This document shows, piece after piece, positions 1 through 64,000 of a stretch of DNA of 64,000 bases. Within the stretch, counting starts at the first letter, position 1. Each line of letters starts with the position of its first letter. The notes beneath the pieces were generated by a model, which had not been told where the DNA came from, did not search any database, and worked only from the letters and a program-made list of their open reading frames with translations. This stretch comes from an uncultured Desulfospira sp. (GTDB lineage Bacteria; Desulfobacterota; Desulfobacteria; Desulfobacterales; Desulfobacteraceae): NCBI GenBank assembly GCA_963663165.1, contig OY760175.1, positions 4,544,001-4,608,000 of the forward strand, given 5' to 3'. Position numbers and translations under genes: made by a program.

Positions 1-3000
1 GAGATATACCCTGATCCGGTAATGCCCCCGGCCGTGATGTAAACGGAACCGCCGGCTCCCCCGCCGGTATACCCGTATCCGCTATAGCCGTTGGCCCCGT
101 TGGCCAGGATATTTCCATTCAGGTTGAGGGTTCCGCCTACGGTCAGTTTGACAGCCCCGCCGCCGGCACCGCCGTCACGGTCGTAATAGGTGTTGTTACC
201 GCCGCCGCTGCCAAAAGCCGTAGGTTCGGCAATATCCCCATAGCTTTGACCGGCATCGGCATATTGCCCGCTGCCGCCATGTCCACCGTGTCCGGCACCA
301 CCGGTACCGGAAGAACCGGCATAATCATTTCCCTGGCCCGGGCCTTCTCCACCGGCATAACCCTTCTCGCTGACATCAATACTGGAACCCGATTCAATGG
401 TCATATCACCGGTGATGGTCAGGTTTAAAGTGTATTCCTGGTTTGTGCCGTTGGCTGGATGGCTGAGCGCTGTATTCCCGGTAATGGCCAGGGAGCCTAT
501 GGAAACAGATCCGGCAGGCTCCAGGGAAACCATACCGCCACCCTGGATACTGACGGTTTCATATGTGCCGGAAATGGGGGTTGCCCCGCTGGTGATCCCA
601 TTGTTGGCAATTTGTAACTCTGAACTATTATCTTGTAGTGATTTCAGGTAAATGGTGCCGGTACCGCCACTTTCATTGCCGGTTGTTCCATAAGCAGATA
701 TATCGACGGTGTCGTCAAGGCTGGTATAATAAACGGCAATCCTTCCGCCGGCCCCACCGCCGCCGCTGTAGTAGCCGGTGCCGCCATTGGCTGAGATATA
801 CCCTGATCCGGTAATGCCCCCGGCCGTGATGTAAACGGAACCGCCGGCTCCCCCGCCGGTATACCCGTATCCGCTATAGCCGTTGGCCCCGTTGGCCAGG
901 ATATTTCCATTCAGGTTGAGGGTTCCGCCTACGGTCAGTTTGACAGCCCCGCCGCCGGAACCGCCGTCATGGTCGTAATAGGTGTTGTTACCGCCGCCGC
1001 TGCCGATAGTCGTGGGTTCGGCAATGTCCCCATAGCTTTGACCGGCATCGGCATATTGCCCGCTGCCGCCATGTCCACCGTGTCCGGCACCACCGGTACC
1101 GGAAGAACCGGCATAATCATTTCCCTGGCCCGGGCCTTCTCCGCCGGCATATCCTTTTCCACTGACATCAATGCTGGAGCCTGATTCAATGGTAATATTG
1201 CCGGTGACAGTCAGGTCTAACGTGTATGCCTGGTCGGTGCTGTTAGGCCTATGGGTGACCGCCGTCTCTCCGGTGATGGTCAGCGATGCCATGGAAACGG
1301 ATCCGGTCTGTTCCAGAGCCATTTCCCCGCCGCCCCGGATGACGACCTCTCCATATTCACCGGAAATTGGGGTGGTACTTGAGGTGTTGCCGTTGTTGTC
1401 AAGGTACAGGCTGCCGTTGCTGCTGTCCGACGATTTCAGGTAAATGGTGCCGATTCCGCCGTATTCATATCCCGATCCGCCATATGCGGACATGGTGATA
1501 TTGGGATCAAGGGCGCCATAGTACACTGCGATCCGGCCGCCAGCCCCGCCGCCTGCAACATTGCTGTATCCATTCCCGCCATGAGCCGTAACCGAACCGG
1601 AGCCTGTAACTGTCCCGGCAGTCAGATAGACTGAGCCGCCGGCCCCGCCGCCGGCATAGTATTCCCCATTTCCCCCGTCAGCCAGAATGTCACCATTGAG
1701 GATGAATACGCCATTAACAGTCAGTTTTAAAGCCCCGCCGCCGGAACCCCCATTATAATTGTCTCTGTTGCCGCCGCCGCTTCCTATGGTGACCGGTTCT
1801 GCCAGGCTCCCGTAGCTTCCTCCGCCGTCGGCATAATTGGAAGAACCGCCATTGCCGCCATGGCCGGCCCCGCCCGGATAATTTGAGGCGTTTTCCCCCT
1901 GGCCTGTGCCCTCTCCTCCGGTATACCCCCTGGAACTGACATCGATGCTTGAACCCTCTTCAATCTCCATATTGCCGGTAACGGTGAGGTCCAGGGTGTA
2001 GGTCTGGTCCGTATCGTTGGCCGGGTGGGTTAATTTTGTATTTTCACTGATTAAAAGAGAGGTCATGGAAACCGGATCGGTCTGGAGCAGGGATAGGGTT
2101 CCGCCGCCGCGGATGGTCACGGTTTCGTAAGTGCCTGAAACCGGCGTCACCCCGATGGTGTATTTATTGGTTAAAAGAAGCAGTTCTGAACTATTGGTTT
2201 CAGAGGATTTCAGGTAAATGGTGCCGGTTCCGCCGTATTCATATCCGGATCCGCCGTATGCGGACATGTCGATAGTGGCATCAAGGGAGCCATAGTACAC
2301 CGCGATCCTTCCGCCGGCCCCGCCGCCTGCAACATTGCTGTATCCATTCCCGCCATGAGCCGTAATCGAACCGGAGCCTGTAACTGTCCCGGCAGCCAGA
2401 TAGACTGAGCCGCCGGCCCCGCCGCCGGCATAGTATTCCCCATTTCCCCCGTCAGCCAGAATGTCACCATTGAGGGTGAATACGCCATTAACGGTAAGTT
2501 TTAAAGCCCCGCCGCCGGAACCTCCGTTATAACTATCTCTGTTGCCGCCCCCGCTTCCTATGGTGACCGGTTCTGCCGGGCTCCCGTAACTTTCTCCGCG
2601 GCCGGTATACATGGCGCGGCCGCCATTACCGCCATGGCCGGCCCCGCCCGCGTAATTGGTTGAGTCTTCCCCCTGGCCTTCGCCCTCTCCTCCGGTATAT
2701 CCCCTGGAACTGACATCGATGCTTGAGCCCTCTTCAATCTGCATATTGCCGGTAACGGTGAGGTCCAGGGTGTAGGTCTGGTCCGTATCGTTGGCCGGGT
2801 GGGTTAATTTTGTATTTTCACTGATTAAAAGAGAGGTCATGGAAACCGGATCGGTCTGGAGCAGGGATAGGGTTCCGCCGCCGCGGATGGTCACGGTTTC
2901 GTAAGTGCCTGAAACCGGCGTCACCCCGATGGTGTATTTATTGGTTAAAAGAAGCAGTTCTGAACTATTGGTTTCAGAGGATTTCAGGTAAATGGTGCCG

Positions 3001-4330
3001 GTTCCGCCGTATTCATATCCGGATCCGCCGTATGCCGACATGTCGATAGTGGCATCAAGGGAGCTATAGTACACCGCGATCCTTCCGCCGGCCCCGCCGC
3101 CTGCAACATTGCTGTATCCATTCCCGCCATGAGCCGTAATCGAACCGAATCCCGTAATGGTTCCGGCAATAAGGTAGACGGAACCGCCGGAACCACCGCC
3201 GGCATAGTAGCTTCCATTTCCCCCGTCAGCAAGTATGTCACCGTTGAGGGTGAATACGCCATTAACGGTCAGTTTTAAAGCCCCGCCGCCGGAACCTCCG
3301 TTATAACTGTCTCTGCTGCCGCCCCCGCTTCCTATGGTGACCGGTTCTGCCGGGCTACCGTAGCTTTCTCCACGGCCGGTATACCTGGCGCGGCCGCCAT
3401 TGCCGCCATGGCCGGCCCCACCCGCGGAATTGGTTGAGTCTTCCCCCTGGCCTGTGCCCTCCCCTCCGGTATATCCCTTGGAACTGACATCGATACTTGA
3501 ACCGTCTTCAATCTGCATATTGCCGGTAACGGTGAGGTCCAGGACGTAGGTCTGGTCTGAGTTGTTGGCGGGATGGGTCACCTGTGTATTTTCACTGATT
3601 AAAAGAGAGACCATGGACACCGGATCGGTCTGCATTAAGGCGATGGTGCCGCCGCCGCGGATGGTCACGGTTTCATAGGTGCCTGAAACCGGTGTTACCC
3701 CGCTGGTGTTGCCGTTGTTTAAAATAAGCAGTTCTGAAAGATCACTTCCGGATGCCTTCAGGTAAATGGTGCCTGGTCCGCCGCATTCATATCCTGACCC
3801 GCCAAAAGCCGACATGCCGACAGTGGCATCAAGGGTGCCATAATAAACTGCGATCCTTCCGCCGGCCCCGCCGCCGCCCGCTCCGTTTCCGCCGTTTCCG
3901 CCGTCAGCCGAAACCGAACCGGATCCTGTAATGGTTTCGGCCGTAAGGTAGACGGAACCGCCGGCCCCGCCTCCCGAATATGTGCCTGCGTATGCGCCAT
4001 TTGCAAGAATATCGCCATTCAGGGTTAAGGTGCCGTTAACCGTAAGTTTCAATGCCCCGCCGCCGGAACCACCGTTATAATTGTCTCTGTTGCCGCCGCC
4101 GCTTCCCAAGGTTACCGGCTCAGTCACGTTGCCATACCCCTGTCCACCGGCGGCGGAGATGGAGCTCCCGCCGTTTCCGCCGTGCCCGGCACCACCCGCA
4201 TAATTGCTTGCGTCTTCACCCTTGCCGGGACCGTTTCCGGCCGTATACCCTTTGCCGCTCAAATTAATGCGTGAGCCGGCTTCAATAAGGGCATCGCCTG
4301 TAATTGTAATATCAAGGGGATTGCGCAAGG
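1..4330 (-). repeat. Tandem intragenic repeats, 774-792 bp period (258-264 aa), at least 6 units
   Basis: GAGATATACCCTGATCCGGTAATG recurs at 1 and 793. TCAGGTAAATGGTGCC recurs at 644, 1436, 2210, 2984 and 3758. Confidence 0.9.
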
Positions 4331-4652
4331 CGTCATCCGGCCCCGAATGGGTAAGGACCGCATTGTTGATCAGGTTTATCTGTGTAAAACTGTGAGTGCC
4401 GTCCACTGTAAGGGTGCAGCCATCAACCGTTATGGCCTGGTTGTCGTATGATGAATCATTGGCAGCGATAGACGCGGCTGAGGAAAAGGTCGTCTCTTCT
4501 GCATCATTGACCGGTACGAAAATCATGGAGCAGGTCATCAGCAGCGTAAACCATAAGCAAAAGATGCTTAAACGGCCACGGGTTTGATTTAAATTATGTT
4601 TCCATTCAAATATAGAAGATCGATTTTTTCCGGTCGAAGCTGAAAACTGCAT
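1..4652 (-). CDS. Giant exported Gly-rich repeat protein (3' end beyond the window; ~1550 aa visible), N-terminal paralog of 9594..25337
   Basis: Manual translation from ATG 4652 (upstream AGAGGG) gives MQFSASTGKNRSSIFEWKHNLNQTRGRLSIFCLWFTLLMTCSMIFVPVNDAEETTF...TVDGCTLTVDGTHSFT. The same frame reads GAGGSVYITAGGITGSGYI at 59..3. It is absent from the ORF track, consistent with no stop inside the window. Confidence 0.9.
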   Translation of the reverse strand, partial: MQFSASTGKNRSSIFEWKHNLNQTRGRLSIFCLWFTLLMTCSMIFVPVNDAEETTFSSAASIAANDSSYDNQAITVDGCTLTVDGTHSFTQINLINNAVLTHSGPDDALRNPLDITITGDALIEAGSRINLSGKGYTAGNGPGKGEDASNYAGGAGHGGNGGSSISAAGGQGYGNVTEPVTLGSGGGNRDNYNGGSGGGALKLTVNGTLTLNGDILANGAYAGTYSGGGAGGSVYLTAETITGSGSVSADGGNGGNGAGGGGAGGRIAVYYGTLDATVGMSAFGGSGYECGGPGTIYLKASGSDLSELLILNNGNTSGVTPVSGTYETVTIRGGGTIALMQTDPVSMVSLLISENTQVTHPANNSDQTYVLDLTVTGNMQIEDGSSIDVSSKGYTGGEGTGQGEDSTNSAGGAGHGGNGGRARYTGRGESYGSPAEPVTIGSGGGSRDSYNGGSGGGALKLTVNGVFTLNGDILADGGNGSYYAGGGSGGSVYLIAGTITGFGSITAHGGNGYSNVAGGGAGGRIAVYYSSLDATIDMSAYGGSGYEYGGTGTIYLKSSETNSSELLLLTNKYTIGVTPVSGTYETVTIRGGGTLSLLQTDPVSMTSLLISENTKLTHPANDTDQTYTLDLTVTGNMQIEEGSSIDVSSRGYTGGEGEGQGEDSTNYAGGAGHGGNGGRAMYTGRGESYGSPAEPVTIGSGGGNRDSYNGGSGGGALKLTVNGVFTLNGDILADGGNGEYYAGGGAGGSVYLAAGTVTGSGSITAHGGNGYSNVAGGGAGGRIAVYYGSLDATIDMSAYGGSGYEYGGTGTIYLKSSETNSSELLLLTNKYTIGVTPVSGTYETVTIRGGGTLSLLQTDPVSMTSLLISENTKLTHPANDTDQTYTLDLTVTGNMEIEEGSSIDVSSRGYTGGEGTGQGENASNYPGGAGHGGNGGSSNYADGGGSYGSLAEPVTIGSGGGNRDNYNGGSGGGALKLTVNGVFILNGDILADGGNGEYYAGGGAGGSVYLTAGTVTGSGSVTAHGGNGYSNVAGGGAGGRIAVYYGALDPNITMSAYGGSGYEYGGIGTIYLKSSDSSNGSLYLDNNGNTSSTTPISGEYGEVVIRGGGEMALEQTGSVSMASLTITGETAVTHRPNSTDQAYTLDLTVTGNITIESGSSIDVSGKGYAGGEGPGQGNDYAGSSGTGGAGHGGHGGSGQYADAGQSYGDIAEPTTIGSGGGNNTYYDHDGGSGGGAVKLTVGGTLNLNGNILANGANGYSGYGYTGGGAGGSVYITAGGITGSGYISANGGTGYYSGGGGAGGRIAVYYTSLDDTVDISAYGTTGNESGGTGTIYLKSLQDNSSELQIANNGITSGATPISGTYETVSIQGGGMVSLEPAGSVSIGSLAITGNTALSHPANGTNQEYTLNLTITGDMTIESGSSIDVSEKGYAGGEGPGQGNDYAGSSGTGGAGHGGHGGSGQYADAGQSYGDIAEPTAFGSGGGNNTYYDRDGGAGGGAVKLTVGGTLNLNGNILANGANGYSGYGYTGGGAGGSVYITAGGITGSGYI

Positions 4653-4905
4653 CCTGTGCCCTCTTTATCTCAATATCCATGTTCTGCATTCATAGTCGCC
4701 AAATTCACAAATCCGCAGGTATGTCTATTTTCAACCCCATTTTCGGCATCGCATATGGCCCAGAACTTGATCCTGCCGACGGATACCCGGATTGATGCAC
4801 CGGTTTTGAATGGTGCTGCCCCGGTCCGGAACGGCATACAGATGTCGTTGACAGTGAAAATATATCTTTTAAGCGAATCCGCTCTGTCGTCAGTGGATTA
4901 GTATT

Positions 4906-4921
4906 TGCAAAAACTATGCCT
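4906..4921 (-). promoter_or_regulatory. Sigma-54 (-24/-12) promoter for the 1..4652 gene
   Basis: Minus strand AGGCATAGTTTTTGCA = GG-N10-GC, with GGCA and TTGCA matching the consensus. Confidence 0.7.
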
Positions 4922-4999
4922 GTGATCATGATGTTTGAAAGATCTCATTAATTCAATACGATACCTTTTTGAGCTATTATTTTGAGGATGGCGTTTTGG

Positions 5000-5053
5000 G
5001 AAAAAAATGTGAACTATTATGTAAAAGATTTCACAATAAGAAAAAGTTTTCCT
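5000..5053. promoter_or_regulatory. Putative enhancer (bEBP binding) block
   Basis: TGTAAAAGATTTCACA (TGT-N10-ACA) at 5020-5035, in a block alignable with 26478-26532. Confidence 0.6.
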
Positions 5054-5295
5054 AAAAATAGGTTTCGATAAAGGCGTGATTCGAACAGAAAATTGGATGG
5101 GGATGTTCTGTGTTCTTGATCCCAGTGCCCATGACACCCGGATGCCTTCCCCCCTATCAAAGAATATTCAAAATATATCGTAACTATTCAGCTAATGCTG
5201 AAAACTAAGCAAAACTGCCTGAAAACGACCCAAATCTTATGATCTGTAATTCGGCACCAGTTATGACCCGGGTTTTTGTCCGTGACAATTAACCG

Positions 5296-8200
5296 TTATT
5301 CCGCTGTGCAGCCTAGAAGAACCACAAAATACGGAAAGTCCAGGTGGTCGATCTTGTAGTCGCCGTTAAAATCAGCCTTATGATAGAGCTCAAAATTCGG
5401 ATCTCCTGAGTCATATTCAATTCCGATAAGCCGGCTGAAAACAAGGATATCCTGGCCGTCCACATCATTGTCGCCGTCAAGGTCCGCATCTGAACAGGCC
5501 CCGGTGAAACGGTAGCCGAAGATGTTGGTGAACAGTTCAAGGTCTTGTTCATTAATGACGCCGTCGCTGTTAAAGTCGGCATCGGCATCAAACCCGTCAT
5601 CGGCTGATGTCAGGTGAAGCAGGGACATGAGCCGGAAAAGATCGCTTCCGTCGATGTCCAGATCCCCGTCCAGGTCACCGTACCGGGGCGGATAGGGCGG
5701 TCTGCTGGAGGCATTCAGCGGATCGGTTTTGGCGTAAAATTCCTCGCCGTCAGAGTAACTGTCTTTATCCGTATCGCTGTCAAAGGGATCCGTGCCATAG
5801 GCAATTTCCAGGCCGTTGCTCAGATCGTCGTTGTCGGCATCGGCGTCTTCGGCAAATGTGGTGAACTGCCAGACCGGGCCTTGGGTTACCTGGCTATAAC
5901 TGTCCGTGGCCAGGACCTGCCACCAGTAGGTGGTGCTGAACCCCTCTAATGCCAGCAGACATCCGGTATCCGGCAGATTTTCACAATTTTCATCAATGGT
6001 AAAGCTGCCGTCCTCTGTTTTGTACCGGACGGTATAGGTCACCGTATCCCCATCATCCGGGTCCCCGCCGGTCCAGGACAGGGCCAGGTCAACGGACAGA
6101 CCGGTTTGCCCATCTGAAGGTGTGGGGGCTGAAGGATCTGACGGCTTATAGTTGACGGTGATGGCGCCGGCCGCGTAATCGGAAATTGTGCTGGTGTTAT
6201 CGGAAATCCGGGCATACAGGTAATAGGTGCCGCCGGCAATGCCGGAGAGGTTCCAGTCATAGGTATCGCCGGATTCATCAGAATCTTCGGAAATACCGGA
6301 GATGATCAGGGTGCCGTCCTCTCCTGAATCGTCGGTGTCATAGTACAGGGAGATTTGGGCATCGGAATCCGGGTCTGTATCTTCCCATGAAATGGTGCAT
6401 ACAGTATCAGGCCCTTCAACCGTGATGACCTTGTCCGTATCCGGTGCAGTCAAAATGACGGTCGGCGGATCATCGGTGGTATCCTCTTTAACAAAAAATG
6501 CCTGGGCGTCGCTCCAGTCGCCTTCAATGCCGTGGGCGTCGACCAGTTTTGCCCGCCAGTAATACCAGGCGGCGTTTTCAAGTTCCCGGGAAACCGTTAA
6601 GGACAGGGTGTCTGACGATTCATCAAACGCCAGATCAGTCAGATGTTCATCCGTATACACTTCAACCATCATTTCCACGGCATCATTGTCCGGGTCTTCA
6701 ACCGGATGAACCGACAATACAGGTGTTAACTGATCGGCCCAGGACAGGTTCCCCGGGTTTTTAAGCACAGGGATTCCCGGGGCATCGTTATAGGTGTTGA
6801 CAAAGAATTGGCCCGCCACCCACTGGCTTGCCGATTCGCTGTCACGGGATCTGGCCCGCCAATAGTAAACCGTGTTGTCGGCCAGGTCCTGCACCTGCCA
6901 TTGCACCGTATCTTCTGAAACCGTGATCTCACCGGACCCGGTCCCTACAGGGTCGCTTGCGCTGAAATTTTTTGAAGTGTCAATCTGGAAGTCATAATTT
7001 ACTTCTTCCCCGTCCGGGTCGCTGACAGGGCTGACAGACAGCATAACCGATATGGTTTTTACTTCACTTCCGGTTGCCGGTGAATCAATTTCAGGTGCCG
7101 GCGGGGTATGGTTGGCGGTGTTTACGGTAAAGGAAGAGAGTTCACTGGTCACCGGGTTCCCTTCAATATCTTCAACGGTTACCTGCCAGTGGTAAGAACT
7201 GCCGTTTTCAAGATCTGCGCTAACCTGGAAGGAGACCATGCCGGATGCTTCATCCACACTGCCCTGGCCTGAATCCACTATCTCATTCTGGTCCGAATAA
7301 ACCGAAAAGGTATAGGTCAGGGAATCGCCCTCCGGATCAGTGCTGAACCCGGACACAAGGACCGGAGTGAGCGAATCCACACTCCCGGATTCCTCCGGGG
7401 TCAGCAGTTCAACCGCTCCCGGCGGATCATTGGCTTCACTGACCAGAAATGATCCATGGGTCCAGAAGGAATAGGCCGTGCCGTCAAAGGCTCTTACCCG
7501 CCAATAATAGGTCTGGTCTTCCACAAGGGTTTCAGTGACGGTCCATAAAGCGATATTGCCCGATTCCGTGACACCGCTTTGACTTTCCACAGGTGTGGTG
7601 TATCCGGCGTCTGAAAAGAGTTCAAATTCATAGGTTAAAATATCGCCATCGGCATCTGTGCTGCAAAGAACCGACAGGTCCGGATTAAGTGAAGTTACAA
7701 TGGTACCGGGTTCGGGTGCATTGATAACGGGAACGCTGGGGGCGTTTTCGGTTCCGGTGGGATTGGTGCCGTTTAAAAATTCATCCAGATCTGAAATGCC
7801 GTCACCGTCAAAGTCGCCGGTGCCGTCCCGGTCCAGGGTGCCGAAATGTTCCTCCTCCCACTCATCGTCCATGCCGTCACAGTCTATATCATTGACAGGG
7901 CAGATGGTCAGGGTGGCGGTCTGGGAGTCGGTCAGGGCTCCGTCCGAGGCCTTGAACTTGATGGCATAGGATCCGGCCTGGCCAATGGCCGGGATCCAGT
8001 CAAACCGGCCTATGCCCTCGCCGATAGTCGTAAATGTCGCCCCTTTGGGCAAGGCTGAGGTGGAAAGGGCCGGGATGGTACCGTTGGGATCAGTGGCCTG
8101 GACAATAAAAGAGAGCAGCTGCTCTTCAGGTTTTTGTTTGTTTTCGATGTACTGAAGCACCGGTGCCTGGTCCATCTCTTCGGGATCTTCAAACACGATG

Positions 8201-9570
8201 GTATAGGTGGTGTAAGAGCTGATTTGGCTGTTCTCCTCCTTTGTATAGGTAACGGGGGTGTTTACGTCAAACAGGTAAACATAATACATCCACACCTTGT
8301 CGCCCTGCTCATTGTCTTCTTTGGTCTGGTAGAGCCAGACGTTGTCCTCTGATATCGCTTTGCCGTCGGACCGGGTGGCGGACAGGATAACCTTTTCTCC
8401 GTCCAGTGGGTCAGAAAGCTTGGCCACCATGGGGCCGCTCGTGGTGGCCAATACGGTCAGGGTATAGGTGTCCCGGGTGCCGCTGGTTCCGCCTGCTGTC
8501 AGGGTGGCAGAACTGCTCCGGTCGGTTACGCCGGTGTCCAGATTATCGGATTCGTAAACGGTATAGGTGCCCCCTTCCAGGGATAGAAAATCCCGGATGT
8601 CGTCTCTGCCGGGCAGGTCCACCCATACATCATGGACCAGGAAATGGGTGTTCACCGAATCTATCAGGGAGGTCAGTTCCCCGCCCAGTTCGTCGGAATG
8701 GGTAAACTCGGCGGTAAATTCCGTAAATGTCCCGTAAAGGGAGCAGGCCATGATCCACCGGGCCGTGCCGGCCTCATTGGGCTCGATATCCCCAAAGTCC
8801 ACCAGCAGGCTTGGGGTCTCTTCCTCTCCATTAACTTCGCTGCCCTGGATGTAAAAGTTGACCAGCAGCCCCTGTTTGTTGTCGATGATTTTGGGCTGGG
8901 CCGATTCTATTTTCAGGGCGTTGGCCGCGCCGGCACCGGCATTGCTGACCCTCACCCCCAACGAAAACGGGATTTCCGCTTCTATCTCACTGGTGAAGGG
9001 ATCATCCCCGTAAACATCGTGGGGAATGAAATAATCCAGCACCAGGTCAGGCATGGGTTTAACATAAATATAGTCCGGATCCACCTCAGTGACATGCTCT
9101 TCCCCGCCAAGGGTATAGATCAGCCGAGCCCCCACATAGTAAAGGGTGCCGGACTCAAGGCCGTTGCTCGCCCCCTGGGCCGGGATGATCAGCCAGTGGA
9201 TGTCGGCCACGGTATCGGGTTCCACGATGCCGTCCCCGTTAACGTCATCAATGTTGCTCATGGTATCGATCCGGATGAAAAATTTGGCATCGGTATTGCT
9301 CGAATCCGAAGACGCCAGCACATTCTCGCCGTCCTCATCGGCAAAGGAGACCTGGATCTCCACATCCTCCAGAGAAACATGGGTCAGTCCGTTGGTGATC
9401 TTCATATGGGCATCAAAGGCCTGGCGCTCAAGGGTCAGCTCCTGGTCGATCTGAATTCTTACCGTGGCGCATACGCTCTCGTCAGCTAGGGCATTTCCAA
9501 GGAGAAACAAACATGCGAAGGTGAAGGCGGCCAGGGCAATCACACTGGTTATATATCTGTTTTTTTTCAT
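5296..9570 (-). CDS. Large exported acidic protein with Ig/cadherin/FN3-like domains, DxDxDG Ca-binding repeats and C-terminal dockerin/EF-hand-like repeats
   Basis: Start reassigned to MKKNRY at 9570 (AAGGAAA upstream, signal peptide ...GNALA). Contains DIDCDGMDDEWE/DFDGDGISD repeats, TYYWRVRA FN3-like strands and four D-[LF]-[DN]-x-D-x-x-[IV]-[DN]-x-x-D motifs at the C-terminus. Confidence 0.9.
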   Translation of the reverse strand: MKKNRYITSVIALAAFTFACLFLLGNALADESVCATVRIQIDQELTLERQAFDAHMKITNGLTHVSLEDVEIQVSFADEDGENVLASSDSSNTDAKFFIRIDTMSNIDDVNGDGIVEPDTVADIHWLIIPAQGASNGLESGTLYYVGARLIYTLGGEEHVTEVDPDYIYVKPMPDLVLDYFIPHDVYGDDPFTSEIEAEIPFSLGVRVSNAGAGAANALKIESAQPKIIDNKQGLLVNFYIQGSEVNGEEETPSLLVDFGDIEPNEAGTARWIMACSLYGTFTEFTAEFTHSDELGGELTSLIDSVNTHFLVHDVWVDLPGRDDIRDFLSLEGGTYTVYESDNLDTGVTDRSSSATLTAGGTSGTRDTYTLTVLATTSGPMVAKLSDPLDGEKVILSATRSDGKAISEDNVWLYQTKEDNEQGDKVWMYYVYLFDVNTPVTYTKEENSQISSYTTYTIVFEDPEEMDQAPVLQYIENKQKPEEQLLSFIVQATDPNGTIPALSTSALPKGATFTTIGEGIGRFDWIPAIGQAGSYAIKFKASDGALTDSQTATLTICPVNDIDCDGMDDEWEEEHFGTLDRDGTGDFDGDGISDLDEFLNGTNPTGTENAPSVPVINAPEPGTIVTSLNPDLSVLCSTDADGDILTYEFELFSDAGYTTPVESQSGVTESGNIALWTVTETLVEDQTYYWRVRAFDGTAYSFWTHGSFLVSEANDPPGAVELLTPEESGSVDSLTPVLVSGFSTDPEGDSLTYTFSVYSDQNEIVDSGQGSVDEASGMVSFQVSADLENGSSYHWQVTVEDIEGNPVTSELSSFTVNTANHTPPAPEIDSPATGSEVKTISVMLSVSPVSDPDGEEVNYDFQIDTSKNFSASDPVGTGSGEITVSEDTVQWQVQDLADNTVYYWRARSRDSESASQWVAGQFFVNTYNDAPGIPVLKNPGNLSWADQLTPVLSVHPVEDPDNDAVEMMVEVYTDEHLTDLAFDESSDTLSLTVSRELENAAWYYWRAKLVDAHGIEGDWSDAQAFFVKEDTTDDPPTVILTAPDTDKVITVEGPDTVCTISWEDTDPDSDAQISLYYDTDDSGEDGTLIISGISEDSDESGDTYDWNLSGIAGGTYYLYARISDNTSTISDYAAGAITVNYKPSDPSAPTPSDGQTGLSVDLALSWTGGDPDDGDTVTYTVRYKTEDGSFTIDENCENLPDTGCLLALEGFSTTYWWQVLATDSYSQVTQGPVWQFTTFAEDADADNDDLSNGLEIAYGTDPFDSDTDKDSYSDGEEFYAKTDPLNASSRPPYPPRYGDLDGDLDIDGSDLFRLMSLLHLTSADDGFDADADFNSDGVINEQDLELFTNIFGYRFTGACSDADLDGDNDVDGQDILVFSRLIGIEYDSGDPNFELYHKADFNGDYKIDHLDFPYFVVLLGCTAE

Positions 9571-9593
9571 TGTCTTTTCCTTAGAATTTGACG

Positions 9594-12500
9594 CTACCAT
9601 TTTATTTTCCCGCATCCCCCTGCTTTACAGGATGCCCCCATGTCAATACCGGTAATACCGGCACTGCCCCCCCCGGAGCAGCTGACGGTTGGCGGCCCGG
9701 GTGGAAAGGGCGGGAACTTAAGGCTTATCCCGCAGCTTAATCCGGGTATGGAACATTCAGCTTTTAATTCAAGTTCCCCCTCGGTTCCCTTTGGACAGCA
9801 ATCGCTGGAGTCAAGGCCTAAATAAATTTTTATTGAAGGCGGATCAATGCCGCCGCAGGCCATCAGACAGACCTCCAGAACATGCATGCTTTCCATCTGT
9901 CTGGTTTCACAATTACAGCACTTGGCAAGCCCGGCTTTTCCTGAAGCTTCTATGCCGACAGCCCCGAGGATGGGAATGCATCCGGTGGAAACTTCCACGC
10001 CAAGGCCGATACTCAGTGTTCCAAAGGGGTCAATTTTATTGATGGGATTGGCATCTGCGTATACATAATAGTTGATATCAATATCGTTATATCCCTGTAT
10101 GCAGGACTGGCTGGTCTGATATTTTCCGGCATTGGGCCGGTTGCCCAGCCCAAGGGGATCGGCCTGAATGTACCGGCCTGCGGCAGGATCATAATATCTG
10201 TGCCGGTTATAGTGCAGGCCCGACTCTTCATCAAGATACTGGCCCGGCAGCCTCAAGTTGTTGACAAGGGTTGAACCGGCATCCACCTGGGCCTGGCCGT
10301 AGGCATCATAGGTTGCCGACCAGACTACGCCACCGGATACGTCTGTGATTTTAACCGGTTTTTTCAGGCGGTCGGTGTGATAAAAATAGGTGCTGGTTCC
10401 GGATTTAATAAAGACCGGGTTATTTGAATTCACTGTCACGGGAGAATACCCGTAAGCCCGGATCAGCTCCCCTGCTTCATCAAACTCTGCCACAAGCCCT
10501 TCTTCGGCGTAGATGAAATAGGTTTTTGTTCCGTTCACCTCTTTCCACGTGCGGCGGCCAAAGGGATCATAACCGTAGGCGGCAATCGGTGTCTGAGTGC
10601 CTCCTGAATCCAGGTCAATCCGGATTAACCGGTCTTCGTGGTCATAGGTGTAGTTGAACGTCTGTGATCCGGTTGTTTTGGAAATCATGTTTCCATTGAG
10701 GTCATAGGTGAATTCTGCATCACCGGTGGAGAGCAGCTGGTCATTCTCATTATATGTCCAGTCTGCCGTTGCGCCGGTTTGTGACAGCCGGTTGCCCATG
10801 TGGTCAAAGGTATAGCTGACCGCCCCGCCGGATGAATCGTCAACGCCGGTCAGCCGGTATTGTTGATCATAATCATAGGTGACGGTTCCGGTTAAGGTGG
10901 TTACCGAGGTGACATTGTCTTCATTGTCGTACACAAACGCCTGGTCCATGAGTGTATTATCCCCCGGGTCTTTGGTGGTGATGGATCCGGGGCGGTAGAA
11001 ATCATCATATTCAAATTCGCGCAGGGTGCCTCCGGGCAGCAGGATGCTGTCGGGTTCATTCCACGCATAAGCGTTGTAGGAGACGGTTCCCACACCCGGA
11101 ATGGAAATGGTGCCAATCTTGTTGTCCTCGGTATAGGTGTATTCATAGAGGGTCCCGTCAGGCGCCGTAAAGCTTTTTTTCAGGCCGTTTTTGTAATATT
11201 CATAAGCCCAGGTTTTGGTAAAATCATTGCAGGTTATGGTTTCGCTGATTTTTCTCTGGGACAGGTCATATTCGTACTGGGCCGAAAATTCACCATCGTT
11301 ATATTCCGTCAGCTTACCGGTTTCATTGTAGGCAAAGGCAATGGTTTTATCCGGGGTATCCGGATCCTGGCTTGCGGCAGTGGCGCTCGCATAATAACGG
11401 ATTTCTTCAAGTTTATTGACCTTGTTGTAGTCATATTGGGTGATCCTGCCTTGGGCATCCATCCTCCGGGTCAGATTGCCGTTTTCATCGTAATCATAAA
11501 CGGTTTCCTGCCCCTCAGGCCGGGTTTCCTTGATCAAACGGTTATTCCGGTCATATTCAAAGGCGGTGGTATGCCCGTTGGCATCGGTTAAACTGAGCAT
11601 GTTTTTGCGTTTATCATAGGTATAGCTGATACCGGTGCCGTCGGGCCGGATCTCCTTTACCTTCCGGTTGATATCATCAAATTCAACGGTATGGGTAACC
11701 CCGTTCATATCGGTTTGATCCGTGATATTGCCCATGATGTCATAGCTGGTGGACCGTTCATGGGTTGTTGCCCCGCCATCAAGTTCATATAGTTCCTGAA
11801 TTTTTCTTCCCAGGCTGTCATAGACATGGCGCACATCCATTGTGGGATACCGGATTACAGAAGGCTTATCAAGGCCGCCATTAGAGCAGGCGGTGCATCC
11901 TGCCGCAGAATTTTCATCGTATTCATATGTAATTTGTTTCCCGGCCGAGTTGCCTTGTGAAATCAGTCTGCCAAGGCCGTCATATTCATAAACAAGAAAA
12001 CTGCCCTCGGCGTCCGTCTCCTGCAGGACTTTTCCTTCAAAGTCACGTTCATAGACCGTTGTGTTCCCCATGGGGTCGGTCTGGGAAAGCTTGCGGTTAT
12101 TGGCATCATAGGTGTATTCATAAACACCGCCCATGGCATCGGTCACCGATACCCGGTTTCCGGCGGCATTATATTCATAACGGGTGACATTGCCTAAAGG
12201 ATCGGTTTGGGTCTCCATGTTGCCCGCATCATCATAGGTAAATGTCCAGGTGTTGCCCCGGGGATCCTCCTGGGTCAGCTTCATTCCTAAATTGTTGTAT
12301 GTATAGGTTGTGGTGTTCCCTTCAGGATCCGTCTTTGAGACCATATTGCCGTAGTCATCGTAGACCATGGTTATCTCGCTTTCAAGTGTGTTGTCATCAC
12401 CTGCAATGGTCTGGGTCAGCTGGTTGCCGTTGTCGTCATAGGTATACTGATAAACAATCTCATTGTCCGTTCCCGGGGCCAGAATCCGTTGGGTCATATT

Positions 12501-15500
12501 GCCGTTTTCATCATATTCATATGTGATCTGAGTGCCGTTTCTCTGGATCCGCCGGACCAGTAACTGGGTGTCCGGATCATATTCGCTGACTTCATAAGAA
12601 TCGTCGGGATAGGTTTTCTTGATCAATTGGCCCCATTCATCAAATTCATAAATCGTTGTGTACCCGCGTTCATCAGTTTTATACTGTTTCCGGTTCTCGT
12701 AAATATTCTCTTCAATGGTAATTCCGTTAAGGTCTATACGGGTCACCCGTCCTTTTTCATCATACCAGGTCTCCTGTACCCGGCCGTTTGCATAGGTGAT
12801 CATGTTGTACCGCTCGTTTGCGGCATCGTTCTGGGCGTAGCTGTATTCTGTGCGGTTGCCGTCAGCGTCAATAACGGCTGAGACCCATCCAAAGGTGTTG
12901 TATTCAATCTCCAGGGCCCGGCCGATCTGATCGGTTTTGGAGGTCATCCGGCCATCGGTATCGTAGGTATAGCTGAACTCGTTTCCAAGAAGGTCGGTCA
13001 CCTGTGTCAGGTGGCCGTCGGTATACTGGTAGGAGACTTGCCGGGCGTCACCGGAATCCGAGTCTTTGGCAAGCACCACCTGCCCATCCGAGTTATACTC
13101 ATACCAGAGGACGATATCCTGATTTTTATCCAAAACATGGGTCAGAAGGTCGGGATTATCCTCATCGTAACCATAGGTGAAGTTGGTTTGATCCTGGTTC
13201 CCCCTGAATAAAATCCGGCCCTCCGTGTCATATTGGACCCAGTTGCCGATCCGGTCTTTCCATAAATAGCCGTCGCTGTCCCTGTAAATATGTTTGATTT
13301 TATTGAAGGTGTAAACCGTTCCGGCGGTGTCGGATTTCTCGTAATCCACCCCGTCTTTGGTAATGCTTTCCGGCGTTGAGGAATCAACTTTATAATTAAA
13401 GGTCAGCTCTGCACCGTTGTTTTCAAAATGCCATGCCTGATTATAGAAAAATCTTCTGACGATCAGGACATCCCCGGGGATTTTCAAAAACATATCAATG
13501 ACGTCGTCTTCATAATCTCCGTTCATCAGGTTGACATAGCTTCCGACCCGTGCGCGGGCGCTGGCTTTGCAGCATTCGTCAAACACTTCGCAGACCGCTA
13601 TGGGGGCACAGACCACCCCGTCGGCCGTCACCCCCGATGGGGTATAGGACCCGGTGTAGGTCCCGCCCCCGCCGCCGCCGCTGGTCCCGCCCCCGCTGCT
13701 GGTCCCGCCGCCGCCGCTGCCGCCGCCGGAAACAATGGCATATGTGCCGCCGGAGCAGTCGCCGCCGACCCAGGTAAACCCGGAGCATACAATATCTTCA
13801 TAATGGGTTCCGTTGGAACAGACGTAGAGATACCACAAACAGGTTTTGTCCGAGTAAGTGACGCAATCCCCCCCGGCACCGTCATCGCCGCCGGTCAGGC
13901 TGGCAAGGCAGGTCACCCGGTAGGGCACCGTGATGGACTCCTTGGCCTCAATGGTGTCCGGGACACTGGCCAGAAGTTCATATTTAAAGTATTCGCTGGA
14001 GTCGGGTAAAGAGAATTCAATCTCTTCGGCCCGGATCAGCCCGTAATTGGTAAACCGGATTTCTCCAGTCAGGACATCCCCGGGTTCCATGTCCGGCAGG
14101 GAAATGGAAGCCGGTTCAGCCACCACCACGGCGGCCGGGACATCGGTCTCATAGGTGGCGGTCAGGACAATCTCGTATTTATCTTCAATGGTGGTTTCGG
14201 TAACCGTCCACTCCACAGAGACCAGGTTGTATCCCATGAACACGTCTTCGGTGACAGTGATGCCCGGCTTGATCCAGATCCTTCCGGTGACCTGGTCGTG
14301 GTTATCCGCCGTTAGATAATACTTATACCGGCCTGTGGGCAGATCCGACAACCAGATTTCACCGTTTTTGTCGGTTTTTGCCGTGTAGGATACACTGGTG
14401 ACATTTTCATTCTGCAACGACAGGGACGCCCCGGAAAGGCCCTGAATCATCTCCCCTGTGTCTTCGTCAATGGTGGCCGTGTAAATATCCGACACCTTGA
14501 ACAGGACGTTGCCGATCCCTGAATCGGTCACCGCCACATGGACCAGAATACGGTCCGCCTCATAGTTGGCACCGCTGACCTGAACATAGAAGGCGTAGTC
14601 CCCTTCTGAAACAGCGGATTCAGTGGGATAGAAAAGCAGGGTTAAGTCCACGCTTTCACCGATCTCAATGGACTCCTGATCCGAGGGCAGGTTCAACACG
14701 GCCCAGGACGGGGCCTCTGATCCGTCGGCGTTCACCAGTGTCACAGACAGGTCGGTAAGTTCTGCAAAGCCTTTGTTTTTAAGGGTTAAGGTTTCCGATG
14801 TGCTTTCATTCAGGGCCAGGCCGGTTTCAATATAACCGGGTGAGTATGACAGCGACGGGCCGGCATCGGCATCATCGGTGGCAAGGCAGTTGACATTGAC
14901 GGTGAGGGTTCCTAAGTCTCCATCGCCGGTTTCATCACTGACCAGGCGCAGCACAAGGGAGGCATTCCCATCGGCTGCATTATCGGCCCATACGGTGATG
15001 GGCAGGGTGGTTCTTTCATTGGCAAAAAGGCTTTCGACAGGGTCACCGGTCTCCACATAAATGCCCGTTGGGAAGACGCCACCATCCTGGTCCGCTGCCT
15101 CATAGACAAATCCAAGACCGGACGCCTGGGCCAGGCTGCCGGCGGTAGCGGTGACCACAATCTCATACTCGTAGTTTCGAATCGCCGTAAGATTGTAAAT
15201 GGCCGGTGAAAAACTGATCAGGCTGTCGTTGGGATTATTGATGGTGAAGCTGCCGTGAGCCGGACGGTCGGTCCGGTCCGGATGAATGGCGCAAACCTCG
15301 TAATCCCCATACTCCCCTTGTCTGGGCTCAAAGGCATAGGTAAAGGTGCCGTCGCTGCCGGTAAAGACATCCACGCTTCTTTCGAATCCGTTTATGGTGA
15401 TGAACAGGGTCAAGGGCACGTCGGCCAGGGGATCACCGTCACCGCGGTCCACGGCCTGGCCGGTAATTTCAATATCCTGGTCCCCGGTAGAGGTTTCAGG

Positions 15501-18500
15501 GGTAATGCTTGAAATCTCTCCATAGTAAGCCGTGTCAATCAGGGTGATATCCCGTTTTGTCCGCACCCCGCTCATCTCGACTTCATTGTCTTCTCCCAGG
15601 GCATAGTAAATGCGGTTGATTCTCAGGACCAGGGTCATCTCATCGGGGGCATCTGAAGGCACGGTAATGCTCATGGGCCGGGACTCAAATGTTTCCCCCG
15701 GCCCGATTCGGGCCACGGTACGGCCCGAGGCCAGCGTCACCACATTGGGGCCCAAATTCTGGGTATAGGTTCCCGTGGAAAGGGTGTTGCCTTCTCCATC
15801 GTTGAGATACAGGGTGATGTCAGCGGAGGCTTTGCTGCCGGGTTCCGCCGTGACCATTTCAATTTGTTCATCCCCGGTGTTTTCCAGGGTAAAGACGATT
15901 TCTCCTGAGGTGCTGCGGACAAACTCATCATTGGTAAAGGAAAGCTTGAGCATGCCGGTGCCCACCGAAATGTCACTGGTTGTGGCGATCCGGACGGTTT
16001 CCCCGTCATTGGGCGTGATCTGGATCACGGTTTCAATGGATGAGGTATCCGGCAGATCACTGTATCCGCCAATGACCACGGGCACGGTCAGGGATTCGCC
16101 GCCCCCCAGGTCAAAGGAGGATGAAACGTGTTCATGGCTTTCAACGGTGACCTTTAACACGGCATCTTCCACAGCCGTGGTGCCGCTGTTGGTCACCGTG
16201 TATTCCAGGCGGTTCATGAGCCCGCGTTTCAGGCCGGTTCCTTCGGGAAGGACGGCGCTTAAGGCGGGCAGGACAATGCTTCGGCCAAGGCTTTCCTTAT
16301 TTTCTGAATTCACGGCAATGACGGTATACCGCCGGTCATTGCCGTCAAATCCCGTGTCTTCATAGGGGGAGCCGGCCAGCAGGGCTGTGTTGAGCCGGGT
16401 GGTGCCGCCTTCGGGTCCCAGTTCAATATGGTACCCGCTGATACTGGTGCTGGAATGGGTCCAGGAAATGACGGGGCTGTCGTCATCCGTTTGGACCACG
16501 CTCAGCTCATCTACGGGCAGCAGTGCAAAATCAAGGTAGGCAGGGTCGCTGGGAGCCGATTCATTGCCCACCTGATCCACGGCCGTGACCACATAGTAAT
16601 GCCGGTCTTCGGATGGCTTTGTATCAATGGCGGTGGCCACCTCAATACCGGTGCGTACGGGTGTCAGGCCTTCTATGGAAGTGATGCCGGCGTTATCGGT
16701 CCGGTACAGGGAATAGGTCATGTCTTCGGTATCGGCCGGTGCGGTCCAGGTGGCCTGGATCCCCTGGGCGGTCAACGTCAGGGCAAGACCCGTTGGGACC
16801 CCGGGGGCTGTGCTGTCGGATACCACTTCAACGGATGCGCTCCGGCCGCTTTCGGCGGTTTCCTGGTTTTCTGTGCGCAGGCTGGCAATGGCATAAGTAT
16901 AGGTGCCGTCTGCCCCGGGATTACAGGTGTATTCAGTAACGGTATCCAGGTTGGCCAACGCCTGCCATTCACCCGGTACCTGCTGGTAAAGCACATATCC
17001 CACCGCCTGATCCACGGCATCCCAGGTCAGCCGGATTTCTCCTGCCGGCAGGGAAACCCCGGCAAGGCCGGTGGGGGCTGCCAGAGGCGGCAGACTGCCC
17101 TGATAGATCTGGAAGGCATTGTCTGCGGTGATCTCATCGGAAGTATTGTCCAGATCGTCCACGGCTGAATAGATGAATTCCAGGGTTTCGGCGGTTTCAA
17201 AACCGGCATCCGCGGGCAGGGTGAACACGGCCTGCCAGGTTTCGGCATGGCCGTCTGCTGTTTCGATACGAGTGATATCAGTGGTATCGATTTCCACAGG
17301 CTCCCGGCCTTCTTTGGAAAGCTGATAAGACAATGCCGGGGTCTCCCCGTCTTTGACCGCTTCAGAAAGGCCCAGCACAACCGTTATCGCTACGGGATCG
17401 GTTTCATCGTTCTGTACAGGGGCCGCAGGGGTAATCTTTATGTCGATAAGGGCGGGCCCCTCGGTGTCAATTTCCACGGTATCGCCCGAAGCAATGGTAT
17501 CGCCCCGGTTTCCGGCCTCGTCCCTGGCCGAGAATACGGCATAAGCCGTGCCTGTGGGGGTGTTCTCATCAATGACAAACACGCCGGTGTAAGTCAGTTC
17601 TGATTCCTGATCCAGGTCTATGGTCATGGGAACGGCCCCCACGGGGTTGATGCTCAGGAAGGGGGTGGTCACCAGGGGTTCGCTTACCGTAAGGGTCACA
17701 TAAACAATCCCGGTTCCCATACGGCCGGTAGTGGTCTCATAATGCTCTTCCGGTGAGTATTCAATGGCCGCCTGGGGGGCCACCCGGTCGGAAATACCGG
17801 ACACCGTGGCGGACAGGGCGCTCTCATTTTCCGCATAATCCACGGCTGTAATGCCGTAATAATATTCCCCGTCTTCATCGGGAAGGTCTTTATAGGTTAA
17901 AGCTGTGATCAGGGATGAGTTAAGCTTTGTTCCCTGGCCGACAGCTGTGAATGTTGTGGCGGACCGGTACAGGTTATAGCCCTGGACCGTGGTATCAAGG
18001 GGCTTGCTCCAGGTTAAGGTAATGACGCCTGAGGCACCGGAATTTGCCTTAAGGTGGGAGGGGCTGTCCGGGATGCTGGTATCTAATTTGACGGTAACGG
18101 CGGTACTCTTAACGCTTTCTCCGGTCCGGTTTTCGGCCGTGGCCTCAAGGGTGTTCTCGTCTTCTGCAAGGGTTACCAAAAGACTGAATTTGCCCTTGGC
18201 ATCGGCTGTGGTTTCATTGCCCGCGGCCGACCCGTTTATGTAAACCTTGATACCGGCAAGCTTCTGGGCCGTTCCCGACACGGTAATATCGGCCTCGTTA
18301 ACCATCTCTCCATTGGAAGGGCTGGTGATTACCGGTGCCGGCGGAAGGGCTAAGGCAACGGTAACGGTATAAGAGGCCGTGGTGGTGTTGCCAAGGGTGT
18401 CGTAGGCGGTAATCTGAACGGTATATGGCCCGTCGTCAACGGACAGAATATCCCACTGGCAGGCGTAATCCGATCCGCTGGTATCGGAATAAGTGGTCCC

Positions 18501-21500
18501 GGCAATTAAAAATTCAACCCGGGAGACACCGGTTTCATCGGTTGCATTGCAGCTGATGGTGGCCGTGCTGTTTACGGTTGTGACGTCGGCAATGGCAGTG
18601 CCATTCAGGGTGATGTTGGAAATGACGGGCCCGAGCGTATCTGCCCTGGGAGTGCCTGAAACCGTATTGATGCTTTCCTGATCTTCCCCGCCGGACAGGT
18701 TCACCGTTGTCACGGCAAAATGATAGGTTGTGCCGTTGGTCAGCCCTGCAACACTGATACTGGTTCCGGTAGTGGTCAAAACCGGAGACATGCCCTCAAC
18801 ACTGGTAAAAGGATCTGTGCTTTTATAAATACGGTAATTTTTAACGTATTCAGTCGGCAGAACCGCATTCCAGGAAAGGGTTACCCTGCCACTGAGGGCT
18901 TCCACTGATGGGGTACCCGGATTCTTCATAACCGTATATCCGGTAATGGAAACCCCGGAACTTTCATTGCCGTTGGTATCTACAGCCGTGATTTTAAACA
19001 GGTAAGCCTTTGACGATGTAAGACCGGTCGCTTCATACTGGTTCGACTGGTCAAGCTGGGTCGAATCATAAGAAATCTCTACCCCGTCGCCACCATCAAA
19101 ATAGATCATGTAATGGTGTAGATCCCCCATGGTATTTACAGAGTGATTCCAGGTAAAGGTCAAGCTGTCGGCACCGCTTTGAACCGCAAGGTTGGTCACA
19201 TTTTCAGGGGCAGTTTGAATGGTAAAGGTCCGGGTCGCCGGGGTAGGGTCTTCATTCCCCGAATAATCCATGGCCTTGACCCTGAAAACATGTTCCCCGT
19301 CTTCAAGTCCGGTATACTGGATGTTGGTGTCCGACGAATATTCGGACCATTCCCCGTCATCGAGCTGGACGGCATAGGTCAGTTGCCATTGGACATTATC
19401 CACAGCCGTCCAGGTAAAGCCGGCCGTGCTGTCGTAAACAATCCCGCCATCCGAAGGCCCGGATGAAACGGTGGTTTCCGGAGGCTCGGTATCCAGCAAT
19501 GTGGTAAATGAGGTTTCAACAGAGTAATCGCTCCAGCTGCCCCGGCTGTCCTTGTACCGCACCTGCCAGTAATAGGTGGTGCCCAATTCAAGGGTCCCGT
19601 AGGACAGGGTGATGCTGGTCAGGTCCGTGGTGGTCTCTTCATAAAACACAGGGTCATCATAGGTGCCGTCAGATGACCGGACCTGCCATTGGGTGGTGGT
19701 ATGGGTATCGTCCGTATCACTGTCGTTAAAATCCGAAGCCGTCAAGGTCACATAAGGGTTGACCGAGTCATCGCCATTTGCCGGGGCCAGGTTTTCAGGT
19801 TGCTCGGGAAGGTTGTTTTCAAAGGTAACGGTGATGGTATCGGCATCACTTTCCAGTGAAGATTCATCCAGGCCGGTAACACTGAAGAGATTCTCTCCTA
19901 TGGAAAGCTCGGTCTTATAGGTCCAGGTCGTATACCCCGCCGTATAAGTTACCCCTTCTTCAGAACCATTGACCAAAATAGAGGCCGTATCTTCCGAGCA
20001 GGTCCCTTCCAGAATAAAAGTGGATAGCTGAACCGTCATGTCACCGCCCCCATTGGTGGCGATGACAGGAGCCCCTTCCGGCGTGGTGTCCCGGGTAATG
20101 GTGATTAAAGTCCGGCCGCTTTCATCGTTGCTGCCGTCTATGGCCTGGACATAAAAGTAGTTATACCCTTCTGTTAGAGAAACCAGGCATAGCCAGGTTG
20201 TCTCTCCGGGCGTATAGGTAACATCTGTTGACGTGTCGTTCACCAGAACCTGATGGGTTCCAGTGGGGCAGGTCCCTTCTATTACAAAGCTGGTTTCAGC
20301 GGTTGTGAGATTGACGCCGTTATTGGTTGTAATGATCGGGTTGGCCACGGATGGAACATATATTGTACCCACGTCACCACTGTTATAGCCGGTACCGCCT
20401 GCAACGGTGACGTTTGCTGTAAGGAAAGTTTCCGAAGGGGGTGTCAAAAAATAGTTGAACGCAATTCTTCCGCCGCCACCACCACCGCCATCATTAATGG
20501 TATAAGCATTTCCGCCTTTTGCTGAGATTATTCCTGATCCGGTTATCTCACCTGCTGTTATATAAACCGATCCACCAGAGCCGCCGCCCGAGGCATGAGT
20601 ATAATTATTATAACCGCCACTGCCGTCGGCATGAATATCTCCATCCAGAATCAGAACACCACCTACGGTTAATTTTAGTGCCCCGCCGCCACTGCCGCCT
20701 TTAAAATTGTTGTTATAGCTGTCGCCACCACCGCTGCCCAGAGCTGTGGGTTCGGTTTCACTTCCATAGAATGAACCACCGGCGGCATATTGTGAATTTC
20801 CGCCACTGCCGCCATACCCGGCGCCGCCGGCATCATTATAGTTGTCTTCCCCCTGCCCGGGGCCCTCTGATCCGGCATACCCCCGTTTGCTGACGTCAAT
20901 GCTCGAATTCAATTCAATATGCATGCTGCCGGTTACCATCAGATCCAGGGCATACTCCCGGTCACGGCTGTTGGCCGGGTGGGTAACCGTTGTATTGTCG
21001 CTGATGGCCAGGCCGGCCATGGAAAACGATCCGGTCTGTTCCAGGACAATCTGTCCACCGCCATGGAGACTGACATCACCATAGTTACCGTAAATCGGTG
21101 TTATACCGCCCTGGCTGGTGTTGTTTAAAATTTGCAGAGTCCCGACGTCATCAGCTGAGGATTTCAAATAGATGGTACCGGTACCGCCAACCTGATACCC
21201 TGATCCCCCATAGGCAGAAAGTTTAATCCTTGAATCAAGAGTATTATAATAAACGGCGACTCTTCCCCCGCCCCCGCCCCCGCCGTCATTTGAGGTGTAA
21301 GCATTCCCGCCGTCCGCTGTGATACGGCCTGATCCCGATATCGTTTTGGCAATGATATAAATTGAACCGCCGGAACCGCCGCCCGAGGCATGAGTGTAGT
21401 TGCTAAAACCGGCACCCCCGTCAGCATAGATGCCGCCTTCCAGGGTCAGAGTACCGTCTATGGTCAGCTTAATGGCGCCACCGCCACTGCCGCCTTTGTA

Positions 21501-24500
21501 ACTGGTATCATAGCTATTGCCGCCGCCACTGCCCAGAACCATGGGGGCAGTGATGCTTCCATAACTTGCACCCCCATTGGTGAAAGAAGAACTGCCGCCG
21601 GTACCGCCGTGACCGGCACCTCCTGAATCATTGTAGTTGTCCGTTCCCCGGCCGGGTCCTTGTCCGCCGGGATATCCTTTTTCGCTGATGTCAATGCTGG
21701 AGCCTGATTCAATAAACATATCCCCGGCTATGGCCAGATCCAGGGTATATACCTGCGCACTACTGTTGGCCCGGTGGGTAACGGTTGTGTTTTCACTGAT
21801 TTCAAACGTGTCCATGGAAACGGAACCGGTTTGCTCCAGCACCACCTCGCCGCCTCCACGGACGATCACTTTGCCGTAGTCGCCGGAAACCGGGGTGATA
21901 CTCCCGCTGCTCGCGTTGTTGTCAACAACCAGATCTCCATTGGTGCTTTCTGATGATTTTAGATAAATGGTGCCTATACCGCCATATTCATACCCTGATC
22001 CGCCATATGCAGACATGGTAACGGTGGAATCAAGGGTGTTATAATATACTGCAATTCTTCCGCCACCACCGCCACCGCCTTCAATGCTGTATCCGTTGCC
22101 GCCGTCGGCCGTAATCACACCGGTTCCGGTTATGCTCCCCGCTGTTATATAAACCGATCCGCCTGATCCGCCGCCTGAGGCATAAGTGTAATCATTAGCG
22201 CCATTCCCACCGTCGGCATGAATACCGCCGTATAAGGATAGAGTACTGCCTATGGTCAGTTTTACGGCCCCGCCGCCGGCCCCGCCCTTATAGCTATAAC
22301 CGGTTCCGCAACTGTCGCCGCCGCCGCTGCCGAGCAGCGTCGGCTCAGTGATGCTCCCGTAACTTTCCCCTCCGGCCACACGCTCATCTTTAGAAATGCC
22401 GCCAATACCACCGTGGCCAGCGCCTCCTGCGTCCCTAGTGCTTTCAGTGCCCTGGCCCGGTCCTTGTGAGCCGGCATATCCTCTTGCCGTTACATTGATA
22501 TAGGAACCGGAGTCGACGGTCATGTTGCCGGTTATGGTTAAATCCAGGATAAAGGGTGATTCCGCTTCGGTGCTGTTGGACGGGTGGGTAACCGTTGTGT
22601 TTTCGCTGATGGTCAGGTTTGCCATGGAAAAAGCCCCGGTCTGTCTTAAAATGACCTCGCCGCCGCCGCGGATAATCACGTCATCATAGCTGCCTTCTAT
22701 CGGCGTTGTTACACCGGAGTAGCCGTTGTTGACAATATGCAGGTCGCCATTGACACTTTCCGGGGATTTCAGGTAGATGGTTCCGGTACCGCCGCGCCCG
22801 GCGCTATACCCTAATCCGCCGTAAGCTGACATGGTAATATCGGCTTCAGAATCAAAGGTGTTATAGTAAACCGCAATTCTTCCGCCGCTGCCGCCACCGC
22901 CGTCATCGGAGTATCCATCACCGCCGTCGGCTGTAATCACACCGGTTCCGGTTATGCTCCCCGCTGTTATATAAACCGATCCGCCTGATCCGCCGCCTGA
23001 GGCATAAGTATAGTCCGTATGTCCATTTCCACCGTCGGCATGAATGGCGCCGATTAAGTTAAGCGTACCGGTTATATCCAGCTTTACGACTCCGCCGCCG
23101 GCCCCGCCTTTATACCTGTAACCGGTGCCGCAGCTGTCACCGCCGCCGCTGCCGGGCAGTGTCGGCTCAGTGATGCTCCCGTAACTTTCCCCTCCGGCCA
23201 CACGCTCATCTTTAGAAATGCCGCCAATGCCGCCATGGCCTGCACCGCCTGCGTCCCTAGTGCTTTCTGAACCCTGGCCCGGTCCCTGCGAGCCGGCATA
23301 TCCTCTTGCCGTTACATTGATATAGGAACCGGAGTCGACGGTCATATTGCCGGTTACGGTTAAATCCAGGGTAAAGGGTGATTCCGCTTCGGCGCTGTTG
23401 GACGGGTGGGTAACCGTTGTGTTTTCGCTGATGGTCAGGTTGGCCATGGAAAAAGCCCCGGTCTGTCTTAAAATGACCTCGCCGCCGCCGCAGATAATCA
23501 CGTCATCATAGCTGCCTTCTATCGGCGTTGTTACACCGGAGTAGCTGTTGTTGACAATATGCAGGTGCCCATTGGCACTTTCCGGGGATTTCAGGTAGAT
23601 GGTTCCGGTACCGCCGCGCCCGGCGCTATGCCCTAATCCGCCGTAAGCTGACATGGTAATATCGGCTTCAGAATCAAAGGTGTTATAGTAAACCGCAATT
23701 CTTCCGCCGCTGCCGCCACCGCCGTCATCGGAGTATCCATCACCGCCGTCGGCTGTAATCACACCGGCTCCGGTTATGCTCCCCGCTGTTATATAAACCG
23801 ATCCGCCCGATCCGCCGCCTGAGGCATAAGTATAGTTAGTGGTGCCATTTCCGCCGTCGGCATGAATGGCGCCGTTTAAGTTAAGCGTACCGGTTATATC
23901 CAGCTTTACGACTCCGCCGCCGGCCCCGCCTTTATACCTGTAACCGGTGCCGCAGCTGTCACCGCCGCCGCTGCCGGGCCGCGTCGGCTCAGTGATGCTC
24001 CCGTAACTTTCCCCTCCGGCCGCACTCTCATCTCTAGAAATGCCGCCAATGCCGCCGTGGCCAGCGCCTCCTGCATCCCTAGTGCTTTCAGTGCCCTGGC
24101 CCGGTCCTTGCGAGCCGGCATATCCTCTTGCCGTTACATTGATATAGGAACCGGAGTCGACGGTCATATTGCCGGTTACGGTTAAATCCAGGGTAAAGGG
24201 TGATTCCGCTTCGGTGCTGTTGGACGGGTGGGTAACCGTTGTGTTTTCGCTGATGGTCAGGTTGGCCATGGAAAAAGCCCCGGTCTGTCTTAAAATGACC
24301 TCGCCGCCGCCGCAGATAATCACGTCATCATAGCTGCCTTCTATCGGCGTTGTTACACCGGAGTAGCTGTTGTTGACAATATGCAGGTGCCCACTGGCAC
24401 TTTCCGGGGATTTCAGGTAGATGGTTCCGGTACCGCCGCGCCCGGCGCTATACCCTAATCCGCCGTAGGCTGACATGGTAATATCGGCTTCAGGATCAAA

Positions 24501-25337
24501 GGTGTTATAGTAAACCGCAATTCTTCCGCCGCTGCCGCCACCGCCGTCATCGGAGTATCCATCACCGCCGTCGGCTGTAATCACACCGGTTCCGGTTATG
24601 CTCCCCGCTGTTATATAAACCGATCCGCCTGATCCGCCGCCTGAGGCATAAGTGTAATCATTAGCGCCATTCCCGCCGTCGGCATGAATACCGCCGTATA
24701 AGGATAGAGTACTGCCTATGGTCAGTTTTACGGCCCCGCCGCCGGCCCCGCCCTTATACCTGTAACCGGTGCCGCAGCTGTCACCGCCGCCGCTGCCGGG
24801 CCGCGTCGGCTCAGTGATGCTCCCGTAACTTTCCCCTCCGGCCACACTCCCATCTTTAGAAATGCCGCCAATGCCGCCGTGGCCAGCGCCTCCTGCATCC
24901 CTAGTGCTTTCAGTGCCCTGGCCCGGCCCTTCCGATCCGGCATATCCTTTTGTGTTTAAATTGATGCTTGAATCCGAATCAATGGACATATCGCCGGTTA
25001 TGGTCAGATCCAATAAATTTTCAGAGGCTGCGCTGTGGGTCAGCACGCCACCGTTTATCAGGGTCACATTTGTAAAGGTATGGGGACCGTCCACCGTGAG
25101 GGTACAGTTATTCACGATGATGGTTTGTTCGTCATATGTTGAAACACCGAAGCCTATGGATGCGTTTTGGGTAAATTCCTGGGCGGATACATTATTTACC
25201 GACAGGCAGACCAGGGCAAAAATTATCAGTGCCAAAGGCAAGAGAAAAATGCCGGTCCGGTGTCTAAATTGACTTAAACGGTTTTCCCGTTCATGTGCGG
25301 ATGCTTCTTTTTTCAAGCTTGGCGTGAAAATTTTCAT
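9594..25337 (-). CDS. Giant 5247-aa exported protein: Gly-rich repeats + Ig/FN3 stalk + Rhs/YD repeats + Rhs core + Cys-rich C-terminal domain
   Basis: Signal peptide; 6 Gly-rich units (~25040-20360); FN3/Ig-like domains (~20350-13950); YD repeats (~13550-10300); Rhs core [25 protein letters not shown]...[10 protein letters not shown]. Confidence 0.95.
   Translation of the reverse strand: [5247 protein letters not shown]
20360..25040 (-). repeat. Six Gly-rich repeat units; four near-identical at DNA level with 822-bp period
   Basis: Equivalent positions at 22262, 23084, 23906 and 24728. Protein motif GGAGHGG...GSGGG...GGAGGG...[10 protein letters not shown]...[13 protein letters not shown]. 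Confidence 0.95.
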
Positions 25338-25395
25338 CTTTATGTCCTCTTCTCCATCAATGGCGCTATTTTTTTCGGCCCTGTAATTTATTGGA

Positions 25396-26298
25396 TCAGT
25401 CGTTCATTGTAACTTTTAAGCCCTTGCCCTCAAACCGGAAGCGGTGGTGGCCTTCCATGACATCTGTTTTGGTCTTTCCAAAAATCCGCATGGCAACATA
25501 CCAGGCGGCATTCTGTTTAAAGATCCGTTTATGGGCATCGGCGATCTGCCAGGTGTGGTTCTCATAAATTTCAGCCCAGTTGTGGTAGCTGGCCGGATGC
25601 AGCACTTCATTTTGTTTGCAGATATATCCCCCCACGCACCGGGCCGGGATGGCGTTGGCCCGGCACAGGGCAGCAAAGAGGTACATGTATTCGGTGCAGT
25701 CGCCTTTTTTGTGCTCAAGGGCGTAGAGCGCGCCCTTGTCTTTGCCCGAAAAGCCGGCATAGGTCATGTGGTTGACCATCCACTGGAAGGTGTTTTGGGC
25801 GGTTTTTTCAGGGGTGGCGGCTTTCAGCGGCTGGGCCGTACGGATGATTTGCGGGTCATCGCACTGGATGAATGGTTCAGGCTCTAAAAAGGGGTTTAAA
25901 TCCGTCGCCTTTTCCGGGTTGGGCGAATCCGCCATCATGAGATTTGCCGTGATGGAAAGGATCCGGCTGCCGTAAGGCGGCAGTTTTTCGATCACGAAAT
26001 AAAGAATCTGATTGCCCAGATCGTCCACAATCACCTCATGGGGATGGGCGGTTTCAATGTTGACGCATTGCTGGGTTGGCGTCAGCTTTACCGGTCCATA
26101 GGTCCAGAACCGGGCATTTTCAATAAGATCGCCGGTGGTATTTTTCAGGGTGAACGAATAATGGATCTGTCGTGAAATTGAATTCGGGCTGTCTGTCTTT
26201 TCAAGGTCCCGGCTGAATGCCGGTAACGTTGAAACAACCATCAGCAGAACACAGATTGCCGCATGAATGCAGATTTCTTTTGAAGTCATGCCTAACAT
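25396..26298 (-). CDS. Exported transglutaminase-like (Cys-His-Asp) protein
   Basis: GDCTEY, YHNWAEIY and WQIADAH motifs of the transglutaminase-like core; N-terminal hydrophobic signal (AAICVLLMVVSTLPAFS). Confidence 0.88.
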   Translation of the reverse strand: MLGMTSKEICIHAAICVLLMVVSTLPAFSRDLEKTDSPNSISRQIHYSFTLKNTTGDLIENARFWTYGPVKLTPTQQCVNIETAHPHEVIVDDLGNQILYFVIEKLPPYGSRILSITANLMMADSPNPEKATDLNPFLEPEPFIQCDDPQIIRTAQPLKAATPEKTAQNTFQWMVNHMTYAGFSGKDKGALYALEHKKGDCTEYMYLFAALCRANAIPARCVGGYICKQNEVLHPASYHNWAEIYENHTWQIADAHKRIFKQNAAWYVAMRIFGKTKTDVMEGHHRFRFEGKGLKVTMND

Positions 26299-26394
26299 TT
26301 ATTCCATCCTTAGTTGGTAAACATGGGAGACGGGTGCTGCCGCCAACGTGAAATCAATACCAATTTTATTATATAATAATATAATATCAAATGA

Positions 26395-26410
26395 AGCAAT
26401 AAACGTGCCG
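26395..26410 (-). promoter_or_regulatory. Sigma-54 promoter for the transglutaminase/giant-Rhs operon
   Basis: Minus strand CGGCACGTTTATTGCT, a near-perfect match to TGGCACG-N4-TTGCW. Confidence 0.8.
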
Positions 26411-26477
26411 AAAAAAATGGTATTCTGGAAAGCCGGATCTGTGGGGTTTACGAAATTTTTGGGAATTTTTTTCTATA

Positions 26478-26532
26478 GAAAAAATGTAATCATTTTATGT
26501 AAAAAATTTCTCAGTGTGTAAAAAATTTCTCA
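26478..26532. promoter_or_regulatory. Putative enhancer block, two exact copies of TGTAAAAAATTTCTCA
   Basis: Copies at 26498-26513 and 26517-26532, ~90-120 bp upstream of the sigma-54 site. Confidence 0.7.
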
Positions 26533-26581
26533 TTGCTGCTGTTCAAAAGCCGGGCAGGGGAACCGGCTTAAAAAGGACCGG

Positions 26582-27724
26582 TCAAATTTTGTGGCGACAT
26601 TGAAACACGATTTTTCCGGATTCGGGAAGTTCCAGCTTGAGAAACCGGGCTTCTCCGGGTGTGGCCGGCTTTTGGGGTGTGGCACCGGCAATGGCCAATT
26701 CCAGACCGGGAGGGGTATTCACTGAGAAAAAAACGGCGTCGGACAGGGCCTGCCGGGGGACTTTGGCAATCCAGTCCATGTGGACGACAACCCGGTTGCC
26801 CTGGTGTTGAACTGTAGACTGGGTCTGATTCAGATACTGGGTTAAGCACACGGAAATGTCCCGGGCCTGAAGGGCCTGTCTTTTCCGGGCCTCCCGGGTA
26901 ATGAACGTTGCCCAGGCATGGACCACATCCATATTGTTTTCAGGGTTTTTATCCAGGATATTGGCCCAGTGCAGGGGGATAATCGGCCGGCCAAAGTCAA
27001 CTTCTGGCTCAGGGGCGGTCCGGTTCCAGGAGATGTCGGACTTTCCCCGGTCCATGACCATGATGCCGTCTTCCCAGCCGATGTTTGGGAACTGGGGTTG
27101 GGCATGGCATTTAGCCCTGTCAAATCTCAAGGTGATGTACTGGATGCCAAAGTCCCGCGCCATGCCTTGAAACCCTTTTTCGCCGTTGCCGAAACTGTGG
27201 TTCAGGGCCGGGGGAATAAACAGCCTTAAGCTGGTGTTCAGGCCATATTGGTCCATGAGCCTGAAAAAATATTCCAGGTGTTTTTTGACTTCATCGGAGG
27301 GGCGCATGGTGCCGGACCGGTCGTGGAACTCGCTTCGGCTGAGTCTGTCGTTTTCCCAGAATTCGTGGCCAATGCCGTGGACGGCCGGTTCAATAAAATC
27401 CCCGGATGTTTTGATGAGGTCGGCGGCCTGTTCTTTTAATGCCGTGTTTTCAGGACAGCCCCGCCACTGCTCCCCCATCCAGGTGGCTGACGGCAGGTGC
27501 CTGAGAAGGCCTGTCCGGTCCCATTCACACATGACAAAACCCGCCGGAATCCGCATATGTAATTTTTCGCCCAGGGCGATAAGGGCCTGGTAATCTGCCA
27601 GGCAGTGGCCCCGGTTTATGCCGGTCCGGAAGGGCTGGTTCAGGGCGGAGCCATCCTGACCGTTCCACCAGCCCACATCATCCACGGTGACCAGAAAGGG
27701 CATGGGGATTTTAATATCGATCAT
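26582..27724 (-). CDS. Hypothetical protein, polysaccharide-deacetylase/NodB-like fold suspected
   Basis: Start reassigned to MIDIK at 27724 (ATGA overlap with the upstream stop). Contains VTVDDVGW, AVHGIGHE and FIPP motifs. Confidence 0.65.
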   Translation of the reverse strand: MIDIKIPMPFLVTVDDVGWWNGQDGSALNQPFRTGINRGHCLADYQALIALGEKLHMRIPAGFVMCEWDRTGLLRHLPSATWMGEQWRGCPENTALKEQAADLIKTSGDFIEPAVHGIGHEFWENDRLSRSEFHDRSGTMRPSDEVKKHLEYFFRLMDQYGLNTSLRLFIPPALNHSFGNGEKGFQGMARDFGIQYITLRFDRAKCHAQPQFPNIGWEDGIMVMDRGKSDISWNRTAPEPEVDFGRPIIPLHWANILDKNPENNMDVVHAWATFITREARKRQALQARDISVCLTQYLNQTQSTVQHQGNRVVVHMDWIAKVPRQALSDAVFFSVNTPPGLELAIAGATPQKPATPGEARFLKLELPESGKIVFQCRHKI

Positions 27725-28761
27725 AGGGATATGTATTTCCTGACCCTGGGCCCCGCCAGGTTGGCCCCCCACTGGGGCAGCATTGCCCAGGACGGTAGGC
27801 TCAAGGTCTCTTTTGCCGGCTTTCCCTGGTCCAGTTGCCAGGAATACCAGCTTAAAGGGGTTTCTTTGGGCCTCCACTGGCGCTTGAACCGGTAGGTGGC
27901 GGCCCCTTTGGACGACCGCCCCATATCAAAGGTGTGAAGGCCCAGGTTGCAGGCAAATCCGATCATCTGCCAGTACAGCAGCATATTGGTATTCAGGTGG
28001 CGGAACTCTCTGAGCGACGATGCCCAGGGGTTGGCCAGCCGGTCCTTGAACCGGAACATGAACCCGGCCGCGGCAGGCTTGCCCTGGTAATACACCACAC
28101 AGATAAAGGCATGGGCGGGAAAACAGGCAAAGATTAGCTTAAAAAATGGCTTTGAATGAACCGGCGATCCCAGGTCCCTCATGTTCCGGCTGAACACCTG
28201 ATAAAAGGGGTCAACAAGGCGTGCTTTGCCGATATCCCAGGTCAGGCCGTGTTTCATGCCTTTATGGATCTGGCTTCTGAGCTTGGAGGGAAATCCTGCC
28301 ATCATCTGCTGCCGGTCCGGGGCAAGGGGGATGCCAAGCCCCACCTTTTCACTGTAAACCCGGGGGGCCTGTTCCCGGATTTGAAAATCAGACATCTCAA
28401 AATCGGGGCCCTGCCTTAGCACCATGGCACCGGCCCCTTTGCCGGCAAGCATGGCACCGGCTTTCTGCAGCAGCAGGGTTCCGGATTCAGGGTCCCGGGC
28501 CAGGATGCCGGCCTGGTCAAAAAAGGGGATGGAAACCCCGTCCGGCCGGCAAAAGGGGCGTTTAAACCGGAAAAGGGGAAGGATTGCCCGGATCTCCCCG
28601 CATGGGCTGCCCTGGATGGCCAGGTACAGGGGGGAGTGGCCGTAAGCCTGTTCAATGACCCTTTGCCAGCCGGATAAATGCCCGTAGGATGAGCCGGGCA
28701 TGGCAAAGACAAACCGGTCCCATTCCGTAAAGTTGTCAATAATTTTTAGCTGTGCCGGCAT
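27721..28761 (-). CDS. FemAB-related GNAT protein of the PEP-CTERM/exosortase-associated type
   Basis: WQRVIEQAYGH, VSIPFFDQAG, KLRSQIHKG, FSRNMRDLGSPVHS, NMLLYW and FDMGRS...TYRFKRQW motifs. Confidence 0.85.
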   Translation of the reverse strand: MPAQLKIIDNFTEWDRFVFAMPGSSYGHLSGWQRVIEQAYGHSPLYLAIQGSPCGEIRAILPLFRFKRPFCRPDGVSIPFFDQAGILARDPESGTLLLQKAGAMLAGKGAGAMVLRQGPDFEMSDFQIREQAPRVYSEKVGLGIPLAPDRQQMMAGFPSKLRSQIHKGMKHGLTWDIGKARLVDPFYQVFSRNMRDLGSPVHSKPFFKLIFACFPAHAFICVVYYQGKPAAAGFMFRFKDRLANPWASSLREFRHLNTNMLLYWQMIGFACNLGLHTFDMGRSSKGAATYRFKRQWRPKETPLSWYSWQLDQGKPAKETLSLPSWAMLPQWGANLAGPRVRKYISL

Positions 28762-29048
28762 TTGGCCTTTATTGGTTTTCAATTAGCAGAGTTTACCATG
28801 AGCCGGCATAATTTCCAAAGAAATCTCCTGTTGGCCCAGGGAAAATACCCTTTTCGCCTATGGGGTTAACATATCGGCTATATATGCCCACGACCGGGTT
28901 GAGCTTAACCCGGCCCCCCTGAAACCGCCTTGTTATGGAGAAAATCAATTTATGGTTTGCCGGGTTATTTAGATTATCACTTTGACCTGTGGCCAGATTT
29001 TTTTTTAGTATTCATGTTCATATCAAATGCTTCCAAAAAAGGACCTGT

Positions 29049-30185
29049 ATGATTGATTTCAAGCCCTTTACCTCTTTTTCAGAACTCAGTATTGCCGACC
29101 TTGACCAGTGGCACCAGGATGGGGGAAAAATTGCCGGGGTCTATTGTGTGTATGCCCCCAGTGAACTGATCCGGGCGGCGGGCATGGTTCCTGTGGGGCT
29201 TTGCGGCAAAAAGCAGGCCCCCATCCAGGCGGCGGAAAAGGACCTGCCGGCAAGCTTCTGTCCCTTGATTAAATCCAGCTACGGGTATGCCGTGACCGAT
29301 ACCTGTCCGTTTTTTGCCTTTTCGGACGTGGTGATTGCCGAAACCACCTGTGACGGCAAAAAAAAGATGTATGAGCTGATGGGCCGGATCAAACCCCTGC
29401 ACCTGATGCACCTTCCCTATACCAGCCGGGGCGGTTCCGCCCTCCGGTACTGGATGGACAGCCTGGCTGACCTGGAACGGTTTGTTTGCGGATATTCAAA
29501 GCAGAAAGTGACCGAACAAAACCTTCACCATCAGATCGTGATCCAGAATAAAATTAAAAAAGCCCTTTATGACATCATTGTCCTGGCTGCGGATCCGCGT
29601 TCCCCGGTGTCGGAAAGTCAGATGCTGGCCATTTATGAGAGCAAAAGCTTTTCGGTTTCCCAGCAGGCCTATCTGGCAAGCCTTTACACCTTAAAGGAGC
29701 AGTTTGAAAGTTTTCTGGCCCAGCCGGATCTTGCCCCAAGAAAAGTGCCCCGCATCCTGCTCACCGGCTGCCCCATCGGCAAAGGCTGTGAAAAGGTGAT
29801 CCGTATTATTGAAGACCTCGGGGGCCGGGTGGTCTGTATGGAGAACTGCACCGGACTCAAGGGGCTGGTTCTGCCCGTTGATGAGTCGGGCAACCCCTAT
29901 GAAGCCCTGGCCCGCCGGTACCTTGACATTCCCTGTTCATGCATGACCCCCAATGACAACCGCCTTGAGTCCATCCGTCAGATGGCCCAACTTTTCAAGG
30001 TGGACGGGGTCATTGACCTGACCTGGCTTGGGTGCCACACCTATAATGCCGAATCCCGGATCATTCACCGCCTGGTGGAAGATGATCTCAACCTGCCCTT
30101 TGCCCAGATTGAAACCGATTACTCATCTTCGGATGAAGGACAGCTGCAAACCCGTATCGAAGCTTCCATGGAGCTGATGGAATAG
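29049..30185 (+). CDS. 2-hydroxyacyl-CoA dehydratase-family / double-cubane-cluster reductase-like protein (YjiM-like)
   Basis: YCVYAP, CPLIKS, ETTCDGKKK, LTGCP, CHTY and IETDYS...QLQTRIEA motifs; start MIDFK after AAGGA. Confidence 0.85.
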   Translation: MIDFKPFTSFSELSIADLDQWHQDGGKIAGVYCVYAPSELIRAAGMVPVGLCGKKQAPIQAAEKDLPASFCPLIKSSYGYAVTDTCPFFAFSDVVIAETTCDGKKKMYELMGRIKPLHLMHLPYTSRGGSALRYWMDSLADLERFVCGYSKQKVTEQNLHHQIVIQNKIKKALYDIIVLAADPRSPVSESQMLAIYESKSFSVSQQAYLASLYTLKEQFESFLAQPDLAPRKVPRILLTGCPIGKGCEKVIRIIEDLGGRVVCMENCTGLKGLVLPVDESGNPYEALARRYLDIPCSCMTPNDNRLESIRQMAQLFKVDGVIDLTWLGCHTYNAESRIIHRLVEDDLNLPFAQIETDYSSSDEGQLQTRIEASMELME

Positions 30186-30217
30186 ACCATATCAATGATA
30201 AAAAGGAGAATCTCTTA

Positions 30218-31345
30218 ATGAACTGCAAACGGTTGATCAAAAATCTGATGTTGACCATGCTTGCCCTGACGGCAGCCGCCTGCTTTACCTGCCCTGCTTT
30301 TTCAAAGGCCGACGTTCCCAGTCTCTATATGGGGTATGTCTTTACCACCCACCACACCCCGTTGATGGTTGCCGCCATTAAAGGAGAAGAACTTAAGGCC
30401 TCGGGCGCTTATCTTTCCGAGATGGTGCCCAAACAAAAATATAAACTCATGGCGGCTGACGGCACCCCTTTGGCGGTCATTAACCTGATCGTATCCAAAA
30501 GCGGGTCAGAAACCGCCACGCTGTTTGCCATGAACCGCCTTGACCTGGGACTGGCCTCCTCTACCGCATTTATGAGCGGCATTGACAAGGGAACGGCCAT
30601 GAAGATCCTGTGCCCCCTTCATGTGGACGGCATGAGCATGGTGTTTCCGGCGGACAGTCCGGTGAACGGCTATGAGGATTTGGCCGCAGCCATCAAAAAT
30701 TCAAAAACCCCGTTCAAGATCGGATACCACTCTCCCACCTCCGCCCCCCGGGTGGTGTTTGAAGGGGCGCTGCATAAGGCCGGGTTTACCATTACCGGTA
30801 ACCCCAATGATGCTGATGCCGATATCCTCATGGTGGATCTTAAAACCACGTCAAACCTGGTCCCGTCACTTTTGAGCAAACAGGTGGACTGCTGGGTCGG
30901 CCCGGCCCCTCACCCGGCAGTGGCCGAATATAAAAAAGTGGGGCATATCGGCCTTGATTCCCGGGACCTTCCCCCCAAGGGCGAGTGGACGGATTTTCCC
31001 TGCTGCGTTTTCGGAACCAGCCAGGACATGATTGACAACCAGCCTCAGATTGTCCAGGCCATGACCGACCTGATGACCTACACGGCCAAGTGGTGCAACG
31101 ATGACAAAAAACAGGCCGCCGACATTTCCGCCGCCTGGATTGGTGTGCCGGCCGCAGCCGTTGAAAAGTCCTCCATCATCTATACCACGGATCCCACAGA
31201 AAACTGGATGAAAGGCGAGGGGATTTTTCTGGACATGCTCAACAGCATGAACAAGTTTAAAGGCCCCTTGAAAGGATCTGATCTTCAAACGGTAACCTCC
31301 CTTCTCTATGATTTTTCTTTTGTAGAAAAAAGCCTTTCCAAATAA
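30218..31345 (+). CDS. ABC transporter substrate-binding protein (SsuA/TauA/NrtA-like)
   Basis: Signal peptide, GYVFTTHH, DFPCCV; adjacent to permease and ATPase genes. Confidence 0.85.
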   Translation: MNCKRLIKNLMLTMLALTAAACFTCPAFSKADVPSLYMGYVFTTHHTPLMVAAIKGEELKASGAYLSEMVPKQKYKLMAADGTPLAVINLIVSKSGSETATLFAMNRLDLGLASSTAFMSGIDKGTAMKILCPLHVDGMSMVFPADSPVNGYEDLAAAIKNSKTPFKIGYHSPTSAPRVVFEGALHKAGFTITGNPNDADADILMVDLKTTSNLVPSLLSKQVDCWVGPAPHPAVAEYKKVGHIGLDSRDLPPKGEWTDFPCCVFGTSQDMIDNQPQIVQAMTDLMTYTAKWCNDDKKQAADISAAWIGVPAAAVEKSSIIYTTDPTENWMKGEGIFLDMLNSMNKFKGPLKGSDLQTVTSLLYDFSFVEKSLSK

Positions 31346-31365
31346 CCGCACAACGCAAAAACTTA

Positions 31366-31399
31366 TCCCCTGCCGGGGTGTTGCCATCCCGGCAGGGGA
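31366..31399 (+). other. Intercistronic GC-rich hairpin (possible mRNA stabiliser or attenuator)
   Basis: TCCCCTGCCGGG...CCCGGCAGGGGA perfect 12-bp inverted repeat with no U-tract. Confidence 0.55.
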
Positions 31400-31413
31400 C
31401 GTCAGGAAATAAT

Positions 31414-32253
31414 ATGAAAGCACGGGTTTTTTCTCCCATTCTTCCTTGGCTTGCACCCCTGCTTCTGGTTGTGGTCTGGATTTTTCTTGCCCACCGGGTC
31501 GGCAATCAGGTTATTCTGCCCAAGGTGGGGCAGGTGGGTGCCATTCTGGCCGCCCCTTTGGATGACCTTATCAGCATGGGGTCCCTGACCGGCAATGTCC
31601 TGGTCAGCCTGGTGCGGGTGTTGATGGGATACTTTCTGGCCGTTCTCGTGGCCATCCCCCTTGGGGTGATGATGGGGTATTACGGCCTTGTTTTTAAATC
31701 CCTGAACGGATTTTTAAATCTGTTCAGGCCCATTCCCCCCCTGGCATGGGTCCCCCTGGTCATGGCCTGGTTCGGCATTTCAAGCTTTGCCACCCTGACC
31801 GGGGTTGAAACCGGCCAGCTGTTTGTCTATCTGGACAATATCAAGCTGGCCATGCTGTTTATTATTTTTGTCGGGGCTTTTTATCCCATTTTGACCTCAA
31901 CCATTCACGGGGTCCGCAATGTCAGCCCCACCCTGATTGATTCGGCAAGGGTGCTCGGGGCGGCCCAAGGCCAGATTTTCAGAAAGGTCCTGATTCCCGC
32001 GGCCATGCCCGCCATCATCACGGGAATGCGCATCGGCCTGGGCATTGCCTGGATGTGTCTGGTCTCTGCTGAAATGCTGCCCGGCTCTTTATCGGGCATC
32101 GGCTATATGATCACCCATGCGTTTACCCTGGCGTCAACAGATATTGTGATTGCCGGCATGATTTCCATCGGATGTGTGGGCGCTCTTATGGATATGATTT
32201 TCAGATGGGTGGAAAGGAAGAATTTTTCATGGTGCAAACAGGCGAACGGATAA
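31414..32253 (+). CDS. ABC transporter permease (SsuC/TauC-like)
   Basis: Multiple TM segments, RPIPPLAWVP, and EAA-like loop LIDSARVLGA. Confidence 0.9.
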   Translation: MKARVFSPILPWLAPLLLVVVWIFLAHRVGNQVILPKVGQVGAILAAPLDDLISMGSLTGNVLVSLVRVLMGYFLAVLVAIPLGVMMGYYGLVFKSLNGFLNLFRPIPPLAWVPLVMAWFGISSFATLTGVETGQLFVYLDNIKLAMLFIIFVGAFYPILTSTIHGVRNVSPTLIDSARVLGAAQGQIFRKVLIPAAMPAIITGMRIGLGIAWMCLVSAEMLPGSLSGIGYMITHAFTLASTDIVIAGMISIGCVGALMDMIFRWVERKNFSWCKQANG

Positions 32254-33041
32254 GCGGCTGTGACTTAGAGGGCATCCGTTTTAACGGGCTGTCAAAGGTA
32301 TACGTCACGGAGAAAGGGGATGATTTACAGGCCCTTCAGGAGATCAGCCTGGATATCCGGCAAAATTCCTTTACATCCATTGTGGGCCCGTCCGGGTGCG
32401 GGAAGTCCACTATCCTGCGGATCGGGGCCGGGCTTGAAAAGGCATCGACCGGGTCGGTGTTTTTCCAGAACTTGCCCGTTGAAAAACCGTGTGCTAAGAT
32501 CGGCCTTGTTTTTCAGGAATACTCCCTTTTCCCCTGGATGTCGGTACGGGACAATGTGGCTGCCGGGCTTGAGTTTGCCGGCATGGCAAAAGAGAAACGG
32601 CGCTCCCGAGCCCTGGCATATCTTAGCATTGTCAATCTTGAGGATTTTAAAGATGCCTTTCCCCATGAGCTTTCCGGGGGAATGAAACAGCGGGTGGCCA
32701 TTGCAAGGGCCCTGGCCAATGAACCGGATGTGCTGCTCATGGACGAGCCCTTTGGGGCCCTGGATGCCCATACCCGGATTTTGCTGCAAAAAGAGCTGTT
32801 GAAAATATGGGAAGTCACCCGCAAAACCATTATCCTGGTGACCCACAGTGTGGATGAGGCTGTTTTTTTGTCTGACACCATTGTGGTGATGACCAGCCGG
32901 CCGGGCCGGATAAAGCAGATTATCGATGTGGATATGGCCCGCCCGAGAAGCCGTGCATTGGGCCGGTTTGGAGAACTGACCGATCAGATACTCAAGGCGC
33001 TTGAGCCCGAGTCCAGCCTGGACCGGGCATCCGGCAACTGA
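32229..33041 (+). CDS. ABC transporter ATP-binding protein (SsuB/TauB-like)
   Basis: GPSGCGKST, LSGGMKQR, LLMDEPFGALD and VTH motifs. Confidence 0.92.
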   Translation: MVQTGERISGCDLEGIRFNGLSKVYVTEKGDDLQALQEISLDIRQNSFTSIVGPSGCGKSTILRIGAGLEKASTGSVFFQNLPVEKPCAKIGLVFQEYSLFPWMSVRDNVAAGLEFAGMAKEKRRSRALAYLSIVNLEDFKDAFPHELSGGMKQRVAIARALANEPDVLLMDEPFGALDAHTRILLQKELLKIWEVTRKTIILVTHSVDEAVFLSDTIVVMTSRPGRIKQIIDVDMARPRSRALGRFGELTDQILKALEPESSLDRASGN

Positions 33042-33068
33042 TGATAAACCCTTATCAAAGGAGTCCAA

Positions 33069-34349
33069 ATGAGTGAAGATTATGTCCCCATGTGGGAAAG
33101 TTTAGGGCTGGATCTGGCAGCCCATGACGCCCTTTTAGGCGTATTGGGACAAGGGTACCAGGACATTTACCTGGCCCAGAAAAACCGCCCTGACGGGATG
33201 GGATACTTTGACTTTGTCATGAGCGAGGTCCACGGGCTGAGGATCAAGGAACTGTTGGACGAAAAAGAGGCGGGGCGGAAAATCATCGGCAGCTATTGCG
33301 TATTTGTCCCTGAAGAGATCGTCCTGGCGGCCGGCGCCACCCTGGTGGGGCTCTGTTCCGGAGCCGATTTTGCCGTTGAAGAAGTCGAAAAGCTGCTGCC
33401 CAGAAACACCTGCTCTTTGATTAAGTCCTCCTTTGGATTTAAACTCGGAAAGGTCTGCCCTTACCTTGAAAGTGCCGACATGATCGTGGGGGAAAATACC
33501 TGTGACGGGAAGAAAAAAGCCTATGAAACACTGGGCGGCATGGTGGACAACCTCTATGTCATGGACCTGCCCCAGGTCAAATCCGGTATGGGCCGGCAGC
33601 TGCTCAAAACCGAGTATGACCGGTTTAAATCCGCCGTGGAGGACCTGACCGGCCATCAAATTACAGCAGAATCCCTTAAAGAGGGCATCCGGGTGGTCAA
33701 TGCAAAACGCTTGGCCCTTCACCGGCTTAATCTGCTCAGGAAAGCCGATCCCGCACCCATCTCCGGGCTGGACGCCCTTTTGGCCAACCAGGTGTTCTTT
33801 TATGACAATCCGGCCCGGTTTACCGAATCCGTCAACAAGATCTGTGACGAGCTTGAGGCACGGGTCAAGGAAAACCAGGGCGCGGTTGCTGCCAAAACCC
33901 CCCGGATCCTGATTTCCGGCTGTCCCATGGCCGTTCCCAACTGGAAACTGCCCTGGATCATTGAAACCTCCGGCGCGGTGATTGTGGGCGAAGAGGCCTG
34001 TGTGGGTGAAAGGGGGACACGGAACCTGACCGATGATTCAGGCGACACTGTGGATGACATGGTGGAAGCCATTGCTGACCGGTATTTTAAGGTGGACTGT
34101 GCCATTTTTACCCCTAATCCGGACCGGGTAAGCCATGTCCGTGAGATGGCCAAAGCCTATGGGGCCGATGGGGTGATCCATTACGGTCTTCAATTCTGCC
34201 AGCCGTATATCATGGAGTCCATCCCCGTGGAAAAGGAACTTGAAAGCCTTGATATCCCCTGTCTCAGGATTGAGACCGATTACGGCATGGAAGACGTGGG
34301 CCAGCTTAAGACCCGGGTGGAAGCCTTTGTTGAACAGATTTCAGATTAG
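33069..34349 (+). CDS. Double-cubane-cluster-containing anaerobic reductase-like protein (DCCP; HAD family)
   Basis: N-terminal MWESLGLDLAAHD...RPDGMGYFDFVMSEVHGLRIKEL; Cys motifs YCVF, TCSLIKS, TCDGKKK, SGCP, EEAC, DCAIF, QFC. Confidence 0.85.
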   Translation: MSEDYVPMWESLGLDLAAHDALLGVLGQGYQDIYLAQKNRPDGMGYFDFVMSEVHGLRIKELLDEKEAGRKIIGSYCVFVPEEIVLAAGATLVGLCSGADFAVEEVEKLLPRNTCSLIKSSFGFKLGKVCPYLESADMIVGENTCDGKKKAYETLGGMVDNLYVMDLPQVKSGMGRQLLKTEYDRFKSAVEDLTGHQITAESLKEGIRVVNAKRLALHRLNLLRKADPAPISGLDALLANQVFFYDNPARFTESVNKICDELEARVKENQGAVAAKTPRILISGCPMAVPNWKLPWIIETSGAVIVGEEACVGERGTRNLTDDSGDTVDDMVEAIADRYFKVDCAIFTPNPDRVSHVREMAKAYGADGVIHYGLQFCQPYIMESIPVEKELESLDIPCLRIETDYGMEDVGQLKTRVEAFVEQISD

Positions 34350-34358
34350 GGTGTTTTC

Positions 34359-35117
34359 GTGATTTGCGCCGGCATTGACATTGGCTCCAGGTCCATTGAA
34401 CTGGTCCTGGTGGAAGAGGGGCGGATCAGGGAAACCCGGCAGACCGATACCGGGTTTGATCCCATTTCCCAGGCCAGAAAACTTATGGACGGCCTTGAAT
34501 ATGAAAAGATCATGGCCACGGGATACGGCCGGAATCTGTTTGAGGTGGCCTTTGAGGACGCGGACACGGTGACTGAAATCAAGGCCCATGCCGCCGGGGT
34601 CCGGTCTGAGTTCCCTCAAGCCCTGTCCATTCTGGATATCGGGGGCCAGGACAGCAAAGCCATCCGCCTAAATGACCAGGGCCGGGTCGTAAAGTTTGAG
34701 ATGAATGACCGGTGCGCTGCCGGAACGGGAAAGTTCCTGGAGATCATGGCCCGGAACCTGGGGTTTACCCTGGAAGGGTTCGGGCCGGCCGCCCTTGCCG
34801 CAGCAAAGGATTTGCAGATCAACAGCATGTGCACGGTGTTTGCCGAGTCTGAGGTCACCTCCCTGATCGCCAAAGGCGAAGACCGCCAGGAAATTGCCCG
34901 GGGGCTTCACTTGAGCGTGGTCAAGCGGGCCGTGGGCATGCTCAACCGGATCTCCTCGGAGGGCCCCATCGTGTTTTCCGGCGGCGTGGCCCAAAACCCC
35001 TGTATCTGTGAGATGGTCGGAAAAGCCCTGGGAAGAGAGGTGCTGGTCCCCAAAGCCCCCCAGATGATGGGGGCCCTGGGCGCGGCCCTGATTATGGAAG
35101 AGCGTTTGAAAGGATGA
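34359..35117 (+). CDS. ATP-dependent [4Fe-4S] activator (acyl-CoA dehydratase activase / DCCP-R, ASKHA family)
   Basis: GIDIGS, ATGYGR, DIGGQDSK, MNDRCAAGTG and SMCTVFAESEV motifs. Confidence 0.92.
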   Translation: MICAGIDIGSRSIELVLVEEGRIRETRQTDTGFDPISQARKLMDGLEYEKIMATGYGRNLFEVAFEDADTVTEIKAHAAGVRSEFPQALSILDIGGQDSKAIRLNDQGRVVKFEMNDRCAAGTGKFLEIMARNLGFTLEGFGPAALAAAKDLQINSMCTVFAESEVTSLIAKGEDRQEIARGLHLSVVKRAVGMLNRISSEGPIVFSGGVAQNPCICEMVGKALGREVLVPKAPQMMGALGAALIMEERLKG

Positions 35118-35124
35118 GGGATGA

Positions 35125-35158
35125 AGGCTGAAGGATGAAACTGCAGGTCCTTCAGCCT
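35125..35158. repeat. REP-like palindrome family A, copy 1
   Basis: AGGCTGAAGGATGAAACTGCAGGTCCTTCAGCCT; 32/34 identical to 37978-38011. Confidence 0.75.
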
Positions 35159-35277
35159 TTGGGAGCGCCCTATCCGGGATATCTGTATCCTTTATAGGGT
35201 CAGAGTAAAATTAATTGTCCAACGGTTGATTCCGCTGGTCCGTTTATCAGTGGCGTTTAAATCCGAAAATTGAGTTT

Positions 35278-36480
35278 TTAAGAATTTTGTTTTTTATGTC
35301 TGTGAATACCGATTATTCCAAGCAGCCCTGAACCCAACAGCCATACAGTGCCCGGAACAGGCACGGCTGAGGCATTAAGGTTTGCAACCCATGCGAATTG
35401 TCCTGAATCCGTGTCGTATAAATTAACCGCATATCCGGTCAGAACGGTTCCGTCTGCAGACATTCCGCAAACCGCAAGCACCCAGCCGGTCAGGTCTATC
35501 CCGGATTCTGCCAGTAATTCATCAAGAAATACCAGGCCGGAATCTTCGCTATACAGAAAGGATCTGATGATATTGTCTCTGGTCACCCCGGCAATAATTG
35601 ATCCATCAGCTGAAACGGCTGTTGCGGAGCTGTAATCATATCCTTCAGGAAACAGGTCGCCTAAGCCTATCATGCCATTCTCCTCCGTCCAGACAAAGGC
35701 TTCACTTTCACCATTCGGGCCGTCTCCGCTGCTGGCTCCCACCACGACCGACCCATCGGGTGTCATGTCATGCGCTTCACTGTAATTACGACCACCCTCC
35801 AGATCCCCAAGGGATTGGATAACGCCGTTTTTCCAGATCACCGCTTCGGTGCCGCCAGCCTCTCCGGCACCGTTACCGAGAATGATCGATCCGTCGTCGG
35901 AAATCCTTATGGCCTCACCTCTGAGGTCTCCTCCGGACAAATCACCGAGAACCGTCATATTCCCTTGTGCATCCCACATGACCGCCTCTTTTTCATTGTT
36001 TTCATATGTGACCTGACCAACGAGAGTCGAGCCGTCTGATGTCATTCCTTTTACGGTGGCATATTTTACTGAGCCGGATTCCAGTGTAACCGCACCTGTG
36101 GATTCACTCCATTTATAGGCGTCATTGCCAATTCCTCCGGCAATCACCGAACCATCGGAAGAAACAGCATAGGCGACACCTGCATCGGCCAAACCTCCGG
36201 GGATGGTCATGCCGGATGATGAAGACCATTTTACGGGAGCACTCGGCAACATTACAGAGTAATCACTGCTAATATATGTAGCCTGCCCCACCACGGTAGA
36301 GCCGTCGGCTGATACATCCCAACCGGTGGCATTTGTCCATGTTGGAATTATAGCTTCACCGAAGAAGGTGAACTCTGCTGCGTGGGAACTACCGGGCACC
36401 AACACCGTTAAGACTGCAAAAGAAACAGCGCAAGCCAATAAGTGTTTGGTCATAATTTTGACATCTGTTACGGTTTTCAT
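35278..36480 (-). CDS. PEP-CTERM-type sorted surface protein with HAF-like beta-propeller repeats
   Basis: Signal peptide; repeated VSADGSxxxG/AxxW/LGDL units; C-terminus VPVPGTVWLLGSGLLGIIGIHRHKK. Confidence 0.88.
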   Translation of the reverse strand: MKTVTDVKIMTKHLLACAVSFAVLTVLVPGSSHAAEFTFFGEAIIPTWTNATGWDVSADGSTVVGQATYISSDYSVMLPSAPVKWSSSSGMTIPGGLADAGVAYAVSSDGSVIAGGIGNDAYKWSESTGAVTLESGSVKYATVKGMTSDGSTLVGQVTYENNEKEAVMWDAQGNMTVLGDLSGGDLRGEAIRISDDGSIILGNGAGEAGGTEAVIWKNGVIQSLGDLEGGRNYSEAHDMTPDGSVVVGASSGDGPNGESEAFVWTEENGMIGLGDLFPEGYDYSSATAVSADGSIIAGVTRDNIIRSFLYSEDSGLVFLDELLAESGIDLTGWVLAVCGMSADGTVLTGYAVNLYDTDSGQFAWVANLNASAVPVPGTVWLLGSGLLGIIGIHRHKKQNS

Positions 36481-36558
36481 TTTAAAAAGTTCCTTTCAAA
36501 TTTAAGTTAATTAGATGAGTTGCAAAGTCGCAAACGCGACAATAAAACATCACGCCGC

Positions 36559-37491
36559 TCAATGGCATGATGGTACAGCTTGCTGTTTAATAAATTTTCT
36601 ACGCAGGCACGATAATCCGGCCAAACCTGACCCAAGCAGCCAAATGGTGCCTGGAACGGGCACCGGAGCCGGCGAGGTGGAAAAAACATAAATTGAATCG
36701 CAGTCACTGCCGCCGCTTATGGCATTTCCGGCATTGTCTTTGGCCCCTTGTCCCGTTACCAGGATGTAAGAAAACCACTCCAGCCCTGTTAAAGAGGGGT
36801 CATCATCATCAGGATCCATCCAATTGCCTGCGAAATAAGCGGTAGACATATCAAAAGCGTCCCCGCCGGCCAAACCGGTTGAAGTTGCGGTTCCATTCCC
36901 GTCAAACTCAAGGGGTGCCCCCGGAGAAACCAGGCCGCTGCCGTTGCCGGGGGTGTGGTCAAAGGTCTGGTGGGTGCCGCTGACGCTGGCGTAATAATAC
37001 GGCTCATAGTCAAAAATGGCCGGAAGCGCCCACCAGAGGTTTCCGTCCTGGCTCAGGTATATGGTGCCGGGCTCACTGAAAGACCCCGGTCCGCCATAGG
37101 CATAAAAGGCGTTCCCCCAGACAATACCGTCATAACCGCCCGGATTGGTCGGGTCGTTGTTTACCTGTAAAGTGTTGCCGTATTCATCGGTAAAGCCAAG
37201 AATCACCCAGCTGTCTTCATTGTAGTTCATGGTTACAATGCTGCTGTGAACCGGCGCGTGTCCGTTCTGACTTTCCGGGATGGGACCGAGCAGATTGTGG
37301 GCATCACTCCAGGATCCGTCTGAGATGAAATTGCCGCTGCCGTCTTTATATTGATCCGATGCGTTGATTAACGTATTGGCCCACATGCCTCCCCGTTCCG
37401 CATCTTCTGGCAGATACGTGAGGGCCAGGCTGTTGGTGATGCTTAACAGTAAGAATAATGCTGAAACATGTATTGTTTTCAGAATAGTCAT
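36559..37491 (-). CDS. PEP-CTERM-type sorted surface protein
   Basis: Start MTILK after AAGGA; signal peptide; C-terminus VPVPGTIWLLGSGLAGLSCLRRK. Confidence 0.85.
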   Translation of the reverse strand: MTILKTIHVSALFLLLSITNSLALTYLPEDAERGGMWANTLINASDQYKDGSGNFISDGSWSDAHNLLGPIPESQNGHAPVHSSIVTMNYNEDSWVILGFTDEYGNTLQVNNDPTNPGGYDGIVWGNAFYAYGGPGSFSEPGTIYLSQDGNLWWALPAIFDYEPYYYASVSGTHQTFDHTPGNGSGLVSPGAPLEFDGNGTATSTGLAGGDAFDMSTAYFAGNWMDPDDDDPSLTGLEWFSYILVTGQGAKDNAGNAISGGSDCDSIYVFSTSPAPVPVPGTIWLLGSGLAGLSCLRRKFIKQQAVPSCH

Positions 37492-37651
37492 ATCTCTTAT
37501 CCTTTTTGGGGTAAGGACGAGATATAAGGCGGGAATCACGGGATGGTCGGTCCCGGTCAGGGTTGATTAAAGTGCGGATATACGCTAAATTATCAGAATC
37601 TGTTTTATTTAAAAACAGATGTTGCGCCTTCGTTCTCGTCGGTGCATAAAT

Positions 37652-37700
37652 AGAAGGCCTGCAAGGCGTCTTGGCGGAGGCATGCAGGCCTTCTTTCTTT
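37652..37700. terminator. Intrinsic-terminator-like hairpin, possibly bidirectional
   Basis: AGAAGGCCTGCA...TGCAGGCCTTCT 12-bp stem, followed by TTCTTTT on + and ATTTAT on -. Confidence 0.6.
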
Positions 37701-37977
37701 TATTTGGTTAAAAAATTTGATGGACCGCGCCACCTCCTTATATGATTCAGGAATACGATGAAGAAAACGGCCCGGTTATCTACCCATGCCGGGCTATCCA
37801 TAACATTTCCAGAGCTGCTTCACTGCAAATTTTTTCAACACAATATATACACATTTCAATGTGCCTGTCTCGGATTTATTTGCTGTTTTTTAGGACTTTC
37901 TTGCGGTAAACTATGTTTATTTTTTGAGATTGACGGGTTTTTATGATTTTGGGCTTAATGATGATAGTCCACAAGAA

Positions 37978-38011
37978 AGGCTGAAGGATGAAAATGCACG
38001 TCCTTCAGCCT
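37978..38011. repeat. REP-like palindrome family A, copy 2
   Basis: AGGCTGAAGGATGAAAATGCACGTCCTTCAGCCT. Confidence 0.75.
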
Positions 38012-38029
38012 AAATCCCTGGCTATCCCC

Positions 38030-38203
38030 GTATTTGAATGAAAACTTGCTTGAGGTACAAGGCGTAACCTAAAGGTCAGAAATCAGGAAAAGTTGCAACC
38101 TTAAGCAACCTTGAAGGTTGTGAGGATTGCAACTTTTCCGTCAACGCTATAGAGGATGATCGGCATTTTGAGCTGAAGCCCCTCTATCGAGCCGTTCAAA
38201 TAC
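38030..38203. mobile_element. MITE-like intergenic element family B, copy 1 (174 bp)
   Basis: Terminal inverted repeat GTATTTGAA...TTCAAATAC. The interior CAAGGCGTAACC-AAAGGTCAGAAA-CAGGAAAA...GGTTGTGAGGATT is shared with 52807-52950. Confidence 0.7.
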
Positions 38204-38778
38204 TACCAGTTTTCGCAGAGCAGCTCGAAATAAGTGTTTGGCTTAACACAGGCCGGGCACTTGTCCGGGGCCGCTGCACCGTGATGAATATACCCGCAGC
38301 TCAAACAGCGCCAGGTCTGTTCCTCTTCCCTGGCAAAGGCCCGGTTTTGGGCAATATTGGCTGCCAGCTGCCGGTACATTTTTTCATGGTGAACTTCCGA
38401 CACACTGATGGCGTTCCAGGTGTCCGCTGCCCGTTGAAACCCTTCCTGTTCGGCAACGGCAGCAAATCCCGGATAAAACTTTGAATGAACCGAGAGTTCA
38501 AGCTCTGCCGCTGAGATCAGGTTGGCCCGGGTATCCAGGATCACCCCGGTCGGAAACGTCCAGGTGCTTTCAAGCTCCCCGCCGTTGAAAAATTTGAAGA
38601 ACCGCAGGGCATGCTCATATTCCTGGGCCGCGGTCTCGTCAAAAATTTTGGCGATCTGGGCATACTTTTCATCCCGGGCCTTCTGGGCAAAAAAATTATA
38701 CCGGGTCCGGGCCTGGGCCTCTAAGGAAAAGGAAATCAGCAGGTTCTTTGCCGTCCGGCTCTCCTTGAATTTTCCCAT
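38203..38778 (-). CDS. rbr: Rubrerythrin
   Basis: EAQARTRY, EYEHA and EVHHE diiron motifs plus a C-terminal rubredoxin-like WRCLSCGY...CPAC. Confidence 0.92.
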   Translation of the reverse strand: MGKFKESRTAKNLLISFSLEAQARTRYNFFAQKARDEKYAQIAKIFDETAAQEYEHALRFFKFFNGGELESTWTFPTGVILDTRANLISAAELELSVHSKFYPGFAAVAEQEGFQRAADTWNAISVSEVHHEKMYRQLAANIAQNRAFAREEEQTWRCLSCGYIHHGAAAPDKCPACVKPNTYFELLCENW

Positions 38779-38781
38779 GGG

Positions 38782-38973
38782 TTAATCCTCGATGATGATG
38801 GCGTCTGCCCCGCATTCATCAGCGGCCTGGCGGACAATGCTTTCCAGGTGTTCGGGAATGGGGTCCATTTTTACCTTGGAGAGCAGATCATCTTCATCAT
38901 ACTCAAATACTTCCGGACAAAGGTTGTTGCAGTTTCTGTCGCCCATGCACTGTTTGGTGATTGTGACTTTCAT
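38782..38973 (-). CDS. Single-cluster ferredoxin
   Basis: CMGDRNCNNLCPEVF...ECGADAI; strong AGGAGG upstream. Confidence 0.88.
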   Translation of the reverse strand: MKVTITKQCMGDRNCNNLCPEVFEYDEDDLLSKVKMDPIPEHLESIVRQAADECGADAIIIED

Positions 38974-39206
38974 TTTTTCCCTCCTGTTTGCTGTTACAAT
39001 TAATCTGCCTGTTCAAAAAAAATTAGGGCCTGCAGTGGAAAAAAGCATTAAGGAAAAATTGCCCAACATTATGGTCTGTCTTTCTTTTATTAAAACCAAC
39101 ATCAAAAAACCGGGCCATTCTGTACAGGACATATAAGTCCTTTCTGCCAAAGCAGGTGTGTGGGGGGATGAAACACCAGAGATTATAACCATCAAACAAT
39201 GGGTTT

Positions 39207-39710
39207 TCAAGGTTCAAACTTGGGTTTGGCTTCTTTTTCCGGGTGGTCGGTCAGGGATACAACCTTGGAATTTTTATGATAACCGGGCCGTTCTATAAAG
39301 TGATCCACCAGTATTTTTACCAAAACCGGGCTCAAATATTGGCGGCCTTGTAAAACGGTTTTAACGGCGTCCATCAATTCCTTGATCAGGTCGGTTTTTA
39401 AAAGATACCCGGATGCCCAGGCATCGAGCATGGCGTTGATGTAAGCCCGTTCCGAATACATGGAAAGGGCCAGGATTTTGATTTCAGGCTTTTGGGAGAG
39501 AATCCTGCGGCAGGCGTGAATCCCGTTTAGTTCCGGCATATGAATATCCATGATTACCAGATCCGGTTCCAAAGACAGGGCCGTTTCAACAGCCTGCTCT
39601 CCGTTTTCCGCCTCCCCGGCCACGGCCATGTTTTTTTGCTGCTGTATCCGGGAAGCGATTTCCTTTCGGGTGATATGATCATCGTCTGCTATGAGAACGG
39701 TGACGGTCAT
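39207..39710 (-). CDS. NarL-family receiver-domain protein lacking the HTH
   Basis: LIADDH, MDIHMP, ALSM and GYLLK motifs; ends shortly after the linker (VVSLT). Confidence 0.85.
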   Translation of the reverse strand: MTVTVLIADDDHITRKEIASRIQQQKNMAVAGEAENGEQAVETALSLEPDLVIMDIHMPELNGIHACRRILSQKPEIKILALSMYSERAYINAMLDAWASGYLLKTDLIKELMDAVKTVLQGRQYLSPVLVKILVDHFIERPGYHKNSKVVSLTDHPEKEAKPKFEP

Positions 39711-39800
39711 GGAGGCACTCTTTTGTTAATGTATTATGCAACCCAACGGAATGATAGTACATTTTTTCAAAATTATTTAAAAAGTCATGATATATCCGGG

Positions 39801-40439
39801 TTATCGATTTTCTGGAAAGACTTTTCTCCGCCTTACTAGGGCAAGCATGAGAAGACCTGCACCAAGCAGCGAGACTGCCCCTGGGATGGGGACAGATGCG
39901 GCTTTGTACATATGGAAACCCGCACTATCCATTTTCGTGTCCAGGCCCCATGAGCCATTGGTATGAACGACATCCTCTATGCTGTCATCAAGACGATTCT
40001 GCATGACGGTGGGGGTGGTCAGGCCGTTTGGCCACAGCGTTCTTGACGTTCCAACAGCCTGCTCATAGCCATGGTAGCTCGATGAGCTTGTCGGTTCGAA
40101 TAAATTAAAATATTCCGGAGCCCAGGCCGACCCCGCCTCACGTACAGACTCATATACGCCGATAGTCAGCCCGCTAAAACTGGAGTATAACGAGGCGACT
40201 TCTTCCAAAGATGCCCAAATCCATCCACTGAAATCAACACCGCCCACCGTCGTAACAGTGCTGTCTTTGAGCTGACCTGTTGAGGTGTCGTAAATTTGGG
40301 CCAAGTCGTTGTAGCTTAGATTTACCGTATCCGTCAGCTGGCGCCAGTCTTTGCCGTCTGCCATGATGGCATATGCGGTATCCCACAGGCATAATAATAA
40401 AAACAGACCTGAACATGCAGCAAATAATTTTTTTCTCAT
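39801..40439 (-). CDS. PEP-CTERM-type sorted surface protein
   Basis: Start MRKKL after AAGGAG; signal peptide; C-terminus VPIPGAVSLLGAGLLMLALVRRRK. Confidence 0.85.
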   Translation of the reverse strand: MRKKLFAACSGLFLLLCLWDTAYAIMADGKDWRQLTDTVNLSYNDLAQIYDTSTGQLKDSTVTTVGGVDFSGWIWASLEEVASLYSSFSGLTIGVYESVREAGSAWAPEYFNLFEPTSSSSYHGYEQAVGTSRTLWPNGLTTPTVMQNRLDDSIEDVVHTNGSWGLDTKMDSAGFHMYKAASVPIPGAVSLLGAGLLMLALVRRRKVFPENR

Positions 40440-40476
40440 TTTTAATCTCCTTTGGTCAGGGATTGATTTTCTCTGG

Positions 40477-41175
40477 TTATAAATGTTCACAAAGCCGTCT
40501 TAGGCCAATGAGGCTGAAAATGCCTGAGCTGAAAAGCCAGGCGGCCGATGGGACGGGGACCGGTGATTGTGATACGGTGAATGATGACGGCAGGTGTAAA
40601 TTGAAATTAACATCTTTGCCGTAAGATTGCTGGACGGCACAGAAATCCCAGCCGTAAGGGATCGTTAAAAAGGCTTCCATCTCTTCTCCGGAAGGTAAAT
40701 CCGTATTATCCAGCGTGCCTCCCGGATTTGATGAATACGTGTCTTTTAATATCCAGCTCATTGATAATGTCGTGTTCGCATCATTGTCTCCGGCGTATGA
40801 GATTGCGCCGTATATCTGTATGCTGTCCGCCCCGTCATATCCCGGTGCGTTGTTATAGACCCTGAATCCGTATTCGGGTTTTGTGCCGGAATCCGAAACG
40901 ATAAACCCGCCCATATTCAGTGTGAATTCAAGAAATTGATATTCCTTGATATAGCCATAATCAGGGCTTGGGTAATGTTCCTGATAGGATGCATTGGTAT
41001 CAAATTTTATAATGCCGGTATATTGATCTGACTGAATCCATGAATAGTCATCCATATCATCTCCCCAGCTGTTGAATGTCCCGGAAAAAGAAATGGTGAC
41101 AATATCGGCTGATGTAGTCCCGACAAAGCCAAGAACCAGAAACAATACCCATAAAAATCCTGTCAGTTTTTTCAT
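40477..41175 (-). CDS. PEP-CTERM-type sorted surface protein
   Basis: Signal peptide; C-terminus VPVPSAAWLFSSGIFSLIGLRR. Confidence 0.85.
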   Translation of the reverse strand: MKKLTGFLWVLFLVLGFVGTTSADIVTISFSGTFNSWGDDMDDYSWIQSDQYTGIIKFDTNASYQEHYPSPDYGYIKEYQFLEFTLNMGGFIVSDSGTKPEYGFRVYNNAPGYDGADSIQIYGAISYAGDNDANTTLSMSWILKDTYSSNPGGTLDNTDLPSGEEMEAFLTIPYGWDFCAVQQSYGKDVNFNLHLPSSFTVSQSPVPVPSAAWLFSSGIFSLIGLRRLCEHL

Positions 41176-41226
41176 GTTTTCCTCATGTATTTTATGTTTG
41201 GGTTAAGATTAAACTGTTGGCACATC

Positions 41227-41886
41227 TCAATGGTGGAGGGAGCTTTTCCCTTTAATTTTTCTGTTATACCCTGCCAAACCCAGCAGACCCGCCCCGAACA
41301 GAAGCAGTGTTGCCGGTTCGGGGACTGGGGATGCGGCAGGGGCAGTGAAACTCCAGGTCTTCACATCTACAAAACGGTCTCCCCCGTATTCAAAAAAACT
41401 GCGCAATTCAGCGTTTTCAAGGGGATCGGCTTTTTGCATATCAGCACTTGTCAGCCCGGTAAAGTGTATGGCATAGCCGGAATATTTTCGGTCATCTTCT
41501 GTGGTTCCAGGATTCCAATCCTGACACATGGTAATCCCGAAATAATCATCGCCATCCCTTTGTTGAACAGTAAACGTATCGTAATAAGCATCATCGCCGT
41601 CGCTGGTTTTGTACCAGTTTTCTTCGGTAATGGCTTCATCGCCAACCCGTGTTAAGGTGGCGTAAAACCAATCGGCTATCGGTGTATCAGTTTTTGTCAC
41701 GTAAATACTGCCATCTTCGTACTTCAGGACCCCGTCTCTATCCGGATCAATTAGAAAACCAATGTCAATTAATCGCCCGTCTTGAGTTGTAATATAAAGG
41801 TCATATTCTATGGGGGTCGCATTAACCATTGTCCCAACCCCCAATAACAAAGCAACAGCAAAACCAATAAAACCTGTTTTCAACAT
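41227..41886 (-). CDS. PEP-CTERM protein
   Basis: Signal peptide; canonical VPEPATLLLFGAGLLGLAGYNRK. Confidence 0.9.
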   Translation of the reverse strand: MLKTGFIGFAVALLLGVGTMVNATPIEYDLYITTQDGRLIDIGFLIDPDRDGVLKYEDGSIYVTKTDTPIADWFYATLTRVGDEAITEENWYKTSDGDDAYYDTFTVQQRDGDDYFGITMCQDWNPGTTEDDRKYSGYAIHFTGLTSADMQKADPLENAELRSFFEYGGDRFVDVKTWSFTAPAASPVPEPATLLLFGAGLLGLAGYNRKIKGKSSLHH

Positions 41887-42093
41887 TTTTCCTCCCTGGA
41901 TTTAACCTTTATTCTCCGCAATTTTATAACCGGGTACCCTTTAAAGAGCCAACACGCTTTAAAAACATTAAAAAATCGTTGCAGCCGTCAGCAAACGAAA
42001 TGTTAATCCGGGTTAACCCGCCTGTTTACGGCTGCTTCTCTTTTTACTTAAGATGCGGCGGACCGGCAATCGGCGAAACCCGGATTTCCCTGT

Positions 42094-42143
42094 TCAGATT
42101 TTCAGATTTTTGACTTCAGAAATTCTGAGATGTACCGGTCAGA
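42094..42143. promoter_or_regulatory. Clustered TCAGA/TCTGA half-sites (candidate response-regulator operator)
   Basis: TCAGA at 42094, 42102, 42116 and 42139; palindrome TCAGAAATTCTGA at 42116-42128; lies in a divergent promoter region. Confidence 0.45.
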
Positions 42144-42269
42144 ATACGTAACCGATCCGGAAAAAATCGTTTTTTTACGTTAAAAATTCTGATATCAGCA
42201 GGGGGTTACAATGGTTGTCATGCCGGTAGTTGAAACGGGAACGGATTGGGATTGAACCACAGGAGTGTG

Positions 42270-45200
42270 ATGCGATCTGCCGAAGATGAAACAGTTATAC
42301 AGATTCACTGCGGTCCGGACTTTCAAAGTCATATGGTTCAAAGCAGCCGTTCACAGGAGCGGTTTATCCGGGTTGCCGCCGGCATTGACGGCATCCCTCT
42401 GGCGCAGATCGAAAAATTTATGTTTGTCTGCGATCAGTTCAGGCATACCCCTTGTCCCCATTTGCCGCAGCTGTTGTCTTTACAGATAAATGAAGATCCC
42501 CGGAACGGTTTTAAGAAAACAATTTTTCTCACATTTCCGGCGTCAGACGGCATCGCCCTTGAGCAGTATCTGGTGCAAACCCGGCCGGATCTTAAGCAGT
42601 CCCTGCATATGGTTGCCCAGATTTGTGAAGCCGTTAAACGTATTCATGAAACAGGGATTATTGCAGGGCCTCTACACCCTTATAACATTCACATTAAGCC
42701 GGAAACTGGGACGGTTTTTCTTTCTGACTTCGGTCCTTTTTCCATTTACAGCCACCCTGTCCGGGCCTGTGACACGGGAGGCAATGCTAAATGGAATGCG
42801 GCACTTTCTGACTCAAAAATACTGCCGTATATTTCCCCGGAGCTGACAGGCCTCACAAATCGCCTGCCTGATTTTCGTTCCGATTTTTATTCACTGGGTA
42901 TCCTGTTCTATGAGCTGCTTGTTTCTTGCCCTCCGTTTACAGGCGCAAGCCCTCAAAAAATCATCCACAGCCATATGGCAGAAACTCCCCCCAGACTTGA
43001 AAGCCCGGGCTTAGAGATCCCCGAAGTGATTTCAGATATGGTTCAAAGGCTGTTGTCCAAAGATCCTGAAGACCGGTATCAAAGTATACAGGGCATCTCG
43101 TCTGACGTTACGGCATGCCTTAACCATTTAGAACAGCAAGGCCGAATCCCTTTTTTTCCCATTGGGCAAAATGATGCCTGCAGCCGGTTCAAAATAACAG
43201 ACACCATTTACGGCAGGCAAACGGAAACCGCCTTTCTCAATGAGCTGTTTGATAAAACGTTAAAGGGCCGGTCCTCTTTTTTGCTGATCAGGGGATATTC
43301 GGGGATCGGTAAAACCACCCTGGTGCGAAAATTTGAATCTGAACTTCAAACCCGTCAGCACCCCCGGGCAGCGGTTCAATTTATTTCAGGAAAATTTGAT
43401 GTCCATAAACGGCAAAAACCTTATGGCGCATTAATTGATGCCCTGCGGGATTTAATTTTAAATATTTTAACCCGGGATGCGAAAACCATATCCGCATGGC
43501 AGGAAGAAATCACCAGTGATCCCGGGGTAAATGTCAGCCTGATCTGCGAAATGATTCCTGAAGCCCGGCTGATATTCGGCCCCCAGCCGCCCCTTCGCGC
43601 CCTTGGCCCTGAAGAATCCCTAAACCGTTTCTGGCACACCATCACCTCATTCATACGGGCGAACTGCGGTCCCGGCCGCCAGCTCATTCTCTTTTTAGAC
43701 GACCTTCAATGGGTGGACAAGGGGGCTGTCAACCTGCTGGACCGGATTTATGGTCTTGCCGTCCCCCATCTGTTTTTCATCGGTGCATTCCGTGAAAATG
43801 AGGTGGGCCGGCCCCATCCTTTATCCCCTTTGATTTCCCGCCTTGAGCAGGATCACGGGGGTGACCTGTTATCCCTTCAGGCCCTGCCTTTTCGGGATAT
43901 CACCGATCTGGTCCGGGATACGGTCAACCAGGATCAGCAGACCGCTGCCGGCCTTGCAGATCTGCTGAATAAAAAGACCGCCGGCAATCCGTATTATTTA
44001 AAAGAAGTTTTAAATGCCCTGTATGAGGATCATTTGCTTTTTTTTAATGCCGGTGATGGAAAGTGGCATTGGAATCATCAGGAACTTGCCGCCAAAGAAG
44101 TCACCGAGAACGTGGCTGATTTAACATCCATCCGGCTTGGGAAACTCAATGCACAGCTTAAAGAAATCCTGAATTTCGCCGCCTGCCTTGGCCAGGAGTT
44201 TGATCTTTTAGTTCTGTCGACGGCCCTTGATCAGCCGTCTGAAAAAATTCTTCCGGGCATCCTGGAACTTGTACAAAAGAATATTCTCACTGAACAGCCG
44301 GCTAAAGAATCCCGCAGCCGGTACCGGTTTGCCCATGACCGGATTCATCATGCCGCCTACCGTCTCATATCCGTTCCGGAAAGGGAACAGCGCCATTTAA
44401 CCATTGCCCGAAAATGGTACAAAAAAATTAACCCTAAGGAACCGGGCCGGTATATTTTTGAAATAACCACCCATTATAATTACGGCAGGGGGCTGGTGGA
44501 TGATCAAGCCGAAGGACAGATCCTGGTAAAATTAAATCATCTGGCGGCTCAAAAAGCAAAAGCTGAAACCGCATTTGAAAGCCAGTTTCATTACCTGAAC
44601 ATCTGCCTGGAGTTTCTGGAAAAAGATTGCTGGGCAACACAGTATGAACGGGCGCTTTCCTTATATTCAGATGCTGTTGAGGCAGCTTATCTGTGTGGTC
44701 TTTATCCGGAAATGGACCATCTGCTGCAGGTTGTTTTTCACCATGCCAGAAACGACATGGATACGGCAGCTGTAAGAAACACTCAAATTCTGGCTTTTAA
44801 AGCCCGGGACAGGCTTAAGGACGCAATCCGGACCGGGCTTGATACGCTAAAAAAAATGGGGGTTGATTTCCCCCAAAAACCTGCCCGGCATCATGTCCTC
44901 ATTTCCCTTGTAAAAACCTGGCTTGCACTGGCCCGCCACCGGACAGAACATTTCATGGATGTTCAGGTGTTGAGTGATCAAAAAATATCGGTTATCCAGA
45001 AAACATTGTCCGTGCTTGCGTCATCGGCCTATTTTGTATCGCCGGAATTAGGCCTTTTAGTTGCTTTTAAACAGCTGCGCCTCAACCGGTTGCACGGCTT
45101 GACCCAGGACACCCCTGCGACTTTGGCCGGATACGCCGGGGTTGTGCTCAGCGGCATTCTGGAAAATCCGGAAAAAGGATATCAGTTCGGACGGACCGCA

Positions 45201-47429
45201 CTTGCCTTGACGGAAAAGCTCAATGCCCATGAACAAAAGGCAAAAGTGGATGTCATTATTTATGGATTTATCAACCACTGGAAAAGTCATGTTAAGAATG
45301 GTTTTAAGCCGTTGAACCAGGCTTATCGGGCCGGTATTGAAACCGGGGATTTCGAATTTGCCGCCATTGCAAAATACGTCAGGGGCTACCATAGGATTTT
45401 TGCCGGTGAAAATCTTGTGGAACTTGAAAAAGAATTTGCCGAAAATCATTCCATCATCAGGGATCTCAGGCAGATCACCACTTTAAAATACAATGATATC
45501 TATTGGCAGTTTGTCCGCAATCTCATGGGGCGTTGTGATAATCCCATTTTTTTGGAAGGCAGCGCTTATTGTGAAACAGACCGGGAAAAAGCGGTTTGTG
45601 AATTGGACGACCAGAACGGTGCTGCGGTTTATTATCATACCAAGATGATTCTTACCTGCCTTTTTTATGAGAATGAGCAGGCGGTTCAATATCTTGAAAA
45701 ATCAGAGACTGTTTTTGGAAGTGCTGTTGCGACACTGGGTGTGCCCTTGTTGCATTTTTACGGTGCCCTGGCCTGTTTGAGGATATCTGCCGGGGCAGTG
45801 CCGGCGACAGACCGGTCGGAGAACCTGCCGTCAAACAGACAGCTGCGGGAAAAAGCAGGCAGATTTATTAAAAAACTCAAAAAATGGGCCCGTCATGCGC
45901 CCATGAACCATGAGCATAAATATTTGCTGGTAAAGGCCGAACAGGCCCGGATATTAAAAGATGAAAAAAAGGCTGCCATGCTGTATGAAAGGGCCATCGC
46001 CCTGGCAAAAAAACACGGGTACATCAACGAAGAGGCCCTGGCATGGGAACTTTGCGGGGCTTTCTATCATGCCCAGAACCTTCAGGTTCCAGCACGGGTT
46101 TACCTTTCAAAGGCCGTGAACTGCTACCGCCAATGGGGGGCACTGGCAAAAGTTGGCCATTTGAAATCCGTGTATCCGTTTTTGAGCCATCCAACGTTTG
46201 CTGATGATGATACGGCTCCCCTGCCATTGAAACCGTCCGGGCCGGTTGACGTTTCTGCCATTATCAAGGCTTCGGAAGCGATCTTTGGGGAAGTTGTGAT
46301 TCAGCGCCTCATGGAAAAATTAATGGATATTGTCTTTAAAGATGCAGGGGTGAGAAAGGCCGGGCTGGTCCTGGACAACGGGAAGGACTGGATGGTGTCC
46401 GGCCTTGTATCCCTGGATGATTTGCCGTTGTTTTCCCCTGTTCCCCTGTCCCAAAGCCGGGAAGTTCCGGTCAGGATTATCCGGTCGGTACTCAGGACCG
46501 GGAAAAACCTGATGTTTCATCATGCCGGAAAAGAAAAAGCCTTTACACATGACCGTTATTTTCTTGAAAACACGCCGTTATCCGTTCTGGCAATTCCTGT
46601 CCGCCACCAGGGCGTTACCAGCGGTGTTCTCTATCTGGAAAATAACCTGTCTGCCGGTGTGTTTTCGTTAAAGTCCGTGAACGTCCTGGAGACGGTGGCC
46701 AAGATTCTGGCCAACGCCTGGGCCGCAAATAAGGCTGAAAAAGAGATCCTGGCTTATCAGGACCGGCTGCGAGACCTTTCCTCCAGGCTTTTGCTCAGTG
46801 AAGAGCAGGAGCGGCGCAAACTTGCCGTTGCCCTGCATGACCGGATCGGCCATGGCCTGAGCCACGCATTGATGATGCTGGAAAGACTGGGCCAAAAGGC
46901 TGGCCCGGATTCAACCCGGGGGCTTGCTGAAATTCGCGGGATTCTCAAGCGGTCTGTTGAAGACACCCGTTATTTGACATTTGCGTTAAGCCCTCCGGTC
47001 CTTTATGATCTGGGGTTGCCGGCGGCCCTTGACTGGCTGGCCGAACAAACATATAAGACCCATAAGATAAAAGTCAGTTTTTACGATGCCGGACCAGTCC
47101 GGAACGGACCGGTCCGGCAATTGGATGAAAAAATGAGTATTTTAATATTTCAGTGTGTGCGCGAACTTTTGTCCAATGTTGTAAAACACGCTCAGGCAAA
47201 GGAAGCCGCCTTATCCACAGGCTCAAATGAGGCAGAGTTCTGGGTAACGGTTGAAGACCAGGGAAGTGGCTTCGACCCTGATAAAATCGGGTCTGCCGGC
47301 ACCGGAAAAAATGGACTGGGCCTGTTTTCGATCCAGGAAAGGCTGGGCTGCCAGGGCGGATACATGGATGTGGATGCGGCACCGGGAAAGGGTTGCCGGG
47401 TCACGTTGGTGGTGCCGGCAGGGCCGTAG
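42270..47429 (+). CDS. Multidomain sensor: degenerate Ser/Thr kinase + AAA/P-loop + TPR-like + GAF + HisKA_3 histidine kinase
   Basis: DFG, YISPE and SDFYSLG; Walker A GYSGIGKT; LDDLQW; GVLYLEN; ERRKLAVALHDRIGH; ELLSNVVKHA, DQGSGF and GLGL. Confidence 0.92.
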   Translation: MRSAEDETVIQIHCGPDFQSHMVQSSRSQERFIRVAAGIDGIPLAQIEKFMFVCDQFRHTPCPHLPQLLSLQINEDPRNGFKKTIFLTFPASDGIALEQYLVQTRPDLKQSLHMVAQICEAVKRIHETGIIAGPLHPYNIHIKPETGTVFLSDFGPFSIYSHPVRACDTGGNAKWNAALSDSKILPYISPELTGLTNRLPDFRSDFYSLGILFYELLVSCPPFTGASPQKIIHSHMAETPPRLESPGLEIPEVISDMVQRLLSKDPEDRYQSIQGISSDVTACLNHLEQQGRIPFFPIGQNDACSRFKITDTIYGRQTETAFLNELFDKTLKGRSSFLLIRGYSGIGKTTLVRKFESELQTRQHPRAAVQFISGKFDVHKRQKPYGALIDALRDLILNILTRDAKTISAWQEEITSDPGVNVSLICEMIPEARLIFGPQPPLRALGPEESLNRFWHTITSFIRANCGPGRQLILFLDDLQWVDKGAVNLLDRIYGLAVPHLFFIGAFRENEVGRPHPLSPLISRLEQDHGGDLLSLQALPFRDITDLVRDTVNQDQQTAAGLADLLNKKTAGNPYYLKEVLNALYEDHLLFFNAGDGKWHWNHQELAAKEVTENVADLTSIRLGKLNAQLKEILNFAACLGQEFDLLVLSTALDQPSEKILPGILELVQKNILTEQPAKESRSRYRFAHDRIHHAAYRLISVPEREQRHLTIARKWYKKINPKEPGRYIFEITTHYNYGRGLVDDQAEGQILVKLNHLAAQKAKAETAFESQFHYLNICLEFLEKDCWATQYERALSLYSDAVEAAYLCGLYPEMDHLLQVVFHHARNDMDTAAVRNTQILAFKARDRLKDAIRTGLDTLKKMGVDFPQKPARHHVLISLVKTWLALARHRTEHFMDVQVLSDQKISVIQKTLSVLASSAYFVSPELGLLVAFKQLRLNRLHGLTQDTPATLAGYAGVVLSGILENPEKGYQFGRTALALTEKLNAHEQKAKVDVIIYGFINHWKSHVKNGFKPLNQAYRAGIETGDFEFAAIAKYVRGYHRIFAGENLVELEKEFAENHSIIRDLRQITTLKYNDIYWQFVRNLMGRCDNPIFLEGSAYCETDREKAVCELDDQNGAAVYYHTKMILTCLFYENEQAVQYLEKSETVFGSAVATLGVPLLHFYGALACLRISAGAVPATDRSENLPSNRQLREKAGRFIKKLKKWARHAPMNHEHKYLLVKAEQARILKDEKKAAMLYERAIALAKKHGYINEEALAWELCGAFYHAQNLQVPARVYLSKAVNCYRQWGALAKVGHLKSVYPFLSHPTFADDDTAPLPLKPSGPVDVSAIIKASEAIFGEVVIQRLMEKLMDIVFKDAGVRKAGLVLDNGKDWMVSGLVSLDDLPLFSPVPLSQSREVPVRIIRSVLRTGKNLMFHHAGKEKAFTHDRYFLENTPLSVLAIPVRHQGVTSGVLYLENNLSAGVFSLKSVNVLETVAKILANAWAANKAEKEILAYQDRLRDLSSRLLLSEEQERRKLAVALHDRIGHGLSHALMMLERLGQKAGPDSTRGLAEIRGILKRSVEDTRYLTFALSPPVLYDLGLPAALDWLAEQTYKTHKIKVSFYDAGPVRNGPVRQLDEKMSILIFQCVRELLSNVVKHAQAKEAALSTGSNEAEFWVTVEDQGSGFDPDKIGSAGTGKNGLGLFSIQERLGCQGGYMDVDAAPGKGCRVTLVVPAGP

Positions 47430-47462
47430 CGGCACACTGTTTTTAAGCAAAGGGACATATGC

Positions 47463-48116
47463 ATGAGTATCCGGATTATGATAGCTGATGACCATAAGGT
47501 GACCCGGGAGGGAATTAAGGCTTTGATCCGAAAAGAGCCGGACATGGAAGTCATCTGTGAGGCCGGAGACGGGCAGGAGGCCATTGCCATGGCTGAAGAC
47601 CAGTCTCCCCAAATTATTGTAATGGATATCAGCATGCCGGGGTTGAACGGTATTGACGCGGCCCGGCAGATCAAATCAAAATGGCCCCGGATAAAAATAA
47701 TTGCGTTATCCATGTACTCTGAACGCAGGTATGTTGCCGGCATGCTCGAAGCCGGGGTGTCCGGATATCTGTTGAAAGATGGTTCAGTTAATGAAATTAT
47801 AGACGCCCTTAGGGCCGTTATCCGCGGTAAACCCTACTTAAGCCCGGACGTTGCGAAAGTGGTTTTCATGGATTACGTTCAGGGCAGGCCCATCAGCGAA
47901 ACTTCCACCGTGTCGGTTTTAACGAAAAGAGAACGCGAAATTCTCCAGTTAATTGCAGAAGGATTCTCTTCAATCCAGATTGCATCCAGACTCCATGTTT
48001 CTGAAAAAACCGTATCCACCCACCGGCGCAAAATAATGGAAAAATTAAGCATTTTTAATGTCGCAGGGTTGACCAAATATGCCGTAAGAGAAGGGTTGAC
48101 CTCACTTGAAACATGA
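47463..48116 (+). CDS. NarL/LuxR-family response regulator
   Basis: Receiver (IADDH, MDISMP) plus LuxR HTH LTKREREILQLIAEG...SEKTVSTHR. Confidence 0.95.
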   Translation: MSIRIMIADDHKVTREGIKALIRKEPDMEVICEAGDGQEAIAMAEDQSPQIIVMDISMPGLNGIDAARQIKSKWPRIKIIALSMYSERRYVAGMLEAGVSGYLLKDGSVNEIIDALRAVIRGKPYLSPDVAKVVFMDYVQGRPISETSTVSVLTKREREILQLIAEGFSSIQIASRLHVSEKTVSTHRRKIMEKLSIFNVAGLTKYAVREGLTSLET

Positions 48117-48159
48117 TGCCGACAGGGGCCAACACCGTACATCGCCAAGGTTAGGAAAA

Positions 48160-49698
48160 GTGGAAACCCCGGTTAATACGGAGTACGGGGAATTTTTGGC
48201 TCAAGCTGAAAGAGCAAAAATTAAAGGTGATGAATATGCAGCCATAAAGTATTATGACCTTGCCGTGACCCATGCCGGGAAAAATAAAGCTTTAAAGGAA
48301 AAAGCGCTGGCCTGTGAGCTGGCCGGCAAATTTTTTCATGAAACCGGCCGCTCCCATGTGGCCGGGGAGTATTTCATAATGGCCCGCAGAGGATACCAAA
48401 AATGCGGGGCACCTGACAGGGCCGCATACCTGTCTGACCATTATCCCCAATATGTCACTTTGCCGGATTCCCATACCTTGCCGGGTGAGGGAAAGCCGGA
48501 TAAGGGCCATCAGGATATGGACCTTGCCGTTTTGATAAATGCGGCCCAGACCATATCCGGGGAGGCGGTCATCAGCCGCCTGATGGATAAACTCATGTCG
48601 GTTGTCCTTGAAAATGCCGGTGCACAAAAAGGATACCTGATTTTAAACAACGGCGGCCAATGGATGGCTGAGGCCAGGGTCGGTATGCCGTCCCTTAAGG
48701 ATTTTGTTCCGGTGCCGCTGGCTGAGGTTAAAGACCTTTCTTCAGGCATGGTCCGGTATGTAAGGCGTACGGGAGAAGATCTGGTGCTGGCCAATGCATT
48801 CAAGGACAGGAGAATGGCGGGCGATTCCTATATCCGGTCTGAAAACCTGAAGTCGGCCCTGTGTCTTCCCATCCGGCACCAGGGGACAGTGACCGGGGTT
48901 TTGTATCTGGAAAACAACCGGTTAGAGGGGGTTTTTACTCCGGAACGGGTGGGTGTTTTTAAAACAGTGGCCAAAATTCTGGCCAATGCCTGGGCACGGA
49001 ATCAGGCCCAAAAGGAAGTCCTGGCTTATCAGGATCAGCTCAGGTCGTTGTCTTCAAAGCTTCTCCTGGTTGAAAAAAGAGAGCGCCGGCAACTGGCACA
49101 GGCGTTACAAGATCAAGTAGGGAAGGCGTTGAGCCGTTCCATAATGAAATTTGAAAAGCTTAAGCAAGACCATAAGCTGGCCCAATGGGATGAATTTACA
49201 GGCATCCGTCAGGTGCTTCATCAGACCATTGAAGATGTCCGGACATTGACATTTGAACTGAGCCCTCCGGTTCTGTATGACCTCGGGCTGTCCGCCGCCC
49301 TGGACTGGCTTGCTGATCAGACCGTTAAAATCCATCAAGTGGATGTGAGATTTTTTGACCGGGGGCTGTGCCGTTCCATAGAAGAAAACCTCCGGGTTTT
49401 GATGTTTCAGTCCGTTCGTGAGCTGATGTTTAATATGGTGAAACATGCCGGGGCAAAGACAGCCCGGTTGACGGCAGGTATGGAAGGAGACGATTTATGG
49501 GTTGTCCTGGAAGACGATGGAACCGGCTTTGATCCGGATCAAATCAATCCTCAGGACGGTAATGAGGGAGGCTTTGGCCTGTTCTCCATTCAGGAGCGGC
49601 TCCGCAGCCATGGCGGCCATATGGATATAACCACTTCACCGGGAAAGGGTACCCATATTAAGCTGGTGTTGCCGGCAACCGCACCACAGGCGTTTTAA
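48160..49698 (+). CDS. TPR-GAF-HisKA_3-like kinase, paralog of the C-terminal part of 42270..47429, with phosphoacceptor His replaced by Gln
   Basis: Collinear similarity to the upstream kinase; H-box reads ERRQLAQALQDQVG. Start uncertain (TTG 48106 or GTG 48160). Confidence 0.85.
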   Translation: METPVNTEYGEFLAQAERAKIKGDEYAAIKYYDLAVTHAGKNKALKEKALACELAGKFFHETGRSHVAGEYFIMARRGYQKCGAPDRAAYLSDHYPQYVTLPDSHTLPGEGKPDKGHQDMDLAVLINAAQTISGEAVISRLMDKLMSVVLENAGAQKGYLILNNGGQWMAEARVGMPSLKDFVPVPLAEVKDLSSGMVRYVRRTGEDLVLANAFKDRRMAGDSYIRSENLKSALCLPIRHQGTVTGVLYLENNRLEGVFTPERVGVFKTVAKILANAWARNQAQKEVLAYQDQLRSLSSKLLLVEKRERRQLAQALQDQVGKALSRSIMKFEKLKQDHKLAQWDEFTGIRQVLHQTIEDVRTLTFELSPPVLYDLGLSAALDWLADQTVKIHQVDVRFFDRGLCRSIEENLRVLMFQSVRELMFNMVKHAGAKTARLTAGMEGDDLWVVLEDDGTGFDPDQINPQDGNEGGFGLFSIQERLRSHGGHMDITTSPGKGTHIKLVLPATAPQAF

Positions 49699-49706
49699 AA
49701 CAACAA

Positions 49707-51038
49707 TCAGATCTGCTTTTTTTCTTTGGCCATTTCAATCACAGGCAAATCCGGGAAAGGGCCTCCCGGGACCATGTTGAGAAGTTTTTGGGGCATGCTC
49801 CGGTAAAGAAGCCGCACGCTTATAAGGGCACCTTTTTCCAGGGCCTTTGGCAGGTCAAGGGTAATGTTCCGGGTTTCTTTTGCCTTGATCCGGTTGTCGC
49901 TGAGGACCTGCCGGGCCTTGGCAATGTTGATCACTTCATTTCCCTTCCCGTCCCCAAAGGTGGTTTTAAAGATCAGGGCGTCGTCGGGAAGTTCCTGTTT
50001 TTCGTTTAACATGCCGGACTGGTATAGGATCTGACCGGCCTTGTCGGTGATGCTGATTTCAAGCCAGACCTGGCGAAGGTCTCCCACGCCCGTGGGAATC
50101 GAATGGCCGGCCCCGGAGTTGGTAATGGAAATGGTTAATTCTTTCTGGCCGGCCAGGGGCGTGTCCACAGAAAGGCGGGCTGCGTTTTCCAGCCTTTCTC
50201 TGGCCATGGCGGCCTTTTCTTGAGAGCCGAAGGCCTTTGGGACCCCGGCATTGGCACCCACAAAATAATGGGTGAAAATATGGGGCCGTTCATCGGAATA
50301 GTCGGTTGCCGCCCCCGGGTTTTCAGGTCTTTCGGTGGAGCCGGTGGCCGGGATTCCGGGCCTTTGAAACATGTGGCAGCCCTGGCAGGTGACTCTTTTT
50401 TCGGGGTCTGCGGTGTTATAAGGGCTTTGTTCCCATTCGGTATAAGTGGTCTCAAGGTCGGTGCCAAAGGCCACATGTTTAACATTATGGCAGGTTCCGC
50501 AGATCCGGGATTCCGTGTGGAGTTTTGAGAACGCGGCCTCGTGAAAATCGGGCTGGGCATCATCAAAGGGGCCGTGTTTTATCCCGGGGGCATCTTCCCC
50601 GTGGCCGGGTTCGAGCACAAGGCCGTTGTTGTACATTTGGCTGATGTTGACGGCCGCATGGCAATAGTCGCATTGGATCCCCTGGGTGGCAATCTCCGGG
50701 GTTTTGGACAGGTCATCGGAAAGCTTTTCAGGGAACCCGGTGACAACCCCTACCGGGGTGTGGCATTTGACGCAGGCTTCAGCCTCTTTGATTTCTCCTT
50801 CATGGGTTAAACCCTTTCGGAGAAAGAGGGCCACTCTTGAATAGACCGGATCTTTATGGGACAGGTTGTGCAAGGAATTTTCCCACTGGCTGAAGATACT
50901 GCCGTGGCAGTCCGCACAGGTGGCGGCAGGGATAAACCGCTTAAGCTCGAATTGTTCCTTGGCCCGGAGGCCTGCAGCCGGAAGGGTGATCAGGATAGTA
51001 ACGGTAAATATAATTTTTAATAAATGGGCTGTTTTCAT
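49707..51038 (-). CDS. Exported pentaheme c-type cytochrome (c554/c552-like)
   Basis: Five CxxCH motifs (CADCH, CVKCH, CDYCH, CGTCH, CQGCH); signal peptide; AGHSIPTG...RQVWL. Confidence 0.9.
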   Translation of the reverse strand: MKTAHLLKIIFTVTILITLPAAGLRAKEQFELKRFIPAATCADCHGSIFSQWENSLHNLSHKDPVYSRVALFLRKGLTHEGEIKEAEACVKCHTPVGVVTGFPEKLSDDLSKTPEIATQGIQCDYCHAAVNISQMYNNGLVLEPGHGEDAPGIKHGPFDDAQPDFHEAAFSKLHTESRICGTCHNVKHVAFGTDLETTYTEWEQSPYNTADPEKRVTCQGCHMFQRPGIPATGSTERPENPGAATDYSDERPHIFTHYFVGANAGVPKAFGSQEKAAMARERLENAARLSVDTPLAGQKELTISITNSGAGHSIPTGVGDLRQVWLEISITDKAGQILYQSGMLNEKQELPDDALIFKTTFGDGKGNEVINIAKARQVLSDNRIKAKETRNITLDLPKALEKGALISVRLLYRSMPQKLLNMVPGGPFPDLPVIEMAKEKKQI

Positions 51039-51205
51039 AAATATCCTTAAAATGGCTGTTGGCATTAACGGTCCAGGTCTCATCCCTGATGTTTACAAAT
51101 ATACGCGGGTTTTTTTCATGTCAACCATTTCATTCGGATTCAGGGTAACCGCATTTATAATCCGGCATGATTTTTGGCCATCAGTAGTAAATATAATGTA
51201 AAAAC

Positions 51206-51289
51206 TTTAGGGGATTAGGCTGAAGGCTGAAGGGGTTTAGGGTTGCGAATTCCTAATGATGGTGCATCCCTTCAGCCTAAACCCCTAAA
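51206..51289. repeat. REP-like palindrome family A, long copy
   Basis: TTTAGGGG-ATTAGGCTGAAGG...CCTTCAGCCTAA-A-CCCCTAAA nested inverted repeats. Confidence 0.6.
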
Positions 51290-51419
51290 CTCAATTGGAG
51301 ATTAAAAGTATCATTATAAACACGGTTTCCCTATGTCCGGATTTGATTTGTCTTGAATAAAGTTTCGCTTTGCGGTAAGGCTTGAAAATAGCGCTAACCT
51401 AAATTCTTAAGGATAAAAA

Positions 51420-52214
51420 ATGAATATCAACTCTCACCTTCTCGGGGATCATTTAAAACACTTGGGAATTATCACGGATCAGCAGTTGGCAGAGGCCTTG
51501 AAAATACAAGAGGACCTTTTAAAAGGGGCGGCCATGGAATCCGGGGTAAGCCCCAGCGAACTGGTGACCCGGACCAGGGGAAAGGACCGGGAGGTTCCCC
51601 TGCTCGGCCAGATCCTCCTGGAGAAAAACTATATTACCCAGGATATCCTGTCGCCGGTTCTGGCCATGCAAAATCGCCAGGTCAGGGAATTGAGGATGCT
51701 GAGCAGTGAAAAACTCTCCCTGGTCATTCAGATCGGGTTTCTGATCAACTCCACCCACAGCCTGGTAGAGGTTTTGTCATTGATCATGAAATATGCCAAT
51801 ATCGTGACCAGTGCCGAGGCCAGCACCCTGATGCTGATAGATGAGACCACAGGAGAACTGGTGTTCAGTGTCCCCACAGGGCCTGAAGCCGACAAACTCA
51901 AGGACGTCAGGATTCCCAAGGGGGCCGGTGTGGCCGGCTGGGTGGCCCAGAATCAGCAGCATGTCATTGTGGCCGATGCTGAAAAAGATTCCCGGTTCTT
52001 TTCCGATGTGGACAGTATGACCGGTGCACAGACCAAATCCATTCTCTGTGTCCCCTTAAGGTCCAAAAGAAAAATCATCGGGGTCCTGGAGGTGATGAAC
52101 AAGGAAAACGATGAGGTGTTTACAGAGGATGACGCCCTGCTGCTGAACCTGTTCTCCCATCAGGCCGCCATTGCCATTGAAAATGCCATGTTGTTTAGCG
52201 GCCGCCGTAAATAG
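51420..52214 (+). CDS. GAF-domain protein with N-terminal MshEN/GspE-N-like motifs, no output domain
   Basis: LLGDHLKHLGIITDQQLAEALKIQ and LLGQILLEKNYITQDILSPVLAMQ; GAF motifs GVAGWV, DSRF, SILCVPL, IGVLEVMNK, AAIAIEN. Confidence 0.85.
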   Translation: MNINSHLLGDHLKHLGIITDQQLAEALKIQEDLLKGAAMESGVSPSELVTRTRGKDREVPLLGQILLEKNYITQDILSPVLAMQNRQVRELRMLSSEKLSLVIQIGFLINSTHSLVEVLSLIMKYANIVTSAEASTLMLIDETTGELVFSVPTGPEADKLKDVRIPKGAGVAGWVAQNQQHVIVADAEKDSRFFSDVDSMTGAQTKSILCVPLRSKRKIIGVLEVMNKENDEVFTEDDALLLNLFSHQAAIAIENAMLFSGRRK

Positions 52215-52265
52215 AGGACTTTTGAGGGGGTTTTTAAAGGGTTGAGTTGTTGGAAAACCCCAGGG

Positions 52266-52730
52266 CTATGGCGTGACTATGGCGCGGATATGTTTCCTGG
52301 CCGTTTCCATGAAATCGGGAAGGGCTTGGGCCAGGGCCTTCGTGGGTTCTGTTCCCCAGTCGATTTTCTCCGGTTCAATGCCGATGACCTTGAGCTTGGG
52401 GCGGTTTCCCCTGATCTGGGCCATGCCAAGGGAATCTAAAAGGTCAATGTCGTGAAGGGACAGCACCTGTTTTTCATCTTTTCTTAAGTCATCTTCGTCC
52501 AGGCTGTAAATGGTGCCGGGGGTGTGGCCGGCCCGGACAATGTCCAGGACCAGAACGTTTTCATATTCCTCAAACAGATAGAAGATGTCCTGGGTGAAGG
52601 TGCCGCCGTCAATAAAGTCGACCCCGTCCCAGTCATCTTTTTCTTTCCAGAACTCCTGGATGGCATAAACGCCCATGCCTTCATCCATGAGAAGAATATT
52701 GCCCACCCCCAAAACCAGTAGTTTTTTCAT
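52266..52730 (-). CDS. hysD: Hydrogenase maturation protease (HyaD/HybD family)
   Basis: LGVGNILLMDEGMG, DGGT and SLHD motifs; downstream of the large subunit. Confidence 0.9.
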   Translation of the reverse strand: MKKLLVLGVGNILLMDEGMGVYAIQEFWKEKDDWDGVDFIDGGTFTQDIFYLFEEYENVLVLDIVRAGHTPGTIYSLDEDDLRKDEKQVLSLHDIDLLDSLGMAQIRGNRPKLKVIGIEPEKIDWGTEPTKALAQALPDFMETARKHIRAIVTP

Positions 52731-52806
52731 TTGTAGCCTTTAGCAGTTAGTTTCCAAGCCCTTATTATAAATTGGGCCGAAGAAGGGACCCCGGCCCGCA
52801 TGGGCT

Positions 52807-52950
52807 GTGTTTGGACAAGAATTTGCCCAGATGCAAGGCGTAACCAAAGGTCAGAAACCAGGAAAATTTGTAACCGGAGCAACCATTAGGGTTGTGAGGA
52901 TTACAAATTTTCCCGCAACGCAGCAGATGGGTGAATTGTCGTTCAAACAC
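52807..52950. mobile_element. MITE-like element family B, copy 2 (144 bp)
   Basis: Imperfect TIR GTGTTTGGACAAGAATTTGCCC...GGGTGAATTGTCGTTCAAACAC; internal palindrome GGAAAATTTGTAA...TTACAAATTTTCC. Confidence 0.72.
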
Positions 52951-52953
52951 GAA

Positions 52954-54432
52954 TCAAAGGGGAACTTCCACTTTGATCTTTCTACCTGTCTTGGCGTCCA
53001 GCACGTGGACGGCACAGCCCAGTCAGGGGTCGTAGGATCGGATCAGCCGCCCCACATTCACCGGATTTTCAACATCCGGCACCGGGACCCCGATAAGGGA
53101 TTCCTCAATGGGGCCTCTCTGGCCCATGTCGTCTCTGGGGTTGGCGTTCCAGATGGTGGCCGAAGTGACCTGGTAATTGAAAATCTTTTTATCTTTGATG
53201 TTCACGTAATGGAGCAGGGCACCCCGGGGGGCTTCGGTCATGCCAAGGCCTTCAGCGGATTCGGGGATTTGGGCCGGCACAAAGGTTTCCTTGCCGGGTT
53301 GGGCTGCGGCCAGCCATTGCTCAACCGCCAGGGCTACCAGGCCGGTTTCCTCGGCCCTTGCCACATGACGGCCGAGAATGGAGAAACAGGCATCGCCAAT
53401 GTCTCTTAATTTTTTTACGCCCAGGGCATCTTGTCCGGCTTTGGACAGTTCGGGATTGGTGGCCCACATTCTGGCAAGGGGGCCGGCTTCATGGGGTTTG
53501 CCGTTATATCGCGGGGCCTTGATAAAACTGTAGGCACCGGCTTTTTCCGGCTCCGGCAAGGTCTTTCCCACCTTGGGGTTGAGCCCGGTGGTGGAATCAT
53601 TAAACCAGGAGTATTTGACGTACTCTTTGATCATGTTCGGGTCAACCGGGTAATCTTTGCCGTCGGTGTAGACGCCGGGTTTAAGCAGGGTGTTGCCCTT
53701 GGCATCCAGCTGGAAAACGCCCCAGGAGACCAGGTTCTTATGGCCCACACCGGTCTTGAGCAGATCGCCGTAGGGGCCCGCAAGGGTGTAGATCAAGGGG
53801 ATATACTTGTTGAAAACAAACTCTTTTACCTTTTTAAACCGCTCGGCATAGGCATCCAACGCTTCCCTGGTGGGGATCTCTGTAGCGCCGCCCACGACAA
53901 TCCCTTGGACATGGGGCATTTTTCCGCCCAGAAGGGCGACCATTTCGTGACAGACCTTTCTGATCTCAAGGGCTTCCAAATACTGGCCCACGCCGATTTC
54001 ATTAAGGTCTTTGGGTAAGCGGACATCATTCTTGGCATACCGGGGAATAAACGGGGCCGTGTCCGGACCGTTGACATAGTCCAGGGCGGCCAGGTGGTAA
54101 AAATGAAGAATATGGGACTGGAGAAAGTTGGCGCCCAGGATCAGGTTCCGGGCAATTCTGCCGTTATCCGTGAGTTCAACGCCGAATGCATCATCCAGGG
54201 CCAGGGCCGATGCCGTGGCGTGGGCCGTGGGACATACCCCGCAGATCCGCTGGGTGATCTGGGTAGCATCCCTGGGATCTCTGCCCACCAGGATCTGTTC
54301 AAACCCGCGGTACATGCCTCCGGATATTTTTGCATCAACGACTTTGCCGTCTTTTACTTCTACTTCAGCTTTTAAATGGCCTTCAATCCTTGTGACCGGA
54401 TCAATGGCGATTTTCAGTTTACTGCCTGCCAT
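52954..54432 (-). CDS. hysA: [NiFeSe] hydrogenase large subunit (selenocysteine at UGA 53023-53025)
   Basis: DPVTRIEGH and RICGVC. Read-through gives RSYDP-U-LGCAVHVLDAKTGRKIKVEVPL*, which restores the C-terminal DPxxxCxxH motif. Confidence 0.95.
52991..53022 (-). promoter_or_regulatory. Candidate bacterial SECIS hairpin
   Basis: GTCCA-CGTGC-TGGAC stem-loop beginning 12 nt 3' of the in-frame UGA. Confidence 0.6.
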
Positions 54433-54467
54433 AATAAAACCTCCTTGGTTTCGTTAAGTTCCGGAAA

Positions 54468-55406
54468 TTAAGCGGGTTCATAAAAAGGAGATGAGCCGTC
54501 TGGAAACCCCGGTTCAACACAGCCGATACATACGGAATTATCCACACACCAGTTCATGCCGCTGTTCCATTTTCTCTTAAAGCAGTCAGCATAGGTGTCC
54601 GGCCCTTTGCACCCCAGATCCATACGGCAGCCTTTGGGGTCGGACAGTTTTTCAGCCATTTCTCCCCCGTCGTACATCTCAAGGCGGGGACAGTTGTCGT
54701 GGATGTTTTCGCCAAAGAAAAGGGTGGGCCGCCCGGCATCATCAAGTTCGGGAACACCCTTGGTCAAAAGGTGAACAATGGAGCCCACAATCCAGTCCGG
54801 ATGGGGCGGGCAGCCGGGGATGTTGACGGTGGGGGTCTTGATTCCATTGGCTTTGAAAAAGTCCATGGTGCCGGTGGCGCCGGTAACATTGCCCCGGGCT
54901 GCGGGAATTCCGCCGTATGCGGCACAGGTGCCGATGGCCAGGACGGAACCGGCCTGGGGGGCAAGCTCTTTAACCAGGTCCATCATGGTGACTTCTTTTC
55001 CGCCCATCTCGCCGACCACGCAGTATTTGCCGTTGGCCGCAGTGGGAATAGCGCCTTCAATCGCAAGGGAGAATCTGCCGTTGTATTCCTTGGCAACTTC
55101 ATGTATGTGCTCCATCACGATTTCCCCTTCACTGGCCATTACCGTGGGATGGACCTGAAGGCTGATCACTTTGAGAAGAATGTCGGCAATGGTGGGCTCA
55201 ACACTGTTCAGCAAAGAAACTGAGCAGCCGGTGCATCCCTGTCCCTGAATCCATAAGACCGGATGGCGTTCAAGGCCTTTTTCAAGGGCCTGGATCAGCG
55301 CGGGATTAAACATCTGAGAAATACCGATTCCGGCGGCTGTTCCGGTTACGGCTTTTAGAAACCCCCTCCTTGAAACCCCTGACAATTTGTTTTGTTCATC
55401 TTTCAC
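54468..55406 (-). CDS. hysB: [NiFeSe] hydrogenase small subunit, Tat-exported
   Basis: GTG start after AAGGAGG; SRRGFLK Tat motif; CTGC, GTCAAYGG, PGCPPHP, HDNC, GCKGP and CIGC. Confidence 0.93.
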   Translation of the reverse strand: MKDEQNKLSGVSRRGFLKAVTGTAAGIGISQMFNPALIQALEKGLERHPVLWIQGQGCTGCSVSLLNSVEPTIADILLKVISLQVHPTVMASEGEIVMEHIHEVAKEYNGRFSLAIEGAIPTAANGKYCVVGEMGGKEVTMMDLVKELAPQAGSVLAIGTCAAYGGIPAARGNVTGATGTMDFFKANGIKTPTVNIPGCPPHPDWIVGSIVHLLTKGVPELDDAGRPTLFFGENIHDNCPRLEMYDGGEMAEKLSDPKGCRMDLGCKGPDTYADCFKRKWNSGMNWCVDNSVCIGCVEPGFPDGSSPFYEPA

Positions 55407-55676
55407 GGGCACCTCCTTGATGCTGTTAATGATCTGACACCGCTTTAGTGTTCCGCTACAAAAAAGCGTTTTCCTTGCAGGCGAAATTGTCTTTCTCAGA
55501 ATGTTTATATAGGGATATACTATGGGTGTCAACGACTTGAATAGAAAATCCAAATATAAAAGAGAGGACCGAAAGGCGGGAAACGGGAGACCGGATGTTA
55601 AGTACGTCCGAATCTGGCTTCCGGTCTCAGTTACACTTTAACGGTTTGTTTTCTAAATGTGATTGCTTTGGTGTGT

Positions 55677-56081
55677 TCAAACACGAAGCAGAAAATGAAG
55701 TGAAGGGACGGGCATCAGTTTTTTCCCGGGGCCCAGGCAGACCAGTTCTAATTCGCAGGTTACGGCGGCTTTTTTCCCTTCCGGCCGCCAGGCTTCATGA
55801 AAAAAGACCACCCGGTAGTCACCCTGCTTTTCCCAAGTGGTCCGGATGTCAAGGGTGTCTCCAAATACCGCCCCTTCGTTGTATTTCAGGGAGGTTTTGT
55901 ACACGGCAAAACCGATGCCGTCCTGGTGCCATAGGTTGGAAAGTTCGGCAACGCCAATGATATCTTCCCTGGCCCGTTCAAAAAATTTAAGGTAATTGGC
56001 GTGGTAAACCACCCCTGAATGGTCTGTGTCTTCGTAATATACCTGAACCGTGAAGTGGTGTGTGTGAAGGTCTGATGTCAT
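55677..56081 (-). CDS. Acyl-CoA thioesterase, YbgC/4HBT family
   Basis: VYYEDTDHSGVVYHANYLKFFERAR. Confidence 0.88.
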   Translation of the reverse strand: MTSDLHTHHFTVQVYYEDTDHSGVVYHANYLKFFERAREDIIGVAELSNLWHQDGIGFAVYKTSLKYNEGAVFGDTLDIRTTWEKQGDYRVVFFHEAWRPEGKKAAVTCELELVCLGPGKKLMPVPSLHFLLRV

Positions 56082-56086
56082 ATTGG

Positions 56087-56482
56087 TTAGATGCCGGTAT
56101 GGGGATAAAAGATTCTGGAAACGGAAAACCCTAGCCAGACGGCAAGGATTCCCATACACAGATGTAATCCGATATTGATGATGGTGGCCGTTATCTGGCC
56201 GTTTCTAAGCATGGAGAACAGTTCAAAGCCAAAGGTGGAAAAGGTGGTGAACCCGCCCAGGAATCCGATAAATACCAGGGCCCTGATTTCCGGGGTAAAG
56301 ATATCCCTGGCCTCGGACAGGCCGGCCAGAAATCCGATGAGAAAACAGCCAAAGATATTAACGGCCAGTGTGCCTAATGGCAGCCATTGGTTTTTAATAA
56401 AAACACGGGCCCCTTCGTATACCATGAAGCGGCAGATGGAACCGGCAAAACCGCCCATGCCGACCATTAACACTTTTATCAT
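56087..56482 (-). CDS. crcB: Fluoride efflux channel
   Basis: GGFAGSICR, PLGTLAVNIFGC and GFLGGFTTFSTF. Confidence 0.93.
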   Translation of the reverse strand: MIKVLMVGMGGFAGSICRFMVYEGARVFIKNQWLPLGTLAVNIFGCFLIGFLAGLSEARDIFTPEIRALVFIGFLGGFTTFSTFGFELFSMLRNGQITATIINIGLHLCMGILAVWLGFSVSRIFYPHTGI

Positions 56483-56654
56483 TTCAACCTTTCCTATCAG
56501 CTATGGTCTGTAAAACGGTACCTACCATAATGGAAAACCCGTTTAAATACCAGGACATTCTAAAAATCAAGGGCTTGACTAATTGGTGTCCATTGTCTAT
56601 TCAAAGACATTAATGTTCTAATTAATGGTCTAACTGATTCACCCGGAGGCGCCG

Positions 56655-58148
56655 GTGCCCAATCCGCTGCACATCCCTTTTCATGTGTTTCCAGTCCGGA
56701 TTATTATTCCGGTGGGCCTGACCATGCTGCTGTTTTCCCTGACCATTTTCCTGCTGATTATCCCCATGATGGAAGAGAACCTCATGGAAGAAAAACGGCA
56801 GGCCATCATGCACCTGACAGAAACGGCCTGGTCCACCCTTTCCCTGTATCATGAGCGGGTCCAAAAGGGGGAAATCTCCCGGGAAGAGGCCCAAAGACAG
56901 GTGGCCAACCACCTGCTGAACCTGCGGTACGGGCCTGATCTAAAGGACTATTTTTGGATTAACGACATGGGGCCGGTCATGGTCATGCACCCTTATCGTA
57001 CGGATTTGGTCGGAAAGGATATTTCCACTTTCCAGGACCCTGCGGGAAAGTACCTGTTCAAGGATATGGTGGCCCTGGTCAGGGCTCAAAAGGCCGGGTA
57101 TGTGGATTATTTGTGGCAGTGGAAAGAGGACCCGAGCCGGATTGTTCCTAAAATCTCCTATGTCAAAGGGTTTGCCCCCTGGGGATGGATCATCGGCACC
57201 GGGATCTATGTGGAAGATGTCCGTGCCCAGATTTCTCTGATCACCCGGCATCTGACCTTGACCTGCCTTGGGATCATGGCGGCGGTCCTGCTCTTGTCCT
57301 TTTATATTATCCGGGAGGCGGCAAAGGAAAAACAAAGACGGGTCAGGGCCATGGCCCAGTCCAGATTAAGGGAAAAGCAGCTGCTGCAGGCTGACAAGAT
57401 GAGTTCCCTGGGGATCCTCGTGGCCGGAGTGGCCCATGAAATCAACAATCCGGCCGCATCCCTGATGCTCAATGCACCCAACCTGAAAAAAGCATGGGAC
57501 GCTTTTCTGCCGGTGCTGGACGATCATTTTTCCCTGCATCCGGATTCCCGGGTATGCCACATGTCCTATCCTGATTTGAGAAGACGGATTGATCTGATGC
57601 TGGCCGCCCTTCAGGACGGTGCCGGTCGGATCAAAAGAATTATCTCTGAACTCAAGGATTTTTCCAGGCCCGGCACACCGGATATGGATGACGATATCGA
57701 CATCGGCCGGCTGGTCCGGAAATCTGTGGGGTTAACCGCATCCATTATACGGAAAGCCACCCGGAATTTTAAAATCAACTGTGATGAGGCCCTTCCCATG
57801 GTCAAGGGAAACTTTCAAAAGCTTCAGCAGGTGGTGATCAACCTGATCGTCAATTCAGCCCAGGCCCTGGAAAATCTTAACCAGTCCATCGCCATTTCCG
57901 CTTTTGCGGACAATGAAAACGGATTTATTATTATTGAGGTCTCGGACACCGGCCCGGGGGTTTCCGAGCAGGACTTAAAACGGTTGAAAGACCCCTTTTT
58001 TACCACCAGAAGAGATGACGGGGGCACCGGGCTTGGCCTTTCCATCTCTGATAAAATCATCTGCGATCACGGGGGGATGTTGTTGTTTTCCTCTGTCCCG
58101 GGGCAGGGGTTGACCGCCAGGATTCACTTGCCCTTGAACAGCAAATAA
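56655..58148 (+). CDS. Cache-domain sensor histidine kinase (NtrB-like)
   Basis: Two TMs around a Cache_2-like domain (YFWIND...MHPY, WGWIIGTGIY); H-box GVAHEINNP; DTGPG and GTGLGL. Confidence 0.92.
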   Translation: MPNPLHIPFHVFPVRIIIPVGLTMLLFSLTIFLLIIPMMEENLMEEKRQAIMHLTETAWSTLSLYHERVQKGEISREEAQRQVANHLLNLRYGPDLKDYFWINDMGPVMVMHPYRTDLVGKDISTFQDPAGKYLFKDMVALVRAQKAGYVDYLWQWKEDPSRIVPKISYVKGFAPWGWIIGTGIYVEDVRAQISLITRHLTLTCLGIMAAVLLLSFYIIREAAKEKQRRVRAMAQSRLREKQLLQADKMSSLGILVAGVAHEINNPAASLMLNAPNLKKAWDAFLPVLDDHFSLHPDSRVCHMSYPDLRRRIDLMLAALQDGAGRIKRIISELKDFSRPGTPDMDDDIDIGRLVRKSVGLTASIIRKATRNFKINCDEALPMVKGNFQKLQQVVINLIVNSAQALENLNQSIAISAFADNENGFIIIEVSDTGPGVSEQDLKRLKDPFFTTRRDDGGTGLGLSISDKIICDHGGMLLFSSVPGQGLTARIHLPLNSK

Positions 58149-58202
58149 GGTAAAGAATAGCTTACGGTTGCCAAATTAAAATCAAATTTGGACTGTTTTA
58201 TT

Positions 58203-59582
58203 ATGGAACAAATATCGTGTCCCGACCGCCCTGTTTTCATTGTTGATGACGAACCAGAGATCCTGCTGGCCGTTGATACCACCCTTCGAATGGCCGGCAT
58301 GGACAATGTGATTACCATCAGCGATTCAAGGGATGTGATCCGTCAGATGGAGCGGAGCGTCCCGAGCCTGGTCCTGCTCGACCTGAACATGCCCCACATC
58401 AACGGGGGAAAACTCTTAAAAATTATCCGGAAAACATGGCCCCGGATTCCGGTCATTGTGCTTACCGGCACCATTGAGGTGGATACGGCGGTCCGGTGCA
58501 TGAAAATCGGTGCCATGGATTATCTGATCAAGCCCGTGGAAGAGGAAAAGCTTCTGAATGTGGTGAAACATGCCCTGGATGAAAGTTCGGAAACCGGAAC
58601 CGTCAGTCAGCCCAAAGATCTTTTTGACCAGGTTAAGCATCCCGAAGCCTTCCGGCATATCATCACCCAGGATGAGCAGATGCATTCCATCTTTCATTAT
58701 ATTGAGGCGGTGGCCCCGTCGTCCAAGCCGGTTCTGATCTTCGGGGAAACCGGGGTTGGCAAAGAACTGGTGGGAAGGTCCATCCATGCCCTGAGCAACA
58801 GAAAAGGGCAGCTGGTGGTGGTCAATGTGGCCGGCTTAGATGACAATGTGTTTTCCGACACCTTGTTCGGCCATGTCAAGGGGGCGTTTACCGGTGCTGA
58901 GAAATCCAGATCCGGCCTGATTGAACAGGCCGCCGGCGGAACCCTTCTTTTAGATGAGATCGGGGATCTGGCCCTGGTCTCCCAGGTAAAGCTGTTGCGG
59001 CTGCTCCAGGAAGGGGAATACCTGCCTTTGGGGTGTGACCGGACCCGCCATTCCGATGTCAGGATTATTGCCTCCACCAACCAGGATCTCTGGGCCCTTG
59101 AAAAAAATGGGGAGTTCAGAAAGGATTTGATTTACCGGCTGTCCACCCATACCTTGACCCTGCCGCCTCTAAGGGAAAGACTTCTGGATCTTCCGCTGCT
59201 GTTGGACCGGTTTGTCTGCCAGGCCGCAGACGAGCTGGACAAGCCGGTTCCCGATATCCCCAAAAATCTTATTGAACAATTGGAGTCTTATCCCTTTAAG
59301 GGGAATATCCGGGAACTCAAATCCATGGTATACGATGCCCTGTCCCGGCATAAAGAGGGGCCCATTACCGCAGAGCTGTTCAAAGGGCTGGCCGATATAG
59401 ATTTACAGCTGCTGGATGAGGATGGGCCGGATTCTGATCTGCCCACATTAAAGGATGCATCCCGGGAACTGGTGGAGCGGGCCATGGCCCGGACCGGGGG
59501 AAATCAGTCGGCAGCTGCCAAAATTCTGGGGATCTCCCAGCAGGCGTTGAGCAAGCGGCTGCAAAAGATGAAAACCGAATAG
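58203..59582 (+). CDS. Sigma-54-dependent response regulator (NtrC family bEBP)
   Basis: Receiver domain; GETGVGKE, GAFTGA, LDEIGD and GNIREL; Fis HTH GNQSAAAKILGIS. Confidence 0.95.
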   Translation: MEQISCPDRPVFIVDDEPEILLAVDTTLRMAGMDNVITISDSRDVIRQMERSVPSLVLLDLNMPHINGGKLLKIIRKTWPRIPVIVLTGTIEVDTAVRCMKIGAMDYLIKPVEEEKLLNVVKHALDESSETGTVSQPKDLFDQVKHPEAFRHIITQDEQMHSIFHYIEAVAPSSKPVLIFGETGVGKELVGRSIHALSNRKGQLVVVNVAGLDDNVFSDTLFGHVKGAFTGAEKSRSGLIEQAAGGTLLLDEIGDLALVSQVKLLRLLQEGEYLPLGCDRTRHSDVRIIASTNQDLWALEKNGEFRKDLIYRLSTHTLTLPPLRERLLDLPLLLDRFVCQAADELDKPVPDIPKNLIEQLESYPFKGNIRELKSMVYDALSRHKEGPITAELFKGLADIDLQLLDEDGPDSDLPTLKDASRELVERAMARTGGNQSAAAKILGISQQALSKRLQKMKTE

Positions 59583-59654
59583 TGTTGGGCGGCCATTAAC
59601 CCATCTGCGGCGTTGCAGTAAACATGGCATCAGGATAAATTACAGTCCAAACAC
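59582..59654. mobile_element. MITE-like element family B, internally deleted copy 3 (73 bp, opposite orientation)
   Basis: GTGTTGGGCGGCCATTAACCCATCTGCGGCGTTGC and GCATCAGGATAAATTACAGTCCAAACAC match the reverse complements of the two ends of 52807-52950. Confidence 0.65.
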
Positions 59655-59670
59655 GGCTCTTTGCCTGGCC

Positions 59671-59773
59671 CACAACAAAAGTTGTGTTTACAATTTTTGT
59701 TGTGAATCGGCTGGATGGTCTTCCCTGTAAGCGGTATTTCCATTCTTTGTTTATTCCTACAATAAAAGTTGTA
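59671..59773. promoter_or_regulatory. Three bEBP enhancer palindromes YACAAY-N4-GTTGTR
   Basis: CACAACAAAAGTTGTG 59671-59686; TACAATTTTTGTTGTG 59689-59704; TACAATAAAAGTTGTA 59758-59773. Confidence 0.75.
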
Positions 59774-59846
59774 TTTATGCGACCCGGTTTTTACGGGATG
59801 ATTTTGAATATTCTTTAAAATCAGCATGATAGCCTTTCCATTTATT

Positions 59847-59862
59847 TGGCATAATTATTGCA
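59847..59862 (+). promoter_or_regulatory. Sigma-54 promoter
   Basis: TGGCATAATTATTGCA = TGGCA-N6-TTGCA with exact GG-N10-GC spacing. Confidence 0.82.
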
Positions 59863-59872
59863 ATATTTAGGT

Positions 59873-60065
59873 GTTGCATTGCAAAGCCTGTTGAGTGTCA
59901 CAAGGAACTGACACCATAGACCCCTGGGCCCTGGTTTCCGTGTGAAACCGGGGTCTGCTTTGGTCCGGGACGTGATCGGGGTCCCGGGCCAAACAGGGTC
60001 CGTAAAAAAGTTCTTTTCCTCCATAGGGGCCGGAAGGTGTGCTGCCTTTCGGCCCTTTTGCTTTT
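59873..60065 (+). ncRNA. Candidate sigma-54-dependent structured small RNA (~190 nt)
   Basis: Lies between the sigma-54 promoter and an intrinsic terminator. Contains a GGA-loop hairpin, a three-way junction and a single-stranded CU-rich tract. No credible ORF. Confidence 0.65.
60027..60065 (+). terminator. Intrinsic terminator
   Basis: GGGCCGGAAGGT-GTGCT-GCCTTTCGGCCC followed by TTTTGCTTTT. Confidence 0.8.
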
Positions 60066-60236
60066 ATCCTTTAGCTGTCAGCCCGGTCAGGTGATGGTGT
60101 GAAGTATTCAAATTTGGTTAACACCGTTGTTTTTTCCGCCGGTTTCCTTTATAAAATGTACTGCCTGTCATAAAAAAGACCCATATGTTTTTCTAATCTC
60201 AAGGTGAAAATGATTAAGCCCTAAGGATCATACAAC

Positions 60237-61928
60237 ATGCCCGAATATGAGTTGACCCATCTGCTGGTGGATGATGAGCAGCATATGGTTTTGAAAAAAC
60301 TGACATCTTCCATGCCCGATGTGATTTTAAACGACCGGCAGATTTGTGATTTTGAGCTGCTGGTTACCGGGGTATTCAGCCCGTTGAAAGGATTCATGAA
60401 CCAAATCGACTATGAGTCGGTTCTGGACCGGATGCGGCTGTCCTCGGGAGAGATCTGGCCGGTTCCCATCTGCCTGGACATTGGCGAAACCCTGGCCAAC
60501 AGTCTTGAAGTCGGCCAGTCCGTGGTTCTCAGGGACCAGGAAGGGTTCCCCTTAGGGGTCATGAACCTTGACGATATCTGGCCTGTGGAACCGGAAAAAG
60601 AGGCGCTAAGTGTATACAACACCCTGGACCAGACCCATCCCGGGGTGGATTACCTGTTTAACAAGTCCGGGCAATATTATATTGGCGGAAGTATTCAGGC
60701 CCTGAACCTGCCCATTCATTCGGATTTCAGGCAGATTCGGATGACCCCTGCAGAGGTGAGAAAGGCCTTTGAAAAACTGGGGTGGAAACGGATTGTGGGG
60801 TTCCAGACCCGGCAGCCCATTCACCGTCCCCAGTTTGAAATGACCATCCAGGCCATGCGCCAGGCCAAGGCCAACCTGCTGCTGCTGCCGGTGGCCGGAA
60901 TTCCCCGGCCTGGTGATTTTGACCATTACACCCGCATGCGCTGCTACCAGAAACTGGAAAGCCATTATCCGCCCAACGCCCACATGATCAACCTGCTGCC
61001 CTTGTCCATGCGCATGGCAGGCCCGAGGGACGCGGTCCTTCACATGATCATCGGCAAGAATTTCGGCTGTACCCATTTTGTCATCGGCCACAACCACGGC
61101 AGCCCGGGGAAGGACAGTGAGGGGAACCCCTTTTACGGCTATGACCAGGCCGCGGAACTGGCCGGGGAGGCCGCAGGAGAGCTGGGCATTGAAGCGGTCT
61201 CTTTCGAGGAAATGGTTTACCTGCCCTTTGATGATGAGTTTAAGCTGGTATCACAGGTTAGAGAGGATCAGGACAGCATCTCTTTTTCCGGCGGTGATAT
61301 CAGAGACCGGATCAGAAACGGAAAACGGGTTCCGGAATGGGCCAGTTTCCCGGAGGTACTGACGGAACTGGACAGATCCTACCCGCCCCCCTCACGCCAG
61401 GGGTTTACCATTTTTTTAACCGGACTTTCCGGTGCCGGCAAATCCACCATTGCCCGGGTCCTGTACTCCCGGTTCATGGAAATCGGGACCCGGCCGGTAT
61501 CTCTTCTGGACGGGGATATCGTGAGAAGAAATTTGTCCAGTGAGCTTAATTTTTCCAAAGAACACCGGGATATCAATGTCCGGCGCATCAGTTTTGTGGC
61601 CTCTGAAATTACCAAAAACAGAGGCATTGCCATCTGTGCCCCCATTGCGCCCTATGAGCGGACCAGAACCGAAATTCGAAAGACCATTGAAGCCTATGGC
61701 GGTTTTTTTGAAATTCACGTGGCCACCCCCATTTCAGAGTGTGAAAAACGAGATCGAAAAGGCATGTATGCCAAGGCAAGGGCCGGGCTTCTCAAGGGGT
61801 TTACCGGCGTGGATGACCCTTACGAAGCCCCGGAGCAGCCGGAGCTGCGGATTGACACCACCAATTTGACCCCCGACGAGGCCGCCCAGGAGGTGTTGCT
61901 GCTGCTCAGTGAAAAGGGATTTGTGTAA
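60237..61928 (+). CDS. cysC: Bifunctional sulfate adenylyltransferase / adenylylsulfate kinase fusion
   Basis: Sat-like N-terminus ([21 protein letters not shown]) plus APS kinase ([31 protein letters not shown]). Confidence 0.9.
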
Positions 61929-61968
61929 ATTCAGTATTAACCCTGTAACGTTTACGAGGAAAAACATA

Positions 61969-62994
61969 GTGACTTATGAACAGGCGTTAGCCGACTTAAA
62001 AAACAGATCCTGTGCCTGGCTGATCACCGGATGTGCCGGATTCATCGGATCAAATCTTCTGGAAACTCTTTTGGATTTAGGACAGAAGGTCACCGGGCTG
62101 GATAATTTTTCCACCGGATTTCAGCACAACCTGGACCAGGTCCGGGATATTGTGGGGCCTGAAAAATGGGCCAATTTCAAGTTTATCAAAGGGGATATCA
62201 CGGATCTTGACACCTGCCGTTCGGCCTGTGAGGGCCAGGATTATATTCTTCATGAGGCCGCTTTGGGATCGGTCCCCCGGTCCGTGGCAGACCCCATTAC
62301 CACCAATGAAAACAATATCACCGGTTTCTTGAACATGCTGGTGGCTTCACGGGATGCCAATGTGAGCCGGTTTGTTTATGCGGCCTCGAGTTCCACCTAT
62401 GGGGACCACCCGGGCCTTCCCAAAGTCGAAGATAAAATCGGCGCTCCCCTTTCTCCCTATGCCGTGACCAAATATGTCAATGAACTGTATGCGGCGGTTT
62501 TTGCCTCGACTTACGGGTTTAAGGCCGTTGGGCTCAGATATTTTAACGTGTTCGGCCGGCGCCAGGACCCTTTTGGGGCCTACGCCGCCGTGATCCCCCT
62601 CTGGTTTGCCGCCATTATCAAAGGGGAGCAGGCCTTTATCAACGGGGACGGGGAGACCAGCCGGGATTTTTGTTATATTGACAATTGTGTCCAGGCCAAT
62701 ATCCTGGCCGCCCTTTCCGGGGACGAGGCCGCCGGCCAGGTATACAACGTGGCCTTTGGGGAAAAGACCACCTTAAACCAACTGTTTGATATGATCCGGG
62801 AACGTGTGGCTGCGGTTCACCCCCAATGTGCCGGCGCCAAACCCGAATACCGGGAATTTCGGGCCGGAGACGTGAGGCATTCCCTGGCAGATATTTCAAA
62901 GGCCGGGTCATTATTGGGATATGTGCCCCGGTATTCGGTCCGTGACGGGCTTGATCTTGCGGCCAAATGGTATATGGAAAATTTAATATGTTAA
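61969..62994 (+). CDS. UDP-GlcNAc(A) 4-epimerase, WbpP/TviC-like SDR
   Basis: [22 protein letters not shown] and RYFNVFG; GTG start after GAGG. Confidence 0.9.
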
Positions 62995-63653
62995 AAGACG
63001 GAGAAAAAGGCGTTATCCGCCAAAAAGGAAAAGAGAATATTACTTACGCGATTGCCCCCCACCTGCCCTGCGGCCTGGTCAGTCCGGACCAGCTTCGAAA
63101 GCTTGCCGATACGGCGGATAAGTACCAGGTGGCCGCCCTCAAAGTGACCAGCGCGGCCCGAATCGCTATCGTCGGGCTTACCGAAGATCAGGTAGATCCG
63201 GCCTGGAAAGACCTGGGCATGGACCCGGGACAGGCCACCGGGCTTTGTGTCAGAAGCGTCAAGGCCTGCCCCGGCAGTCAGTTCTGCCGGCTGGCCCAGC
63301 AGGACAGCCTTGCCATGGGCCTGGAACTGGATAAAATTTACCATGGCATGGTGCTTCCCAGCAAAATGAAAATGGGGGTCAGCGGCTGTAAAATCCAATG
63401 CGCTGAAAACTGCATCAAGGATATCGGCTTATACGGTACGCCCAAGGGATGGACTGTTACCATCGGCGGAAACGGCTCGGCCCTGCCCCGGCTTGCCGAT
63501 ATCCTGGCGGAGGATATTCCCCATCAGGAGATTTTAGGGATGGTGGCCCGGGTGGTGGACTACTATAAAGAAAATTCAAAGCGGGAGCGCATGGGCCGGA
63601 TGATTGACCGTCTCGGGCTTGAGAATGTTAAGGCGGATCTTTTGAAAGGCTGA
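62988..63653 (+). CDS. Stand-alone nitrite/sulfite reductase 4Fe-4S/siroheme-domain protein
   Basis: [34 protein letters not shown] and [11 protein letters not shown]. Confidence 0.85.
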
Positions 63654-63715
63654 AAGAGAAAAGGGCGGCCTGGGAAGCTTTATCTTTTTCAGGGGGACGG
63701 GTCCGATTGTGGGGA

Positions 63716-64000
63716 TCAGATGACACCGGTTCCCAGGATCAGGTTAAGGCCCCCATTAAAGATGGTGGCGGGATGAAGTCGGGTCAGGTCTAAGGCTTTC
63801 CATGTCCGCTGGTCCGGGCAGATGATGCCGGTTCGCCATCCCTTAAAATCGGATCGCAGCTTTTGGCCGATTTCACGGTAAAAGTTAAGGGTGTCGCCTG
63901 TTTCCAGCCGTTTGCCATAGGGTGGGTTCAGGATTACCACGCCCTTTCCGGGGGGCATCCCGTCACAATTGATATCAAAGAAGCTGGCCTGCCGGACCTG
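63716..64000 (-). CDS. C-terminal part of an RlmL/THUMP-type RNA methyltransferase (5' end beyond the window)
   Basis: Frame is open to 64000; NPPYGKRL and FNGGL motifs. Confidence 0.8.
   Translation of the reverse strand, partial: QVRQASFFDINCDGMPPGKGVVILNPPYGKRLETGDTLNFYREIGQKLRSDFKGWRTGIICPDQRTWKALDLTRLHPATIFNGGLNLILGTGVI

Follow-up and report, generated by a model that had tools for sequence, protein, structure and literature searches.

WapA of Bacillus subtilis is a Sec-exported, wall-associated Rhs toxin that acts from the surface of its producer in contact-dependent inhibition. Its monoderm host, wall-binding repeats and downstream immunity gene (WapI) set it apart from the locus described here, which lies in the window (the whole stretch of 64,000 nucleotides that was analysed, from an uncultured Desulfospira sp.). 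To our knowledge, WapA has no transglutaminase-fold enzyme, head protein or rhodanese accessory genes.

Two groups of Sec-exported proteins come closer. Some RHS polymorphic toxins of the Sec/T2SS class have N-terminal inactive transglutaminase domains, according to the part of the survey by Zhang et al. (2012, PMC3482391) that was available to us. Teneurin-like proteins (TLPs), in the accessible part of their description by Raoelijaona et al. (2026, PMC13018210), are Sec-exported surface proteins of Thermodesulfobacteriota and Myxococcota; ahead of their YD/RHS shell come adhesion domains and a transthyretin-like domain, and they have an autoproteolytic pair of DPxG motifs, carry ~15 kDa of cargo and are encoded with an immunity gene directly downstream. 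The same text assigns an 'OMP-like' cargo class to a Desulfosudis TLP and reports a cysteine linking cargo and plug in the solved structure of BiTLP.

As far as the available part of PMC3482391 goes, our locus resembles the Sec/T2SS-class toxins in having a putative signal peptide rather than PAAR, VgrG or TpsA, an RHS array whose C-terminal toxin region varies, bacterial Ig domains, orphan cassettes (here at a paralogous locus) and a transglutaminase-fold module tied to RHS toxins. Whereas that module is fused and inactive in the toxins of the survey, here it is a separate 300-residue protein (TGase) with an intact Cys-His-Asp triad; a protein with a 440-residue head and a rhodanese-like protein, neither mentioned in that part of the survey, accompany it, and the giant proteins reach ~5,000 residues, with likely β-helix repeats and a cargo without an adjacent immunity gene. 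With TLPs, as described in the accessible text, the first giant (giant 1) shares the adhesion and transthyretin-like domains before a YD/RHS shell, the DPxG pair, the ~15 kDa cargo and the host phyla; unlike them, it showed no NHL propeller, is followed by a partner gene where TLPs have an immunity gene, and has a cage that matches solved Rhs toxin cages at E 1e-62 and solved TLPs at 1e-23. In a term search of the accessible part of PMC13018210, neither transglutaminase nor dockerin turned up. Giant 1 also shares a homologous cage and Rhs-associated core with Rhs effectors of type VI secretion systems (T6SS; 8h8a, 7q97, Tse15 8uy4, Tse5 8cp6 and Tre23 7pq5), as well as an encapsulated, cleaved C-terminal cargo, which in giant 1 is predicted, but it showed no PAAR or VgrG module and instead places a signal-peptide-like N-terminus and a ~4,000-residue stalk before the cage. 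Finally, the two dockerin-type Ca-binding modules that end the partner protein recall cohesin-dockerin (cellulosome-type) tethering, from which the locus differs in that a carbohydrate-active context is absent, the cohesin candidate is unlinked and other lineages use other C-terminal anchors.

Organization of the locus

The minus strand encodes, in order, TGase (300 residues), giant 1 (5,247), partner 1 (1,439), giant 2 (5,454) and partner 2 (1,412). The initial annotation of this DNA, made from sequence alone, had described four co-oriented genes, and four minus-strand open reading frames (ORFs) at 25396-26298, 9594-25337, 5296-9615 and 3-4652 (the fourth cut off by the window edge) correspond to them. 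Its second giant paralogue, of which it had seen only part, extends 11.7 kb past the window and proves to be a full Rhs giant; the gene after it, outside the window, is partner 2, a second partner that the annotation did not contain. The trio of TGase, giant and partner is present at three loci of the source genome.

3..4652, minus strand: giant 2, first 1,550 of 5,454 residues; the gene continues past the window start, to 11,712 nt before it
4906..4921, minus strand: candidate sigma-54 -24/-12 element aGGCATagtttTTGCa; agrees at 9 of the 11 specified positions; 254-269 nt before giant 2
5296..9615, minus strand: partner 1, 1,439 residues from the first ATG; likely start Met16 at 9570
25396..26298, minus strand: TGase, 300 residues, putatively secreted; N-terminal β-rich part, then Transglut_core domain
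26395..26410, minus strand: candidate sigma-54 -24/-12 element cGGCACgtttaTTGCt; agrees at 10 of the 11 specified positions; 98-112 nt before the start codon of TGase

Met16 is the likely start of partner 1 because the window's database entry has 1,424 residues. Giant 1 sits between TGase and partner 1, with ~23 nt separating it from the likely partner start, a spacing that suggests a single transcript. Of the two sigma-54 units proposed earlier, what stands is a consensus-like element before TGase and another before giant 2, but these are weak consensus matches: with up to one mismatch, the pattern occurs 10 times in the whole window against 4.7 expected, a count reached in 2 of 100 shuffles. 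The Sec-type signal peptides ascribed to all four proteins likewise stand as basic, then hydrophobic, then AxA-like N-termini, recognized by inspection only.

The absence of secretion markers was borne out, as PAAR, VgrG, TpsB, autotransporter and RTX families are missing from the Pfam and NCBIfam matches of the four proteins. No PAAR, VgrG or other T6SS loading domain was found in these proteins or in the window's other genes, and the Pfam matches of the window proteins include neither the C-terminal 12-stranded translocator barrel that marks an autotransporter nor the TpsB and TPS domain that mark two-partner secretion. The reported lack of an immunity gene also holds, with no plausible small ORF after either Rhs gene at the window locus.

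Accessory proteins and their conservation

TGase belongs to the Transglut_core family (PF01841; E 8.8e-21; 74.7 bits, cut-off 23). Its catalytic triad, Cys201, His239 and Asp254, is present and invariant in 14 of 14 homologues, and the intact triad predicts a role as protease or cross-linker. The nearest solved structure is a putative cysteine protease (3isr; E 2.3e-9), and bacterial Transglut_core proteins are mostly annotated as cysteine proteases.

The partner protein divides into a conserved head and a variable remainder:

8176..9498, minus strand: conserved N-terminal head of partner 1, residues 40-480; about four packed β-sandwich domains
5299..8175, minus strand: variable stalk and C-terminus of partner 1; Big_9/Ig-like arrays, TSP3 repeat, two dockerin-type Ca-binding modules

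No Pfam or NCBIfam model covers the head (~440 residues), for which a library of 1.84 billion proteins contains 3,382 cluster representatives. An AF2 model (pLDDT 88.6, pTM 0.83) gave only generic β-sandwich matches for its domains, PapD/ASH-like and macroglobulin-type (Z 7-8.4). In almost all of the best 150 matches, the head comes directly after the signal peptide; head identity is 52-66% in loci of Desulfobacterota, Myxococcota, Nitrospirae and Gammaproteobacteria, against 35-42% in those of Elusimicrobia and Verrucomicrobiota, and the motif VCAxVxIxIxQELTLERQAF, already singled out in the initial annotation, is nearly invariant in 22 homologues. A search of the giants with the head profile found no similarity.

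The description of the partner as a Ca-binding, dockerin-like protein agrees with a Dockerin_1 match (24 bits against a cut-off of 22.9), a TSP3 repeat and Ig-type domains; the dockerin matches lie at window positions 5335-5484 and 5524-5682. The source genome has 23 dockerin matches, spread over ~17 ORFs; a single cohesin match exceeds the cut-off (30.5 bits) and is unlinked to the locus. In two Myxococcota loci and in L057, partner C-termini instead consist of a hydrophobic stretch followed by basic residues. Across partners, the variable Ig stalk spans 900-3,000 residues.

A synteny search found TGase, head and giant co-occurring across genomes and phyla, in support of the conserved multi-gene extracellular system that had been put forward from the window. 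Among 401 genomes of the same order, the head was found in 64, the specific TGase in 49 and both in 48, with one genome having TGase alone. A same-strand TGase lies no more than 2 kb upstream of 40 of the 78 head genes in these genomes, at a spacing of 92-769 nt, and most of the 16 head genomes without the specific TGase have a more divergent head (E ~1e-100 to 1e-120) or short contigs. More widely, of 23 loci from Desulfobacterota, Myxococcota and others, 13 have TGase directly upstream of the head gene, and 11 show homology to Rhs or to the giant stalk next to that gene. Giant β-helix/Ig/Rhs genes adjoin the TGase-head pair in most loci with sufficient flank, upstream, downstream or in between; for ten pairs chosen for their long contigs, a giant homologue was present downstream in six and in none of the ten upstream stretches.

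Each ORF found in a partner-giant or Rhs-partner interval is rhodanese-like (13/13). This putatively secreted gene, which the initial annotation did not include, is a fourth regular member of the gene set. Most copies miss the active-site Cys and keep a C-terminal CxxC; in the source genome the gene is unlinked to the locus, and hence is not needed in cis. Type II secretion genes occur near the TGase-head pair in L008 and L055.

These distributions could also be read as two systems in one neighbourhood, where TGase, partner and rhodanese-like protein build an organelle of their own (an adhesin or cross-linked pilus-like fibre) and giants lie beside them only through the clustering and recombination of large surface-protein genes in such islands. 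TGase and head do form the tightest pair, with 48 of 49 TGase genomes having the head; the pairs of L055 (15 kb) and of L009, L011 and L017 (short contigs) have no giant in the available sequence; the order of giant and pair varies; and locus B of the source genome holds one solitary partner gene. We nevertheless consider this unlikely, given that giants adjoin six of the ten sampled pairs and 11 of the 23 loci across phyla, that the trio is repeated at three loci of the source genome, that giant 1 sits between TGase and partner so close to the latter's likely start, and that two metagenomic proteins (P0245 and P0256) fuse an Rhs end in frame to a head.

It is also improbable, in our estimation, that the accessory proteins are export or maturation factors rather than an anchor, with the head acting on the giant in a chaperone- or usher-like manner in the periplasm or at the surface, TGase as a protease freeing giant or cargo, and the rhodanese-like CxxC protein handling disulfides. 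The generic PapD/ASH-like and macroglobulin-type matches of the head, the protease annotations of TGase relatives, the CxxC kept by rhodanese-like proteins that mostly lack the active-site Cys, the cysteine-rich nature of both cargo and pre-cage linker, and the type II secretion genes in L008 and L055 would all suit such a role. A chaperone, however, would have no need of a variable Ig stalk of such length or of a surface-anchor-type C-terminus, and the head lies farthest from the anchor, as in adhesins that present their tip.

Giant proteins and their cargo

Giant 1 is composed of five consecutive parts:

25182..25337, minus strand: signal-peptide-like N-terminus, residues 1-52, ending VSA/QE (cut at the slash); by inspection only
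20238..25160, minus strand: Gly-rich repeats, residues ~60-1700; six units of ~265-275 residues each
13368..20237, minus strand: stalk, residues 1701-3990; ends in a Cys-rich linker
10020..13367, minus strand: Rhs cage and Rhs-associated core, residues 3991-5106; Pfam, NCBIfam and solved-cage homology
9597..10019, minus strand: putative cargo domain, 141 residues past DPFG, ending in Trp; cysteine-rich, predicted all-β

The Gly-rich region is encoded by six direct DNA repeats at a spacing of 792-822 nt and is likely a β-helix; its nearest named clusters have a G8 domain (score 0.92, a lead only), and a sequence search among solved structures gave no relative. The stalk contains fn3, Big_7, Glucodextran_B, Y_Y_Y and CarboxypepD_reg (transthyretin-like) domains. 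In the cage, RHS_repeat (PF05593) matches at E 8.8e-74 and, with 16 stretches over ~1,000 residues, at E 1.9e-80, and TIGR01643 matches at E 1.2e-59; the Rhs-associated core is recognized by TIGR03696 (E 9.7e-19) and PF03527. The YD repeats begin ~100 residues past a plug-like VGSYVNLMNG segment, and the core holds paired DPxG motifs, ADPLGL and IDPFG, separated by a 40-residue insert with one Cys inside, from which autoproteolysis before the cargo is predicted. Among solved structures, the cage is nearest to T6SS-type Rhs toxin cages (8h8a, 7q97, Tse15, Tse5 and Tre23; E 1.2e-62 to 3.8e-41) and farther from the TLPs 9ifo and 9pt5 (E 1e-23 only), and a Pfam search of residues 3891-5100 matched no NHL domain at E up to 1.

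The 141-residue cargo has 13 cysteines that are invariant in six sequences. Its AF2 model, of moderate confidence (pLDDT 63.4), has seven long strands. No Pfam family was matched at E up to 1, the best VIA Z was 5.5, and Foldseek returned zero matches at E up to 0.001; the model matches small barrels and porins weakly (Z 3.3-5.5). Set beside an autotransporter barrel, the cargo lies behind the Rhs cleavage site. The family occurs at 41-43% identity in three giants of the source genome and, elsewhere, in Desulfospira (86%), G042 and G043, with a partner gene directly after the cargo in all six full examples. It is found in 5 of the 401 genomes of the order, a sporadic presence that suits an exchangeable payload better than a core structural component.

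What follows the second DPxG motif varies among paralogues: seven paralogous Rhs ends of the source genome have unrelated tails that diverge right after it, and one paralogous giant carries a prokaryotic phospholipase A2 (PF09056; 37.5 bits, cut-off 29.4). Locus A of the same genome holds orphan Rhs-CT cassettes, and three of its four Rhs ends directly precede small membrane ORFs with hydrophobic N-termini, which their position marks as putatively immunity-like.

The initial annotation had favoured a scaffold over a polymorphic toxin, that is, giants and partners forming a non-toxic filament or matrix at the surface that mediates adhesion or aggregation, possibly cross-linked by TGase, with the cage as a teneurin-like structural or recognition module and the Cys-rich end as part of the scaffold. 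The missing immunity gene at the window locus, the retention of one cargo family in three giants and in Desulfospira, G042 and G043, always directly before a partner gene, the stable extracellular fold that 13 invariant cysteines would suit, the matrix-like combination of long β-helix/Ig arrays, dockerin modules and an intact TGase triad, and the link of bacterial TLPs to socially behaving species in the accessible part of PMC13018210 would agree with it. We give this reading little weight, because the cage is nearer to toxin cages than to TLPs and has no detected NHL domain, because its core keeps both DPxG motifs, which the same part of PMC13018210 describes as absent from metazoan teneurins, and because the cargo family is sporadic, the paralogue tails are unrelated and include a phospholipase A2, and cassettes with small membrane ORFs are present.

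Discussion

We therefore favour, at somewhat better than even odds (about 0.55), a system of polymorphic Rhs toxins displayed at the cell surface, where partner and TGase would hold or mature the toxin. All proteins would cross the inner membrane via Sec, with type II secretion as a lead only for crossing the outer membrane. The C-terminus of the partner, through dockerin-type modules here and a hydrophobic, basic end in other lineages, may fix the protein to the cell surface and present the conserved four-domain head outward, where it would bind the giant. TGase could then cross-link head protein and giant by a Gln-Lys isopeptide bond, or mature one of the two by cutting it. The β-helix and Ig stalk of the giant would reach a neighbouring cell, at which the cargo, cleaved by autoproteolysis, would leave the Rhs cage; the disulfide-rich, all-β cargo of the window may act on a membrane.

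Several observations count against this reading: no immunity-like ORF follows either Rhs gene at the window locus, a partner gene comes at once after the cargo in every full example of the family, the cargo has no Pfam family or clear structural match, the head profile shows no similarity to the giants, 16 of the 64 head genomes are without the specific TGase, and the rhodanese-like gene is unlinked in the source genome. A more elaborate version of the toxin reading, possible but doubtful, is a diderm contact weapon free of type V, VI and VII secretion, in which the universal four-domain head of a surface stalk protein captures a 5,000-residue Rhs harpoon, TGase welds it by isopeptide bonds (by analogy with sortase pili), the rhodanese-like CxxC protein sets disulfides, and the interchangeable cargoes range from a phospholipase A2 to a barrel, locked by disulfides, that forms pores and needs no immunity protein.

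A literature search on the gene set found no paper describing it, in keeping with the initial view that the combination is uncharacterised. We regard these probable Sec-exported polymorphic Rhs toxins, with their conserved and uncharacterised accessory set, as a variant not described before, whose mechanism we infer. The locus offers a class of Rhs cargo without an adjacent immunity gene, and the head is a large unannotated family that merits a domain-database model. More broadly, the locus bears on how Sec-exported Rhs toxins may be displayed and delivered in diderms without a type VI system, and its defined accessory set (a TGase-fold enzyme with an intact triad, an unmodelled head and a rhodanese-like CxxC protein) makes the question of delivery testable.

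Locus organization

Four ORFs occupy positions 1–26,298 of the window on the minus strand, encoding a separate transglutaminase-fold protein (TGase), two Rhs-cage proteins (giants 1 and 2) and a large Ig-rich protein (partner 1):

25396–26298, minus strand: TGase, 300 aa (ORF call)
9594–25337, minus strand: giant 1, 5,247 aa (ORF call)
5296–9615, minus strand: partner 1, 1,439 aa (ORF call)
start at 4652, minus strand, open at the window edge: giant 2 (ORF call)

The four co-oriented genes described in the initial annotation are thus real, with the qualification that the fourth is incomplete at the edge and that the locus extends further, to a second partner. The genome is a single contig of 6.74 Mb, in which the window lies at 4,544,001–4,608,000, and because reading past the window edge revealed the full giant 2, a 5,454-aa paralogue, and after it the gene of partner 2 (1,412 aa), the locus comprises five genes in the order TGase, giant 1, partner 1, giant 2, partner 2 and spans about 42 kb. 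Sigma-54-type elements, which are consensus matches only, lie upstream of TGase and of giant 2, and similar matches are found at three paralogous loci.

The closest public relative of the locus is on an uncultured Desulfospira chromosome, with protein identities of 82–91% across giant and partner, which places the organism in the Desulfobacteraceae. That relative (L001:14326–16050 against our genome) has one giant–partner module and our genome two, with a flanking 552-aa gene common to both; module 2 has thus been gained in our genome or lost from the relative. Between 28 and 64 kb, the window holds metabolic and regulatory genes unrelated to the locus. The plus-strand ORF at 42246–47429 encodes a 1,727-aa protein in which a Ser/Thr protein kinase is fused to an AAA_16 ATPase, a GAF domain and a HisKA_3/HATPase histidine kinase; the genes after it encode a LuxR-type response regulator and another GAF histidine kinase. 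On the minus strand, 41227–41886 encodes 219 aa that include a PEP-CTERM sorting signal (PF07589, E 1e-7), which implies that the genome also employs exosortase-type surface anchoring.

Recurrence of the gene set

The linkage recurs in other genomes. Of 23 public loci, which span Desulfobacterota, Myxococcota, Nitrospirae, Elusimicrobia and further groups, 13 have a TGase homologue immediately upstream of the gene for the partner's conserved 440-residue N-terminal region (the head), and 11 have Rhs or giant-stalk homology beside the head gene. Within the order, the head is present in 64 of 401 sampled genomes. TGase profile scores across these 401 genomes are two-humped, with full-length matches at E 8e-48 or better and core-only matches near 1e-20; taking the first hump as the specific TGase subfamily, we find it in 49 genomes, 48 of which also encode the head. 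A same-strand TGase lies at most 2 kb upstream of 40 of the 78 head matches, and the 16 genomes with the head only have mostly a more divergent head or short contigs.

The position of the giant was read from ten TGase–partner pairs chosen for long contigs, with 20 kb fetched on each side. A giant homologue lies downstream of the partner in six and in none of the ten upstream stretches, and in two further pairs the contig stops within the large ORF that follows. The window is a rearranged form, with the giant between TGase and partner, an order also found in one genome of the order sample (G043). Our own genome repeats the theme at 1.20–1.27 Mb, 3.55–3.57 Mb and 3.66–3.68 Mb, and additionally encodes a lone giant and a lone partner. 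Two metagenomic proteins, P0245 (895 aa) and P0256 (5,713 aa), have an Rhs C-terminus fused to the head in a single frame, the latter with beta-helix repeats upstream and giant-stalk domains downstream of the fusion. Co-occurrence across genomes, the repeats within our own and the Rhs–head fusions together place the linkage of these genes well beyond chance; the set recurs across phyla, which supports the earlier proposal of an uncharacterised extracellular system.

A further gene belongs to this neighbourhood. Where an ORF separates partner and giant, or Rhs and partner, it encodes a secreted rhodanese-like protein (PF00581) in all 13 cases tested (L043:6752–7585, L012:6398–7207, L049:7992–8753 and ten more). 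The protein is tandem, 213–350 aa long and the regular fourth gene of the system; most copies are without the active-site cysteine, yet have a C-terminal CxxC. The single copy of our own genome, at 2.44 Mb (2,442,632–2,443,564), is unlinked. T2SS genes (GspF-like and pseudopilin-like) were also observed within 4–11 kb of the TGase–partner pair at two loci (L008:1–5740 and L055:1–4286); type II secretion as the outer-membrane route for these putatively Sec-exported proteins is a lead only.

Giant proteins and their cargo

Both giants begin with a signal-peptide-like N-terminus followed by six Gly-rich units, which a direct-repeat search of the DNA spaced at 792–822 nt; Tandem Repeats Finder returned nothing on the giant because its longest period, 500, is below this unit. 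By sequence, the Gly-rich units have no solved relative, and G8/beta-helix proteins are the sole lead. Between these units and the Rhs cage (RHS_repeat E 1.9e-80, 16 stretches) lie fn3, Big and transthyretin-like domains, some 2,300 residues together, and a Cys-rich linker; the Rhs-associated core carries ADPLGL and IDPFG motifs, and a 141-residue tail closes giant 1. The cage matches those of solved Rhs toxins at E 1e-62 to 1e-41, compared with 1e-23 for solved bacterial teneurin-like proteins. Pfam and NCBIfam searches found no NHL propeller, PAAR, VgrG, TpsA or autotransporter family in the giants, in agreement with the lack of VgrG/PAAR and autotransporter signals remarked on initially.

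The tail beyond the second DPxG motif, the cargo, belongs to a family common to giants 1 and 2 and the 3.55-Mb giant (41–43% identity), and is also carried by the Desulfospira orthologue and by two more genomes of the order; it was found in five of the 401 genomes. Its members share 13 invariant cysteines and an aromatic last residue. A 20-residue insert with one cysteine separates the two DPxG motifs in giants with this cysteine-rich cargo and is absent from paralogues with other cargoes (window 10020–10150, giant 1 residues about 5063–5106; equivalents in L024, L025, L031 and L032); this cysteine may form a disulfide to the cargo. The cargo model has seven long antiparallel strands at moderate confidence (pLDDT 63.4). 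Foldseek returned nothing at E up to 0.001, comparison with the protein atlas gave scores of at most 0.85 and no family, and a word-indexed homology search retrieved nothing beyond the window's protein itself and its Desulfospira orthologue. The weak structural matches are a small closed barrel, porins and pore-forming toxins: in the wide VIA search, the best (Rhodococcus VapB, Z 5.5) and the porins and pore formers that follow (Z 3.3–4.5) all fall below the noise guide. In each of the six full examples, the cargo is directly followed by the partner gene, leaving no space for an immunity gene; the initial remark that none is present holds at this locus, where a partner directly follows each Rhs gene.

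The partner and the transglutaminase

The partner has a signal-peptide-like N-terminus, the head, Ig-type arrays, a TSP3 repeat and two dockerin-type modules. The head is covered by no Pfam or NCBIfam model, and its profile has no significant match in either giant; the two are thus not made of one common module. An AlphaFold2 model from a 22-sequence alignment shows about four packed beta-sandwich domains (pLDDT 88.6, pTM 0.83). Foldseek against the PDB returned nothing beyond low-TM matches to Ig, pilin, ASH and integrin structures, and the wide VIA search gave generic beta-sandwich matches, with Z up to 8.4 over residues 25–150; neither points to a function. Cys10 of the partner was considered as a lipoprotein cysteine and rejected: the preceding residue is V, L, I or F in all aligned sequences, out of keeping with the lipobox consensus.

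Judged by its homologues, the head defines a family that is both large and strongly conserved. Of 7,997 candidates from a word-indexed search, 1,361 reach E 1e-3 or better; the best 120 of these are 57–100% identical over the head and have very different sets of C-terminal domains. Against 1.84 billion representatives, the head profile matches 3,382 at E 1e-3 or better, of which 2,209 reach 1e-30, and in nearly all of the best 150 of the 3,382 the head begins at residues 6–70. In two proteins, P0125 and P0246, the first 300 residues of the head are repeated internally, as two or three copies. In two Myxococcota loci and one further locus (L057), the partner ends in a hydrophobic, basic tail. 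Our genome has 23 dockerin matches, in about 17 proteins, but only a single cohesin match that passes the Pfam cut-off (5,635,143–5,635,427), a pattern that suggests dockerin-based surface display as a general system in a sulfate reducer that is not cellulolytic.

TGase matches Transglut_core (PF01841, E 8.8e-21 in a Pfam search), and Cys201, His239 and Asp254 are kept in all 14 homologues. Its nearest solved relative is 3isr, a putative cysteine protease of the same fold. A predicted complex of TGase with the partner head scored 0.12 (mark 0.32), which counts neither way on binding.

Toxin or scaffold

The initial annotation favoured a secreted scaffold or matrix over a polymorphic toxin, a reading that the paralogous Rhs ends do not sustain. 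All seven Rhs ends of our genome are conserved in sequence up to the second DPxG and unrelated beyond it; one tail is identified as prokaryotic phospholipase A2 by PF09056 (37.5 bits; cut-off 29.4), and another has a glycine-zipper-like hydrophobic segment, a weak match (E 0.058). At the 1.2-Mb locus, truncated Rhs-CT cassettes lie between transposase-like genes, and small ORFs with hydrophobic N-termini come immediately after three of four Rhs ends, a classical layout of orphan cassettes and putative immunity genes. This evidence favours a polymorphic toxin over a scaffold.

The surrounding 65-kb island (1,204,104–1,269,208; L028 and L029) carries a partner, a TGase and a 4,787-aa giant, followed by three truncated Rhs-CT cassettes with unrelated tails, including the phospholipase A2. 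With its small membrane ORFs and transposase- or integrase-like genes, it looks like a textbook orphan-cassette array of the same giant family.

Discussion

The locus is not a T6SS effector, as Pfam and NCBIfam searches gave neither PAAR nor VgrG. A report on bacterial teneurin-like proteins notes, for a Desulfosudis protein, an 'OMP-like' class of cargo, and also a membrane-permeabilising cargo disulfide-linked to the plug (PMC13018210); the locus falls outside their three-domain definition, having no NHL propeller and a cage that matches the solved ones only at E 1e-23. Among described classes, the Sec/T2SS group of RHS polymorphic toxins comes closest; in it, fused inactive transglutaminase domains occur beside RHS arrays and bacterial Ig domains and are proposed as toxin anchors (PMC3482391). 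Here, in contrast, TGase is a separate protein with apparently intact catalytic residues, in a conserved set with two further proteins. We found no description of TGase, head, rhodanese and Rhs as a set in the full-text literature, with most subscription journals outside its scope, and within that scope the early statement that no characterised system has this combination stands. One candidate report (PMC13274458) was rejected, as its mentions of transglutaminase, rhodanese and RHS are confined to a table listing unrelated mutations.

The most likely working scheme, inferred in all seven steps, would start with Sec export of every component. The partner would then be held at the surface via its C-terminus, here through dockerin modules and elsewhere through the hydrophobic, basic tail, and, being anchored at that end, would point its conserved head outward. 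The head would capture the giant, and TGase would cross-link giant and partner, or trim one of them. Finally, the beta-helix and stalk of the giant would extend to a neighbour, to which the Rhs cage would deliver the cleaved cargo. What makes the locus valuable is chiefly the conserved accessory set, together with the head, a large family without annotation.

Follow-up and report, generated by a model that had tools for sequence, protein, structure and literature searches.

The window (the whole stretch of DNA that was analysed, 64,000 nucleotides [nt] of the genome of an uncultured Desulfospira sp., hereinafter G000) contains genes for a histidine kinase and a response regulator, followed by enhancer sites, a sigma-54 promoter, a structured and terminated element (59873-60065), and sat-cysC (Table 1). 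The locus was compared with that of a sister genome (G001) and a relative of the same genus (G002). The kinase and NtrC-type regulator recognized in the earlier note on this DNA were confirmed, the former as an sCache_2 kinase and the latter as a protein with receiver, sigma-54 activator, and Fis-type HTH domains. Orthologues of the regulator across the family shared 70-97% identity, and no relative of it was found in the viral contigs searched.

Table 1. Features of the locus, with positions in the window.
Feature	Position	Strand	Remarks
sCache_2 histidine kinase	56655..58148	+	Pfam sCache_2, HisKA, HATPase_c; predicted C2/C3 carboxylate (acetate-like) sensor
NtrC-type response regulator (receiver, sigma-54 activator, Fis HTH)	58188..59582	+	Domain search; orthologues
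~80-nt insertion, decayed piece of dispersed repeat	59583..59670	.	Gap in G001; 39 partial matches elsewhere in genome
Enhancer sites 1 and 2, tandem palindromes, 18-nt period	59671..59704	.	0/32 nt changed in G001
Enhancer site 3	59758..59773	.	One motif-compatible change in G001
IHF-like site	59819..59831	.	Matched in 17/30 loci; no match in G001
Sigma-54 -24/-12 box	59847..59862	+	Predicted +1 at 59873; identical in G001
Deletion junction	59873..59891	+	~3.3 kb of sequence from transporter and acs lost here; strong G000/G001 divergence
acs 3'-end remnant, 8 codons and stop	59893..59919	+	59902-59909 is 5' strand of predicted outer helix
Two-arm junction of former acs 3'UTR	59919..60000	+	Three double-sided arm changes among three sequences
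15-nt invariant linker	60009..60023	+	Identical in G000, G001, and G002
Intrinsic terminator inherited from acs operon	60025..60065	+	Four double-sided changes; homologous stems after acs in relatives
sat-cysC, downstream neighbour outside unit	60237..61928	+	NCBIfam PRK05537; different gene at this position in G002

The top PDB matches of the kinase were 5g4y and 4k08. Counted on the alignment, all seven carboxylate-contact residues of PscD (Tyr90, Trp92, His103, Phe126, Tyr143, Trp145, and Lys156) were identical in the kinase, which resembles the sCache_2 carboxylate sensors PscD and Adeh_3718 in this respect; ligand binding by the kinase itself is a prediction. Assignment of the two-component system (56655-59582) to the carboxylate-sensing type is supported by these comparisons.

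The three palindromes and the consensus sigma-54 promoter reported earlier were recovered at the same positions. Strict matches to the motif numbered nine across the 6.74 Mb of the genome. The palindromes, starting at 59671, 59689, and 59758, were three of these, and none of the other six had a consensus sigma-54 box at most 300 nt away, as these three did; they were enriched relative to 2000 shuffles of the intergenic region, which gave a mean of 0.0005 palindromes per shuffle. The sigma-54 box was found in 28/30 orthologous loci, as were the three sites (28/30). The IHF-like site, called with the IHF consensus, had decayed in G001. These features are those of an enhancer-dependent sigma-54 promoter with conserved palindromes beside an activator gene, and the regulator is predicted to bind them.

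A monocarboxylate transporter gene lay directly after the promoter in 26 of the 28 other orthologous loci. In G002, the transporter gene was followed by the acetyl-CoA synthetase gene (acs), and the element overlapped the acs stop codon, 3.3 kb downstream of the same promoter. Sequence comparison showed an ancestral unit comprising the kinase, regulator, three enhancer sites, sigma-54 promoter, SfMCT-family transporter, acs, structured 3'UTR, and terminator, from which G000 and G001 have lost the transporter and this acs and kept all else. The element consists of the last eight acs codons with the stop codon, the acs 3'UTR, and the terminator, joined to the promoter by a deletion of ~3.3 kb that is common to G000 and G001 and ends 10 nt before the predicted outer helix. 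The 29 nt of 59863-59891 contained 14 mismatches and 4 gaps between the two genomes. No orthologue of the acs gene of this locus was detected in G000 or G001 (best match 47%), nor any orthologue of its transporter in G000 (best match 43%). From these alignments, the joining of the promoter to the acs 3' end by deletion appears almost certain. The earlier note had likened the RNA to CrcZ, Qrr, and GlmY; a de novo small RNA of that type was not supported, the element being the 3' end of an acs mRNA left by a deletion, and the claim that it contains no credible ORF gave way to an in-frame acs end at 59893-59919 (ECHKELTP-stop, compared with ECHKELTQ-stop in G002). Neither blastn nor nhmmer detected paralogues of the element in G000, and a REP/MITE origin of its arms was rejected, as the arms are single copy.

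The predicted fold of 59870-60065 had a free energy of -92.6 kcal/mol (z -5.1), and none of 200 shuffles was equally stable. Together with a terminator-like stem of 14 bp at 60025-60057, this upholds the fold and terminator proposed earlier. A hairpin with GGA in its loop, also proposed there, was the minimum free energy structure when 59870-60065 was folded. In the predicted ensemble of the transcript from +1, however, a long-range helix (59902-59909/60009-60016) with the GGA buried in it had a probability of 0.90, and that hairpin one of 0.08. The linker is divided accordingly: 60009-60016 closes this outer helix, and 60017-60023 is an anti-Shine-Dalgarno stretch that is predicted to be free. 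Since the outer helix dominates the predicted ensemble, the stretch, previously described as unpaired, is only partly free (mean unpaired probability of UUCCUCC, 0.65). In G002, the upstream coding sequence favours one predicted fold, and release would switch the RNA to the other. TTCCTCC occurred within 25 nt upstream of none of the 106 other predicted terminators of G000. An Rfam scan gave no match near the gathering score for the element and none in the loci of six relatives, in agreement with the earlier failure to recognize a family. Overall, the results support a structured non-coding unit that ends in a terminator and appears to be selected.

The stand-alone form was found in two genomes only and the full fold in 3 of the 150 genomes searched, where the only strong matches to the full-length model were its three training sequences. 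A core of ~45 nt plus the terminator aligned with the acs 3'UTR of six genomes of another genus. Beyond its nine training sequences, the core model had its best match in another acs 3' end (42.9 bits), with inspection covering the matches above 36 bits. The pattern of loop, CU tract, and terminator was found in six stretches from species genomes and three from metagenomes. Four of these nine were of this locus type (L137, L140, L141, and L145), and the other five, without acs or the regulator, were dropped as chance occurrences. Among 69 acs 3' regions, 32 of which had a terminator called, the exact CU tract preceded a terminator in three and a looser version in nine. A TGATCG-like loop motif was present in 14 of the 69, with ambiguous alignment to the Desulfospira RNA.

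A second operon of acs and transporter genes, at G000:C1:180287, was found to carry these sites as well as a sigma-54 box; it is one of only two clusters of at least three sites genome-wide and was also present in G001 and G132. Because this operon carries the same sites, the RNA is not the sole output of the two-component system. The earlier note had taken it for the output; the family-wide output is the transporter and acs. By prediction, the sites, promoter, transporter, and acs define an acetate-type two-component regulon of Desulfobacteraceae, of which no description was found in the literature searched. A published description of this system or RNA was likewise not found within the reach of the search, which covered main texts, mostly of papers outside subscription.

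Between G000 and G001, 4/169 nt of the element had changed, or 3/132 when the terminator was set aside. The sites and promoter had changed at 1/65 positions versus 39/125 in the spacers (Fisher 1.5e-7), and fourfold sites of four neighbouring genes at 135/847. The second-operon promoter in G001 had lost one site and carried two changes in the box, the promoter of the element thus being kept at least as well. Retention of the element and promoter motifs while the spacers diverged points to selection after the deletion. Recombination tracts nearby are rare: of the 377 coding blocks (168 nt each) that lie within 94 kb, 2 had at most one third-position change. Between G000 and G002, 21/23 positions of the linker and 61/81 of the junction were identical at a fourfold divergence of 43-46%. 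Double-sided changes were found in 7 of 51 base pairs, three of them outside the terminator, and a single change in the 8-bp outer helix preserved the pair; this covariation comes from one real contrast among three sequences. Intramolecular pairing explains 8 of the 15 invariant linker bases.

The likeliest alternative is a deletion scar: once their role had passed to the second operon, the old genes disappeared, and the terminator alone matters, any short RNA being inert. The terminator would then insulate the kinase-regulator operon from sat-cysC. Loss of acs is recurrent in the family and has left terminators or UTR pieces behind (G159, G127, and G148), so retention of the element alone proves nothing. 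Moreover, 16 of 50 other non-coding gaps were equally well conserved between G000 and G001, with a 120-nt window at least 97.5% identical, although some of these are probably unannotated genes or recombined tracts. Of the coding blocks genome-wide, 154 of 1345 likewise had at most one third-position change. Four DNA sequencing runs contained only G001-like and G000-like alleles, and contigs of both kinds co-occurred in a single sample, which would permit gene flow. The searches for targets described below, which yielded none, also fit a scar. Against it stand the intact enhancer sites and -24/-12 box beside decayed spacers and junction, the promoter kept at least as well as that of the intact second operon, and the few changes outside the terminator. 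A scar would further need two recent independent deletions with the same ends, or a 170-nt recombination tract matching the borders of the element. We regard it as somewhat less likely than the reading preferred below; were the RNA inert, the locus would be a deletion scar like any other, with value left in the regulon alone.

The reading that we prefer, with a probability of about 0.45, is that the two-component sigma-54 promoter, joined to the acs remnant, drives an RNA of ~190 nt that represses messages by pairing with their ribosome-binding sites. A discrete transcript is quite probably made from the remnant, and a selected function is somewhat more probable than not. Today the remnant probably serves as a regulatory RNA induced by acetate. 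Given a function, pairing with ribosome-binding sites would be a reasonably probable mechanism, and their occlusion by the RNA is possible. Acetate or another C2/C3 carboxylate would bind sCache_2, and the phosphorylated regulator would bind its sites and open both sigma-54 promoters. Transcription from 59873 would stop at ~60065. An outer helix formed by the dead acs codons and the linker would enclose the two long arms, leaving UCCUCCA free before the terminator, where it could nucleate pairing with GGAGGA ribosome-binding sites. Opening of the outer helix could lengthen such pairing, with no need of Hfq or ProQ. Relatives in which acs is retained would yield this segment as a processed 3' fragment. 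More tentatively, a regulatory RNA may be becoming independent here without Hfq, with one acetate signal acting through a protein arm and an RNA arm from two loci; G002 would then still carry it as an acs tail, whereas in G000 and G001 the message was cut away directly upstream of the folded domain, with dead acs codons retained as one strand of a helix, and the roles of enzyme and transporter would have passed to the second operon.

With positive controls detected, Hfq was found in none of five genomes searched and ProQ in none of three (G000 is 96.7% complete). If correct, the preferred reading adds a base-pairing RNA in sulfate reducers without Hfq. Targets were ranked by duplexes against 5380 predicted start regions of G000 and also sought by a pattern search in five genomes, with 20 matching regions examined, and by a longest-complement scan; these gave candidates only, with no covarying site, and no target held up. 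The top-ranked candidate, a secreted phosphoesterase gene, was not found in G002 or three other genomes, and a 25-nt partial complement was dropped as lying inside a coding region. The best candidate, unproven, is the message of a polar amino-acid ABC binding protein (start at G000:C1:3221091, minus strand; rank 5 of 5380), for which the RNA would be a brake on alternative uptake under acetate. The matching site was present in 7/30 orthologues, of which four belong to a clade beyond the genus whose sampled acs 3'UTRs all lack the CU tract; cross-pairing of the RNA with this message gave no clear covariation. Among the 5380 start regions, the acs message of the second operon stood at rank 2031 and its transporter message at 810.

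It is improbable that the RNA instead acts through its fold by titrating CsrA or another RNA-binding protein or nuclease. A csrA gene was found in all five genomes searched, KhpA/B-type proteins were present, the long arms are conserved beyond the need of a short seed, and ACAAGGA, a match to the CsrA consensus core, lies in the hairpin loop in one of the two predicted folds. Sponges of the CsrB/RsmZ type expose several GGA motifs in loops. The present RNA holds three, two of which are in stems; the third, predicted to be paired (P 0.90), derives from the His-Lys-Glu codons of acs and is AAAGA at the same place in G002. In addition, csrA is located between a flagellin C-terminal-domain gene and fliW, and FliW is described as the protein antagonist of this CsrA type (PMC13443453). 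The CsrA binding put forward in the earlier note was accordingly not supported, and a CsrA sponge was rejected as the main role, no GGA being exposed in the dominant predicted fold and CsrA being of the FliW type.

Still less probable is a leader or attenuator, with the sigma-54 promoter re-wired to sat-cysC and the fold controlling read-through. The gene is on the same strand 170 nt downstream, it follows acs in some relatives too, and two alternative folds are predicted; but the 14-bp terminator is undisturbed in both, no riboswitch family matched, the G002 element is a 3'UTR with a different gene behind it, and the interval from terminator to gene contains, both here and in relatives, a sigma-70-like promoter that is visible by eye although not flagged by computational prediction. 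A small protein gene on either strand is very improbable: the 60-aa antisense ORF at 59842-60024 stops after five codons in G001 and lacks its start codon in G002, small ORFs were rejected, and the plus-strand frames are a few codons long without a ribosome-binding site.

Two-component systems that act through a sigma-54 promoter and a small RNA include CbrAB-CrcZ, LuxO-Qrr, GlrKR-GlmY, and CsrB/RsmZ, whose RNAs work via Hfq, RapZ, or many GGA loops; unlike in these, no such features were found here. As proposed for the locus described here, the response regulator DVU0679 of the sulfate reducer Desulfovibrio vulgaris has as its target a directly downstream small RNA, Dv_sRNA2 (PMC3333781), for which the part of that account available states no mRNA origin, the likeness being one of arrangement. 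SdhX, from the sdh-suc 3' end, is similarly an RNA made from an mRNA 3' end and linked to acetate metabolism; its short seed, like the putative one of the element, precedes the terminator and has flanks that vary (PMC6393394; PMC9438474); it differs in its parent operon, its dependence on Hfq, and its known target, ackA, whereas the element has candidate targets only. GlnZ, from the glnA 3'UTR, is likewise reported as the mRNA 3' end of a metabolic enzyme under an NtrC-type activator, which resembles the G002 state (PMC9731577; 10.1101/2022.04.01.486790). It still rides on its mRNA and needs Hfq and release by RNase E, whereas in the present case two genomes have lost the parent and no Hfq was found.

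The origin of bacterial small RNAs is an open question, for which the case of OxyS, derived from the 3' end of a peroxidase mRNA, was reconstructed across families (Krieger et al., 2022, PMC8825220). OxyS, like the element, retains last codons, 3'UTR, and terminator that outlive the parent gene under the parent's regulator and sites, and two routes are proposed for it, with function either preceding the loss of the gene or following it. Whereas OxyS has been proven to be a regulator, the element is a candidate, and the two have no sequence relation by Rfam match. The present case differs from OxyS in that two genes were lost, the promoter is of the sigma-54 type and served by a two-component activator, a search for Hfq found none, the lost function was taken on by a second operon, and both states occur within one genus. 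Since one of these before and after states is a named strain (L137), both routes are directly testable. By analogy, the OxyS-style birth of a carboxylate-induced RNA that would mask ribosome-binding sites is the best reading: the element is homologous to the acs 3' end at the same locus, and its parent was deleted with the sites and promoter retained.

The two regulatory genes upstream of the predicted RNA, read in the earlier note as a Cache-domain kinase and an NtrC-type regulator, were confirmed as such, the kinase being a histidine kinase of the sCache_2 type, and all three palindromes were found where the note had placed them (59671, 59689, and 59758). The strict palindrome pattern occurred nine times in the 6.74-Mb source genome (G000), and only for the trio in the window was a consensus sigma-54 box no more than 300 nt away. 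When the intergenic region was shuffled 2000 times, the mean counts were 0.0005 palindromes and 0.004 sigma-54 boxes. The downstream segment (59870 to 60065), proposed as a structured RNA with a terminator and without a known family, was predicted to fold at -92.6 kcal/mol (z = -5.1) and to end with a terminator-like stem. It gave no match in an Rfam scan, and membership of an Rfam family was rejected; a search of G000 found no second copy. CrcZ, Qrr, GlmY, and CsrB, as well as the consensus motifs of CsrA and IHF, served as background for comparison. Between the regulator stop and the first site lay an inserted, decayed fragment of a dispersed repeat, of which G000 has about 39 partial copies; the fragment was absent from the sister genome (G001). 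Hydrogenase and cytochrome genes were located upstream of the locus (Table).

In a DNA search of 61 genomes, the region was recovered entire from G001 and in two pieces from a relative of the same genus (G002), in which the palindromes and the folded segment were separated by 3.5 kb. The order in G002 was kinase, regulator, three sites, promoter, transporter, acetyl-CoA synthetase gene (acs), and folded segment, which overlapped the acs stop. The G002 transporter and synthetase scored above the cut-offs of the SfMCT L-lactate/monocarboxylate family and AcsA, respectively, and both were identical to those of Desulfospira joergensenii (L137). Window positions 59893 to 59919 encoded ECHKELTP-stop, and acs of G002 ended with ECHKELTQ-stop. 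About 70 regulator loci were orthologous, and the 30 best of them, G000 and G001 included, were examined; the three sites and the sigma-54 box were each present in 28. The transporter directly followed the promoter in 26 of the 28 loci other than G000 and G001; of the remaining two, one was at a contig end and one was without the whole unit. Three additional genomes (G022, G132, and G064) had acs directly after the promoter. No orthologue of the regulator-linked acs was found in G000 or G001 (best match 47%), nor of the transporter in G000 (best match 43%), and no DNA remnant of either was found elsewhere in G000. The deletion of about 3.3 kb is therefore the derived state, and a history in which it joined the acs 3' end to the promoter is well supported by these comparisons.

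OxyS, as described in PMC8825220, consists of the final codons, the 3'UTR, and the terminator of a gene since deleted, and has remained under the regulator of that gene; the element arose by a like route and would work in a like way. The intact G002-type state resembles GlnZ and SdhX, and in Desulfovibrio a small RNA encoded downstream of a regulator is described (PMC3333781). The remnant RNA has a narrow range and is a useful test case.

Between G000 and G001, the sites and promoter differed at 1 of 65 nt, compared with 39 of 125 nt in the spacers between motifs (Fisher, 1.5e-7). Across the deletion junction (59863 to 59891), 29 nt contained 14 mismatches and 4 gaps; the element (59892 to 60060) had 4 changes in 169 nt and the downstream flank 16 in 75 nt; 135 of 847 fourfold sites in four neighbouring genes were changed. 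The element without its terminator was less changed than the non-coding flanks (Fisher, 2.6e-13). Because the deletion is common to both genomes and its junction has decayed, the site and promoter motifs have most likely been maintained since. As counter-evidence, 16 of 50 other non-coding gaps (21 G001 stretches, about 410 kb) had a 120-nt window of at least 97.5% identity; some of these 16 are probably recombined tracts or genes missed by annotation. Of 1345 coding blocks, 154 had one third-position change or none, and two loci accounted for 115 of the 154. The identity could also reflect a local recombination tract, since both lineages were present in one sample; this is unlikely, because only 2 of 377 coding blocks within 94 kb of the locus had so few changes. 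L130 and L135 of G001 contained multi-kilobase tracts near-identical to G000, the genomes being otherwise 16% diverged, which suggests recent gene flow. Between G000 and G002, 61 of 81 positions of the two-arm fold and 21 of 23 of the linker were kept at 43-46% fourfold divergence. Seven of 51 base pairs were changed on both sides (three in the arms, four in the terminator), a weak signal, as the three sequences form one contrast.

The former acs codons (59902 to 59909) were predicted to pair with the linker (60009 to 60016) in an outer helix of 8 bp, in which the lone change was A-U to G-U. The GGA-loop hairpin drawn in the earlier note was disfavoured in the modelled G000 transcript from the predicted start (probability 0.08, against 0.90 for the outer helix). 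The corresponding outer-helix and hairpin values were 0.63 and 0.22 in G001 and 0.85 and 0.15 in the G002 fragment, which switched to the hairpin (0.98) when 100 nt of upstream acs was included. The two predicted folds were close in energy, and GGA was buried in that with the outer helix. The supposedly unpaired anti-Shine-Dalgarno stretch was predicted free at UCCUCCA, and positions 60013 to 60016 were within the outer helix. Use of these codons by the predicted helix would account both for their retention and for the position of the deletion end, 10 nt upstream of the helix.

Hfq was not found in any of five genomes searched, nor ProQ in any of three, and an Hfq-dependent class was rejected. 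The csrA gene was present but adjoined fliW; with GGA predicted to be buried, this spoke against CsrA binding and a CsrA-sponge class. Also present were two genes of the RNase E/G family and proteins of the KhpA/B type. TTCCTCC lay just upstream of none of the 106 other predicted G000 terminators. On these grounds, the favoured mechanism is that the RNA would pair with ribosome-binding sites. We consider it probable (about 0.6) that the element is functional. Several top-ranked start regions in the duplex ranking belonged to exported or transport proteins, a bias that may reflect only strong A-rich sites. The candidate target, a polar amino-acid ABC binding-protein gene, ranked 5 of 5380 start regions, and its matching site was present in all three genus members and in 4 of 27 other orthologues. 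The start region of a 130-codon ORF, present in six identical copies with identical upstream DNA and probably an insertion sequence, paired moderately with the linker.

A weight matrix built from 36 distinct sites of relatives gave 104 sites in G000, with clusters of at least three only at the window locus and at G000:C1:180287, where four sites and a sigma-54 box preceded a second acs-transporter operon. Its acs belonged to a different clade from the regulator-linked acs, and two copies of this clade occurred only in G000 and G001 among 151 genomes. The sites upstream of the operon were also found in G001 and in G132, which had its closest copy (92%) and a regulator-linked acs truncated at residue 525. 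Because this operon carries the same sites, the two-component system was kept, and the RNA, earlier taken as its output, is therefore not the sole one. A lone strong enhancer-like site (19.5 bits) lay at G000:C1:624385, with no neighbouring site or sigma-54 box found nearby. The kinase sensor domain matched PscD and Adeh_3718, and was identical at 7 of 7 PscD ligand-contact residues, as named in PMC5062169. Acetate would be the likeliest signal, because the targets are acs and a monocarboxylate transporter.

Seventy acs 3' regions were retrieved, one of them too short for use; the 69 compared varied widely, with a terminator stem recognisably common to many. Terminators were called by our script in only 32. 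Exact TTTTCCTCC preceded the terminator in three of these 69 regions, and a looser version of the tract in nine. Core sequence of about 45 nt, together with the terminator, could be aligned between the three genus members and six genomes from a different genus; these nine scored 58-93 bits against the core model, and the next match, also an acs 3' end, 43 bits. The two-arm fold was confined to 3 of 150 genomes. Four other genomes of the family have lost the regulator-linked acs independently, leaving the transporter and various scars; those in G159, G127, and G148 indicate that 3'-end retention is common and that a remnant elsewhere can decay. A hairpin-loop motif of the TGATCG/TGATTG type, possibly a protein site or a seed, recurred shortly before the terminator on two distinct branches of the acs tree.

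Table. Locations of features in the window, in G000 (contig C1), and in stretches of other genomes (L)
Feature	Location	Remark
Dispersed-repeat piece	59583-59670	
NiFe hydrogenase small/large subunits and maturation protease	52266-55553 (-)	named by eye from translations
Multiheme cytochrome c554-like gene	49707-51083 (-)	
Extra acs and SfMCT-family transporter operon	G000:C1:180001-183741 (L136:10001-13742)	after PPi-phosphofructokinase gene
G159 acs loss	L168:3213-3400	transporter, then UTR (loop-motif) hairpin and terminator
G127 acs loss	L169	terminator kept
G148 acs loss	L171	decayed acs end kept
G169 acs loss	L179	transporter left
TGATCG/TGATTG-type loop motif	L059, L068, L069, L091, L098, L099; L043, L046, L049, L052, L065	
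130-codon ORF copies	G000:C1:1874876, 1893849, 2319472, 2672983, 6329076 (+), 986045 (-)
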